Shown one piece after another: positions 1 to 48,457 of a stretch of 48,457 bases of DNA. The stretch spans positions 1 to 48,457 of the forward strand of contig CAVPLM010000026.1 of assembly GCA_963706025.1 (NCBI GenBank), given 5' to 3'. The stretch comes from an uncultured Actinomycetes bacterium. GTDB taxonomy: Bacteria; Actinomycetota; Thermoleophilia; RBG-16-64-13. Made by a program: the position numbers and the translations under genes. Numbering within the stretch: position 1 is the first letter of the stretch; each line of letters opens with the position of its first letter. Below the pieces are notes generated by a model that did no database searches, was not told the origin of the DNA, and saw nothing but the letters and a program-made list of their open reading frames with translations.

Positions 1-72
1 CCGGTCAGGACGATAGTCTCGATGCCCTGATCAAGCAGATACTGTGAGCTTCCCGACCTCGCTGGCCGCAGC

Positions 73-275
73 TTAGGAGGCCATTTTCTCCCTCATTGTC
101 TCATAAGGTGTCTTGCCACCAGCCCTCCATGGGGGCGGTGGACGTTGTAGAACTCCTCCGAAGCAGCCAGCTTCTTCCGCAGGTCAACGTCATCGGTGTA
201 GTCGAGTAGCTGGTAGAGGTCAACCTCATCGGTCAGACGTGATCCTTCGACCTTGCCGTTGAGGTTGGGACTGGC
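73..275 (-). mobile_element. IS481-like transposase C-terminal remnant
   Basis: Minus strand reads SPNLNGKVEGSRLTDEVDLYQLLDYTDDVDLRKKLAASEEFYNVHRPHGGL. After a 1-nt shift it continues GGKTPYETMREKMAS* (TAA at 73-75). This matches the NGKVER...YN..RPH..L.GKTP integrase-core tail of IS481/IS3-type transposases. No N-terminal part was found. Confidence 0.65.
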
Positions 276-663
276 TTCAAGATTGAATGCTCGAGTGGAA
301 CCTAGGGGGCTTCGCGAAGCGCAGGGTGCTGTCGGCCAGATTGAAGCCGGTGACCTCGATGCAAACATCTCCTTGCGATGCGCCAGGCGAACTGGGTTCA
401 CCATGGAGCATCAACATGCTGTTCGAAGAGGGCATTGAGCCTGTCGGTCCCAGCCCTTTTTGCGATCGCGGGACGGAAATGGTAAGGCCCCATCGACAGC
501 TCTTTTGACTTGAACCCTTGCTGGTCGGCCCGTTTTCAGAAGTCGAGGAAATGCGGTATGGCCACGGGCCGGCGCTTACATCGCGGCCCGCAACAACGAA
601 TCCGGCGACGAGGTGAAGCCTTCAGGACCGACGGCACATGCCTCAACGGCGAGGATCGTGGAC

Positions 664-700
664 CTGATCGGAGCGCGGCTGGAGCCCCCGCTCCGATCAG
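664..700 (-). terminator. Hairpin just downstream of grdA (probable operon terminator)
   Basis: Perfect 12-bp inverted repeat CTGATCGGAGCG (664-675) / CGCTCCGATCAG (689-700), about 20 nt past the inferred grdA stop. No U-tract. Confidence 0.55.
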
Positions 701-719
701 AAGTTCCGTCGAAGGAGCG

Positions 720-1192
720 TCACAGGTTCGTGCTGGACTGATCTCGCACCTCCGCGACCGCTCGACCAGAGCCTCACCGTCGAGCACCATTTCCATCATA
801 CTGATCTGCTCTTCCCAAACAGCCGGATCGGCTTCAGCTTTGATGGCTTCATCGAATACATGGTAGACGGGGAGTCCCAACGAGACTCCTGCCAATGGGC
901 CTGCGAAGGTCGGGTCGCCAGCGGTAACGGTTTCGGCATAAAGCCCGGCTCCTTCGGCGTCGGCCGAACCGAGCAGCACGATCACGTTCTCAGCGCCGTA
1001 TTTCTCGGCGGCGTCGATCACGCGCTGCTGGTTCTGCAGGTCCATCGCTCCTGCCGCCGTTCAGACGAAGCATTCCGTGGCCGAAAACACCACCTCGGCT
1101 CCGCTGCCGGCAAAGCAGGCCTCCATGGCAGGGCTCGGAACTCCGTCCCGCTCCCCCAGGAGAATCAACTTCTTGCCTGACAACTTGCCCAT
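720..1192 (-). CDS. grdA: Glycine/sarcosine/betaine reductase selenoprotein A (Sec at codon 44)
   Basis: AGGAGG RBS and ATG at 1192. Reads [26 protein letters not shown]...SATECFV-UGA(1063-1061)[14 protein letters not shown]...[27 protein letters not shown], with the classic CxxU motif. One missing base near 760 restores ...[15 protein letters not shown] (TGA 722-720), about 157 aa. Confidence 0.95.
1036..1054 (-). promoter_or_regulatory. Candidate SECIS hairpin of grdA
   Basis: Starts 6 nt after the UGA: GCAGG-agcgatgga-CCTGC, a 5-bp stem with a G-containing loop. Weaker than the grdB element. Confidence 0.45.
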
Positions 1193-1234
1193 TCTTCACC
1201 TCCTCATGAGAAACACTTGATGCTGTTGCATCAG

Positions 1235-1562
1235 TTACGAAAGAAGCCGCTCCGCTCCCGCGCGGATGGCTTCCAGAGTCACCTGCTCGCCGGTGATCCG
1301 CTCCTTCTGCTTCTCCCCCTGTATAGAAGAGAAAGGTCGGAACTCCCATCACCTTGAGGGTCATGGCAAGCCGGCGGTTCTCCATGACATTGAGTCTTGC
1401 CGAACTTGACTTTCTCCTCGTATTCCTCAGCCAGGGCTTCGACATCGGGCATCAAGGCAAGACAAGGGCCGCACCTGGGTCCCCAGAGGTCCACCACGAC
1501 GGGCTAGTTCACTCTCATGCACGTTCCGCTTCAAAATTCTCCGCATTGATAGTGAAGTCCAT
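1235..1562 (-). CDS. trxA: Thioredoxin of the Grd cluster (apparent indels)
   Basis: Assembled across frames: MDFTINAENFEA..VVDLWGPRCGPCLALMPDVEALAEEYEEKVKFGK-LNVMENRRLAMTLKVMGVPTFLFY...ERITGEQVTLEAIRAGAERLLS*. CGPC active site; lies between grdD and grdA. Confidence 0.88.
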
Positions 1563-1608
1563 GGAACTGATCTCCGCTCTCGGGTATGTCGACCTGTAAC
1601 GCCACCCC

Positions 1609-2773
1609 TCATAGATAGCCGAGTCTTTGCTCAAGACTTCCTTTGACCGCTCAACAGAGCTGCCGGGCACCTTGACCACCGGACCTGTGCAGCCCATCGC
1701 GGATTCCGCATAGATGCCGGCTTTCCAGAACTCCTTGACCGCTGCCTCAATGGAAAGCACATCGATGCCCTGGATCTCAGAATCCGTGGGTTGCTGGCGG
1801 AGGTGCCGACACGTCTCTTCCTCGTACACTGGCTTGGCAGCCAAGGAAGCAGATGATCTCATCCAGCCCTGCGGTCTTGGCGGCTGCGAGCTCCCTCTGG
1901 ACACAAGCACCGAGTTTCCCCTGATGACAGACGCCGTGTAGCACAGAGCGTTGGCGATGACCGGCGCGCCGGAAGCCCGGGAAACGATGCTCACGATCCT
2001 CGCCCAGTTTTCGCCGACGGAAGGGCCGTAGCCCCAACCGAGCACTTCGAACTCGCCGCCGGTGTTGAAAGCGGAAAAGAGCTTCACGATCACATTGCCG
2101 GTGAGCGTGTCACACACGCAGATGTCCGTGGCGCCGGCCAGAAGGTCGTTGCCGCGGAGCAGACTACCTCCGTCGGCCCGCAGGCTGCTTCCGAAGTGGA
2201 CGGCGTAGCCGTTTTGCGACAGGCGCTCGAGGGCGCGCTGAACCGAGGCCGCACCATCCAGATTAAGAATCCCGACCGTGGGTTCCTCCGATGCCGAGTG
2301 CCTTGGCCACGGCGATGCCGTACACGGCGTTGCGCAGCATGGCCTCTGTTCTGGAGGCCGCGGACATGCCGGTACATGAGGCGATGAGCATGGGTCTGCC
2401 CCGGGCCGGTGTGAGGACACGACCGATGGTCGTCACTCCCAGAGGAAACGGGTAGTGAAGCGCAACGGCTCCGGCGATGCGACCGTCGACAAGGGCCGAT
2501 TCCATGGCGGCAGACCACGTCCGCTTCGCAATCGGGCGTTTCGATCCATTCCAGAGTGTCGTAGCCCGGCACTCTTGGCGCCGATGGCTACCACATGGAG
2601 CCGGGGATCCTGGGCCATGGCGAGAGCCGCCCCATGCAGGAGCTCCTCCGCGCCCAGCTCGCTTCCCGCGGCCATGAGCCCCACACGGACTCTGGGGCCG
2701 CCCGTGCGAGCCTGTTCGACCAACTCCGCCAACGCATCACCGATGAGCTTGCGCCTTGTCCATCATAAGACAT
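1609..2773 (-). CDS. grdD: Glycine reductase component C subunit alpha (PlsX-like; apparent indels)
   Basis: Fragments RVGLMAAGSELG, IAGAVALHYPFPLGVTTIGRVLTPARGRPM, DICVCDTLTGNVIVKLFSAFNTGG, GWGYGPSVGE, IVSRASGAPVIANA, and the catalytic-Cys motif GIYAESAMGCTGPVV. Start approximate. Confidence 0.9.
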
Positions 2774-2775
2774 CC

Positions 2776-4315
2776 TCAAGTCGCTTTCCGCAGCGACTCG
2801 GCAAGTTCGCTCAAAGCATCCAGCAGGACGTTTTTCACTTCATCACGGGTGAGGCCGCCGGCCGGTTTGCCCGACGGTGCTTCCACAAGGAAGGATGCTC
2901 CGTCGGAAAGGTTGGTCAGTCGAGCCAGGAAGAGACTGCCTTTGCCAATGATCATGGCGCGCTTGCATGGCGCCCGAGGCAATGGCGTCGACGGCGTGAC
3001 CGAGAAAGGGAACGCCCGACGGAATGTGCCCTTGGGTGGGGGCGAAGCCGATGACTCCGCGCTTGGCAACGAAATCGCTGATGGCTGTGCGCTCCAGTTG
3101 TCCCTTCATGACCGCGAGGGCCGCGATCATCTTCGCGTTGGCCTCGGCAACGTCGCCGGCTCCCGCGGGAAGCGGTGATCTCGGAGATATGGAGCTCGGC
3201 CGCGTACTTGTCCACATCGGCGAATCTGCAGGCCGGCCTTCTGCAAGGGGTCCCACACCAGGGCGGTGGTCACGGCCTGGGGCGAAGCGCCGGCTCCGAC
3301 CGAGTGCTTTCCCAAGGCGTCGAGGCGGATGACCGGGGTCGTCCCATCGTCGGGAGTGAGCAGCACAGCAAAGTTGCCCAGGCAGGATTCCAGGGCAGGG
3401 AGTCCTTTCTTCACGTGCTCGCGGGCATTCATGAAGAGCTTGGGCAACGCGCCACCGGCCAGCACAACCACGTTCTTCCGTGCGCCGGAAGCCACGAGAG
3501 CGGCGCCGGTGATCAGAGCGTTCACCGGAGCCGCGCAGAAAGCACGGACATCGAGGCCGCTTGCATTGACACAGCTGGCACTCTCGGCAATGGCCTTCGC
3601 GAAATTGCCGCCGCCGCGCTGGTTCATGTCTCCCGCTGCCTCTTCTGAGCATTCGATCACGAAGTCGATCTCGTCAGGACTGAGACCGGAATTCGTGCAA
3701 CAGATGGAAGAGAGCAAGCAGACCACCCGCCTTGCTGGCCAGGTTCTCCAGCAGGACGTGAGCCGACAGCGCCTCGTCGACTTCGTGGCCCCGGCGGCAG
3801 CAACCGACCACCTGACCGTCGAAGTAGAGCGGGAGCGCTGCGTGCGTGGCGATCTCTTCGAGAATGGCGGAATGGTCCACGCCAGGCTTCATGCGCTTGA
3901 CGACGTCGGCGGGAAGAACCGGATGGGCAAGAAGTTTGTCTCGGACCGACGCTGCGAATCCTGCCTCGAGCCAGATGAGATCGAAGACGTCGCAGATGTC
4001 CATCAGGCCCAGGAACTCATCCTCGGGCATGATCTCGCCGTACTTCCCAAATCGAGTAGTTGAGGCCGCGAGGTTGGCATGCCACGGGCGAGGTTCCGAC
4101 TGCAGTTGCTCGATGGTCATAGAGCCTATGTAGGCCAGATTCGGAGCGTATCGAGCTGCTTCCTCGTAAGATTGGACGAGGTCTGAGAGTTGGTCGAGAA
4201 ACGGTGAGTCAGGTACGTTCCGGCGCTCTAGAAAGGGGGTCGTGCCGTAGCTGAGGCCAAGCTCGGGTGTGTGATTAAGGCAGTAGGCAACGCTTTTTAC
4301 GGCTGCATTCGGCAT
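2776..4315 (-). CDS. grdC: Glycine reductase component C subunit beta (FabH-like; apparent indels)
   Basis: MPNAAVKSVAYCLNHTPEL..YGTT; GEIMPEDEFLGLMDICDVFDL; LSAHVLLENLASKA; IECSEEAAGDMNQRGGGNFAKAIAE; GAGDVAEANAKMIAALAV; GFAPTQGHIPSGVP; MIIGKGSLFLARLTNLSDGASF. Confidence 0.92.
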
Positions 4316-4418
4316 ACCATTGATTCCCTCATCGTTCAACAACCTTTCAGGCGCCCATCTGTCGCTCGAGATTCAAGGCCGCAGTCGAAGGGTCTCGCAA
4401 TCAGGCTTCTCTTCAACG

Positions 4419-5744
4419 TCAGTCGAACGGGAACAGCCGCTGTTCGCTAACGTCAGTCTGAAGCGCCTCCAGGGCCTTCTCCACAATGCTACGACGCAGT
4501 TCTTTCTCCTTTGGCATGTTCAGAGCCGGATTCCCGAGCGGATATGCGACGCCTGCGCCCGGAACGATACGGTGGGGCCCCACCATCAGCGCCACGGACG
4601 TCAGCGGAGTTATGACCGCAGTCGCCAGCCCGGACCTCTCAATCTCCACTGCTATCGCTGACCCGCAGCGAGTGCTGGTACCTCAGGTGCCGGTCAGGAT
4701 CACTGCTTCTATCTTCTCATCTCGCAACTGAGCAGCGATCTCCCGTCCCATCCTGCTGCAGGCCTCAAGGTTACCGGCACAACCGCAGGTGGAGTAGAAG
4801 TGCTCTCCGAGTTTGCCTATGACATGCTCTCGTTCCAGGTCGCGAAGGACGTCGAGGGGAATGAGCCGGTTTGGGTCTCGCATGATCGGGCAGTTGTCAT
4901 ATCCGGCGTGCACCACTTCCCAATCGGCTGGGTCGAACGTGCTCAGCTCTTCGATGCTATATCGGCCGTATCTAGTGGCTGTGAGCCTTTCGATCTCATC
5001 TGGGTTGCCTTTTGGCACCAGCCCACCGTCTGTGACGATCCCTATCTTGGCACTGGAGATGTCCTTGATCGCTGCGGGCGGTTCGACGCGCACAAACTTA
5101 GGCAGAGCCAACTCCGTTTCGAAGGGTTGTCCCGCCAGCCTGGCCAGCATCATATCTACGGCACGCTTCGCAGCAATGGTGTCGACCATGATCCTTTTTT
5201 GCAGACCTCTCGGAATATAGCCTTCCTCCGCAGGCAGGCCGATATCCTGCCCGGTGACCATCTTGTAGGCAAGGTCAACCATCTTGGCTGTCGCGTCTGT
5301 CATACCCCTGGCAGAATCTGTGGTCTTGACGATATGCAGACTCCTTCGGTACATGTCCGCCCCGGGGTTTTCAGGATACATCCCGGTCACGGCGGGAATC
5401 ATCAGTTCCTCACGGACCAGGCTGCATACTGTGCCGCAGGCTATGCCGTAGCGTCCGGCGTTGAAGGCAGGTCCGGCCAAGACCAGATCTGGGCGGTAAG
5501 GCGCGATAAGTCCAACGACTTCCCGCGCGGTTTTGGCGGAATCCAAACCGGCGTAGTCATCGCCGCATATCACGGTGGCGACGATGTGTCCGTCAATGTT
5601 CCTGCTCTTCAAGGCATTGTGGACAGCAATACCGGGCCCAACCGGCCCCTCTTTGACCTGTGGAGACGTCATTGCCTTGTCTTCGCCGCCTATGCCGCCG
5701 AAGAACTGATTAACGTAATGAACGATTCGCAAGGATTGGCCCAT
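4419..5744 (-). CDS. grdB: Glycine/sarcosine/betaine reductase family selenoprotein B (Sec at codon 354), divergent
   Basis: AGGGAG RBS and ATG at 5744: MGQSLRIVHYVNQFFGGIGGEDKA...GPAFNAGRYGIACG...GGLVPKGNPD...HAGYD...VILTGT-UGA(4685-4683)-GTSTRCGSAIAVEIERSG...FPFD*. In-frame readthrough joins ORFs 4683..6128 and 4419..4649 into 441 aa with no indels. Subtype (GrdB/F/H) not assignable. Confidence 0.93.
4655..4671 (-). promoter_or_regulatory. SECIS-like hairpin of grdB
   Basis: UGA-ggtaccagcac-TCGCTG-cgggt-CAGCGA: a 6-bp stem whose G-rich apical loop starts 17 nt after the UGA, consistent with bacterial SECIS geometry. Confidence 0.7.
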
Positions 5745-5787
5745 TGAATACTCCCTGGCAGAATGACCTCGATATGCCGATTCCGGA

Positions 5788-7047
5788 TCAGACTCGCTGC
5801 GATTTGATCTTCCATCCCCCAGTACGCTCAATGCATCGGCGACGCGGTAACCGACCACGGTAATCTGGCCGGTTGAGGGCACGTCGTTGACGGTCTCTCC
5901 CCCGATGGCCCTCTCGACGGGAGGTAGTGTGAAAGGTGTGTCGTGTGGACCGACATTAACGATGGCCAAGGCACCAGGTGTGTTGAAGAGCAGAGCGCTA
6001 TCAGACGTTCCGTCGACGGACGTATCCTGGCAGATAACGGTGGTCCGCATGTCCATTTCTTCGCAGGCTTCTACGGTCAAGCCAAGGTCTATGTTGGGCG
6101 CTCCGCCGCCAATCTTGGTCAATATCACGCCCTCTGCGCCAGAATGGTCTTCGCCAGCTTGGCCGCCATCATCGCGTTTCTCTCGTTATCCGGGATATCA
6201 GCAGTGGCAATCATGACCACAATGCCGGCAAAACACAGGTCCTTCCCATGTCTGCGGTATAGCTCGGTCACCAGCGGGTGGTTCTGTATGAAGTACGTCG
6301 ACGCGCACCAATTCCACAGCCCCTGAACGATGGCTCCGTCCAGTATCTCGTTGGGATGGACGAGCGTAGGCAGAAGCTTTGATACTGGGTCGCCGTACAA
6401 GACGGGGCTTTTGGCGAGGCGCTCAGCTGCATGTGGTGGATCTGGTATATGTACGCGATGCGCGGTAGATGCTCGGCGGCCTTCGCTGCTTGCTCGAGCG
6501 TGCCCAGATCGTAGTCCTCCACACTATCTGCATTCTGCCCGAAGCTGGCCTCAGCGAGGTACACAGCAGTCTTCGTCCCCGCGACGGTCAGGGCATACTG
6601 TAGGTCTACCCACTCGATGCCATCCGCCGGGTAACAGTCCAGGACAACGTGGTTGACGGAACCAAAAGGGCTCGCCTGTGAGCCGGGACCGGCCATGTCG
6701 ATCACTGTGCCTCTTATCCCGGACATACGGTCGATGGTCACGACCCCGGCACCGCGAAGGACACGGGTGCGACCATCGCCCGCAGGCTTTATCTCGCCGA
6801 GCACTCCCGGAAAGTTCTCCCCAGTGTCGTCCATCTTGGCCCGCGGCTCAACAACATTATGGACGTTTACCATGCGCAGGTTCTCGCCGGGATGTGCTAA
6901 CTCAATATTCACACAGCTTAAACTCTGATCTTCCGCTACCAAAGTCTGAAGCTCGTCCCGGTTGATGAAGAGAACAGCATCTTTGACTGACGTCTTATCT
7001 CCGAATTGGATGTCCTTAATATTCAGGATATCGAGTTCCAGGTTCAT
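5788..7047 (-). CDS. grdE: Glycine/sarcosine/betaine reductase component B subunit (GrdE/GrdG/GrdI-like), divergent; apparent indels
   Basis: MNLELDILNIKDIQFGDKTSV..., VVEPRAK, G.GRTRVLRG, LLPTLVHPNEILDGAIV, TYFIQNHPLVTELYRRHGKDLCFAG, ILTKIGGGAPNIDL, AIVNVG. Frame shifts near 6420 and 6135, and probably near 5810 (restoring ...GKIKSQRV*). Confidence 0.85.
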
Positions 7048-7116
7048 CAACTCTCCTCGTTGGCCGGGACTTGGATCGAAAGGACGTTTAAGGGACCGCA
7101 GCCGGTGAGGGGACCC

Positions 7117-7416
7117 TCATTCGGCGGAGTCCTCCATCGGCCAGTTGTAGACGAATACCTGCTCGCTATCGGTAATGACCCGCTGCCAATCGATGCGGCC
7201 ACGCAGCACCTCACCGCCAATGACCAACGCGTACCCAGGCTTGACTACCTGACCGTCGGTGATCAGGTCAAACAGGGTGCCATCGCCTTCCTTGAGGGTT
7301 GGGGTTCTCAGAGCATCCTCGACGGTAAGCTTCGGCTTGTCTACTCGAACGGCGCGAGCCCGCCATCCCAAGGCCTTTGCAGCCTCGCCGGAGACGATAT
7401 TGAGAATCGCTCTCAA
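7117..7416 (-). CDS. MoaD/ThiS (ubiquitin-like beta-grasp) family-like protein without C-terminal GG
   Basis: 99 aa. The TTG start overlaps the upstream stop (TTGA) and has a GAGGTGG RBS. The pattern LTVEDAL..TL...TLFDLI..G.VKPGYALVIGG......L...ITDSEQVFV resembles MoaD. Ends WPMEDSAE. Confidence 0.55.
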   Translation of the reverse strand: MRAILNIVSGEAAKALGWRARAVRVDKPKLTVEDALRTPTLKEGDGTLFDLITDGQVVKPGYALVIGGEVLRGRIDWQRVITDSEQVFVYNWPMEDSAE

Positions 7417-8249
7417 GGCTGACCACCTCTATGCACGGCGACATCGCCGACGTTGAGGTCCTTGTCGACCTCGATCGGTCCCAGTTCCTTCGTGGCGTAC
7501 CCTTCCTTCTGGATCGAGACTCGATACGTCCCCCGTTCCAGCCCATCGGCCCAGAAATCGCCGAACTCGTCGGTCCGGACGCTCACCTGGGCGTCCTTGA
7601 GACCAAGTTCGAGGGTGACCAGCGCATCCTCGACGACCTCGTCGGCGTCCGGATCGTAGATGGTCGCCGCCGATGAACGTCTTGGGCAGGCCGATGTAGT
7701 AGACCCGTGGCTTACGTGCCAGATCGGGCTGTAGCAGCTTCGGCCTGCGCGATCAGTTCGGCCAACTCTTCTTCTTCGCCGAAGGTGATGGCGCCGGTCG
7801 GGCAGGCCTCGGAACAGCGGGTCTGGGTCCAGCCCTTGTCGAGCAGATGGGCGCAGAAGGTGCACTTCTGGGCGATCCTCAGATCTTCGTTGTAGTAGAT
7901 GACCCCGCCGTAGGGGCAGGCTTCCACACAGTTGTGGCTGCCCTTGCAGACCTGTCGGGTCGATGATGACCGCGCCGTCCGGGCCGCTTGTAGATGGCCT
8001 TCTCCGGGCAGGCCGTTGAGGCAAGGCGCATCGTCGCAGTGCTGGCAGATGGTGTGCTCGTAGGCCACTCTTCACCTTGGGGACCTGGCCCCGCACCTGG
8101 TCGACCACCCTGTTCCAGAACTGGCCGGTGAGCGGCTGGGGTTTGGCGATGGGCGACCAGTCGTTGCCGCAATGCTCGTCCTTGCAGGCGATCTGGCAGT
8201 TGTGGCAGCCGTTGCACTTGGTGATGTCGATGACCATGACCTTGCCCAT
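7413..8249 (-). CDS. 4Fe-4S beta subunit of pyrogallol-transhydroxylase-like Mo/W enzyme, with C-terminal beta-sandwich domain; apparent indels
   Basis: MGKVMVIDITKCNGCHNCQIACKDEHCGNDWSPIAKPQP; CQHCDDAPC; CVEACPYG; KCTFCAHLLDKGWTQTRCSEACPTGAI; C-terminal RTDEFGDFWADGLERGTYRVSIQKEGY. TGATG overlap with the alpha gene. Confidence 0.85.
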   Translation of the reverse strand: MGKVMVIDITKCNGCHNCQIACKDEHCGNDWSPIAKPQPLTGQFWNRVVDQVRGQVPKVKSGLRAHHLPALRRCALPQRPARRRPSTSGPDGAVIIDPTGLQGQPQLCGSLPLRRGHLLQRRSEDRPEVHLLRPSARQGLDPDPLFRGLPDRRHHLRRRRRVGRTDRAGRSCYSPIWHVSHGSTTSACPRRSSAATIYDPDADEVVEDALVTLELGLKDAQVSVRTDEFGDFWADGLERGTYRVSIQKEGYATKELGPIEVDKDLNVGDVAVHRGGQP

Positions 8250-10861
8250 CACTCACCCCCTTCCAGCACGCGCTCAAGCGGAGCCCCGCGTCGGCGCGAT
8301 ACGGCCGGGCGAAGGCCTCCGGATAGGCCTTGCCGCAAAGCATCGAGGTGGGCCCGCTCCACTTCGACCAGGAAGCCGCTGCACACCATGCCGGCGGCGT
8401 TCTTCGAGGTGATGTTGTGAGGCGTGATGGTGTTGATGGCCCCGCCCCTGTCCAGTTCGCCGGGCACGATGGGGTCCCAACGGGCGCCGTGATCGATATA
8501 GACCGCACCCGGTCTGATCCTCTCCGTGACCCAGGCCCCGCCAGCAACGCGCCTCTCTCGTTGTAGATCGGTCACGACGTCGCCATCGACGATGCCCCGC
8601 GCCTCGGCGTCGGAGGGATGGATCCAGAGCGGCTCATACTGGTATCCGTCGGGACCCACGACCTTGCAGGTGTGGATCTCGCGCAGCCAGGTCATGTCGT
8701 CGTGCTGCGAGTGCACCCGCCACCGGGGGTGGTTGGTCATCACCAGCAGCGGATACTTCTTGCCCCGCTCGCCGGCCCGGCTCTCCTGGTGCGACTCCCC
8801 TTCCGGTATCCAGCGCGGCATCGGGCGGCCGCTCGCACGTCGTCGGGGAAATGCTCGGCCAGGCGCTCGGAGTAGAACTCGATCTTGCCGCTGGGCGTGG
8901 TCAGAGGGTGGTTCTCGGGATCCTCGTAGAAGTCCGACGAGGCCGGCCTTGTCCTGTTGCCAACTGGCGTCGTGCGGGACGACGTAGTAGCCCTTCTCCT
9001 TCAGCTCCTCGAAGGTGATGTCCCGGCCGCGCCGGAGGTCTCGTAGCCGGCTTGATCCAATCCTCGACGCTCTTGCCCTCGGTGTACTCCTCCAAGCATG
9101 CCGAACCGCTCGGCGATGGCGCAGACGATCTCGTAGTCGCTCTTGGACTCGCCCCGGGGTTCGATGGCGCTGTGGCTCGATGGAACACGCAGTTGAAGCT
9201 GGCGCTCAGCGAATCCAGCCGATGTCGTCGACCTCCATGATGGTCAGCGACGGCAGCACCAGGTCGGCGAGCTGGCAGTCGTTCTCCATCCAGGGATGCT
9301 GCGCCAGGATGAACTCGATCTTGGGATTCTGCAGGGCCCTGACGATAGGAGTTGGTGTCGTTCCAGCAGGTCATCCAGGAGGGGCTGTCGGTCCAGATCA
9401 TGTGGATCTCGGTGCCGCCCTCGCGCGGGTAGGTGTACTTGATGAACTGCTGGTCCACCGAGTCCCGCGAGAGCGTGGTGCCGTACCAACTGATGGGCGG
9501 GTTGAGGATGGCGTCGTGGATCAGGTCCTTGGGGATGAACTGCGGCGGGGTATCGGTGTACAGCCAGCCGCGGTTGGCCCCGAGCAGGGCCGGGTATGTA
9601 CTTGGGCCGGGGGAGGGGGTTGTCTGGCCTTCTTGTTGTAGAGTGCCCCACTCGATCATCTTGAACTGATGCACGCCGGGTTTGCCCACGCCCTGCATGG
9701 CGAGCAGCAGGACCTGCAGTCTGCGCCGGCTCGGTGGAGTAGGGGCCTCTGATGCCCGGGGCCGCCGTTGCCGATGGCGATCGAGACGGTCTTCTTCGCC
9801 CAGTAGCGGGCCAGCGCCTTGATCGTGTAGGAGGGCACGCCGGTGATCGGGGCCGCCCATTGCGGCGTCTTGGGAACGCCGTCCTCCTCGCCCAGAACGT
9901 AGTCTCGGAACTTCTCGAACCCCACGGCTGTGGGTCTCGAGGTACTCCTTGTCGTAGGTGCCTTCCGTCAGCCACACATATGCGATCGCCAGGTAGAGGG
10001 CGGCATCGGTGTTGGGCAGCACCGGGATCCATTTGTCGGCGTGGACCGCCGCGCCGTAGTTCAGATCGGGGGCGATGTAGATCGGATTTGATGCCCGATC
10101 TCGGTGAACCAGTAGCAGAGGCGGCTGGCCAGTCTGCCCGTTGAATCCCCAGGGAGTGGTCTCGGGGTCGCAGCCCCAGAAGAGGATGCCGTCGGTGTTC
10201 TTGGAGACATCCCACATGACGTTGGTGACCGGCACCATCTGTCCCAGGTTCTCGCAACCCCATACGTGCTTGGCGCCCCAGTACCAGCCCTCCCAGCTGT
10301 CGGTGTTACGGGTCTGCAGGGTATAGCCCCCCAGCAGCTTGAGCAGCCGCCGATGGCAGCCGTGGGCGGAATGGACGCACTTTGTCTCGCCGTGTCCGTC
10401 GGACTGGGAGAGGATGGCCTCCATGCCGTACTGCTTCTTTGATTCGCTCGATCTCGGCCACCACGATGTCGAGGGCCTCATCCCAGGAGATGCGCTCGTA
10501 CTTGCTGATTCCGCGGTTCTGCGGGTTGCGCTCCCCGGTGGAGCCGGGGCCGTCGGGTCCCAGTCCACTCTCTTCAGAGGGTAAAGGACCCTGTTCGGGG
10601 AGTAGACCCGGTTCTTGTAGCCGAGAGTGAAGCGGAGGGATCAGAGACTTCATCGAGGGAGAGAAGGTCTTGCCCCGGGCATTCATCTTCCAGGGCTCGA
10701 TGTCCGGGATACTTCCAGTCATAGTGAAGCGGCCGGATTCGGACGATCTTGCCCTCGTTGCACTCCACCTGCACGCTGTTTGAGTCAGCGGCGATTGAGC
10801 AGAAGGCGAGCCCACGGACTACCGTCCTCTCTGCGCCTGGCTTTTCTTCTGACTCCTGCAT
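8249..10861 (-). CDS. DMSO-reductase-family Mo/W-bisPGD enzyme, pyrogallol transhydroxylase (AthL)-like large subunit; many apparent indels
   Basis: KIVRIRPLHYDW; NPQNRGISKYERISWDEALD; NTDSWEGWYWGAKHVWG (Ser ligand motif as in AthL); LFWGCDPETT; HADKWIPVLPNTDAAL; TPSGKIEFYS; NHPRWRVHSQHDD; GGAINTITP. About 870 aa, with no Tat signal or FS0 Cys cluster. Confidence 0.85.
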
Positions 10862-10922
10862 CTACTCACACTCCCCCGAGATTTCAGATACGACAGATCT
10901 ACACGAAACCTCAGGCGGACGA

Positions 10923-12248
10923 CTAGATTACACCAATCGCCTCGATCTCCATCAATGTTTCTGGCCTGTGTAAGCGCGATCTGATGATCGCCGTGGCTGG
11001 TGGCTCTCCAACCAGCGAGGGTGCGTTCACTGTGTAGTAGTCCAGCTCAGCCTCTCTAACGGCGGACAAGTCGCCAATGTCCTTGAGAAAGATATTCACC
11101 TTCAGGATGTTCTCCATGCAACTGCCGGCCTGCTCCATGTACATCTTGATCTTATCCATGGTCACCCGCATCTGGTCCTCCACGGTGGCGGAGGTCTGTT
11201 TGAAGCTCTCCAGTGCCAGTCCCGTGGCACCGGAACAGAAGATCAGTTTCCCGACGACCGCGGAGCGTGAGAACATCGGGTGTCCGGGTGGGACGTGCGG
11301 GTAGGCGAATTTCACACCTCCGTAGTAAGCCGGGTACTTCGTGAGTTCCCAGCCGGGCCTCTCCCTGCAGATGACCCCTATCGCGTCGACCTCGACCAGG
11401 CATCTGGGGTCCTCAAGATCTGCCATGCAGACGGTGCTTGCCGGCGGGTCCGCGGATAGCGAAGCCGTGAATTCTTGGAAATAGAGAGACTCCAACCTAC
11501 GCATGGTGACATAGTGGGCATCCATGTCTTTGAAGTAGTAGCAGGTCTTAATCAGGTTGTTCATCGAGCCCCCGGCCTGGTCCAGATTCATCCTGATCTT
11601 GTCCATCACGACGCGCATCTGCTCTTCGAAGCTGTCGGTCTCTATCTGGCCCGTTTTCACCGAGCGGGCGCTCACATTGTGGCAGAAGATCAGGTTGCCG
11701 ACCGTCGTGACCTTGGAGAACATCGGCTCCCCCGGCTTCGCGCCGGGAAAAGCCTGTTTGAGTCCTGCATAGCGGGCTGGGATCATCCTTGTTTCCCAGT
11801 CTAGGTAGCCTCTAGTCAAGACACCCAGAGCATCGATCTGCACGAGGTAGTCCGGGTCATCGAGAACCGTGACTACGAAGCTCGTTGCCGGCGGTTCTTC
11901 CACCAGAACGGGGGCGTGTTCCTGATAGTAGTCGAACATCGCAGCCCGTACGGGTGCCACATCTTCCCTTTTCCCGACCAGCACGGTGTCCTTGACTATG
12001 TTGTTCATGGAGCTTCCGACTTCCTCCATGGCGGCCCTGACGCTGTCGAGCGCGCAGAAGACCTGCTCTCGGAGCGTTTTCGCCTCCACCACGCCGCTCT
12101 CTACTGACCGGGCGGACATCATGGAGAGAAACACGAGATTGCCGACCACTGCCGCTTTGGAGTTGAAAGGCCTCCCCCGTTCGACATGAGGGTACGCCTG
12201 CCTGACCCCCTTGAAATAGGCAGGATATCTCTTGACCGAGACCTTCAT
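10923..12248 (-). CDS. Single-chain triple-domain Rid/YjgF-family protein
   Basis: 441 aa made of three repeats of about 147 aa, each with YPA/IPA..., VG[NK]L[VI]F, EQ/DQ..., S[MC]-NN/EN-[IL][VIL]K, PPA[TS] and [QE][IV][DE]A[LI]GV. Confidence 0.85.
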   Translation of the reverse strand: MKVSVKRYPAYFKGVRQAYPHVERGRPFNSKAAVVGNLVFLSMMSARSVESGVVEAKTLREQVFCALDSVRAAMEEVGSSMNNIVKDTVLVGKREDVAPVRAAMFDYYQEHAPVLVEEPPATSFVVTVLDDPDYLVQIDALGVLTRGYLDWETRMIPARYAGLKQAFPGAKPGEPMFSKVTTVGNLIFCHNVSARSVKTGQIETDSFEEQMRVVMDKIRMNLDQAGGSMNNLIKTCYYFKDMDAHYVTMRRLESLYFQEFTASLSADPPASTVCMADLEDPRCLVEVDAIGVICRERPGWELTKYPAYYGGVKFAYPHVPPGHPMFSRSAVVGKLIFCSGATGLALESFKQTSATVEDQMRVTMDKIKMYMEQAGSCMENILKVNIFLKDIGDLSAVREAELDYYTVNAPSLVGEPPATAIIRSRLHRPETLMEIEAIGVI

Positions 12249-12279
12249 GAGGAACCTCCAATGAACGCGAGAGAGCGCA

Positions 12280-12720
12280 CTATGACGTGGTGATGGTAGG
12301 TGTCATGCCATTCTGGAGATCGAAGAAGCGCTTCGGGTTGTGCCAGGTGATCCTCTCGATGACATCAGGAGCCAAGCCCAGTCTCCTCATCGAGAGCACG
12401 GCCCGAGGAGCCAAGAAATGACCTTCTCCTGAAGAGCCGAAATCGGAGTTGATTACGATCTGAAGATGGTATTCAGGATACTCGGTCACGATCTCCGCGG
12501 CGTCTTCCGGTCTGAGTTTGTCAGGGCAGAGGCTCAGACCAACCATGGCCCCGCTGCTGAGACGGTCCTTGAGGCTCTTGCGCCCAGCGTGGTCCAGGAT
12601 GGCCTTCTCCATGGGGAACCGCTCGCTTTCGAGCACCTTGATGATCTGCCGGCACAAGTCGACTGCTTGTGAATAGAAGAACTTGATCTCGGCTTCCTTG
12701 GTCCGTCCCGTCGTCGGAGA
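12280..12720 (-). pseudogene. C-terminal half of a TatD/amidohydrolase-fold protein (5'-truncated)
   Basis: AILDH, GAMVGLSLCPDKL, IVINSDFG and IERITWHNPKRFF match a TatD-like C-terminus. The frame opens only after a TGA at about 12724, and the promoter lies immediately upstream, leaving no room for the N-terminal HxH half. Confidence 0.6.
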
Positions 12721-12742
12721 GGTTCACTCTTTGAGCCATATA

Positions 12743-12791
12743 GTGTTATCTATTGAACCAAACCCTAGCATGGTTTTTGCCGACGTGTCAA
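12743..12791 (-). promoter_or_regulatory. Sigma70/HrdB-type promoter of the leftward operon with an IclR-like box
   Basis: TTGACA (12791-12786), 18 nt, TAGGGT (12767-12762) with an upstream TG, followed by GTTCAATAGATAACAC (12758-12743). Confidence 0.6.
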
Positions 12792-12970
12792 CGTATCGGC
12801 CTCTCTAGCTGGAGGGCAGCGAATCTATGCAGAGGCCGGTCGGCAGCCCGCCGACCATGCCGGCGGGGCTCGTTGCCGATGAAATCGGGCTCGAACGGTT
12901 GGACGTCAGTGTTACCATCGGCCCACTCGTGAGCGGTGCCGTTATGGGCCCGCGGGGTCATGCTTTCTGT

Positions 12971-13777
12971 CTAGCTTAGATACCCGAGTCTCTTCGAGAG
13001 TGCTGCCGCGCTCTTCTTGGCCGCCGCCGCATACCCTAGCGCCTGTGCGTCGCTGAATCGCTCCACTGGAGCGACGATCGACAGTGCTGCACGGACTTTC
13101 CCGGTCCGATCGAAAACAGGCGCAGCCACGCCGGGCGCGTCCTCTTTCCATTCTTCATGGTCGATCGCGACTCCCTCGCGCCTGACCGTGCGCCATCGCT
13201 CGCGAATGCTATTGGGGTCCGTAAGGGTGTGCTCGGTCCGACGTTCGGGCGGGTCGGCGAGCAATCTGTCCCATACCTCCTCGGGGCCGAATGAGATCAA
13301 GACCTGGGCGTCAGCACTAGCTATGCCCGGTAGCAGCATGCCGACGAAGGTGGGCGGTTTGAAGTGGCGGGCGGTCGGAACAGTGTCAAGGATTAGGGGC
13401 CCCTCGTCGGTCCACACGGTCAGGTTCGACGACTCGGTGGTCTCTTCGGTCAATTCGACGAGAATCGGGTGCGCAACGCGGACCAGCTCTGGATGAGACT
13501 GGGCGAGATAGAAAGCGCGGAGAGCACTCGATCCCAGATGATACTTGCCGGAGAGAGAGTCGTATTCCACCCAATCCGATGCCTCCAGGGTCTTCATCAG
13601 CCGGCGGGCGGTAGCCTTGGGCAAGCCTGCCCTCTCGCGAAGCTCCCTAGGGGTCCACTCGGGGTGATCCACGTCAAAGAGGCCGAGTAGGAGCAAGCCC
13701 TTCTCCAAGGTGCGGGTGGGGGCGCCGCTGGCCGAGTTGCTGACATTGCTCATCTCGGCTGAACGCGACATCTCCAT
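12971..13777 (-). CDS. IclR-family transcriptional regulator
   Basis: TRTLEKGLLLLGLF...ELRERAGLPKATARRLMKTLE HTH; ELTEETTES; C-terminal GVAIDHEEW...GVAAPVFDRTGKVRAALSI. Start 13777 (GGAG RBS) or 13753. Confidence 0.93.
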   Translation of the reverse strand: MEMSRSAEMSNVSNSASGAPTRTLEKGLLLLGLFDVDHPEWTPRELRERAGLPKATARRLMKTLEASDWVEYDSLSGKYHLGSSALRAFYLAQSHPELVRVAHPILVELTEETTESSNLTVWTDEGPLILDTVPTARHFKPPTFVGMLLPGIASADAQVLISFGPEEVWDRLLADPPERRTEHTLTDPNSIRERWRTVRREGVAIDHEEWKEDAPGVAAPVFDRTGKVRAALSIVAPVERFSDAQALGYAAAAKKSAAALSKRLGYLS

Positions 13778-13873
13778 CGTGTCTCCAATCTTATCTTCGG
13801 TTCCTGAACGCCCACGTAACCCGGCCACGGGCAACTGCTTCTCTTACGATGAAAAAAGACCCTGGCCCCTCTG

Positions 13874-13942
13874 TTGACACCAGCCAAATTCGGAGCTAAG
13901 GTTGGTTCGCATAATAGCACATATCGGACCATTATATGAACC
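13874..13942 (+). promoter_or_regulatory. Sigma70-type promoter and inverted-repeat operator upstream of the OYE-hydantoinase operon
   Basis: TTGACA (13874-13879), 17 nt, TAAGGT (13897-13902). Then an imperfect inverted repeat GGTTCGCATAAT (13904-13915) ... ATTATATGAACC (13931-13942). Confidence 0.7.
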
Positions 13943-14043
13943 GCACTGCAACCGAGGGCAGGCACCCCCGGAGTTGTGACCCAGGGGAGCCTCATCTTGT
14001 GACTATCGTTGCGCCACCTACCGGCTGAGGAGGTCAAGACGAG

Positions 14044-16005
14044 ATGCTTCAGAGGAGACCGGTTGATGCAAGGTTCGAGAGACTTTTTAGTCCAGGCCAC
14101 ATAGGGGGCCTCTGGGTCAAGAATCGCATCGTTCGGTCTCCTATGCTTTCAAGCCTTGCAAGCCCCGATGGTTGTGTCACTCAGCGCGTCGTGGACCACT
14201 ACAAGGAGCTTGCCCGGGGCGGCGCGGGTCTGGTGATCGTCGAGTTCTCATGGGTCGACAACGATGCGAGCAAATCGGCGGCAGGGCAGCCGGGGGTCAG
14301 TGACAAGGAACACAAACCAGGTCTGCGGTGGCTGGCGACTGCCATACAGGGTTGTGGAGCGAGGGCATGTCTTCAAATCGTGCACTGCGGAAGACAGAAG
14401 TTCCTGGCTAGGCGACCGTACAAGTCCGCCCATCGTACGCCATGGCCGGACATCTACCTTCATGAAGGTGCGCCGGTTCCCGATGAGCTCACGATTGAAG
14501 AGATAGAGCAGATCATCGAGGATTTCGGCGATGCGGCCGCTAGGGCCAAGGAAGTCGGATTCGATATGGTCGAGATCCATGGGGCTCACGGGTATCTCGT
14601 GACCAACTTCCTCTCACCGCAGAACAGACGTCCAGATTGGTACGGAGGCCCTCTTTCCAACAGAATGAGGTTTCTCCTGGAGTTGTTCAGCAACTGTCGC
14701 GAGAAGGTGGGTCCCGACTTCGCCCTTGGGGTGAGGTTGAGTGGCACCGACTATGAGTCGGAAAGCCCCATTCCCATAGAGGAGACCATCCAGGTGGCTC
14801 AGGCGCTGGAGAAGCTGGGCTGCGATGTAATCGACGTATCGGGCGGTATGCATCAGCAGGGCGACTGTGAAACCGTACCCATGTACCACCCGTTGGCATT
14901 CAACGTGTGGGCCGCAGAGAGAATCAAGAAAACAGTCGGCATCCCAGTCATGGCGACCGGCTCGATTACATCTCCGGAGTTGGCCGAGCAGATCCTGGCG
15001 GAAGGCAAGGGCGACTTCATCGGCCTGGGAAGGCCTCTTATCGCTGATCCTTACTTCCCCCTTAAGGCGCAGGAGGGGCGTCCCGAGGATATACGCCCCT
15101 GCATCCGCTGCATGGAGTGTACCGACCGAGGCGTGACGATCGGCTACATAACGTGCACGGTCAACCCCACCACCGGCAGGGAAGGGGAACTGACGAAGAT
15201 CATCCCCGCCGGCAATAAGAAGAAGATAGCGGTAATCGGCGGTGGGCCTGGAGGCATGGAGGCCGCCAGAGTCGCCGCCCTTCGCGGGCATGAGGTCACC
15301 CTCTTTGAGAAGAGGGACTTGGGCGGCTTGCTCATCGAAGCTTCCCTGCCCGACTTCAAGGCAGACTTGCGTCCACTCATCAAATACCAGGTGACCCAGT
15401 TGGAGAAGAACGGCGTGAGGGTCGTGCGGGAAGAAGCGTCCGCCCGCACGGTAATAGACGGCAAGTTCGACGCCGCGGTGGTCGCCACGGGAGCAGTCTA
15501 TGCGCCACCGCCCAAGGTCCCCGGCGTGGATCTGCCCTTGGTGATGGGTTGCATGGACATCTTCCGCGGTGCGAGGACCGGTGATTCCGTGGTCGTCGTC
15601 GGCGGCGGTCTCGTCGGTTGCGAAGTCGCCCTGATGCTGGGCAAGCAGAACAAGAAGGTGACCATCACGACCAGGCAGACAAGTACCGCTCAAGGTCTTT
15701 CCATGGAGATGAAACGCGCCTTCGACAGATTGATCGCCGACATGGATGTGACCATCATCACCGGCGTCTGTCTGAACGAGATCACCGATGATGGTGTGCT
15801 AGTGAGCAACTGGAAAGGCAGGGAGGTCTTCTTGAAGGCGGACACCGTAGCGGTGGCGTGCGGCTTCCTGCCGAACCTCGCCCTCTGGGAGGAGTTGTCT
15901 CAGGTCCCGCAGCTTGAGGTCTATGCGATTGGAGACTGCGTGGAGCCACGTATGGCTTACGACGCGATCCACGAGGGATTCGCTGTTGGGTTTGAACTGT
16001 TGTGA
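14044..16005 (+). CDS. NADH:flavin oxidoreductase (OYE/DCR/BaiCD-type: FMN barrel, 4Fe-4S, FAD domain)
   Basis: VKNRIVRSPM, ARGGAGLVIVE, GFDMVEIHGAHGYLV, CIRCMEC...CTVNP, IAVIGGGPGGMEAA, VGGGLVGCEVA, AIGDCVEPR. 653 aa, intact. Confidence 0.93.
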   Translation: MLQRRPVDARFERLFSPGHIGGLWVKNRIVRSPMLSSLASPDGCVTQRVVDHYKELARGGAGLVIVEFSWVDNDASKSAAGQPGVSDKEHKPGLRWLATAIQGCGARACLQIVHCGRQKFLARRPYKSAHRTPWPDIYLHEGAPVPDELTIEEIEQIIEDFGDAAARAKEVGFDMVEIHGAHGYLVTNFLSPQNRRPDWYGGPLSNRMRFLLELFSNCREKVGPDFALGVRLSGTDYESESPIPIEETIQVAQALEKLGCDVIDVSGGMHQQGDCETVPMYHPLAFNVWAAERIKKTVGIPVMATGSITSPELAEQILAEGKGDFIGLGRPLIADPYFPLKAQEGRPEDIRPCIRCMECTDRGVTIGYITCTVNPTTGREGELTKIIPAGNKKKIAVIGGGPGGMEAARVAALRGHEVTLFEKRDLGGLLIEASLPDFKADLRPLIKYQVTQLEKNGVRVVREEASARTVIDGKFDAAVVATGAVYAPPPKVPGVDLPLVMGCMDIFRGARTGDSVVVVGGGLVGCEVALMLGKQNKKVTITTRQTSTAQGLSMEMKRAFDRLIADMDVTIITGVCLNEITDDGVLVSNWKGREVFLKADTVAVACGFLPNLALWEELSQVPQLEVYAIGDCVEPRMAYDAIHEGFAVGFELL

Positions 16006-16073
16006 CAAGGACTCGATTCACGTGACAGGCAAGAGACTGCGCCATTCAGCTCAGAAGCGGTGGGAGTAAGACC

Positions 16074-18140
16074 ATGAAGTATGTCGTAGGCGTCGATGTT
16101 GGAGGCACGTTCACTGACCTCGTTGCTATCGATGAACAGGGCCAGACGACTGTCATCAAGTCACCATCCACGCCAGCCAACCCTGGTATGGGCGTAGTCA
16201 CCGCGCTCGAAAAATGTGCCGCAACTTTGGATATGAAACTCGAGGAGTTCCTGCCGGATGTGCTTCGCATCTGTCATGGAACGACCGTGAGCACCAACGC
16301 GATACTCACTCAGAGCGGCGCCAAGATAGGCATGCTGACCACCAAGGGCTTCCGCGACATAACGGACGTGCGCACGGGGATCAGGGAATACGGTTATGAC
16401 TATGCCGTACCCCAGCCGACGCCACTTGCTCCGAGATACCTTCGGGTAGGCATCGAAGAGCGGATCAAGTGGAACGGAGAGGTCCATATACCACTCAATG
16501 AAGAAGAGGTTCGGGAGGCCGTGCGGTACCTGAAAGAACAGGGCGTGGAGGCTATTGCGATCTGTTTTCTCTGGTCTTTCAGGAACCCGGCCCACGAGCA
16601 GCGTGCGGCTGAGATCTGTAGGGAAGAGTGCCCTGGAATCTACATCACCTCCTCCGCTGATGTCCTACCGGAGGTCCGCGAGTACCGGCGTTTTAGCACG
16701 ACGTGCATCAACGCCTATGTGGGACCTGCCCTGGCTAGATATATCACGTATCTCCTCGATGAGCTGCGGAAAGCAGGCTTCACAGAGGAGCTGCTGATCA
16801 CTCAGTCAAGCGCAGGTGTGATGTCTCCCGAAATCGCGTGTGAGCAGGCGATGAGGACCGTTCTTTCGGGGCCCGCCTGCGCTCCGGCGGCCGGCGTGTA
16901 TACGGGGCGGCTATATGGCATCGACGACCTGATAACCACCGATATGGGGGGTACGAGTTTCGATGTCACCCTCATCAAGGACGGGAAACCATGGATGACG
17001 GATGAGACCAAGGTGGCGCAGGTGTATGCCATCAGGTTGCCCATGGTCGACGTCTGGACAGTGGGCGCGGGAGGCGGAAGCATCGCTTGGCTAGGAAAAG
17101 GAAACTCGCTGCACGTGGGTCCGCAGAGCGCGGGAGCGACGCCTGGCCCGGCTGCCTATCTGAAGGGCGGGAGGGAGCCCACCACCACTGATGCCGACTT
17201 CGTGTTGGGTTACCTCAACCCAGACTTCTACCTTGGCGGGGAATTCCCGGTCAGCCTCGACCTGGCACGACAATCGATCAAGGAGAGGATCGCCGATCCC
17301 CTTGGAATCGATGTGGCCGAGGCAGCCAGGTCTATGGTGAAAATCCTCAATAGCGCCATGGTGGATGCTATCTCGGCAGTCTCGGTGAGGAGAGGCGAAG
17401 ATCCCCGGAGATACACCATGGTAGCTGCCGGAGGAGCGGGACCGGTACACGCTCCGGCACTGGCCAGGGCGCTGCGGATGCGCAAAATAATCATACCGAG
17501 GCTCTCTTCTGTGTTCTGCGCAATGGGAGGCGTTATCTCCGACCTGCGGCATGACTTCGTTAGAACTGTGAACTGGCGAACCAACGTGGTGAGCTACGAT
17601 GCGCTCAACCAGGTGTATGAAGAGCTTGAGCAAGAGGCTCATCAACTCCTCAAGAGGGAGGGCATCCCACTAAGCGATCGCTACTTCAAACGCACGGCCG
17701 ACATGAGGTATGTGGGGCAGTTCCATGAGGTCGACGTCGATGTTCCTAATGAGAAGCTGGGAACGGAGCAGATGAAGGAAGTCATCACACATTTCAATGA
17801 GAAACACGAAACAATGTACGCCTACCGCGACACTGTTGAAACCGAGATCATGAACGTCAGGGTGGCCGGTTTCGGCCGAGTAGTCAAGATGTCTCTGAAA
17901 GAGTACCCGTATAGCAGTGAAGATGCTCGCATGTATCAAAAAGACACGCGGGACGTGTTCTTCGAGGAAGCGGATGGCTTTGTCGCGACCCCAATCTACG
18001 ACGGTGACGCGATGCAATATGGTAATTCAGTGCACGGACCGGCAGTCATCGAACAGAAGATCACCACCATCGCTGTTCCCCCTGGATTCTCCATCGAAGT
18101 GGGTAAGTATGGCGACTACATAATGGAGGTCCCGGAATGA
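16074..18140 (+). CDS. hyuA: Hydantoinase/oxoprolinase A subunit (ATP-binding)
   Basis: VGVDVGGTFTD, HGTTVSTNA, TTKGFRD, LSGPA, DMGGTSFD, GAGGGSIA, GPQSAGATPGPA, GGAGPVHA, MRYVGQFHE. Confidence 0.92.
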   Translation: MKYVVGVDVGGTFTDLVAIDEQGQTTVIKSPSTPANPGMGVVTALEKCAATLDMKLEEFLPDVLRICHGTTVSTNAILTQSGAKIGMLTTKGFRDITDVRTGIREYGYDYAVPQPTPLAPRYLRVGIEERIKWNGEVHIPLNEEEVREAVRYLKEQGVEAIAICFLWSFRNPAHEQRAAEICREECPGIYITSSADVLPEVREYRRFSTTCINAYVGPALARYITYLLDELRKAGFTEELLITQSSAGVMSPEIACEQAMRTVLSGPACAPAAGVYTGRLYGIDDLITTDMGGTSFDVTLIKDGKPWMTDETKVAQVYAIRLPMVDVWTVGAGGGSIAWLGKGNSLHVGPQSAGATPGPAAYLKGGREPTTTDADFVLGYLNPDFYLGGEFPVSLDLARQSIKERIADPLGIDVAEAARSMVKILNSAMVDAISAVSVRRGEDPRRYTMVAAGGAGPVHAPALARALRMRKIIIPRLSSVFCAMGGVISDLRHDFVRTVNWRTNVVSYDALNQVYEELEQEAHQLLKREGIPLSDRYFKRTADMRYVGQFHEVDVDVPNEKLGTEQMKEVITHFNEKHETMYAYRDTVETEIMNVRVAGFGRVVKMSLKEYPYSSEDARMYQKDTRDVFFEEADGFVATPIYDGDAMQYGNSVHGPAVIEQKITTIAVPPGFSIEVGKYGDYIMEVPE

Positions 18141-19912
18141 GCACCGCTGAGTTCAAATTCCAGTCGCATCCTGCTGACTTCGAGATTCTATATGCTGCTG
18201 TCAAGAACTTTACGCTCGAGATGGGCATCACCATGGAGAGGACGTCAAGGGCTCCTATCTACTTTGCCGCCCATGATTTCTCTACGGCCATCTTCGATAG
18301 AGACGGCTACCTGGTAACTCTGAGTGAGTACATTCCGATTCACATCTGTGCCGCATCGTTCGCGGTCAAGGCTGCCCTGAAGACCTTCGGAGATGACCTT
18401 CATCCCGGAGACATCATTCTGACGAATGACCCCTACACTCTGGACGCCGGCAATCACCTGGCAGACTGGTCGATCCTCGTCCCCGTGTTCTTCGAGGACA
18501 AGCTTTGGTTCTGGTCGGTCAACCGCGCGCACCAAATGGATACCGGTGGAGGTCAGACCGGTGCCTACAACCCCAACGCCCAAGACATCTTTGCCGAGGG
18601 AGTGCGGATACCACCCTTGAAGATATTCGAGGGAGGCAAGGTGAGGCAGGACGTCTTCGACTACGTGCTTGCCAACGTGCGTTTTCCTGAGTCCCAGCGG
18701 GGTGATCTCTGGTCGATGATTGGTTCGGCAAAGGTTGGCGAGAGACGTCTAGTTGGCCTGATGGACATGTGGAACGCTGAGACCATCGAGAAGTTTCTGA
18801 CCGATCTGTATGCCTACACAGAATTCCTGATGCGGGAGGAGATCAAGAAGGTGCCTGATGGCACCTACTACGGCGAGACATACAGCGATGGTAAGCCCGG
18901 TGTAGGCCCGCCGGTCGCTCTGCGCTGCAAGACCACAGTCAGACATGACAGCATAACCATCGATCTCAGCGACACGGATCCCATAATCGACTATTACATC
19001 AACAGTACAGTTGCAAACACTTATAGCAGCGTATTTGTTGCCCTTATGACCTCTATTGGGAGGACCATTCAGTACCGCTCTGAAGGAGTTATGAAAGCTG
19101 TTGAGATCATTACCAAACCGGGTACCCTGGCCCATGCAACGTATCCTGCTCCTGTCGGTCTCTGCACCCTGTACGTTGCAAAACAGCTGATAGAAGTCGT
19201 CTGGGACTCACTGTCCAATGTTACTCCTGAGAAGATCCCGGCTGGATGGGCGGGCTTCGCGGGGTTCACCATCAGCGGCGTCGATCCCAGGCGGAACGAG
19301 GGCTATGCCACCCCCGATTTCTTGGCCAACACGGGTGGCGCCGGAGCCATTTGGGGAACGGACGGATGGCATGCTGGATCGAGCCCTATCTCTGCCGGCG
19401 GCCTCACCTTTCCAGAGATCGAGATCTGTGAGTCGATCTATCCCGCCCTGTGGACGAAATGGGAGCTTACGCCCGATTCGGCGGGACCTGGGAGATGGCG
19501 GGGGGGATGCGGCATGGAGAGTACCTTTGTGCTGGAAGCGGATGCGATGTACCTGTGTCACCAAGGGGAGCATTTCACTACGCTTCCGTCCCCCGCTGTC
19601 GCGGGTGGCTACCCTCCTCCTGACTTCAGTAAGCAGGTTTTCTACCGTCAGAATGGCACTGTCGAAGAAGGTGGAGGGCAGTACTACGTTTTGAACCGAG
19701 GCGAAGAACTTCAGTGTTTGTGCCAGGGTGGATGTGGTGTTGGTGATCCTCTGGAGAGAGATGTTCTCAGCGTGTGTGAGGACGTGCGTAACGAATTCGT
19801 ATCCGTGGACAGGGCAGCAGGAGACTATGGCGTCGTTCTTGATCCCACTACTTTGGAGGTGGACAATGAATCGACGCTGAAGCTCAGAGAGAGGGGGGGG
19901 ATGTCGACCTGA
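18137..19912 (+). CDS. hyuB: Hydantoinase/oxoprolinase B subunit
   Basis: ATGA overlap with A. HDFSTAIFD, PGDIILTNDPY, NHLAD, AHQMDTGG, IFAEGVRIPPLKI, DSAGPGRWRGGCG, GGCGVGDPLERD. Confidence 0.92.
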   Translation: MSTAEFKFQSHPADFEILYAAVKNFTLEMGITMERTSRAPIYFAAHDFSTAIFDRDGYLVTLSEYIPIHICAASFAVKAALKTFGDDLHPGDIILTNDPYTLDAGNHLADWSILVPVFFEDKLWFWSVNRAHQMDTGGGQTGAYNPNAQDIFAEGVRIPPLKIFEGGKVRQDVFDYVLANVRFPESQRGDLWSMIGSAKVGERRLVGLMDMWNAETIEKFLTDLYAYTEFLMREEIKKVPDGTYYGETYSDGKPGVGPPVALRCKTTVRHDSITIDLSDTDPIIDYYINSTVANTYSSVFVALMTSIGRTIQYRSEGVMKAVEIITKPGTLAHATYPAPVGLCTLYVAKQLIEVVWDSLSNVTPEKIPAGWAGFAGFTISGVDPRRNEGYATPDFLANTGGAGAIWGTDGWHAGSSPISAGGLTFPEIEICESIYPALWTKWELTPDSAGPGRWRGGCGMESTFVLEADAMYLCHQGEHFTTLPSPAVAGGYPPPDFSKQVFYRQNGTVEEGGGQYYVLNRGEELQCLCQGGCGVGDPLERDVLSVCEDVRNEFVSVDRAAGDYGVVLDPTTLEVDNESTLKLRERGGMST

Positions 19913-20050
19913 TGGGGTGGGGTGCAAGGGTCCCAATCGATGTAAGAGCTGCCAACTCGGGGAGGTTTGTTTTACGGGCATCGTTGTGGGATGAGCAGTG
20001 CGTCCGGGCTGTCCACGGGGAAGCCACCTTATATAAGAATGGGGAAGGAC

Positions 20051-21526
20051 ATGTCGACTGAAGAGAATCGCCCTACCGAAAACTCGAGTTCATTGAGGAG
20101 CCGGACCGTTAGCCGCCGAGAGTTCCTGAAGGTCGCCGGCATCGCCGGGGCCGCGCTGGGGGCAGGCGCCGGCCTAGGCGGCCTACTGACCGCGTGCGGC
20201 GAGGAAGAAACCACCACCACGACGGCGGGAGCGAGTACCACGACGACGGCGGGAGCGAGTACCACGACGACGGCGGGAGCGAGTACCACGACGGTCAGTA
20301 CCGCCGCTGAAGTGGGCCGGGAGATCAAGATCGGCTTCGTCGAGCCGGTGACCGGGCCGTTGGCGCCGTTTGGCGTACCCAGCGCGTACTGTAGGGACCG
20401 CTTCGAGGAGGCCGTCGCGGACGGGTTGGTCTGTGGTGACGGCAAGAACCACCCGATCAAAGTCATCAGTGTAGACACTCAGTCCGACACGAACCGGGCC
20501 TCCCAGGTGACGGCAGACCTGATTCTGAACGACAAGGTCGACATCGTCACCGCTGCCTCGACGTCAGATGTGGTCGAACCGTCGGCCGATCAGTGCGAGG
20601 CCCTGGGGATGCCCTTCATATCGACGGACGACCCATGGGAGCTTTTCGTCTTCAACCGCGGAGGCGACCCGGTCGCGGGGTTCAAGTGGACGTACCATGT
20701 CTTCTGGGGCATCGAGGATCAGCCCCCGAGCTTCATGGACATGTGGACTCACATCGAGACGAACAAGGTCGTGGGAGGGCTGTGGTCCAACAGCGCCACA
20801 GGCAACGGGATCAGGCCGATATGGACGGAAATACTGGCCGAGAATGGGTACACACTAGTCGACGGGGGGGCCTTTCCCGAGAATATGGAGGACTTCAGCT
20901 CCATCATCTCCATGTTCAAAGAAGGTGGGGTAGAGATCATCGAGGGTGGTATTACCAATATTCCGGACTGGACCAATTTCTGGAAGCAGGCCGTTCAGCA
21001 GGGACTCAGGGACCAACTGAAGATCGCGACTATCGGTGGAGCCCTCCTCTTCCCAGACACGGTTGAATCACTCGGGGAAATCGCCTACGGACTGAGCTCT
21101 GAGAATTGGTGGACACCGCGGAATCCGTACAAGCTGTCCCTCACCGGCGAAACCTGTCAAGAGTTCGCCGACGAGTTCGAAAGACGCAACAATCGTCAGT
21201 GGTCTCCTCCTCTGTTGCACATTATCGTGCTGGAGATCGCGGCCGACGTGTTCAAGAGGACCGCAGACCTCGATGATAAAGAGGCTGTCCTTGCGTCGCT
21301 CAAGACCACCAAACTTGAGGATAGCATTGTCGGCCCGGTCGACTTCACTGCCCCGGTGCAGATGGGCACTCTGCACCCGACACCCAACGTGGTCAAGTCG
21401 CAGCAGGCGGGTATCCAGTGGGTCAAAGGTGAGAAGTGGCCCTTCGACATGCGCATTTGCAGCAATGTGCGCGCTCCCCTAGTTCCGGTGGAGAGTAAAC
21501 TGCTGCCGCTGCAAGAGTTCTATTGA
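20051..21526 (+). CDS. Tat-exported lipoprotein, Leu/Ile/Val-type (class 6) ABC solute-binding protein
   Basis: SRREFLK twin-arginine motif, LTAC lipobox, Thr-rich linker, then IKIGFVEPVTGPLAPFG, DTQSDTNRA and PWE...FKWTYHVFWG. AAGGAC RBS before ATG 20051. Confidence 0.88.
   Translation: MSTEENRPTENSSSLRSRTVSRREFLKVAGIAGAALGAGAGLGGLLTACGEEETTTTTAGASTTTTAGASTTTTAGASTTTVSTAAEVGREIKIGFVEPVTGPLAPFGVPSAYCRDRFEEAVADGLVCGDGKNHPIKVISVDTQSDTNRASQVTADLILNDKVDIVTAASTSDVVEPSADQCEALGMPFISTDDPWELFVFNRGGDPVAGFKWTYHVFWGIEDQPPSFMDMWTHIETNKVVGGLWSNSATGNGIRPIWTEILAENGYTLVDGGAFPENMEDFSSIISMFKEGGVEIIEGGITNIPDWTNFWKQAVQQGLRDQLKIATIGGALLFPDTVESLGEIAYGLSSENWWTPRNPYKLSLTGETCQEFADEFERRNNRQWSPPLLHIIVLEIAADVFKRTADLDDKEAVLASLKTTKLEDSIVGPVDFTAPVQMGTLHPTPNVVKSQQAGIQWVKGEKWPFDMRICSNVRAPLVPVESKLLPLQEFY
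20219..20293 (+). repeat. 24-bp tandem repeat x3 encoding a TTAGASTT linker
   Basis: ACGACGGCGGGAGCGAGTACCACG occurs three times in exact copies. Confidence 0.9.
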
Positions 21527-21566
21527 TGCGAAAGCTGTGCGGGCGGGCAGCGACCCGTTCGCCGAG

Positions 21567-21637
21567 GACGAAGGGCTTCCAGACATCTCTCTCGAGATAG
21601 GAGCTCGGGATAGCGCTTGATCTGGAAGTCCTTCGTC
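21567..21637 (+). terminator. Long hairpin after the SBP gene
   Basis: GACGAAGGGCTTCCAGA (21567-21583) / TCTGGAAGTCCTTCGTC (21621-21637): 16/17 complementary, the remaining pair being G-U. Confidence 0.6.
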
Positions 21638-21810
21638 GCTCTAACTCGTGGGCGGCATCCGGCGGGGCCGGCGCTCGCCGCGGCTGGCTATCCCGGCCCT
21701 CTGCGGCGAAGTCACTTCGCCCGCCTGGCTCGTTGCGGATACGCTAGATCGCGCCGGAATCCAAGAGCAAGCGCCAAAACATAGTTCACACAAAGAGCGG
21801 AGGCACTCCA

Positions 21811-22665
21811 ATGAAGTTATACGTTCTCGACTGCGGCCAGATCTGGGTGGAGAAAGGGTTTCTCTGGCACTTCGGCGACCAGACCCTTACCGGCAAGGAA
21901 TACGAGGCGGGGCCCTTCGGCATCCGCAACTGCCAGTACTTCATCGACCACCCCAAGGCCAAGATCGTCTTCGACCTGGGCTTCACCAAGGAGGACTGGC
22001 GCGGGTTCGTCGGCTTCCCCCACCGCAAAGGTCCGGAGGGCGTCCACTTCGCACAGGCCCCCGACCAGAACCCCATCGCTCAATTGGCCAAGATCGGGGT
22101 GAAGCCCGAGGACGTCGACTACGTGGTCATCTCCCACCTTATGAGCGAGCACGCCGGCTACCTGCCCGCCTTCGCCGGCACCAAGGCCAAGATAGTCGTG
22201 CAAGAGCAGGAGAGGGACTACGCCGACCGCATCGGAGTGCCGCCCCGGCTGGGAGATGAGCCGGCTGTGGAGCAGTTCCACTCTTGGATGTACATGCGTA
22301 AGCTCTACGAAGTGCCCGGCCTCGACTTCATGTACATCAACGGTGACTACCAACTGGTGGGCAAAGACGTAGAGATCCTGTCCCTGCCTGGGCACACTCC
22401 CGGGTTCCAGAACGTCATGGTCCGTCTTCCCAAGACCGGTCCCGTCTTCCTCTCCGCGTGTGAGACCCGAGGCATGTACTATGACATCCCCGTCAACGGA
22501 TACGCCCCCGGCATTCCCCATGCCTTCACCTGGTCGGCGGCCGGGGAGCTGCACAGCTTCAAGCGAGTGCTGAAGCTGGTGGAGCAGGAAGAGGGCCAGA
22601 TCTTCTTCGGCCACGACCTGGAGCAGTTCCTCAGTCTGAAGGCGGCACCGGAGTTCTACGACTGA
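21811..22665 (+). CDS. AHL-lactonase-like metallo-beta-lactamase-fold protein with altered metal ligands
   Basis: KLYVLDCG, YFIDHPKAKIVFDLG, QLAKIGVKPEDVDYVVISHLMSEHAG, PGHTPG, IFFGHD. Confidence 0.82.
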   Translation: MKLYVLDCGQIWVEKGFLWHFGDQTLTGKEYEAGPFGIRNCQYFIDHPKAKIVFDLGFTKEDWRGFVGFPHRKGPEGVHFAQAPDQNPIAQLAKIGVKPEDVDYVVISHLMSEHAGYLPAFAGTKAKIVVQEQERDYADRIGVPPRLGDEPAVEQFHSWMYMRKLYEVPGLDFMYINGDYQLVGKDVEILSLPGHTPGFQNVMVRLPKTGPVFLSACETRGMYYDIPVNGYAPGIPHAFTWSAAGELHSFKRVLKLVEQEEGQIFFGHDLEQFLSLKAAPEFYD

Positions 22666-22837
22666 GCCGCATGATTGAGCTTGAGTTCTTGGTCTACATA
22701 CTTGCGAATATGGCGGTCACAATGTCTCGCAGGCCAAGCGCCTGAAAGACGCCCGGCTTCTCCCCGTCGGCTGGGCGCAATACGGGAGCGAGGAGCAAGC
22801 GCGGACGAGCGCGGACCGAGGAATCTGATGGCCGAAT

Positions 22838-23806
22838 ATGGTTGACGAGCTCTGGCCGAGCATCTTTCGAATGGAGGTTCCCCTTCCCGGAAATCCCCTG
22901 AAGGCTGTGAACTCCTACCTCGTTCGCGGCACCGATCGCTCGCTGCTGATTGACACCGGCATGCATTGCCGTGAGTGCCTTGCGGCCATAGAGACGGGGC
23001 TGAGCGGACTCGGGATTCCGATAGAGCGTGTCGATTTCTTTCTCACCCACTTCCATCCAGATCATATCGGACTCGTGCCGGAGTTGGCGCAGGATGGCGC
23101 CCGGGTTTATATCAGCCGTCCGGATGCCGCAATCATTCAGGAGCCAGAGAAGTGGAAGAGCCTGGCTGGCGAAGCGCTTCTCAACGGCCTTCCCAAGAAG
23201 GATGTGCGGGCGGTCATGGCGGAATTCCCCGCTCGCAGCCGCCTTGGTGTGCCGACTTTGGGATTCACCCTGTTGGGGGACGGCGAGCGGCTCTCCTGCG
23301 GACCGTACGTCTTCACGTGCATTGGGACCCCGGGACACACACGGGGTCACCTTTGTCTCTACGAGGCTCGGGCGAGGATTCTATTCTCAGGAGATCACGT
23401 GCTGGGCGGCATTACACCCAACATTTCCGGATGGTCGTATGAGGGTGACGCCTTGCGCGACTACCTGGACAGCCTCGACAAAGTGGACCAGTATGAGACC
23501 GACTGGGTGTTTCCCGGACACCGGGCGCTTTTTCGGGACCTGGGGCGGCGGATCTACCAGATAAAGAGACATCACGAGGCGCGCTTGGATGAGGTCCTCT
23601 CGGTCCTTGCCAATGGGCGCCAGACAGCTCTTGAAGTGGCTTCACGGATGACTTGGGGAATCCGTTCGTCGAGCTGGGATGCCGTTCCCTCTCTACAGAA
23701 ATGGTTCGCGGGGGGGGAGGCGCTGGCCCATCTCGAGTATCTGCGCGGTCAGGGGCGAGCTAACAGAGAAGTGCGCGAAGATAAGGCTTTGTTCGGCCTG
23801 ACGTGA
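22838..23806 (+). CDS. Metallo-beta-lactamase-fold hydrolase (LACTB2-like, C-terminal wHTH)
   Basis: VPLPGNPLKAVNSYLV, LIDTG, THFHPDHIG, TPGHTRGH, SGDHVL, FPGH, EALAHLEYL. Confidence 0.88.
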   Translation: MVDELWPSIFRMEVPLPGNPLKAVNSYLVRGTDRSLLIDTGMHCRECLAAIETGLSGLGIPIERVDFFLTHFHPDHIGLVPELAQDGARVYISRPDAAIIQEPEKWKSLAGEALLNGLPKKDVRAVMAEFPARSRLGVPTLGFTLLGDGERLSCGPYVFTCIGTPGHTRGHLCLYEARARILFSGDHVLGGITPNISGWSYEGDALRDYLDSLDKVDQYETDWVFPGHRALFRDLGRRIYQIKRHHEARLDEVLSVLANGRQTALEVASRMTWGIRSSSWDAVPSLQKWFAGGEALAHLEYLRGQGRANREVREDKALFGLT

Positions 23807-23933
23807 ATCGTGGCAATCGGCGCGGAGAACCTTCCACCGTGGTTGGTCTCTGAGCCGACTTCGAACCCTGTGCGCGATCGGTGCAGATCGTAGAGTGCTG
23901 ACGCTGCAAGTCGCGCGGGAGGGAGTGTGAAGA

Positions 23934-25139
23934 GTGAGAGTCCTCGTTCTGAACTGCGGCAGCTCATCGATCAAGTACCAACTTCACGATGCCGCCACTC
24001 ACGGCACGCTGGCGCGAGGCCTGGTCAGCCGCATCGGGGAGGAAGGTTCGCGGATCGACGCCCAGACGGGAGACCTGAAGCAGAGCCGGGAGATGGCCAT
24101 CCCCGGCCACGGGCGGGGACTCGAGTTGATCCTGGAGTCTCTCCTCGATCCGCAAGCGAAAGTACTGAAGGACGTGTCCGAGATCTCGGCGGTCGGCCAT
24201 CGCGTGGTGCACGGGGGGAGTTTCTTTAGCGCCCCTGCTCTCCTGACCTCGGAGGTGATTGCAAAGATCGAAGAGTGCGCTCCTCTGGCGCCCCTGCACA
24301 ACCCGCCGATCCTGCTAGGCATAGGCGAGTCGCTTCGCATTCTCCCGGACACTCCCCAAGTCGCCGTTTTCGACACGGCATTCCATACCACCATCCCAGC
24401 AGAGGCGCATGTGTATGCATTGCCGTACGAGTACTACGGCGCCTATGGAGTGCGGCGCTACGGCTTTCACGGCATATCCTTTCAGTCGGTCAGTCAGAGA
24501 ACGAGCGCCTTGCTCGGCGGCAGGCTGTCCGAACTCAGGGTCGTGATCGCTCACCTGGGAAACGGGGCGAGCATCACGGCCGTCAATGGCGGCAGATCCG
24601 TCGACACCAGCATGGGAATGACACCGCTCGAGGGCTTGGTGATGGGCACCAGGCCAGGAGACCTCGATTCTGGGGTCATCCTGTTCATGATGCGGCAATT
24701 GGGGCTTTCGGCTGGCGATGTTGATCGCGTCCTCAACAAGGAAAGTGGCCTGTTGGGCGTATCGGGCATCGGCAACGACATGCGCGACGTGCTCGCACAG
24801 GCGGCGACGGGCGACAAGCGCTGTCAGCTGGCGCTTGCCCTGTATTCGTATCGGGTCAAGAAATACATCGGCGCGTATGCGGCCGCGATGGGCGGTCTCG
24901 ACGCGGTGGTGTTCACCGCCGGGGTGGGCGAGAATAGCCCGGAGATCCGGGCGGCGGTGTGCGAGGGCCTATCCTTCCTTGGCATCGAACTGGACGCCGA
25001 CACCAATGTCGGTGTGCGGGGGGTGGAGTGCGACATCAGCGCCGCGGGTTCGAGAGTACGCGTTCTGGTTGTGCCCACAGATGAGGAACGCTTGATCGCT
25101 GAAGAGACTGTTGCCGCGTTATGCCGATGCCCCTCATAA
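23934..25139 (+). CDS. ackA: Acetate kinase
   Basis: VLVLNCGSSSIKYQL, GHRVVHGG, LAPLHNP, VFDTAFH, RRYGFHG, HLGNGAS, DTSMGMTPLEGLVMGTR, FTAGVGEN, PTDEE. Confidence 0.96.
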   Translation: MRVLVLNCGSSSIKYQLHDAATHGTLARGLVSRIGEEGSRIDAQTGDLKQSREMAIPGHGRGLELILESLLDPQAKVLKDVSEISAVGHRVVHGGSFFSAPALLTSEVIAKIEECAPLAPLHNPPILLGIGESLRILPDTPQVAVFDTAFHTTIPAEAHVYALPYEYYGAYGVRRYGFHGISFQSVSQRTSALLGGRLSELRVVIAHLGNGASITAVNGGRSVDTSMGMTPLEGLVMGTRPGDLDSGVILFMMRQLGLSAGDVDRVLNKESGLLGVSGIGNDMRDVLAQAATGDKRCQLALALYSYRVKKYIGAYAAAMGGLDAVVFTAGVGENSPEIRAAVCEGLSFLGIELDADTNVGVRGVECDISAAGSRVRVLVVPTDEERLIAEETVAALCRCPS

Positions 25140-25477
25140 GAGCGACTCGGACGATTCTGGCCTTCAACTGCGGCAGGTCTTCCTTGGGCTCCAAGGGCTA
25201 AGAGGTTGGCGAACGGCTGCACCCGCAAACGATCTTCTCGGCCAAAGTACATCGAGTGGGCGTCACGAGCAGCGATCCATCATTTCTGCAATGCGAGACT
25301 GGGGAAACCACCGAGAAGACGGCGCTCCCGCTTCCGGACCGTCGTACCGCTGTGCGCCGCGTCCGGGAATACCTGCAGACGAACGGCCTGACGCTCGATT
25401 GGATCGGGCATCGCTTCGTGCATGTCTCTTCCCAGGCCATGTCTGGGTTTGTGCCGGGCGACGGTCCGTCCGGTCAT

Positions 25478-26269
25478 CTAGGGCAGGACCCGCTCCAGAA
25501 ACCCCGAGATGAGTTCCCCCACCTCTTGAGCGTACGGGCCCTCCAGCAGCTCGGTCCCGTGCTCGTCGCCAGGGAACAGCTCGAGTTCGGCCTCGCTACC
25601 GGCCAACTCCTTCAGCTGTCGCGCGCCGTCCGCGCCCGCGTCATCCTCGGCCGCGATGAACAATAGGGGGACGGTGAGCTTCGGGACCGCCTTCTCCGCC
25701 GACAGGCCTTTGAACTCCACCGGAGCTGACAGCGTGGCCACCCCGGCTATCGGGGCGGGAGCCGGGGTCTGCGACGCGGCGATCAGGCTGGCCGTGCCGC
25801 CCATGGACGCTCCGATCAGGCCGACGCTGGTTGCTCCGGCTCGGGCCAGCTCCACGATCGCCGCCGCCACGTCCTTGTCGACGAGGTCTATCTGCTTGGT
25901 CCCCTCGGAATCCCCGTAGCCGCGGAAGTCGAACGTTAGGACCAGGTAGCCTTCCCGGGCCAGTCGCTCGGCCGTCGGGTACCAGCTCGTCTGATCGGCC
26001 GGATACATATGAGCCAGGACCACTCCCGAGGTTCCCGAGCCGAACAGTTGCCCGCTCAGGGTGACGCCATCCTCGGTGGTAAAACTGACGGTTTCGGGTG
26101 CGCCTACGTCAGAGGCGGTCGAGGTCGAGCTGGTCTGGGCAGCGCTCGCCGTAGTGGATGTGGAGCCGTCACTGCCGCAGGCGACGACAGGGCCTGCGCA
26201 GGCGACGGCGAGAGCGCAGGCAAGAATGACGAGAAGCTGGAAGAGACGTTCTTTCATCGCGTGCTGCAT
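25478..26269 (-). CDS. Secreted/lipoprotein alpha/beta hydrolase
   Basis: Hydrophobic N-terminus with VAC lipobox and Ser/Thr linker; FDFRGYGDS, GASMGG nucleophile motif, AEDD, EHGT. Confidence 0.82.
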   Translation of the reverse strand: MQHAMKERLFQLLVILACALAVACAGPVVACGSDGSTSTTASAAQTSSTSTASDVGAPETVSFTTEDGVTLSGQLFGSGTSGVVLAHMYPADQTSWYPTAERLAREGYLVLTFDFRGYGDSEGTKQIDLVDKDVAAAIVELARAGATSVGLIGASMGGTASLIAASQTPAPAPIAGVATLSAPVEFKGLSAEKAVPKLTVPLLFIAAEDDAGADGARQLKELAGSEAELELFPGDEHGTELLEGPYAQEVGELISGFLERVLP

Positions 26270-26469
26270 GAGGACCCTCCGCGTCTTGTTGAATGGTAGC
26301 GCGAAAACCGTACCGGGCAAGTGGCGCCGGTCGCGCCATCCGACAACCGGCCTTCCTGTCGGGGCGCCGCCCGGCATGATGCTCTCCCTTGAAGGGCATT
26401 CCCTTGGCTGATAGGGTTCGCTGCGAGGCACAGCATGCCCGGTGGGCGGATCGACGAAAAGGGGGACAG

Positions 26470-27246
26470 GTGGCCAGGTTACCGGGCAAGGTCGCGGTGA
26501 TCACCGGAGCCGCTTCGGGAATCGGTCTGGCGGCCACGAAGCTCTTTGCCCGAGAAGGGGCGAGCGTGCTCGCCATCGACTTGGAGGCCGATGCCCTCCA
26601 GAAAGCGGTTGCGGACCTGGGTCCCAGCGTCTGGCCCTTCGTCGCCGACGTCACCGACGAGAGCCGGATGAGCCAGGCCATGGCAGAGGCCGTGGCGGCT
26701 TTCGGCGGCATCGACATCGCTGTGGCCAACGCCGGCATCTTCGGCGCGCAGGCCCCGATCGAGGACTATCCGATCGACAACTTCGAGCGGGTCATGCACG
26801 TGAACGTCACCGGCGTGCTCGTCACCATCAAGTACGCCGCTCCCCATATCGCGAAACGCGGCAGCGGAAGCATCGTCATCACCTCTTCGGTGGGGGCGAT
26901 CATCGGGAACGAAGGCGCTTCTGCCTACACGGCCAGCAAGCACGCTTTGACCGGGATCATGAAGGTGGCTGCCCGAGAGCTGGCCCCGAAGAACATCCGG
27001 GTGAACACCGTGAATCCCGGTCTGGTCGACACTCCCATGATGAGGGTCGTCGAAGCCAGCGTATGCCCCGAAGACCCGCTGCGCGGCCGGGCCATTCTGC
27101 AGTCGGCCACCTACCTCAGACGCTTCGTGCAGCCTGAAGAAGTCGCAGAGCTCATGCTCTTCTTGGCGTCCGATGCCGCCATCAACTGCACCGGTGGTAT
27201 CTACATGATCGACGGGGGCATGCAATACGGGGGAGGCCACGAGTAA
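26470..27246 (+). CDS. Short-chain dehydrogenase/reductase
   Basis: GTG start; TGAASGIG, ANAG, TSS, YTASK, NPGLVDTPM, DGG. Confidence 0.92.
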   Translation: MARLPGKVAVITGAASGIGLAATKLFAREGASVLAIDLEADALQKAVADLGPSVWPFVADVTDESRMSQAMAEAVAAFGGIDIAVANAGIFGAQAPIEDYPIDNFERVMHVNVTGVLVTIKYAAPHIAKRGSGSIVITSSVGAIIGNEGASAYTASKHALTGIMKVAARELAPKNIRVNTVNPGLVDTPMMRVVEASVCPEDPLRGRAILQSATYLRRFVQPEEVAELMLFLASDAAINCTGGIYMIDGGMQYGGGHE

Positions 27247-27341
27247 GTGCGACCTGTCGAACGTTGAGGGGCTGAGCCCCGGCGGTATATCAAGGTGAGC
27301 TGGAGCCTTATACTGGAGGTCTCGGACAGGAGACCCTTGGC

Positions 27342-30300
27342 CTATAAATAACCGTGGGCTGCAGCACCGGCCATAAGTGTCTGCATGGTTGTCTCGCTAG
27401 GCGTTCCCCGGGTCTGCTCGTCTACCAGGCTGTGGAGCAGCACCTCGAGGCCGCCCGGCATCCCCTGCTGCGACGGGTCGAGGATGGCCTGAGCCTGCTT
27501 GGATGCTCCGTTGGGGTCGCCGGCCACCACATCGAGCCCGAGTAGCGTCCAGCGAGCATGCCACTCGAAGGGGCAGCGAGGCGACAAGCGCTCAAACTCG
27601 GAAAGGGCCTTCTCAGCCAGGGTCCTGGCCTCCCCCAGATCGCCTGCCCGCCAGGCGACCCAGGAGAGGTTGCCGCGGGCCTGGGCACCGTACCGGACGA
27701 TGGGCCTTTCCCCGACGAGGGAAAGCGTCTGCAATGCGTTCGTTCGAGTCGCCTCTACCTGCCCTCGCAGGCGCTCCCAGATCCCCAGGGCCCACAACGC
27801 CTGCAGCTGAAGGGTCACGTCTTGAGTCTCTCGGGTGAGTTCCCAGTGCCGGCTGAGGTGCCTGCCGGCCTGCTCTCGGTGATCAGGCGAAAGCACGAGG
27901 GTCATGGCCATGGCTCCCTCGGCGGCGAACAGGTCGTGAGGCGAGCCCGTTGCCCGGTAGCTTTCAGCCAGGCGCTCGGCGAGTGACACCGTCTCTTCAG
28001 TGGGTACGAAGCGATGGCGCCTCAGACTCACCAACCAGGCGATGAGGTCCAACTGGGCCTTCTGCTTGAGGGTTCCGTGCTTCCCGATCGCTTGGCTGAT
28101 CTCGGCGGCGACGTCCTCCAGTTCGTCGAGCTCGGCGTCGTAGAACGGGGGAAGGGCCTGCTCCAACTGGACGTCGATCCATTCCTGCCACCAGTCGGGC
28201 CCTCTCTGCTCGTCCGGCCGCCCCAGGAGCACGCGCGCCTCCATCAGGCCCGTCTCTGCTTGTGTGTGGCGTCCGCTAGCCTCCAGCCAGAACGTTTGCT
28301 CCCGCTTGAGACGCGCCTGCCACACTGTCTCCTCGGCCGGTATCCTGCGGGCGGCTTCCCGACCCGCCTCGATCGCCCTGTCGAGGTCCCCGGCGGCACC
28401 GTACGTCCTGGCCAGGTCTTCGTAGACACGTCCGACCATGCGCCTGTCTCTTCGCGGCGTGCCCTCAGGTAGGTCTTCCAGGAGAGCGAGCGCGCTCTGC
28501 CACTGCGCACAGGCTTCTTCCCAGGCGCAGCGAGCTGCGGCTGACGTTCCGGCCCGGATGCAGTAGTCCACGGCCTTCTCCCCACACCCGGTGCACACGC
28601 CCATTGCGAAATGGTGAGCCAAGACAGGCGAGTGGAGGTCGAGGTCGTTTTGGTGGAGGTTCTCCAATACCAAGCCCACCTCGGCGTGCAGCATCGCACG
28701 CTCCCGCGGGGGGATCTCGTCGTAGATCACGTCGCGAAACGCGCTGTGGACGAAACGATAGCGGTCGGGATGATCCCGCTGAGGCACCAGCAAGTGGGCG
28801 CTCAGAGCTTCGGCCAACCGCTCTGGCAGCCGCTCGAGGGGCGTATCCAGGACTCCCGCGAGCACGGAGCTCCCAAAGGCTCTCCCGATGACACTGGCCG
28901 CGTCGAGTGCCTCCCGGCAGGTGGGGGAGAGCCGGGCCAGACGCTTGAGGACCACGTGGCGGACCCCTTCCTCCTTCTCCAGGTGTACGGCGCCTACAGG
29001 TGAACCGGGGGGCTGGCCATGGAGAAGGAGGAGACGGACGAGCTGGGTGAGCAAGAACGGGTTGCCTTCGGTCTGGCGGTAGATATCGGCGGCCGATTCG
29101 GGACTCACTTCGTCGTAGCAACAAAGCTGAACGAAGCGGTCCACGTCCCGTCTCGACAGCGGCTGCAGGGGCAGGACCACCGCCGAATCGCTGCGGACCA
29201 GGTCCGCCATCAGGTCGGTGAAGACCGGGCCCTGTGTGGCCTCCGACGGCCTGTAGGTGAGGACAAGCATCAAGGGGGCTTCGCGTAGGGACCCCAGCAG
29301 GTGCTGCAAGGCGCGAAGGGTGGATGTGTCAGCCCAATGCAGATCGTCGATGATCAAGCAGAGAGGTCCAGCCTCGGCGTGTTCCTGTACCGATGCCGCG
29401 AGTCTGTCGAACAGATGCAGGCGGGCGAGGTCGCCCTGAGCGGGGGAGATCGCCCTTTCCAACGGCCTGGGGGAGAATACCGGTCCTCGGTGACCGGCGG
29501 CTCTGTGGCCCGCGGCCTTGGCCCGTGGCCGCGGGCCCCCGGCCCCGTCCGCGGCTGCGCTGGGGCCGACTGCGGCATCCTCGCGCTCCCACTGTCGCAC
29601 GATCTCTAGCCACGGTTCGTACGGCTGCGCAGCCGGGGTGTCCCGGCATCGGCCCCAGTAGGTCCGGGCTCCCAAGTCCCTGGCGTAACCGGCGAATTCG
29701 TCGGCGAGCCGGGTCTTTCCGATGCCGGCTTCGCCCACGATGACCCCCACCTGGACCCATCCGTCCATCGCCGCCGCTATCGCGTGGCGCAGTGCATCCA
29801 TCTCTCGTTCGCGCCCCGTGAAAGGCAGCCTGCCCGGATCACAGACGGCGCTGCGCACGGCTGGTCGAGCAGGCTGAGTGGATGCGGATCGGTCTGCGCT
29901 CAGAACTACCAATCGGTAGCCGACGTTCCAGACGGTCTCGATGCAGGGGACCTCCGCGGTGCTTTCGGCCGCGCCTTCCGCGGCAGCCGCCCTCAGCTTC
30001 TTGCGGAGGTTGCCGATGTGGGTGGTCACCACCCGGGGTTCGGCGTAGTCATAGCCCCAGACCAGATCGATGAGATGTTGGCGGCTCCACACTCTGCCCG
30101 GTTGGCGCGCAAAAACGCAGAGCAGCTCGAATTCCTTGGACGTGAGGTCGAGAGCGGTCCTATCCACGTGAGCTGTGTGGCAGCGCAGGTCGATCAGGAG
30201 AGTACCGGCCACGAGGGATTCGGCGTCCTCTGGCGGCCCCCGCCGCTCGCGGAGAAGGGCCTCTATCTGTCGCACCAGCGTACCGAAGGTCAGGTCGGTA

Positions 30301-30569
30301 TCCGGGCGGGAGAGCACAAGGACGGGGATACGACTCCGTGCCGCGAGGTCCACGATACGCCCGGTCTCGTGGTGGCCCAAGGCGGGGCTGTGGACGACCA
30401 CGATGTCCGGAGGGCTGCGCTCGAGGTACCGGGTCACCGCCGGTCCGCTGTCTGCCCAGGTGACGGAATAACCCGCGCGCTTCAAGCTGCCACCGATCGG
30501 TTCCTGGGGCTCACGGCGCGCGACCACCAGCACGCGCGTCGTAAGAGACTGACCGACCGGCCGACTCAT
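27342..30569 (-). CDS. Large regulator: degenerate receiver + OmpR-type wHTH + AAA ATPase + helical/TPR-like region
   Basis: LTSKEFELL...PGRVWSRQHL..VWG....RVVTTHIGNLRKKL...IETVWNVGYRL; FTGRERE; GEAGIGKT Walker A; IIDDLHWAD; TEGNPF; YRFVH. Start 30569 or 30629. Confidence 0.88.
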   Translation of the reverse strand: MSRPVGQSLTTRVLVVARREPQEPIGGSLKRAGYSVTWADSGPAVTRYLERSPPDIVVVHSPALGHHETGRIVDLAARSRIPVLVLSRPDTDLTFGTLVRQIEALLRERRGPPEDAESLVAGTLLIDLRCHTAHVDRTALDLTSKEFELLCVFARQPGRVWSRQHLIDLVWGYDYAEPRVVTTHIGNLRKKLRAAAAEGAAESTAEVPCIETVWNVGYRLVVLSADRSASTQPARPAVRSAVCDPGRLPFTGREREMDALRHAIAAAMDGWVQVGVIVGEAGIGKTRLADEFAGYARDLGARTYWGRCRDTPAAQPYEPWLEIVRQWEREDAAVGPSAAADGAGGPRPRAKAAGHRAAGHRGPVFSPRPLERAISPAQGDLARLHLFDRLAASVQEHAEAGPLCLIIDDLHWADTSTLRALQHLLGSLREAPLMLVLTYRPSEATQGPVFTDLMADLVRSDSAVVLPLQPLSRRDVDRFVQLCCYDEVSPESAADIYRQTEGNPFLLTQLVRLLLLHGQPPGSPVGAVHLEKEEGVRHVVLKRLARLSPTCREALDAASVIGRAFGSSVLAGVLDTPLERLPERLAEALSAHLLVPQRDHPDRYRFVHSAFRDVIYDEIPPRERAMLHAEVGLVLENLHQNDLDLHSPVLAHHFAMGVCTGCGEKAVDYCIRAGTSAAARCAWEEACAQWQSALALLEDLPEGTPRRDRRMVGRVYEDLARTYGAAGDLDRAIEAGREAARRIPAEETVWQARLKREQTFWLEASGRHTQAETGLMEARVLLGRPDEQRGPDWWQEWIDVQLEQALPPFYDAELDELEDVAAEISQAIGKHGTLKQKAQLDLIAWLVSLRRHRFVPTEETVSLAERLAESYRATGSPHDLFAAEGAMAMTLVLSPDHREQAGRHLSRHWELTRETQDVTLQLQALWALGIWERLRGQVEATRTNALQTLSLVGERPIVRYGAQARGNLSWVAWRAGDLGEARTLAEKALSEFERLSPRCPFEWHARWTLLGLDVVAGDPNGASKQAQAILDPSQQGMPGGLEVLLHSLVDEQTRGTPSETTMQTLMAGAAAHGYL

Positions 30570-30746
30570 GATCCACCGCCAGCTTCCCCTCATCCCGTGC
30601 CTGGGACTCCGGCGTCCTCTCCGGACCATTAGGGGAGATGTAATTCCAGTCTAGTCCTCTGCGACCGGCTTGTCACTCGCGAGACACGGAGGCGCGCGCG
30701 GGTCTTTCCGCGCCTCTGTCACCCGCTCGCAGGGAGTCCTGGGGGC

Positions 30747-31742
30747 TCAGCTCTCTGGATGCAAGACCAGCTTGCCCATCACCTCGCCCGCTTCGATCAT
30801 CTCGTGGGCCCGGCGCGCCTCAGAGAGCGGCAGCACCTGGTAGATCGGGGGCTTCAACTTGCCCTCGGCCATGAGTCCCAGCACCTGCTCTTTGACCTTG
30901 CGGAAACCGGCGGGATCGGTGTCGTGCACGTGGATAGAGAAGTAGCGGATGCCATAGCAGTACTCACACCGGCTCTGGAGAATGTGGATGATGTCCTTGT
31001 CCTCGGGATAGCCGCCCAGATAGTTGTAGAGGATGATCTGCCCATAGGTGGCCAGCATGTCGAACTGACGGCAGAACTCCGGGCCGGCCACTTGGTCGTA
31101 GACGTAGTCGACACCTCGGCCGCCGCTGAGTCTCTTGACCGCCACCACGTCGCTCTCGGCTTTGTGGTTGAAGACTGTCTCGACGCCCAGGCTCCTCAAG
31201 TAGTCGCACTTGACGTCGGTGCTGGCGCTGGCGATGATGTTCATCTTGTTGAGTTGGGCCAGTTGGATGACGGCGGTGCCCACGCCGCCGGCCGCTCCCC
31301 CGATGTAGAGGGCCTGGCCCTCCTTGGCCTCGACTATCTGATGCAGGAGTCCCCAGGCAACGAAGTAGTTGTAGGCGGCGGCAGCCGCGTCGAAATCGGT
31401 CCCTTCGGGAATGGGCACCACATCGTCGGCGATGACCGCCATGTATTCGCTGTAGGTACCGTAGCAGGCCATGTGAAGCACGTGCACCGGTTGGCCGATC
31501 GTGAGGCCGGTGACACCCGGGCCGAGGGCCTCGACGCGGCCGGCCATCTCGTAGCCCAAGGTGACGGGGAAGGGGCAGGTGAGCCACTGGCAACGACCGG
31601 TGCGCACCCGCCAGTCGGCCTTGCAGACGCCGGCGGAGACCAGCTTCACCAAGACCTGGCCCTCCGTGGGCACAGGCATGGGCAGGTCGACATACTTCAG
31701 TACTTCGGGTCCACCGAATTGCTCGAACACGACTGCTTTCAC
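30747..31742 (-). CDS. Zn-independent MDR/quinone oxidoreductase family protein
   Basis: AGGAGG RBS and GTG start: VKAVVFEQFGGPEVL, LGYEMAG, GAAGGVG, PLSEARRAHEMIE..GKLVL. The ORF-track 5' extension is spurious. Confidence 0.88.
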   Translation of the reverse strand: MKAVVFEQFGGPEVLKYVDLPMPVPTEGQVLVKLVSAGVCKADWRVRTGRCQWLTCPFPVTLGYEMAGRVEALGPGVTGLTIGQPVHVLHMACYGTYSEYMAVIADDVVPIPEGTDFDAAAAAYNYFVAWGLLHQIVEAKEGQALYIGGAAGGVGTAVIQLAQLNKMNIIASASTDVKCDYLRSLGVETVFNHKAESDVVAVKRLSGGRGVDYVYDQVAGPEFCRQFDMLATYGQIILYNYLGGYPEDKDIIHILQSRCEYCYGIRYFSIHVHDTDPAGFRKVKEQVLGLMAEGKLKPPIYQVLPLSEARRAHEMIEAGEVMGKLVLHPES

Positions 31743-31813
31743 GGGTCTGTTCTCCTCCTGTAGACGATCCATCCAGATGTTCGCGCGCCGAGAGCGATCC
31801 TGCAAGGAAGTCC

Positions 31814-32995
31814 TTAGCCGGCCGACTCCTTGGGCAGGAAGAAGGCCACTATCACCACTCCTAGGGCAGGGACGGCTGCGAGAGCCATGGCCGTTCTCAT
31901 GCCGAGAGCCTCGGCTGCCGGTCCGGCCGCGTAAGCGAACACGGCGCCGCTGACGATCACCACTAGCGTGATGATGGAGAACACCAATCCGGAGAACTTC
32001 TCCGGGAAGCGGTACATGTAGCTGGTCAGCATGGGATAGGCGGCCGCCGCCCCCAGGCCGGTGAGAAAGACACCTACCTCCGAGACCGCGAACACCGGCA
32101 CCAGGGCCGTCAGCAGGATGAACACAGCCATCAGACCGGAAGACACGGCGAGGAGGGTTGAGGCCGCCATCCGCCGGGCCACGGGTACCGATAGGAAGCG
32201 GCCTGTCATGATGCCCGCGAAGAACACCGACAACGCGACGGCCGCCGTTCCCTGGCCGGCTCCGAACGCCTCCACCTGGAACTCGGCCAGCCAGATGTTG
32301 AGGATGTGCTCGGCTCCGATGTAGAGGAACATCGCGAGCAACAGGAGCGCGAGGAGACCCGGAGCGAAGGCGACGGCCTCCCGCACGTGCGCCCAGCGCA
32401 GATTCTCGCGGCCCGGGACGTCCGCCAGCGGGAGCACGGTGACGACGGCCGAGATGAGGAGCGCGAAAGCGGCTTCGGCCAGGAAGACCCATCGCCAGCC
32501 GGCGCCCAGCGCCAGGGCCGCGCCGATGGCGAGCGGAGCCACAACCACCCCCAGGGAAAAGAAGGTCAGGATGAGGAGCATCGCCCTCTTGGCCGCGTGC
32601 TTCGCATAGGACCCTATCCAGATCACGGGGATGAAGAGAGGGATGGTCGCGGCCGCGCCCACCACCACCAGGGCACCCACCAACGGGCCGAGACTGTGCA
32701 CGAAGAGGCCGGCGATCCCGAGGCCCGCGGCCTGAAGGAACGCGGCCCCCACCACCAGCAATTTGAGGGGCACTCTTCCGAGGAAGAGGTTCAGCAGCAG
32801 GAGGGCGAGCACTCTGCCCGCGGCGTACCCTGCCGCCAGGAGTCCTCCCTGCGAGAGAGGGATCCCGAGGTCGCGGATGATGGGGTCGAGCACCGGTCCC
32901 AGCGAGATAAGGATGGTCCCGGAGAAGAAGGTGATGGGGAAGAGGTAGGCGAGGGAGTGGGGTGGAGGCGCCGGATCCGCGGTATGGGCTGTCAT
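31814..32995 (-). CDS. MFS transporter (FucP/TsgA-like)
   Basis: About 12 hydrophobic segments; GAGWRWVF, FLYIGAE and GRF motifs. Confidence 0.85.
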   Translation of the reverse strand: MTAHTADPAPPPHSLAYLFPITFFSGTILISLGPVLDPIIRDLGIPLSQGGLLAAGYAAGRVLALLLLNLFLGRVPLKLLVVGAAFLQAAGLGIAGLFVHSLGPLVGALVVVGAAATIPLFIPVIWIGSYAKHAAKRAMLLILTFFSLGVVVAPLAIGAALALGAGWRWVFLAEAAFALLISAVVTVLPLADVPGRENLRWAHVREAVAFAPGLLALLLLAMFLYIGAEHILNIWLAEFQVEAFGAGQGTAAVALSVFFAGIMTGRFLSVPVARRMAASTLLAVSSGLMAVFILLTALVPVFAVSEVGVFLTGLGAAAAYPMLTSYMYRFPEKFSGLVFSIITLVVIVSGAVFAYAAGPAAEALGMRTAMALAAVPALGVVIVAFFLPKESAG

Positions 32996-33244
32996 ACTGC
33001 AGATGTTCTCGCGTGGAGCGCGATCGCGCAAGGACCGCGCGCCGGCCACGGCCGGCGCGGGCACCGGGCGCCCTCTGCGCCGGGGCGCATCTTGCGCCCC
33101 GGCGGTCGCTTCGGCGCTGGAGTCGAACGACGAAGGCGGGTAGAATCGGCAGGGGTCCGTGTCCATCCCGCGGGCTTGGCGGAGGGTCGCGTCGCTCGCA
33201 GAGTCGCAGGAGTCGAAGTCAACGTCGCAAGAAGGAGCGTGCGG

Positions 33245-33655
33245 GTGAAAAAGAAGACGTATCCGCTCTACTACGCCGGTCAGAAGGCCAAGTACGCGCG
33301 CTCGGTGGTCGTGGGCGACCTGGTCTTCGTGTCCGGCGCCACCGGCCGCAGTCTCGAGACGGGCGACTTCACCTCCGACGATATCAAGGAGCAGATGACC
33401 GTCGCCCTGGACAACATCCGCGGCGCCCTCGAGGAATGCGGGAGCTCCATGGACAACATCGTGAAGACCGTCATCTACCTCAAACGCTTGGAAGACTACG
33501 CGGTCATGCGGGCGACCGAGGAGGAGTACTACCGGAAGTACGCTCCGAGTCTCGCGGAAGAGCCCCCGGCCAGTACCTTCATGCAGCCGCTGTCGCTGGC
33601 CCGTCCCAACATGCTGATCGAGATCGACGTGGTGGCCTGTCTGAACGACGAGTGA
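33245..33655 (+). CDS. Rid/YjgF-family protein (Arg-less)
   Basis: AAGGAG RBS and GTG start: KKKTYPLYYAGQKAKYARSVVVGDLVFVSGATG...GSSMDNIVKT...EEPPASTFMQ..LARPNMLIEIDVVA. 136 aa. Confidence 0.88.
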   Translation: MKKKTYPLYYAGQKAKYARSVVVGDLVFVSGATGRSLETGDFTSDDIKEQMTVALDNIRGALEECGSSMDNIVKTVIYLKRLEDYAVMRATEEEYYRKYAPSLAEEPPASTFMQPLSLARPNMLIEIDVVACLNDE

Positions 33656-33723
33656 GCGAGATCGGTCGGTCGGGCGGCATCGGCCCGACGGCTGTGCTTC
33701 GGGGAGTCGAGGATGGAGGGCCG

Positions 33724-36028
33724 ATGACGCAAGAAGAGGGTGTGCGCATCCACCGGATGGGCGCGTGGTCTCCGGGACCGGGCTGCCATGGCGGGTGTGG
33801 GCTGGAGTTCCACGTAGAAGACGGAAAGGTCGTCAAGGTCGAGGGCGACCCAGACCATCCCTGGTACCACGGCCGGGTGTGTCCGAGGGCGCTGGCCATG
33901 ACCCAGTTCATCTACCACCCGGACCGCCTGCGCCACCCGCTCAAGCGGGCAGGGGAGAGGGGCGAGGGCAAGTGGCAGGAGATCTCCTGGGAGGAGGCCT
34001 TCGCTACCTGTGAGGCCCGCCTGCGGGAGATAGCCGAGAAGTGGGGTCCCGAGTCGGTGGTCTTCTCCCAGGGGACCGGCCGGGACGTCGGCGGTCCCAT
34101 CGTGATGCTGGCCTACGCCTACGGCAGTCCCAACTGGACCATGTGGGGCCTCTCCGGGCACTCCTGCTTCACTCCGCGGCTGGCGGCCGGGTACGTGATC
34201 CAGGGCGACTTCACCTTTCCCGATTACTCGCAGTTCCTGCCCGACCGCTACGAAGACCCTGCTTATGTGCCGCCCAAGTGCCTCGTCATGTGGGGCCGGT
34301 CCCTCGGCCGGGGCTGCGCCGACCACTACACGGCCGACCACTGGGTGATCGACGTACTGCGACGGGGAGCCAAGCTCGTCGTCGTCGACCCGCGGGAGAG
34401 CTGGATCGCCACTCGGGCCGACCTGTTCCTCAAGATACGGCCCGGCACCGACAACGCCCTGGCCCTGGCCTTGTTGAACGTGCTCGTCACTGAGGACCTG
34501 GTGGACCGGGCCTTCATCGATCAGGTGGTGTTCGGGCTACGACCAGATGGTCGAGAGGGTGCGCGAATTCCCGCCCGAGTGGGCGGAACCTATCACCTGG
34601 GTGCCGGCGGAGAAGATCCGCGCAGCGGCTCGCCTCTACGCGGCGAGCCGCCCCGCCGGCATCGAGGTGGGCCGTCCGGTAGAAGGTGCGGCCGAAGGCA
34701 CCCAAGCGACCATGAACATCCACCGGCTCATCGCCATCGCGGGCAACCTGGACGTTCCCGGCGGCAACGTCATCTGCAGGTCCGCCTACGGCGTGGCCAC
34801 CTATCCTTTCTCCACCGAGGAGGTGGTCCGGCTCTACGGGCCGGACCTTCACGCCAGACTGACCGAGAAGCGGGTCGGGGCGGACAAGTATCCCCTTGTC
34901 AGGAACTTCCGGGCCTGGGCCCAAGAGGACAGCCTGATCGAGCAGATGGAGACCGGCCGGCCTTACGAGATCCACGGTTTGTGGATGCAGGCGAACAACC
35001 CTCTGGCCAACCAGGCCCAGGACGTCCGCCGCCACTACGAGGCCGCCAGGAAACTGGATTTCAACGTGGTGGTCGACCTGTTCATGACCCCCACGGCCCA
35101 ACTCGTGGCCGATGTTGTCCTCCCCGCCGCCAGCCTGCCCGAGAAGGATTCGGTCTACTGTATCGGCGCCCCGCTCAACGCCATCTACAAGATCATCGAC
35201 GTCCCGGAGTGCAAGTCCGACTGGGAGATAGTCTTCACCTTGGCCAAGCGCCTGAATCCCGAGGCCGTGCCCTGGGACAACGTCCGGGATATGCTCTCCG
35301 AACGGATCCAGGCCTCCGGGTATTCGTTCGAGCAACTTGCCGAGAAGGTCTGGGATCTCGCCCCTGAGGGCCACCCCTGCGGCAGTCACCCCTATCGCAG
35401 GTACGAGGCCGGGCTTCTCCGCCCGGACAGGTCGCCGGGATTCCGCACTCCCACCGGCAAAGTGGAGCTCTGCTGCTCCAGCTACGCCGAGTGGGGCTAC
35501 GACCCGCTCCCCTACTTCAGGGAAGTCGAGCCCCAGAGCGAGGAGAAGACGCCCGAGATCTTCAAGGACTACCCACTCATCATGATGACCGGGCGACGTT
35601 CGCCCGTGCTCTTCCACAGCGAGCACCGGCAGATCCCCTGGCTCCGGGAATGCGACCCCGACCCGCTGGTGGAGATCAGCCCCGAGACCGCGGCCGAGAA
35701 GAACATCAAAACCGGAGACTGGGTGCTCATCGAGGGCACCATGGGGGCGTTCAAGAGGAAAGCCAAGGTCACTCCCATGATCGATCCCCGCACGGTGATG
35801 GTTCCTCACGCCTGGTGGCTGCCCGAAGAGAAGGACGGTGGCTTGAACCCCTACAGAGTTTGGGATCTCAACTGCAACCAACTGATCCCCATGGGCTACA
35901 ACGATTCCTCCGGCTTCGGGGGCGGCCCCCTGTCGTACATGCTGGTGAGAGTCTCAAAGGCAGAGGACGAAGGACTGGACCGAAGCCTCGCGAACCGCTC
36001 GCCAGGCGCGAGGCCGACAGTAGGCTAG
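33724..36028 (+). CDS. DMSO-reductase-family Mo/W-bisPGD enzyme, Cys-ligated acetylene-hydratase/catechol-dehydroxylase-like clade; one frameshift at about 34524
   Basis: WSPGPGCHGGCG...GRVCPR, YHPDRLRHPLKR.GERGEGKWQEISWEEA, SGHSCFTPR, IRPGTD, GNLDVPGG, DLFMTPTA, GFRTPTGKVEL, FHSEHRQIPWLRE. Removing one base gives ..FIDQWCSGYDQMVERV.. Confidence 0.88.
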
Positions 36029-36040
36029 CAGGAAGCTGCC

Positions 36041-36998
36041 ATGCCGCCGAAGTACAGAGTGTTCCTTCACAGTCACTGGGGCTTCAACAGCAGTTCCGTG
36101 CTGCTCTACGGAGAGCGGGACGCGATACTCGTAGACGCCGCGTATCTGCCCAGCGACACCCACAGGATGGTCGCGGAGCTTCTCCTCATGGGGAAGAACC
36201 TTACCAACATCTACGTCTCGCACTTCCATCCCGACCACTACTTCGGCCTGCGAGTCCTCGAACACGCGTTCCCCCGGGCGAGAGTGGTGGCGCTGCCCAG
36301 CGTGGTAAGGGACGTGGTCTTCACATACGCAGGCGAGGCGGATGTCTGGGCCATCGACCGCTACAGGCCCGGCCTGGACGGGACGGGTGCACCCATGCCG
36401 GCCCACGAGCCGTTCAAGACCACCACTCCCATGCCCATGAGCGAGCCCCGGCTCGAACTCGAGGGCCACGAGATCCTGGTCTCGGATGCCTGGGAGGGGG
36501 ACAGTGTCAACAACTCCGTCGTCTGGGTGCCCTCCGCGGGCGTGTTGTGCGCCATCGACGTCGCCTTCCACGACTGCAACCTCTGGCCCATCGAGAGCAC
36601 TGTCGAACGTCGGATCAGGTGGCGGGAGTCGATCGCCAGGCTGAGGGAGTTCGACGCCCGTGTGGTCATCCCTGGTCATTTCGACGAGGAGAAGCTCCGC
36701 ATCCTGGAGAAGGCCGGTGAAGACGCCTGCCTCAGCTACACGGGTTGCATCGATTGGTCGCTCAAGTACCTGGACGTATACGACGAGGTGTACGGCACGG
36801 CCAGGAACGGCGCCGAGTTTGTCCAGATGATGACCAAGCACTATCCGCTCGAAGCCGAGGACTTCGCCATCCACTGGCAGGCGCAGACTCCTCTTCCCGA
36901 GGAGCAGCCCCGATTGGCTCACCCCTCTTCCGGGAGAGCCGGGCAAGGTATTTCTCAATCCCGAGGGAGTGTTCGACGGCGACCCCCCGAAGGAGTAA
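36041..36998 (+). CDS. Metallo-beta-lactamase-fold protein (probable extra base at about 36883)
   Basis: AILVDA, SHFHPDHYFG, VVIPGH. The corrected C-terminus RLLFPRSSPDWLTPLPGEPGKVFLNPEGVFDGDPPKE* ends at 36998. Confidence 0.8.
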
Positions 36999-37140
36999 GA
37001 GCGGCCGCGATCTAGGCTGCAGCCCGGGAAAGGCGGGCCTTCGCGGCGGCACGGGAGTGTTACTTTATCACCGGCTGGGTCCGATACCGGGCTGGGCCTC
37101 GCTTTCGACAGGCACCCCATCTCGTGTAAGGAGTCCAGTT

Positions 37141-38037
37141 GTGAGCACGATGGTCGGATTCATCGGCATCGGACAGATGGGCATCCACATGTCCAGGAAG
37201 ATACTGGAGGCTGGGCACGAGCTCGTTGTCCACGACATCAACGAGGATGCGGCCACGCCTCTCGTTGAGGAAGGGGCGGCATGGGCCGAGTCGCCCGCTG
37301 CCGTGGCCAGAGCCTGCCGCGTCGTCATTACCTGTCTGCCCACACCCCAGAGCGTACAGGACGCGGCGCTGGGGGAGAACGGCCTCCACCTTGGCTGGAG
37401 GGCGGGCGACGTCTACATCGACATGAGCACGAACGCTCCAGGTACGGTCAGACTCATCGCTGAGGCCGCGGCGCCCCTGGGGGTGAAGGTCCTCGACGCT
37501 CCGGTGAGTGGGGGCACCCGGGGAGCCGAGCAGGGAACGCTCACCATCATGGTCGGCGGCGATCCGGCCGTCCTCGAAGAGGCCCGGCCGGTACTCGAGC
37601 CGATGGCCAACAGGATCTTCCATCTGGGTGACGTGGGCTGCGGCAACGTGGCCAAGCTCGTCAACAACATGATCGGGCTGGCCTGCAACTCTATCTGCGC
37701 CGAGGGATTTGTCTTGGGGGTCAAGGCCGGCATCGATCCGCAGGCGCTCTACGATCTTCTGGCCATAAGCACGGCCGACAACTGGAGCCTGCGGCAGTAT
37801 CCGCGCACGGTGTTCAAGGGCGACTTTGCCCCCGGTTTCAAGATCTCCCTCGCCCACAAAGACATCAACCTGGCTCTGGGTCTGGGGCAGGAATACGGGG
37901 TTCCGCTCCCGGTGGCCGAGATCGTCAAAGAGGATCTTGCCGGAGCCATCAAGGACGGCCGGGGCGACCAGGGGGTCGATTCGGTCATACTGAGTCTGGA
38001 AGAAACGGCCGGGATCCAGGTGCGCGTGGTCGATTAG
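37141..38037 (+). CDS. 3-hydroxyisobutyrate dehydrogenase / tartronate semialdehyde reductase family
   Basis: AAGGAG RBS and GTG start; GFIGIGQMG, IDMST, LDAPVSGG, GTLTIMVGG, AKLVNN, F...LAHKD. Confidence 0.9.
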   Translation: MSTMVGFIGIGQMGIHMSRKILEAGHELVVHDINEDAATPLVEEGAAWAESPAAVARACRVVITCLPTPQSVQDAALGENGLHLGWRAGDVYIDMSTNAPGTVRLIAEAAAPLGVKVLDAPVSGGTRGAEQGTLTIMVGGDPAVLEEARPVLEPMANRIFHLGDVGCGNVAKLVNNMIGLACNSICAEGFVLGVKAGIDPQALYDLLAISTADNWSLRQYPRTVFKGDFAPGFKISLAHKDINLALGLGQEYGVPLPVAEIVKEDLAGAIKDGRGDQGVDSVILSLEETAGIQVRVVD

Positions 38038-38075
38038 CGTAACCAGGGCTCCGCACACTAGCAAGGGGGAACACG

Positions 38076-38441
38076 ATGATAGTGGTCGAGGGCAGCACCA
38101 TCCATCCGGTCACGATGGATCCGAAGGACGACGAGATCGTTGGCAAAGCGCCGGTCAGCGGGCGGCGACTGCTCAACATGGCCGACACTGACGGCTGGGC
38201 CGCTTCGGTGACTGCGTTCGGCATAGGCGGGAGGCTCAACTGGCACACGCACGATTCGGAGCAGATCCTATTCGTCACCGAAGGCAGGGGGATCGTGGCC
38301 ACCAAGGACCGGGAGTACGTGATCACTCCGGGCTGTATCGTCTACATCCCAGCCGGTGAGAACCATTGGCACGGCGCCACTCCTGAGTCGTCGATGACCC
38401 ACCTCAACATCCAGAAAGCGGGTATCCATCTGGCCGAATGA
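38076..38441 (+). CDS. Cupin domain protein
   Basis: WHTHDSEQILFVTEGRG ... IPAGENHWHGA. Confidence 0.88.
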   Translation: MIVVEGSTIHPVTMDPKDDEIVGKAPVSGRRLLNMADTDGWAASVTAFGIGGRLNWHTHDSEQILFVTEGRGIVATKDREYVITPGCIVYIPAGENHWHGATPESSMTHLNIQKAGIHLAE

Positions 38442-38508
38442 GTCCCGGGGCCGAACGAGCCGAGGATCGGACAGCGATAAGCGCGGACTGAGATAGGAGC
38501 GGACCGAT

Positions 38509-39595
38509 ATGAAAGCCGCCGTCTGCTACGAGTTTGGGAAGCCGCTGGTCATCGAGGAGCTCTCCTTGCGAGAGCCCCGAAGTGACGAAGTCAGGGTGAA
38601 GGTGGCCGCCACGGCCATCTGCCACAGCGACATCCACGACATAGCAGGGGGACTTCGGAGGAAAGCTACCCTTCGTAGGGGGCCACGAGACCGCCGGTCA
38701 CGTGGAGGAGATCGGCGCCGCCGTCACCTGCGTCAAGCCGGGGGACCCGGTGATCGTGAGCCTCCTGGAAGCATGCGGGAAATGCTTCTACTGCGCGACC
38801 GGCTCGCCCTACTTCTGTGAAACCAAGGTCACGTATGACGTCGAGGGTACGCTCACGGACCAGAGGGGCCAGGGCGTCATCCAGAAGGCCCGGGTGGGCG
38901 GATTTGCCGAGTACGTTCTGGTACACGAGTCCCAGCTGGTCAAGGTCGCCGAAGACTTCCCGCTGGATCTCGCCTCGCTCTTGGCATGCGGGGTCGTCAC
39001 GGGCTTTGGGGCGGTGGTCAATCGGGCCAAAGTCCCGCCGCTCAGCAGCGTGGTGGTCATCGGCGCCGGAGGCGTGGGGCTGAATGCCATCCAGGGGGCC
39101 GTCACCTGCGGAGCCAACCCGATCGTTGCGGTTGACATCCTGGACGCGAAGCTGGAACGCGCCCTCGAGTTTGGGGCCACACATGGCTTCAATGCAAAGA
39201 CGACCGACCCTGTAGCGGCCGTGAAGGAACTGACGGAGGGCAGGGGAGCCGACTACGCATTCGTGACAGTGGGCAGCTCGGCCGCTCTGCAGCAGGGTTT
39301 CTCCATGCTCGCCAGACGGGGCACCGCCGTAATGGTCGGGCTCCCTCCGATGTCGGATCCGCTGTTGTCGCTTTCCGCTGGCGAGCTCGCCCTGACCGAG
39401 AAGATTCTCACCGGCGCGTTCATGGGTTCGGCCCGCCTGGGCGTCGACATCCCTCGCCTGATCGACCTGCACAAGTCGGGACGGTATAAGCTCGACGAGC
39501 TGATCGCCGGCCGGTATCCGCTCGAGCGCATCAACGAAGCGCTGGAGTCCTCAGCGGCGGGGGAGGTCCTGCGCAACGTGATCGTGTTCGGGTAG
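38509..39595 (+). CDS. Zn-dependent alcohol dehydrogenase (class III-like); extra G at 38647-38651
   Basis: MKAAVCYEFGKPL, ICHSD, GHE after correction, CGKCFYC...C, LLACGVVTGFGAV, GAGGVG. Confidence 0.9.
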
Positions 39596-39613
39596 GACAC
39601 GAGAGGAGCTGCC

Positions 39614-40282
39614 ATGTCCGAGTACGAGGGACCGGAGTGCGCCCTGTGCCGAGTGATCGCCTGCGATGGCGCTCCCGGTGCGAAGACGCCTCCCCGTTTC
39701 TGTCCTGCGCTCAGCGAGGCGGAGCTGCTCGCCGAGGTGGAGGCGACGTATCTTGCCGACGACATGTTGCGCCGGATCGCCATGGAGTCGGCCCGCACCG
39801 AGGCGGCGGGGTACTGTGTCGCCACCCGCGTCGAGGAGACCATGGATTTCGCGCGGCGCATGGGGTGGCGCCGGCTCGGCATCGCCCACTGCGTGGGTCT
39901 GATGCGGGAGGCCGGGGTGGCCCGGGACATCTTCGAGGCGAACGGGTTCGAGGTCTTCACCGTCTGCTGCAAGACCGGCTCGATCGACAAGGAGAGCGTA
40001 GGTCTGACCGATGAGGAGAAGGTCCACCCGGGACAGTTTGAAGTGATGTGCAATCCGGTGGGGCAGGCGGCGCTGCTCGCTGGGGCAGGCACCGAATTCA
40101 ACGTCGTCATAGGGCTGTGTGTGGGCCATGACAGCCTGTTCCTGATGCACTCCGAGGCACCCGCCACGGTCCTGGTGGTCAAGGACAGGGTGCTGGGCCA
40201 CAACCCGGTGGCCGCCCTCTACACGAGTCACTCCTACTACCGGCGGTTGAACGAACGAAAGGAACCACAATGGGAATCGTGA
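39614..40282 (+). CDS. DUF1847-family Cys-rich metal-binding protein
   Basis: TRVEETMDFARRMG..RLGIAHCVGL..EA, VCCKTG, MCNPVGQA, NVVIGLCVGHDSLF, VKDRVLGHNP. Confidence 0.82.
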   Translation: MSEYEGPECALCRVIACDGAPGAKTPPRFCPALSEAELLAEVEATYLADDMLRRIAMESARTEAAGYCVATRVEETMDFARRMGWRRLGIAHCVGLMREAGVARDIFEANGFEVFTVCCKTGSIDKESVGLTDEEKVHPGQFEVMCNPVGQAALLAGAGTEFNVVIGLCVGHDSLFLMHSEAPATVLVVKDRVLGHNPVAALYTSHSYYRRLNERKEPQWES

Positions 40283-41034
40283 GCGGGAAGACCTGCATCG
40301 TGACGGGCGGCGCCGGCAGCATCGGCCTCGCCAGCGCGGCCCTGCTGCTGAGCGAGGGCGCTCGAGTGATGTTGGTCGGCCGCAACGCGGAAAACCTCGC
40401 CCGGGCGGCTGCGTCCCTGAACGCGAGCGACGATGCGCTGGGCACGGTGACGGCCGATGTCTCCCAGACCGCCGACGTGCGGCGCTATCTCGGCGAGACG
40501 GTCGCCCGGTGGGGCAAGATCGACGTGCTATTCAGCCACGCCGGAATCTCCGGAGTGATCAAGCCGGTCACGGAGTACCCGGAGGACGTCTTCGATGCCG
40601 TCATGGCCATCAACGTGCGGGGGTCGTTCCTGGCCTGCAAGTACGGGCTGCCGCTGATGAACGACGGCGGGAGCATCATCATCACGTCGAGCATCATGGG
40701 GACCAGGGCAGATCCCGGCGTGTGCGCGTATGCCACGTCGAAACATGCGTTGATAGGGCTGGCCCGTGTGGTCGCGAAAGAAGCGGCCGGTCGTAACATC
40801 CGGGTGAACGTCTTCGCGCCGGGCCCCACCGACAACAGCTTCCAGGACGCCATCGAAGAGCGGCTGACCGAGATAGTGGGCGAGGATGGCACCGAGTTCT
40901 TGAACCGGATCATCCCACTGGGTCGGCACGCTCAGCCCGAGGAGGTGGCGCGCCTGGTCCTGTTCCTCGCCTCGGACCAGAGCAGCTTCTCCACCGGCAG
41001 CGTGTTCATGGCCGACGGGGGGATGAACATCTAA
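40270..41034 (+). CDS. Short-chain dehydrogenase/reductase
   Basis: TGGAGSIG, HAG, TSS, YATSK, DGG. Overlaps the 3' end of the DUF1847 gene. Confidence 0.9.
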   Translation: MGIVSGKTCIVTGGAGSIGLASAALLLSEGARVMLVGRNAENLARAAASLNASDDALGTVTADVSQTADVRRYLGETVARWGKIDVLFSHAGISGVIKPVTEYPEDVFDAVMAINVRGSFLACKYGLPLMNDGGSIIITSSIMGTRADPGVCAYATSKHALIGLARVVAKEAAGRNIRVNVFAPGPTDNSFQDAIEERLTEIVGEDGTEFLNRIIPLGRHAQPEEVARLVLFLASDQSSFSTGSVFMADGGMNI

Positions 41035-41150
41035 GGGAGGGACTGCGCGGCGAGTGGGGCGCGCCGGCCGACCGCGAACGGGGTGCCGGCCGGCGGCGGC
41101 AACTGCGGCGGCGGCGCGTTGCCGCCCGGAAGAGAGGCCGCGCCCCGACG

Positions 41151-41957
41151 CTACTCCGCCCCGGCCTTCAGTCCCTCAGCCGCGGCCCGATCGGCGATCA
41201 CGATAGCCCGTCCCTGCGCGACGCGCCCGGCCGGGATCTCGGGGTCGGCGGCTCGCAGGCGCGTCAGCGTGTCGGCCTTCTCGCTTCCGGTGACGACCCA
41301 GAGGACGCCTCTGGAACGGTCGATGATGGGATAGGTGAGCGTCATCCGGCGGCGCCCCTGGTAGACGCCGGTAACGGCCACATCGGCGTCGTCCACATCC
41401 AGGACCGGGTCGCCCGGGATCAACGAGGCCGTATGCCCATCCGCTCCGAGCCCCAGGTGTACGAGGTCGAGCACCGGCGGGGAGCCGGCGACGCGCTCCA
41501 ACTCGAGCGCGTAGCGGCACGCGGCCGCCGCCAGATCGGCTTCCTCGACGGGCATGGCCAGGATGCTTTCGACCCGCGGCTCCGTTGGCGGTTCGCCTCG
41601 GAGGTCGGCGCGCAGCTGGGGTTGCGGCTCGGCTCGCTGCTCGGGTCGCGGCTCGGCTGGCGGTTCGGCGCGGGGCGCGGCCGGCGACTCTTGATATCCG
41701 GCCAGACTATCGCGCAGATGCGCGAGGTTGCGGTCGGGATGCCCCGCGGGCGCCACCCGCTCGTCCACCTGCACGACGCAGATGCGATCCCAGGGCAACG
41801 CCTGCTCCGCCAGATACCGGAGCATCAGCCAGGGAGTGCGGCCGCCGCTGACAGCGACGACAAAGCGGCCGCGCGCGGCCACGGCCGCCCAGGCCGCTTC
41901 CGAGATGAGGTGCGCGGCCCTCCGGGCGACCGAATCGGGATCCTCGAGGATCTCCAC
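41151..41957 (-). CDS. pgl: 6-phosphogluconolactonase with Pro-rich insertion
   Basis: VAVSGGRTP, VDERVAP..HPDRN, LGLGADGHTASL, RMTLTYP, VTGSEKA. Lies downstream of zwf; start approximate. Confidence 0.88.
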   Translation of the reverse strand: MEILEDPDSVARRAAHLISEAAWAAVAARGRFVVAVSGGRTPWLMLRYLAEQALPWDRICVVQVDERVAPAGHPDRNLAHLRDSLAGYQESPAAPRAEPPAEPRPEQRAEPQPQLRADLRGEPPTEPRVESILAMPVEEADLAAAACRYALELERVAGSPPVLDLVHLGLGADGHTASLIPGDPVLDVDDADVAVTGVYQGRRRMTLTYPIIDRSRGVLWVVTGSEKADTLTRLRAADPEIPAGRVAQGRAIVIADRAAAEGLKAGAE

Positions 41958-41983
41958 TGTCAGACGGTCTGGTGGGCGATCTC

Positions 41984-43522
41984 TCAGCTGATCTCTCTCC
42001 ACTTCCGACCGTCGCGTTTTACCAGTTGCCTGGCTTCTTCCGGGCCCCAACTGCCCGCCGCGTAGATCGGGGTGGTCCCTGGAGCGGACGACTCCCAGGC
42101 CTCCTGGATGGGAGCGATCACCCCCCAACCCGCCTCGATGGTATCGGCCCTCTGGAACAGGGTGGCGTCGCCGCACACGGCGTCGTAGATCAGACGCTCG
42201 TAACCGCTCGCCGCCACTTCCCTGAAATAGTCGGAGTACTTGAAGACCATATCGACATTGCTCAACTTCATCAGACCCCCGGGCACCCTCACCTGGAAGC
42301 TGAGAGAGATCCCCTCATCGGGCTGGATATTGATCACCAGTACGTCGGGATTCAGGTGCTCCACCCCGCTCTTGCGGAACAAGCGGAAGGGAGGACGCTT
42401 AAACTGGATGGCGATCTCCGTGACGTGGTCCGGCATCCGCTTGCCCGTTCGCAGGTAGAACGGCACGCCTGCCCAGCGCCAGTTGTCGATCATCAGCCTG
42501 AGGGCGGCGAAAGTCTCGCTGCCTGAGTCCGGATCGACCCCGGGTTCTGCCCGGTAGGCGGGGACTCGCTTGCCGTCAACGGTCCCTTCCCCGTACTGAC
42601 CGCGCACGGCGCTGGCGCCGATGGCCTTGGGGTTGACCGGCTCCACCGCGACCAGCACTCTCGTCTGCTGGCTCCGCACCTCGTCGGGGTGGAAAGAGAC
42701 CGGACACTCCATGGCCGTCAACGTGAGGAGCTGGAACAGATGGTTGGGGACCATATCCCGCAGCGCGCCCGCATTCTCGTAGTAGCCGGCTCTCTGCTCT
42801 ACCCCGACGGTCTCTACCGCCGTGATCTGCACGTTGTCGACGTAGATGCTGTTCCAGATCGGCTCGAAGATGGCGTTGGCGAAGCGGAAGGCCATTATGT
42901 TCTGGACCGTGGCCTTACCGAGGTAGTGGTCGATACGGTAGATCTGGTCCTCCTTCAGGGTAGACCTGAGCTCCCGGTTGAGGTTTCGGGCGGAATCGAG
43001 GTCTCGGCCGAAGGGCTTCTCGAAGACGATTCGTCTGCCGTGCCCCGGCCCCTCGTGCAAAAGGCCCGCCGCTCCCAGCCGGCGGGTGATCTCCCCGTAG
43101 AGGTTTGGGGCCACGGCCAGATAGAAGACGACGTTCGACGGCGTGCCGTGTTCCTCGCTCAACCTGGAGATCGCCGCTTTGAGATGCTCGTAGCTGGCGG
43201 CATCACCGCCGTCTCCCGCCAGGTAGTGGAGACGCCGGGCAAAGGCCTCCCACGACTCCGATTCCACCGGGAAACCCAGCTCGTCCAGGTCGCTCCGCAG
43301 CTGTTGGACGAAGTCCTCGTCCGATTTCTCGCGTCGGGCCATGCCCAGGACGAAGAACTCCTCGGGAAGGACCTTGTACTTGAAGAGGTTGTAGAGGGCG
43401 GGGATTAGCTTCCTCTTGGTCAGGTCGCCGGAAGCGCCGAATATCACGACGGCGCAGGGAGGGGCCACCTCCACGTCCAACTGGACTTCTATGGCCTTCG
43501 ATCGTGTCTCTTCGCACTTCAT
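41984..43522 (-). CDS. zwf: Glucose-6-phosphate 1-dehydrogenase
   Basis: GASGDLTKRKLIPALY, EKPFG, RIDHYLGK, RDMVPNHL, RWAGVPFYLRTGKR, YERL. Confidence 0.96.
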   Translation of the reverse strand: MKCEETRSKAIEVQLDVEVAPPCAVVIFGASGDLTKRKLIPALYNLFKYKVLPEEFFVLGMARREKSDEDFVQQLRSDLDELGFPVESESWEAFARRLHYLAGDGGDAASYEHLKAAISRLSEEHGTPSNVVFYLAVAPNLYGEITRRLGAAGLLHEGPGHGRRIVFEKPFGRDLDSARNLNRELRSTLKEDQIYRIDHYLGKATVQNIMAFRFANAIFEPIWNSIYVDNVQITAVETVGVEQRAGYYENAGALRDMVPNHLFQLLTLTAMECPVSFHPDEVRSQQTRVLVAVEPVNPKAIGASAVRGQYGEGTVDGKRVPAYRAEPGVDPDSGSETFAALRLMIDNWRWAGVPFYLRTGKRMPDHVTEIAIQFKRPPFRLFRKSGVEHLNPDVLVINIQPDEGISLSFQVRVPGGLMKLSNVDMVFKYSDYFREVAASGYERLIYDAVCGDATLFQRADTIEAGWGVIAPIQEAWESSAPGTTPIYAAGSWGPEEARQLVKRDGRKWREIS

Positions 43523-43595
43523 GGTCTGCTCCGCCTCTCGTGGGTTCCGCAGTTCCGGCTAAGGCGAGTGTCGGCGCTCCAGCCGGCAGCGCTGC

Positions 43596-44615
43596 TCAGG
43601 ACTCCGGCTTCTCCAGATGGCCGCCGAATGCGAAACGCATGGCGGAGAGCACCTTGCGGGCGAAGTCGTCTTCACCTTGCGACCCGAATCTCTGGAAGAG
43701 GGCCGTGCTGAGCACCGGCACCGGCACCCCCTCCTCGACCGCCGCGAGGACGGTCCATCGTCCCTCCCCTGAATCGGAGACCCGGCCGGCGAAATTGGAC
43801 AGGTCGGGGTTCTCCAGAAGCTCCGTCGCACAGAGATCGAGCAACCAGGAGGCTATGACGCTCCCCCGCCGCCAGAGCTCGGCTATATCGGCCAGATCGA
43901 AGTCGTATTGGTAGCGCTCGGGGTCCCGCAGGGGCGTGGTCTCGGCGTCCACCACCAGGCCCTCCCTGCCCACGCCGGCGTGCCGCAAAATGTTCAGCCC
44001 TTCCGCGTAGGCGGCCATGAGCCCGTACTCTATCCCATTGTGGATCATCTTGACGAAGTGCCCCGCGCCGACGGGCCCGCAATGCAGGTAGCCCTCCTCG
44101 GCTGTCCCGCCGGCTTCCTCGCGACCCGGGGTCCGCGCGATCGATCCTCGACCCGGCGCCAGGGTCTTGAAGATCGGGTCCAGATGCTCGACCGCCTCTT
44201 TCGGTCCGCCGATCATGAGGCAATAGCCGCGCTCGAGGCCCCAGACCCCCCCGCTCGTCCCGCAGTCGACGTAGTGGATACCCCTGGCGGATAGAGCCTT
44301 AGCGCGCCGGATGTCGTCGATGTAGTAGGAATTGCCGCCGTCGATGACTGTGTCGCCTCTCTGCAGATGAGTGGCGACCTCTTCCAGGGTGGGGTCGACT
44401 GCGGCAGCAGGCACCATCAGCCAGACCACCCGGGGCGGCTCGAGCAGGGCGACGAGTTCTGCGACGGAGGCGGCCGCGACGGCTCCGGTTTCCCGCGCGA
44501 ACTTGTCTCGTGTGGCCGCCGTCGCCGAGTGCACGACGATCTCATGACCGGCGCGCATCAAGCGGCGCGTCATGCTACCGCCCATCCTTCCCAGACCGAT
44601 CATTCCTAGCTGCAT
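43596..44615 (-). CDS. gnd: 6-phosphogluconate dehydrogenase, short (GntZ/YqeC) type
   Basis: [59 protein letters not shown]. Confidence 0.95.
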
Positions 44616-44841
44616 CTTCGGTTCTCCATTCGGTCGAGGTGAAAGACGATATGGAGCATAGCGCATGCGCCAAGCTCTGAAAGTGCATGTTCCGTCTATT
44701 CGACGGGAAGTAACATGAGCGGGAGCACTGGCCTCGAGGGCTTCGGCTCGAACGGGCGTACGTGGGCGGCCTCCCGACGCCGGCCATTCGCCGCGGGGGG
44801 CTCCGCGCCACGCGCTGCGCACACGCAAACGAAGGGAAGGT

Positions 44842-45792
44842 ATGAAAGTGGAGACAAGACGGCTGGGCGCCGCCGGACCCGACGTATCTATGGTGGGCCT
44901 GGGGTGCAACAACTTCGGGATGAAGCTCGACGAGCAGCAGAGCGCTGCTGTAGTCCATGCGGCCCTCGACGTCGGGATAACCCATTTCGACACGGCGGAG
45001 CGTTACGGCGGGGGCAGATCCGAAGTGTTCCTCGGCAAAGCGTTGGGAAAGAAGCGCGGCGATGTAGTCATAGCTACCAAGGTAGCGCCCCGTCCCAGCG
45101 ACGAACCGTACCGGCCGGGCGTCCTGCGCGGGCGCGTCCTGGAGGCGTGTGAAATCGCGCTGCAACGGCTCGACACCGACTACGTCGACATTCTTTACCA
45201 GCACTACCCAGACCCGGAAGCCCCGGTCGAGGAGGCTCTGGAAGCTCTGAGCGAACTGATCGCCGCCGGGAAAGTCATCCATGCCGCCTGCTCGAACTTC
45301 AGCGCGGAGCAGATCGATGAGGCTGTCCGAGTCTCGGCCGAGCGGGGCACCGCCAAGTTCATCGCATGCCAGATCCACTGGAATCTCTTGACCCGCGGGG
45401 GAGAGGAGGAACTCGTTCCGGCGCTGCGTCGCCAGGCGATGGGGATCGTGCCCTATTTTCCGCTGGAATCGGGCCTGCTGACGGGTAAGTACCGGCGGGA
45501 CGCAGATTTCCCCGAGGGTTCGCGTCTGGTCGCCATGCCTCGCTTCGCCACTCGAGCCACCGACGAGACCTTCGCCTATTTGGAGGAACTGAGCCGGTTC
45601 GCTGAGGCGCGAGGCCATTCGCTGCTGGAGTTGGCGTTCGGATGGCTGGCCGCCCAAGACGACGTCGCGTCCGTCATAGCCGGGGCGACCACACCCGAGC
45701 AGGTGGCGGAAAACGTCCGGGCCGGCGGAGCTTGGCGGCTGTCGGAGGAAGACCTGAGGGAGCTTCCGCGGATGGCGCCGGAGGGGTCGTAG
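44842..45792 (+). CDS. Aldo/keto reductase
   Basis: [42 protein letters not shown]. Confidence 0.93.
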
Positions 45793-46006
45793 CGCGATAC
45801 GTGCCGGCCGGCCGCAGGCCTCCAACGCGCCTCGCGCTGCTGACCCGCCCGGGCCAGTGCGCCGGGGTCGGCTGGGTCGTCGCCCGGGCCGCCCGGGCCG
45901 CCCCAACTGCGCGCAGCGGCGCCTGGCTGGGCCTAGCCGCCCCGCCGCTGCACGGGTTCGCGACTAGTTCTACAATGGGCGGAGACAGCGAGCAAAGGAG
46001 GCAGCG

Positions 46007-47314
46007 ATGGCGGCTGGGAACGAGCGCCTGAGCGCGCAGACCGTGGTGGTGGGGAGCGGACCGGGGGGAGCTACGGTAGCGCGCGAGCTTACGCGCCGGG
46101 GTGGAGACGTGCTCATCCTCGAGAAGGGGGCCTACCACAAGCCGCTCGGCAGCTACGTCAACTTGTTCCGCATGCTGGACCGGCACGGCATGCTGGCATC
46201 AGTGGAAGGGACGCAGATGGTCCGGCTGCTTACGGTAGGTGGCAGCTCGATCGCCTTCCTGGGCACGGCCTTCGATCCACCGGCCTGGCTCAAGGACCGA
46301 TATGGCATCGACCTCGCCCCGTACGTCGAGGAGACCAAGAGGGAGCTCAAGGTCGCTCCGCTGCCGGAGCATCTCATCGGCGAGGGGGCGAAACGCATCC
46401 GGCGGGCGGCGCGCGCCGAGGGCCTCGATTGGCGCCCGCTGCCCAAGTTCATCGATGCGGAGAAGTGCGAGCTGAAGTGCCCCAAGTGTTTTGCGGGCTG
46501 TGCGGAGAAGGCCAAGTGGACCGCCCGTGAGTATGTCGAGGAGGCCGTCGGTAACGGGGCTCGTCTTAAGACCAGGATGTGGGTCGATGAGGTCCTTTCC
46601 GAGGGGGGTCGGGCGACCGGCGTTCGGGGCATCGGACCGGCAGGCACGTTCACGGTCGAAGCCGAGAACGTGGTGCTCGCCGCCGGCGGGCTGGGAACGC
46701 CGGTGATCATGCAGGCCTCGGGCTTTCCGACCGCCGGTCAAGGCCTCATCATCGACCCTCTGATCATCACCTCGGGTGTCTACCCTGGGCCGGGCTCATC
46801 GAGAGACATCCCCATGAGTTGTGGCACCACCGACCTGCAGGAGGAGGGCCTCGTCATGACCGACGTCATCGACCCCTGGGCCCTCTATCTCTTCGGGTTG
46901 GTGATGGCCGGTGCCAAGCAGGTGCCGGCCTTCCGGTACTACCCACACACCCTGGGGATAATGACCAAAGTCAGGGACGGCCTGGCCGGGTCGATAGGCC
47001 CTGATGGCGTGGTCTCCAAGCCCATAGGGGAGGAGGAGCACGCTCTGCTCGCCCGCGGCTCGGAGATCGCCACCCGCATCCTGACACGGGCCGGCTGCGA
47101 CCCCGCCTCCATCGTCGATGCCCCGCCTAGGGGTTCGCATCCGGGCGGCACCGTGCGCATCGGAGAGCTGATCGACACAGACCTTTGTGCCGAACTGGCT
47201 GGGCTCTACGTGTGCGACGCCAGCGTCATCCCCCAGCCCATGGGCCTGCCCCCGGTGCTGATGCTCATCGGCCTCGGCAAGCGGCTGGTGGCGGAACAAC
47301 TAGCTAAGGAGTGA
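46007..47314 (+). CDS. GMC-family FAD oxidoreductase
   Basis: VGSGPGGA, LEKG, VGGSS, C...C..C..GC...AKW, LAAGGLGTP, HPGGT, LYVCDASVIP. Confidence 0.88.
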   Translation: MAAGNERLSAQTVVVGSGPGGATVARELTRRGGDVLILEKGAYHKPLGSYVNLFRMLDRHGMLASVEGTQMVRLLTVGGSSIAFLGTAFDPPAWLKDRYGIDLAPYVEETKRELKVAPLPEHLIGEGAKRIRRAARAEGLDWRPLPKFIDAEKCELKCPKCFAGCAEKAKWTAREYVEEAVGNGARLKTRMWVDEVLSEGGRATGVRGIGPAGTFTVEAENVVLAAGGLGTPVIMQASGFPTAGQGLIIDPLIITSGVYPGPGSSRDIPMSCGTTDLQEEGLVMTDVIDPWALYLFGLVMAGAKQVPAFRYYPHTLGIMTKVRDGLAGSIGPDGVVSKPIGEEEHALLARGSEIATRILTRAGCDPASIVDAPPRGSHPGGTVRIGELIDTDLCAELAGLYVCDASVIPQPMGLPPVLMLIGLGKRLVAEQLAKE

Positions 47315-47320
47315 GACGAC

Positions 47321-48289
47321 GTGCAAGCCATCATAGTGCGTGAGTGCGGTGGGCCGGAGGTCCTCGTCCTGGAGACGCTGCCTACACCGGAGCCCGGCCC
47401 TGGAGAGGCCCTCGTGCGGGTCTCGGCGGTCGGCATAAACTTCTTGGAGGTCTACCAGCGCGCGGGACACTATCCGCTTCCTCTGCCGATCGCCATGGGG
47501 AACGAGGGAGCGGGGGTCGTCGAGCGGCTGGGTCCGGGAGAGTCGCCGGTAGCAGTGGGCGACCGGGTGGCCTGGGTGGGCGGTCGAGGATCCTACGCGA
47601 CCGAGGCGGTCGTTCCTACCGAACGGCTTGTTCACGTGCCCGCGGGAGTCGATGAGCAGCTGGCTGCTGCCGTCATGCTGCAGGGGCTGACCGCTCACTA
47701 CCTCAGCCGGTCATCGTACCCTCTCAAACCGGGGGACACCTGTCTCGTGCACGCCGCAGCCGGCGGGGTCGGGCAGTTGCTCTGCCAGATGGCGAAGCTC
47801 GCCGGCGCTCGGGTCATCGGGACCGTTTCCACGAAAGAGAAGGCCGCCATCGCCCGGGCCGCCGGCGCCGACGAGACCATCAACTACGAAGAAGAGGATT
47901 TCGTCGAGCGGGTCAGGGAACTCACCGGCGGCGCAGGGGCCCAGGTGGTTTACGACGGGGTGGGCAAGAGCACCTTCGTCCGAGGCCTCGATTGCCTCGC
48001 CCGCCGGGGGTGTACGGTCCTCTTTGGTGGCTCGAGCGGACCGGTGGACCCATTCGACCCCTTGATCCTGATGCAAAAGGGCAGTCTCTATCTCCACCGG
48101 CCGACGCTGTGGGATTTCGTCGCGACTCGGCACGAATTGGAGGAGCGTACGACGGAGATCTTTGGTTGGATGGCGTCCGGCCAGCTGAAGGTGACGGTGG
48201 CCGCCACCTTCCCGCTGGCCGACGCCTGCGACGCGCATCGGCTGCTGGTCTCCCGCGAGGCCGCCGGCAAGATCCTGCTGATTCCCTGA
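47321..48289 (+). CDS. qor: NADPH:quinone oxidoreductase
   Basis: GGPEVL, GNEGAG, MLQGLTAHYL, HAAAGGVG, VYDGVGK, KGSLYL.RP.L, GKILL. Confidence 0.92.
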   Translation: MQAIIVRECGGPEVLVLETLPTPEPGPGEALVRVSAVGINFLEVYQRAGHYPLPLPIAMGNEGAGVVERLGPGESPVAVGDRVAWVGGRGSYATEAVVPTERLVHVPAGVDEQLAAAVMLQGLTAHYLSRSSYPLKPGDTCLVHAAAGGVGQLLCQMAKLAGARVIGTVSTKEKAAIARAAGADETINYEEEDFVERVRELTGGAGAQVVYDGVGKSTFVRGLDCLARRGCTVLFGGSSGPVDPFDPLILMQKGSLYLHRPTLWDFVATRHELEERTTEIFGWMASGQLKVTVAATFPLADACDAHRLLVSREAAGKILLIP

Positions 48290-48339
48290 CCGACGCGGCT
48301 GCCGGCGCCTGGTCCTGGCGGGCTTGGGCCACAAAGGAA

Positions 48340-48373
48340 CGGGGCTTCAGCGTCGGCAGACGCTGAAGCCCCG
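48340..48373. terminator. Perfect hairpin downstream of qor (terminator or REP-like)
   Basis: CGGGGCTTCAGCGTC-ggca-GACGCTGAAGCCCCG, 15-bp stem. On the minus strand it is followed by TTCCTTT. Confidence 0.65.
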
Positions 48374-48457
48374 CCTCACAGTCCGTCGCGCGCCGCAGAG
48401 CCGGCGCGACCTCTTCTGATGCGGCCTCTTGCTCAGGCCGCCAAGAGTCCGGCCGTT

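Follow-up and report, generated by a model that had tools for sequence, protein, structure and literature searches.

Results

A Grd-type reductase within an accessory gene island

The locus described here raises the question of whether the genes for a Grd-type selenocysteine (Sec) reductase, a Mo enzyme, and a hydantoinase-family pair (HyuAB), which lie together in the genome of an uncultured soil-type actinobacterium, serve a single catabolic pathway. A first-pass annotation of the window (the whole 48,457-nucleotide stretch of DNA that was analyzed) had proposed that they do, and this interpretation is borne out in part. The genes reside in a 25-kb accessory gene island that is a real and probably functional catabolic unit, in which a new variant of Grd is coupled to HyuAB and a pyrogallol-transhydroxylase (PGTH)-like Mo enzyme. 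The island points to an undescribed fermentation of a nitrogen-containing ring compound as its candidate substrate class.

By using blastn against contig C14 of a same-genus genome (G003), we found that positions 1–25481 have no counterpart there and that the window matches from 25482 onward at 95–98% identity. The block, which includes both gene arms and the acetate kinase gene, is one accessory insertion relative to G003. Other cassettes of IclR, solute-binding protein (SBP), and OYE genes occupy the same chromosomal site in relatives.

Every gene class listed by the first-pass annotation is present at 720–25139, in two arms separated by a divergent gap at 13835–14043. The gene for the IclR-type regulator (12971–13834; PF01614 and PF09339) lies on the minus strand, where it heads the minus run divergently from the OYE gene, and a TatD-like remnant had been overlooked. 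This remnant of a metal hydrolase gene (12280–12723, minus strand), located between the IclR and Rid genes, is 5′-truncated and retains only the last ~120 residues; its paralogue on contig C3 of the same genome is a 264-amino acid TatD_DNase protein, nothing in the window aligns with the N-terminal half, and its ESM-Atlas leads are amidohydrolase fragments. The triple Rid gene (10923–12248, minus strand) is intact and encodes three RidA/YjgF domains (PF01042; three Ribonuc_L-PSP stretches).

The genes of the plus arm are all intact as judged by Pfam. The first (14044–16005) encodes an Fe-S flavoenzyme of the OYE/FadH/2-naphthoyl-CoA-reductase type (OYE/pyr_redox; best PDB matches 6qkg and 1ps9) that scores under the NCBIfam equivalog cut-offs. 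Full-length matches to Pfam Hydantoinase_A and Hydantoinase_B assign hyuA (16074–18140) and hyuB (18137–19912), by sequence, to the ATP-dependent hydantoinase/oxoprolinase/lactamase family; caprolactamase models give 707/1000 and 394/1000, below the equivalog cut-offs, and the nearest solved chains are 6yra (499 bits) and the N-methylhydantoinase 7hk5 (466 bits). A Peripla_BP_6 SBP gene follows (19967–21526; Pfam), whose product has no PDB relative at E 1e-5, and no permease or ATPase gene is found within the island. The arm is completed by two genes for MBL-fold hydrolases assigned by Pfam (21811–22665, lactonase-like, and 22838–23806) and by ackA, encoding acetate kinase (23934–25139; PF00871, 4e-146). 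Among the ORFs scanned, none was recognized as a carbamoylase-type gene.

GrdB and GrdE fall outside the canonical families

The grd genes are arranged on the minus strand in the order grdE-B-C-D-trxA-grdA. An intact grdB (4419–5744; PF07355, 4e-137) encodes a selenoprotein with an in-frame TGA for Sec at 4683–4685, within the motif T-G-T-U-G-T-S-T-R-C, and a grdE-like gene (5790–7047; PF09338 on 6403–7047, 206.8 bits) encodes the substrate-specific subunit. The reductase had been called non-canonical from the outset, and NCBIfam scores, phylogeny, and motifs uphold this description: neither subunit belongs to the canonical families for glycine, sarcosine, or betaine. Window GrdB scores 464 against TIGR01917 (cut-off 602), 517 against the GrdF model (cut-off 800), and 438 against the GrdH model (cut-off 775). 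When TIGR01917 was applied to 10 reference GrdB proteins, all seven from the canonical side passed (625–783 bits) and none of the three from the window side did. In the GrdB tree, the window protein groups with that of locus L103 and with P0002–P0005 (support 100), and this group in turn belongs to a clade of 27 rows (support 99). The Sec residue begins the motif U-G-T/S-S (U-x-x-S) in the window-side clade rather than the canonical U-G-T-C (U-x-x-C). Likewise, window GrdE carries GLWNWCAS where six of six canonical sequences carry SGNCVSAC, and it lacks the canonical Asn-Cys site. Sister clades of this GrdB, from Thermodesulfobacteriota and Geobacter, also fall short of the equivalog cut-off, and their members may well act on glycine as reductases.

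Selenoprotein A is encoded by grdA (752–1183; PF04723, 2.5e-72 with one TGA; Pfam GRDA, 247.9 bits when TGA is read as U), whose TGA at 1061–1063 falls in the motif C-F-V-U. The genome contains Sec-decoding genes for tRNA-Sec, SelA, and SelB; SECIS hairpins were no better than those of shuffled sequences. The remaining genes are grdC (2781–4353; 261/522 residues identical to GrdC of locus L012, with agreeing tblastn frames), grdD for the PlsX-like protein C subunit (1595–2833; 188/404 identical to L012 GrdD; PF02504 on 1896–2288), and a trxA-like thioredoxin gene (1238–1503) that is divided between two frames near 1400 (tblastn HSPs in frames −2 and −3; PF00085 on 1396–1503, E 7.8e-8). No grdX was seen.

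A PGTH-like Mo enzyme precedes GrdE

The Mo enzyme genes lie on the same strand. The alpha subunit (8252–10861) is identical at 550/867 positions to an intact paralogue of the same genome (C5:768250-771036), and the beta subunit (7413–8252; PF13247), which has 4Fe-4S clusters and a C-terminal domain, is identical at 169/274 positions to another (C17:41466-42296). A PDB search with the alpha subunit returned 4v4c as the best match (E 5e-34, versus 9e-9 for DMSO reductase), and its DSWEGW motif, whose Ser we take to be the Mo ligand, aligns with PGTH residues 174–179. No twin-arginine motif was seen in its N terminus. The alpha subunit is as close to the L103 copy (736/857 identical) as to a paralogue on contig C19 (735/857) that adjoins an OYE gene and not grd.

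Between the Mo beta gene and grdE lies an ORF for a 99-amino acid protein (7117–7416, minus strand) that had been annotated as MoaD-like. Its top ESM-Atlas clusters lean toward ThiS (on 30% and 15% of members), but it has no Pfam match and its single-sequence AlphaFold model reaches a pLDDT of 40, so that the assignment is a lead only. Homologues follow the Mo beta gene on C19 (59% identity) and in L103 (42%). The ThiS-like start overlaps the Mo beta stop, and GrdE begins ~70 bp further on.

One could suppose that the Mo enzyme is an electron-input module for Grd, oxidizing or hydroxylating a donor and passing electrons from the Fe-S beta subunit to GrdA, perhaps with the ThiS-like protein or TrxA as intermediary, in place of the thioredoxin reductase that the cluster lacks. 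No trxB was seen among the ORFs scanned in the island, the beta subunit has 4Fe-4S motifs, and in the related genome G041 the Mo and ThiS-like genes separate grdA from grdE. Nevertheless, PGTH, the nearest characterized relative, catalyzes a net non-redox hydroxyl transfer, and close paralogues of the Mo module exist without grd, as on C19. We consider such a role improbable and prefer one for the Mo enzyme in substrate conversion.

Frameshifts in the minus arm are most likely assembly errors

The first-pass annotation had described a co-directional grd/Mo run; these genes are all there, but six of them are frame-broken as assembled, which had gone unnoticed. Approximately 42 shifts are present. 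Frameshift-aware alignment to intact or related copies counted 21 in Mo alpha (15 insertions and 6 deletions), 6 single-base insertions in Mo beta, 3 single-base deletions in GrdE (at about 6411, 6142, and 5813), 5 in GrdC (one of which, at 4338, may be alignment noise), and 6 in GrdD; TrxA has at least 1. After correction, GrdE ends in KIKSQRV-stop.

Two accounts of these shifts were weighed. If the minus-strand operon were a decaying pseudogene cluster, then the shifts would be real and the Grd pathway dead in this host. In keeping with decay, the shifts cluster in six minus-arm genes with none in 11 kb of the plus arm, the junctions mostly lie away from long homopolymers (homopolymer density being no different in broken and intact stretches), and a native Mo-oxidoreductase gene at 33–35 kb is broken both in this genome and in G003, with eight differing single-base indels. 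However, the five corrected genes (Mo alpha, Mo beta, GrdE, GrdC, and GrdD) contain no in-frame stops, and identity to intact paralogues or orthologues is high (63–86%). The shifts in the Mo genes are mostly insertions (21/27), unlike natural deletional decay, and the same genes are broken similarly in L103 but at different positions. Furthermore, the sole leuS of the genome is likewise spread over at least two frames, whereas rpoB, rpoC, ileS, and valS are whole. Because in-frame stops are absent after correction and the genome's one leuS is split in like manner, the frameshifts are most likely assembly errors, in a source assembly rich in small errors, and we hold it unlikely that the operon is a relic.

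Linkage of Mo and HyuAB genes to grd recurs

The gene juxtaposition is not confined to this contig, in support of the first-pass annotation. Locus L103 of G041, a genome of the same family, carries on one strand MoA′-MoB′-HyuA-HyuB-MBL-GrdC-GrdD-GrdA-MoA-MoB-ThiS-like-GrdE-GrdB, such that the Mo alpha/beta and ThiS-like genes directly precede GrdE-GrdB, with HyuAB and MBL just upstream. Its GrdB is identical to that of the window at 368/441 positions (84%), and the TGA is conserved. HyuAB also adjoins grd in two further contexts (L004 and L152, the latter in genome G044). A PF01968 search found one HyuA in G041 and one in G044, both at the grd locus; the genome of the window has two copies. 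The G041 proteins are 36% (HyuA) and 28–30% (HyuB) identical to those of the window, less than the 43% of the window's own C3 paralogue, and therefore the Hyu linkage is not one of simple shared descent.

Other partners proposed at first did not prove to be conserved with grd. The best match to the triple Rid in G041 is 33% over 94 residues, hence no close homologue, and no OYE gene occurs at a distance of 20 kb or less from grd in that genome. Mo-Grd adjacency occurs in only two related genomes, and it is absent from 80/80 metagenome loci, 24/25 genome loci, and 17/17 other loci of the class. The C3 cluster of the host, ordered HyuA-HyuB-Rid-MBL-SBP-XDH (xanthine dehydrogenase)-type Mo hydroxylase-Rid-TatD-IclR, with an MBL protein 83% identical to the first of the island, fits the N-heterocycle theme.

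These data bear on whether the genes are chance neighbors. In that case, the Grd genes would encode a U-x-x-S-clade glycine reductase of the ordinary kind, with glycine as its substrate, and would have landed in a hot spot prone to shuffling, next to IclR, SBP, OYE, Mo, and Hyu cassettes that serve other substrates. The cassettes found at this site in relatives agree with that account, as do the abundance of paralogues in the genome (at least 15 MoA/B, 13 SBP, and 9 OYE), the truncated TatD gene as a sign of past recombination, the lack of conserved Rid and OYE linkage, and the low identity of the two genomes' Hyu proteins. In addition, GrdC, GrdD, and GrdA are nearest to those of Thermodesulfobacteriota loci that have AckA and no Mo or Hyu genes. 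Against it, the Mo and ThiS-like genes of G041 lie within the same-strand run from grdA to grdE, the sole HyuA genes of both G041 and G044 adjoin grd, and the Mo beta, ThiS-like, and GrdE genes of the window are tightly packed. We regard chance assembly as a minority possibility that nonetheless deserves some weight. To the fuller proposal, in which the non-canonical reductase is functionally coupled to HyuAB, the MBL-fold hydrolases, and a cytoplasmic PGTH-like Mo enzyme, with a ring compound containing N-CH2-C(=O) as the substrate, we give an even chance.

Discussion

For this coupled pathway, we infer a substrate class, an order of steps, and a connection of one arm with the other as follows. 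The SBP would bind a small cyclic amide or ureide with an N-CH2-C(=O) unit in its ring, candidates being hydantoin, N-methylhydantoin, and creatinine-like or imidazolone-like compounds. The Mo enzyme would alter the ring by hydroxyl transfer or removal, with a possible reduction by the OYE-type Fe-S flavoenzyme, and HyuAB would spend ATP in opening it. The product, possibly trimmed by an MBL-fold hydrolase, would be glycine or an N-substituted glycine; glycine or sarcosine may be the substrate of the island Grd. GrdEB would then pass the carboxymethyl group via Sec to GrdA, GrdCD would release acetyl-phosphate, and AckA would make ATP.

Several known systems resemble parts of the island. Glycine reductase (GrdABCDE) of Clostridia that ferment amino acids shares GrdE (PF09338), the Sec protein GrdB (PF07355), a CxxU GrdA, GrdC, GrdD, TrxA, and a nearby acetate kinase, and the gene order resembles that of Thermodesulfobacteriota grd loci. 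However, window GrdB is 47–51% identical to canonical TIGR01917 GrdB, and the island differs by its U-x-x-S GrdB, its GrdE without GNC, and its Mo and HyuAB neighbors. In betaine reductase (GrdHI), the partner subunit GrdI stays unprocessed and has no pyruvoyl group, which parallels the Asn-Cys-less GrdE of the window clade, and two close homologues bear the automatic JGI name "betaine reductase". Yet GrdH is the lowest scoring of the three specific models for window GrdB, and no betaine transporter gene lies near the island grd genes.

The Mo alpha subunit has its best solved relative in the pyrogallol-phloroglucinol transhydroxylase AthL/BthL of Pelobacter acidigallici (4v4c), and both beta subunits combine Fe-S clusters with an extra C-terminal domain; the window enzyme differs in being one of at least 15 paralogues, followed by a ThiS-like gene, within a grd operon. 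HyuAB belongs, over its full length, to the family of caprolactamase CapAB, N-methylhydantoinase, and oxoprolinase, while remaining under the caprolactamase cut-offs.

The nearest precedent for the island as a whole is the fermentation of creatinine and N-methylhydantoin through a hydantoinase to sarcosine reductase in Tissierella creatinophila and Clostridium sp. FS41. Opening of a hydantoin-type ring there yields a glycine derivative, from which a selenium-dependent Grd enzyme forms acetyl-phosphate by reductive cleavage (PMC5364220, PMC4417704). In those organisms the genes are reported in separate clusters, the FS41 hydantoinase is ATP-independent, and no Mo enzyme is reported (PMC5364220, PMC4417704); no N-carbamoylsarcosine amidase was recognized here among the ORFs scanned. 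What the island would share with them is the proposed logic of the pathway, and the sarcosine reductase model GrdF gives window GrdB its top score.

Gene content of the two arms

The first-pass annotation had proposed a candidate undescribed pathway, an IclR-linked catabolic cluster that ends in a non-canonical selenocysteine Grd-type reductase. The feature itself is real, and every gene class that had been named was found in the window by Pfam or profile matches and alignment, the MoaD-like protein as a lead only; the functional reading placed on these genes is upheld in part. On the minus strand, in transcription order, lie genes for an IclR regulator (12971–13834), a truncated TatD-like remnant, a triple Rid protein (Rid3; 10923–12248), the alpha (8252–10861) and Fe-S beta (7413–8252) subunits of a Mo enzyme, a 99-aa ThiS/MoaD-like ORF, GrdE (5790–7047), GrdB (4419–5744), GrdC, GrdD, thioredoxin (TrxA), and GrdA (752–1183). 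The plus-strand arm encodes an OYE/pyr_redox Fe-S flavoenzyme (14044–16005), HyuA and HyuB (16074–19912), a Peripla_BP_6 SBP (19967–21526), two MBL-fold hydrolases (21811–22665 and 22838–23806), and AckA (23934–25139), all intact and with clear Pfam matches. A genome search found GrdB and GrdA to be single copy.

The solved structure nearest to Mo alpha is the PGTH large subunit (4v4c, E = 5e-34 vs 9e-9 for DMSO reductase), and the segment DSWEGW aligns with PGTH residues 174–179. The serine of this segment is the Mo ligand in PGTH. Mo beta carries a Fer4_11 (Fe-S) domain match, and the two subunits together constitute a pyrogallol-transhydroxylase-like enzyme of the DMSO reductase family. The small ORF that follows Mo beta had no match in a Pfam search, and a word-based homologue search returned the query itself as the sole match. 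In its nearest ESM-Atlas clusters, 30% and 15% of the members are annotated ThiS, and its AlphaFold single-sequence model (pLDDT 40) was too poor for a fold search.

In the plus arm, the Hydantoinase_A and Hydantoinase_B domains are full length in HyuA and HyuB. HyuA is about as near to PDB chain 6yra (499 bits) as to an N-methylhydantoinase (466 bits), and both proteins score under the caprolactamase equivalog cut-offs. The first MBL protein (MBL1) is similar to AHL lactonases and 4-pyridoxolactonase, and the OYE protein to 2-naphthoyl-CoA reductase and 2,4-dienoyl-CoA reductase. A search of solved structures with the SBP gave no relative.

Repeat and promoter scans of 12650–14100 yielded weak repeat pairs only, such as GTGTCAAC at 12785 with GTTGACAC at 13873, and such pairs are too weak to count as evidence for a shared IclR operator. 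Of this imperfect inverted pair (GTGTCAAC.../...GTTGACAC, 12785–12801 and 13864–13880), the first half lies upstream of the minus-arm genes and the second within the IclR–OYE gap; the pair may represent an operator or have arisen by chance.

Genomic context and boundary of the island

The window spans all 48,457 bases of contig C26, and the genome assembly comprises 3.66 Mb in 30 contigs (64% GC, 92% complete, 7.3% contamination). Positions 25482–46824 of the window match contig C14 of a same-genus genome (G003) at 95–98% identity by blastn, which rules out the possibility that the window contig is contaminating or mis-binned. Because only the DNA to the right of 25482 is matched there, the region studied maps onto an accessory block, at least 25 kb in length, with both arms and AckA. 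Neighboring positions in G003 and in a second relative (G001) are occupied by other IclR–SBP–OYE cassettes. On the left, the block runs into the contig edge, where a transposase/integrase-core-like C-terminal piece (rve_3; 93–404, minus strand; E = 7e-4, below the Pfam cut-off) lies just past grdA.

The conserved flank encodes a regulator of 1095 aa that combines Trans_reg_C, AAA_16, and TPR domains (27342–30629, minus strand). It also holds a second Rid-domain gene (PF01042; 33239–33646, plus strand) directly 5′ of another Mo-oxidoreductase gene with several paralogues (region 33239–36700), so the pairing of Rid with a Mo enzyme recurs in the native DNA of the lineage. This oxidoreductase gene is frame-broken both in the window and in the 96.5% identical copy of G003, with eight differing single-base indels in ~2 kb.

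Broken reading frames in the minus arm

Six minus-arm genes, those for Mo alpha, Mo beta, GrdE, GrdC, GrdD, and TrxA, lack open frames as assembled. Intact relatives were therefore aligned with the DNA by frameshift-aware dynamic programming, using paralogues from the same genome as references for the Mo subunits, a metagenome locus (L004) for GrdE, and locus L012 for GrdC and GrdD. Mo alpha required 21 frameshifts (15 extra and 6 missing bases; 550 of 867 residues identical to the reference), Mo beta six, all extra bases (169/274), and GrdE three, all missing bases (180/417). Five were placed in GrdC (261/522), one of them, close to its start, being possibly noise, six in GrdD (188/404), and at least one in TrxA. 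The corrected GrdE stop codon falls exactly at the end of its homologues. The frames of GrdB, GrdA, Rid3, and 11 kb of the plus arm are unbroken.

A rival reading is that the operon is decaying, which we consider improbable. After correction, in-frame stops are wholly absent from the five genes aligned in this way, and insertions are in excess in the Mo genes. The sole leuS of the genome (contig C5, 6790–9453) is likewise split over at least two frames (0, 1, 0), while rpoB, rpoC, ileS, and valS are whole, so patchy indel errors seem to have struck an essential gene as well. Furthermore, the related locus L103, in a genome of the same family, has breaks of the same kind in the same genes, although at other positions (four in GrdB, four in GrdE, and 10 in MoA, its Mo alpha). 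Assembly error is thus a much more likely source of the frameshifts than pseudogenization, though not a proven one. A simple homopolymer error model was rejected, since broken and intact stretches do not differ in homopolymer density and most junctions lie off runs. The case suggests that broken reading frames in an operon of a long, contiguous MAG assembly do not by themselves mark it as a set of pseudogenes.

GrdB belongs to a distinct clade of Grd selenoproteins

GrdB matches PF07355 over positions 2–347 of 347 (E = 4e-137) and scores 496.9 against the TIGR01918 subfamily cut-off of 65. An in-frame TGA at 4683–4685 lies within the motif TGT-U-GTSTRCG at the conserved Sec position; it is retained in L103, and all class-level homologues carry one TGA. 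The protein nevertheless falls below every substrate-specific cut-off, namely those for glycine (TIGR01917, 464 vs 602), sarcosine (NF040794, 517 vs 800), and betaine (NF040795, 438 vs 775). When 10 representatives were scanned with TIGR01917, all seven from the Clostridia side passed (625–783 bits), whereas none of the three from the other side did so (357–547 bits).

A FastTree phylogeny was built from 121 rows, comprising the window, 109 locus HSPs of more than 400 query residues, the L103 read-through, and 10 database matches chosen from the 120 listed, leaving out shorter or fragmented HSPs such as L124. The window, L103, and four database GrdBs (P0002–P0005) group with a support of 100. 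These four are 71–83% identical in GrdB, and one of them comes from a 53-kb contig. This group is nested in a 27-row clade (support 99) with loci L003–L009 and L101, Thermodesulfobacteriota/Geobacter, and one Sumerlaeota sequence, separate from the 81-row side that contains Clostridia. The third residue after Sec is serine in the window (U-G-T-S) and throughout this clade but cysteine in canonical proteins; TSTCGTCTRCGA is carried by 77 of the 121 rows, and further variants also keep U-x-x-C. The alignment suggests that the cysteine of U-x-x-C may be a defining feature of canonical protein B. The proposal of a non-canonical Grd-type reductase is therefore borne out for GrdB by the three cut-offs, the separate clade, and the U-x-x-S motif.

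GrdE matches PF09338 (Gly_reductase domain). Self-cleavage at an Asn-Cys site of GrdE yields a pyruvoyl group; GrdI, its betaine-specific counterpart, is not known to have this site. Six of six canonical GrdEs read SGNCVSAC here, compared with GLWNWCAS in the window and L103, where a cysteine is present but displaced; seven other non-canonical GrdEs have no cysteine at the Asn-Cys place. If the pyruvoyl role holds, the amine chemistry in this clade may differ, and we treat this as a lead.

The Grd set includes GrdA (CxxU), GrdC, GrdD, and thioredoxin, the last three after frameshift correction, and the genome encodes tRNA-Sec, SelA, and SelB. SECIS hairpins can be drawn after both UGAs, with energies no better than those of shuffles (z = +1.48 and −1.22). 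A search of 1–26000 for riboswitch and SECIS families gave no Rfam match at E ≤ 1 except two chance eukaryotic matches.

Further features of GrdB and GrdE loci were also observed. In the alignments (L003–L009, L101, L108–L123), the serine clade (27 of 121 rows) has GrdE partners without the canonical Asn-Cys site, and several Thermodesulfobacteriota members have AckA directly 3′ of grdA. Three loci on Dehalococcoidia/SAR202 contigs (L118–L120) carry two or three GrdB–GrdE pairs around a single GrdC–GrdA set, which suggests that several substrate-specific B components share one A/C core.

The grd partners are partly conserved

A scan of the whole species-genome collection by GrdB-specific peptide words returned 25 loci, of which L103 alone exceeds 55% GrdB identity (84%). 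Its genome (G041, also G291) belongs to the same family as that of the window but to a different genus. GrdB occurs in 20 of the 401 genomes of the class, the window's genome included, and only that of L103 reaches at least 80% identity. A search of 40 relatives gave just four weak partial matches (22–27% identity). In a metagenome scan with whole GrdB, the best among the matches listed has 55% identity, and the 83% database relatives are not among them.

The order in G041, on a single strand, is SBP ... MoA′-MoB′-HyuA-HyuB-MBL-GrdC-GrdD-GrdA-MoA-MoB-ThiS-like-GrdE-GrdB, followed by unrelated dodecin, MFS, and GroES/EL genes. The MoA-MoB-ThiS-like-GrdE-GrdB block has thus been kept in both genomes, while the GrdC-D-A block has moved; MoA is identical to that of the window at 736 of 857 residues and GrdB at 368 of 441. 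HyuAB also lies 5′ of GrdE-GrdB-GrdC in L004 (GrdB 55%), one of 80 metagenome loci, a set with many short members, and 3′ of GrdA in L152, one of 17 further class loci. Hydantoinase_A is single copy in G041 and in the L152 genome (G044), in each case at the grd locus, and the window's genome has two copies. Synteny therefore recovers the Mo enzyme and HyuAB as recurring neighbors. The triple Rid and OYE, also proposed as partners, are not fixed ones, since G041 has no close Rid3 homologue and no OYE within 20 kb of its grd genes.

A rival view is that the genes are chance neighbors, an ordinary glycine reductase having landed in a shuffling-prone hot spot. We judge this rather unlikely. Several findings nonetheless speak against a single fixed pathway. 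Besides the absence of Rid3 and OYE in G041, the Hyu proteins are just 28–36% identical between the two genomes, and Mo genes are missing beside grd in each of the 80 metagenome loci, in 24 of the 25 genome loci, and in every one of the 17 other class loci. Beyond grd, the neighborhoods of L101 and L152 have nothing in common with the window except HyuAB in L152. In addition, an equally close MoA paralogue (735/857) on contig C19 of the same genome leads a run of MoB, ThiS-like, and OYE genes that has no grd. Against chance stand the Mo genes within the grd run of G041 and the position beside grd of the single HyuA in G041 and in G044. The Mo enzyme could also be an electron-input module for Grd, which we think quite unlikely.

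The C19 cluster (62000–74000; L160) matches the Mo module of the island at 86% in MoA, 93% in the N terminus of MoB, and 59% in the ThiS-like protein, and is flanked by an SBP and another MoA/MoB pair. The genome as a whole holds at least 15 PGTH-like alpha/beta pairs, ~13 related SBPs, and ~9 OYE paralogues. On contig C3 (461000–479000; L159) the order is SBP-ABC-permease-hydrolase-HyuA-HyuB-Rid-MBL-SBP-(FAD, 2Fe-2S, and MoCo subunits of a xanthine-dehydrogenase-type hydroxylase)-Rid-TatD-IclR, and the MBL is 83% identical to MBL1. This is a classical gene set for hydroxylating and opening N-heterocycles. Since this cluster shares several parts with the island, it supports the general N-heterocycle theme of the first-pass annotation. 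The TatD-like ORF of the island (12280–12723, minus strand) is just the last ~120 residues of the hydrolase, 5′-truncated with the metal-binding N-terminal half gone; over this C-terminal part it is ~75% identical to a full 264-aa paralogue on C3. This truncated copy shows that recombination between cassettes of this kind gave rise to the island.

A proposed pathway and its relation to known Grd systems

We take the island to encode a single pathway, the most likely mechanism though no more than about as probable as not; what it acts on, how its steps are ordered, and whether the two arms are co-regulated are all inferred. In this pathway, a cyclic amide or ureide would first be modified by the Mo enzyme and perhaps also by the OYE enzyme. 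HyuAB would then open the modified ring at the expense of ATP to yield a glycine-type compound, possibly trimmed by an MBL hydrolase. The non-canonical GrdEB, with GrdA and GrdCD, would convert this compound to acetyl-phosphate, from which AckA would make ATP. Rings of the hydantoin or imidazolone type are appealing candidates, since opening them turns the N-CH2-C(=O) unit into an N-substituted glycine.

A more specific version, which we offer as a long shot, is that the U-x-x-S GrdEB has a new Grd specificity and directly reduces the HyuAB product in a Se-, Mo-, and ATP-dependent cyclic-ureide fermentation of soil Actinomycetota. Before that step, the transhydroxylase-like Mo enzyme may alter how the hydantoin or imidazolone ring is hydroxylated. 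The HyuAB product may be a ureido acid of the N-carbamoyl-glycine or N-carbamoyl-sarcosine type, or another N-acyl or N-substituted glycine unable to form a Schiff base, and urea or an alkyl-urea may be released with acetyl-phosphate, no pyruvoyl group being involved.

To our knowledge, Grd-type selenoenzymes have three characterized substrates (glycine, sarcosine, and betaine), with proline added for the related Prd enzyme, and we know of no Stickland-type chemistry in uncultured high-GC soil bacteria of this kind. A distinct GrdB clade shares a gene run with a Mo transhydroxylase-like enzyme and, in two genomes, adjoins the sole hydantoinase-type genes. This suggests that such bacteria use an additional class of substrate and have an anaerobic, energy-conserving way of breaking down N-heterocycles or cyclic ureides. 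It also offers a concrete test set, namely a few candidate substrates and a GrdE in which the pyruvoyl site may be missing.

Our literature search found no paper naming both "glycine reductase" and "transhydroxylase." The sole published link between a hydantoinase and Grd that we found is the fermentation of creatinine and N-methylhydantoin via sarcosine reductase (PMC5364220, PMC4417704). In general family searches, the N-carbamoylsarcosine amidase and creatinine deaminase/amidohydrolase families of that pathway were unmatched among the island ORFs scanned. The creatinine pathway has a GrdF-class protein B, and GrdB of the window scores below the GrdF cut-off. Overall, the island encodes a Grd-type reductase that belongs to a separate clade and whose partners are new and in part conserved.
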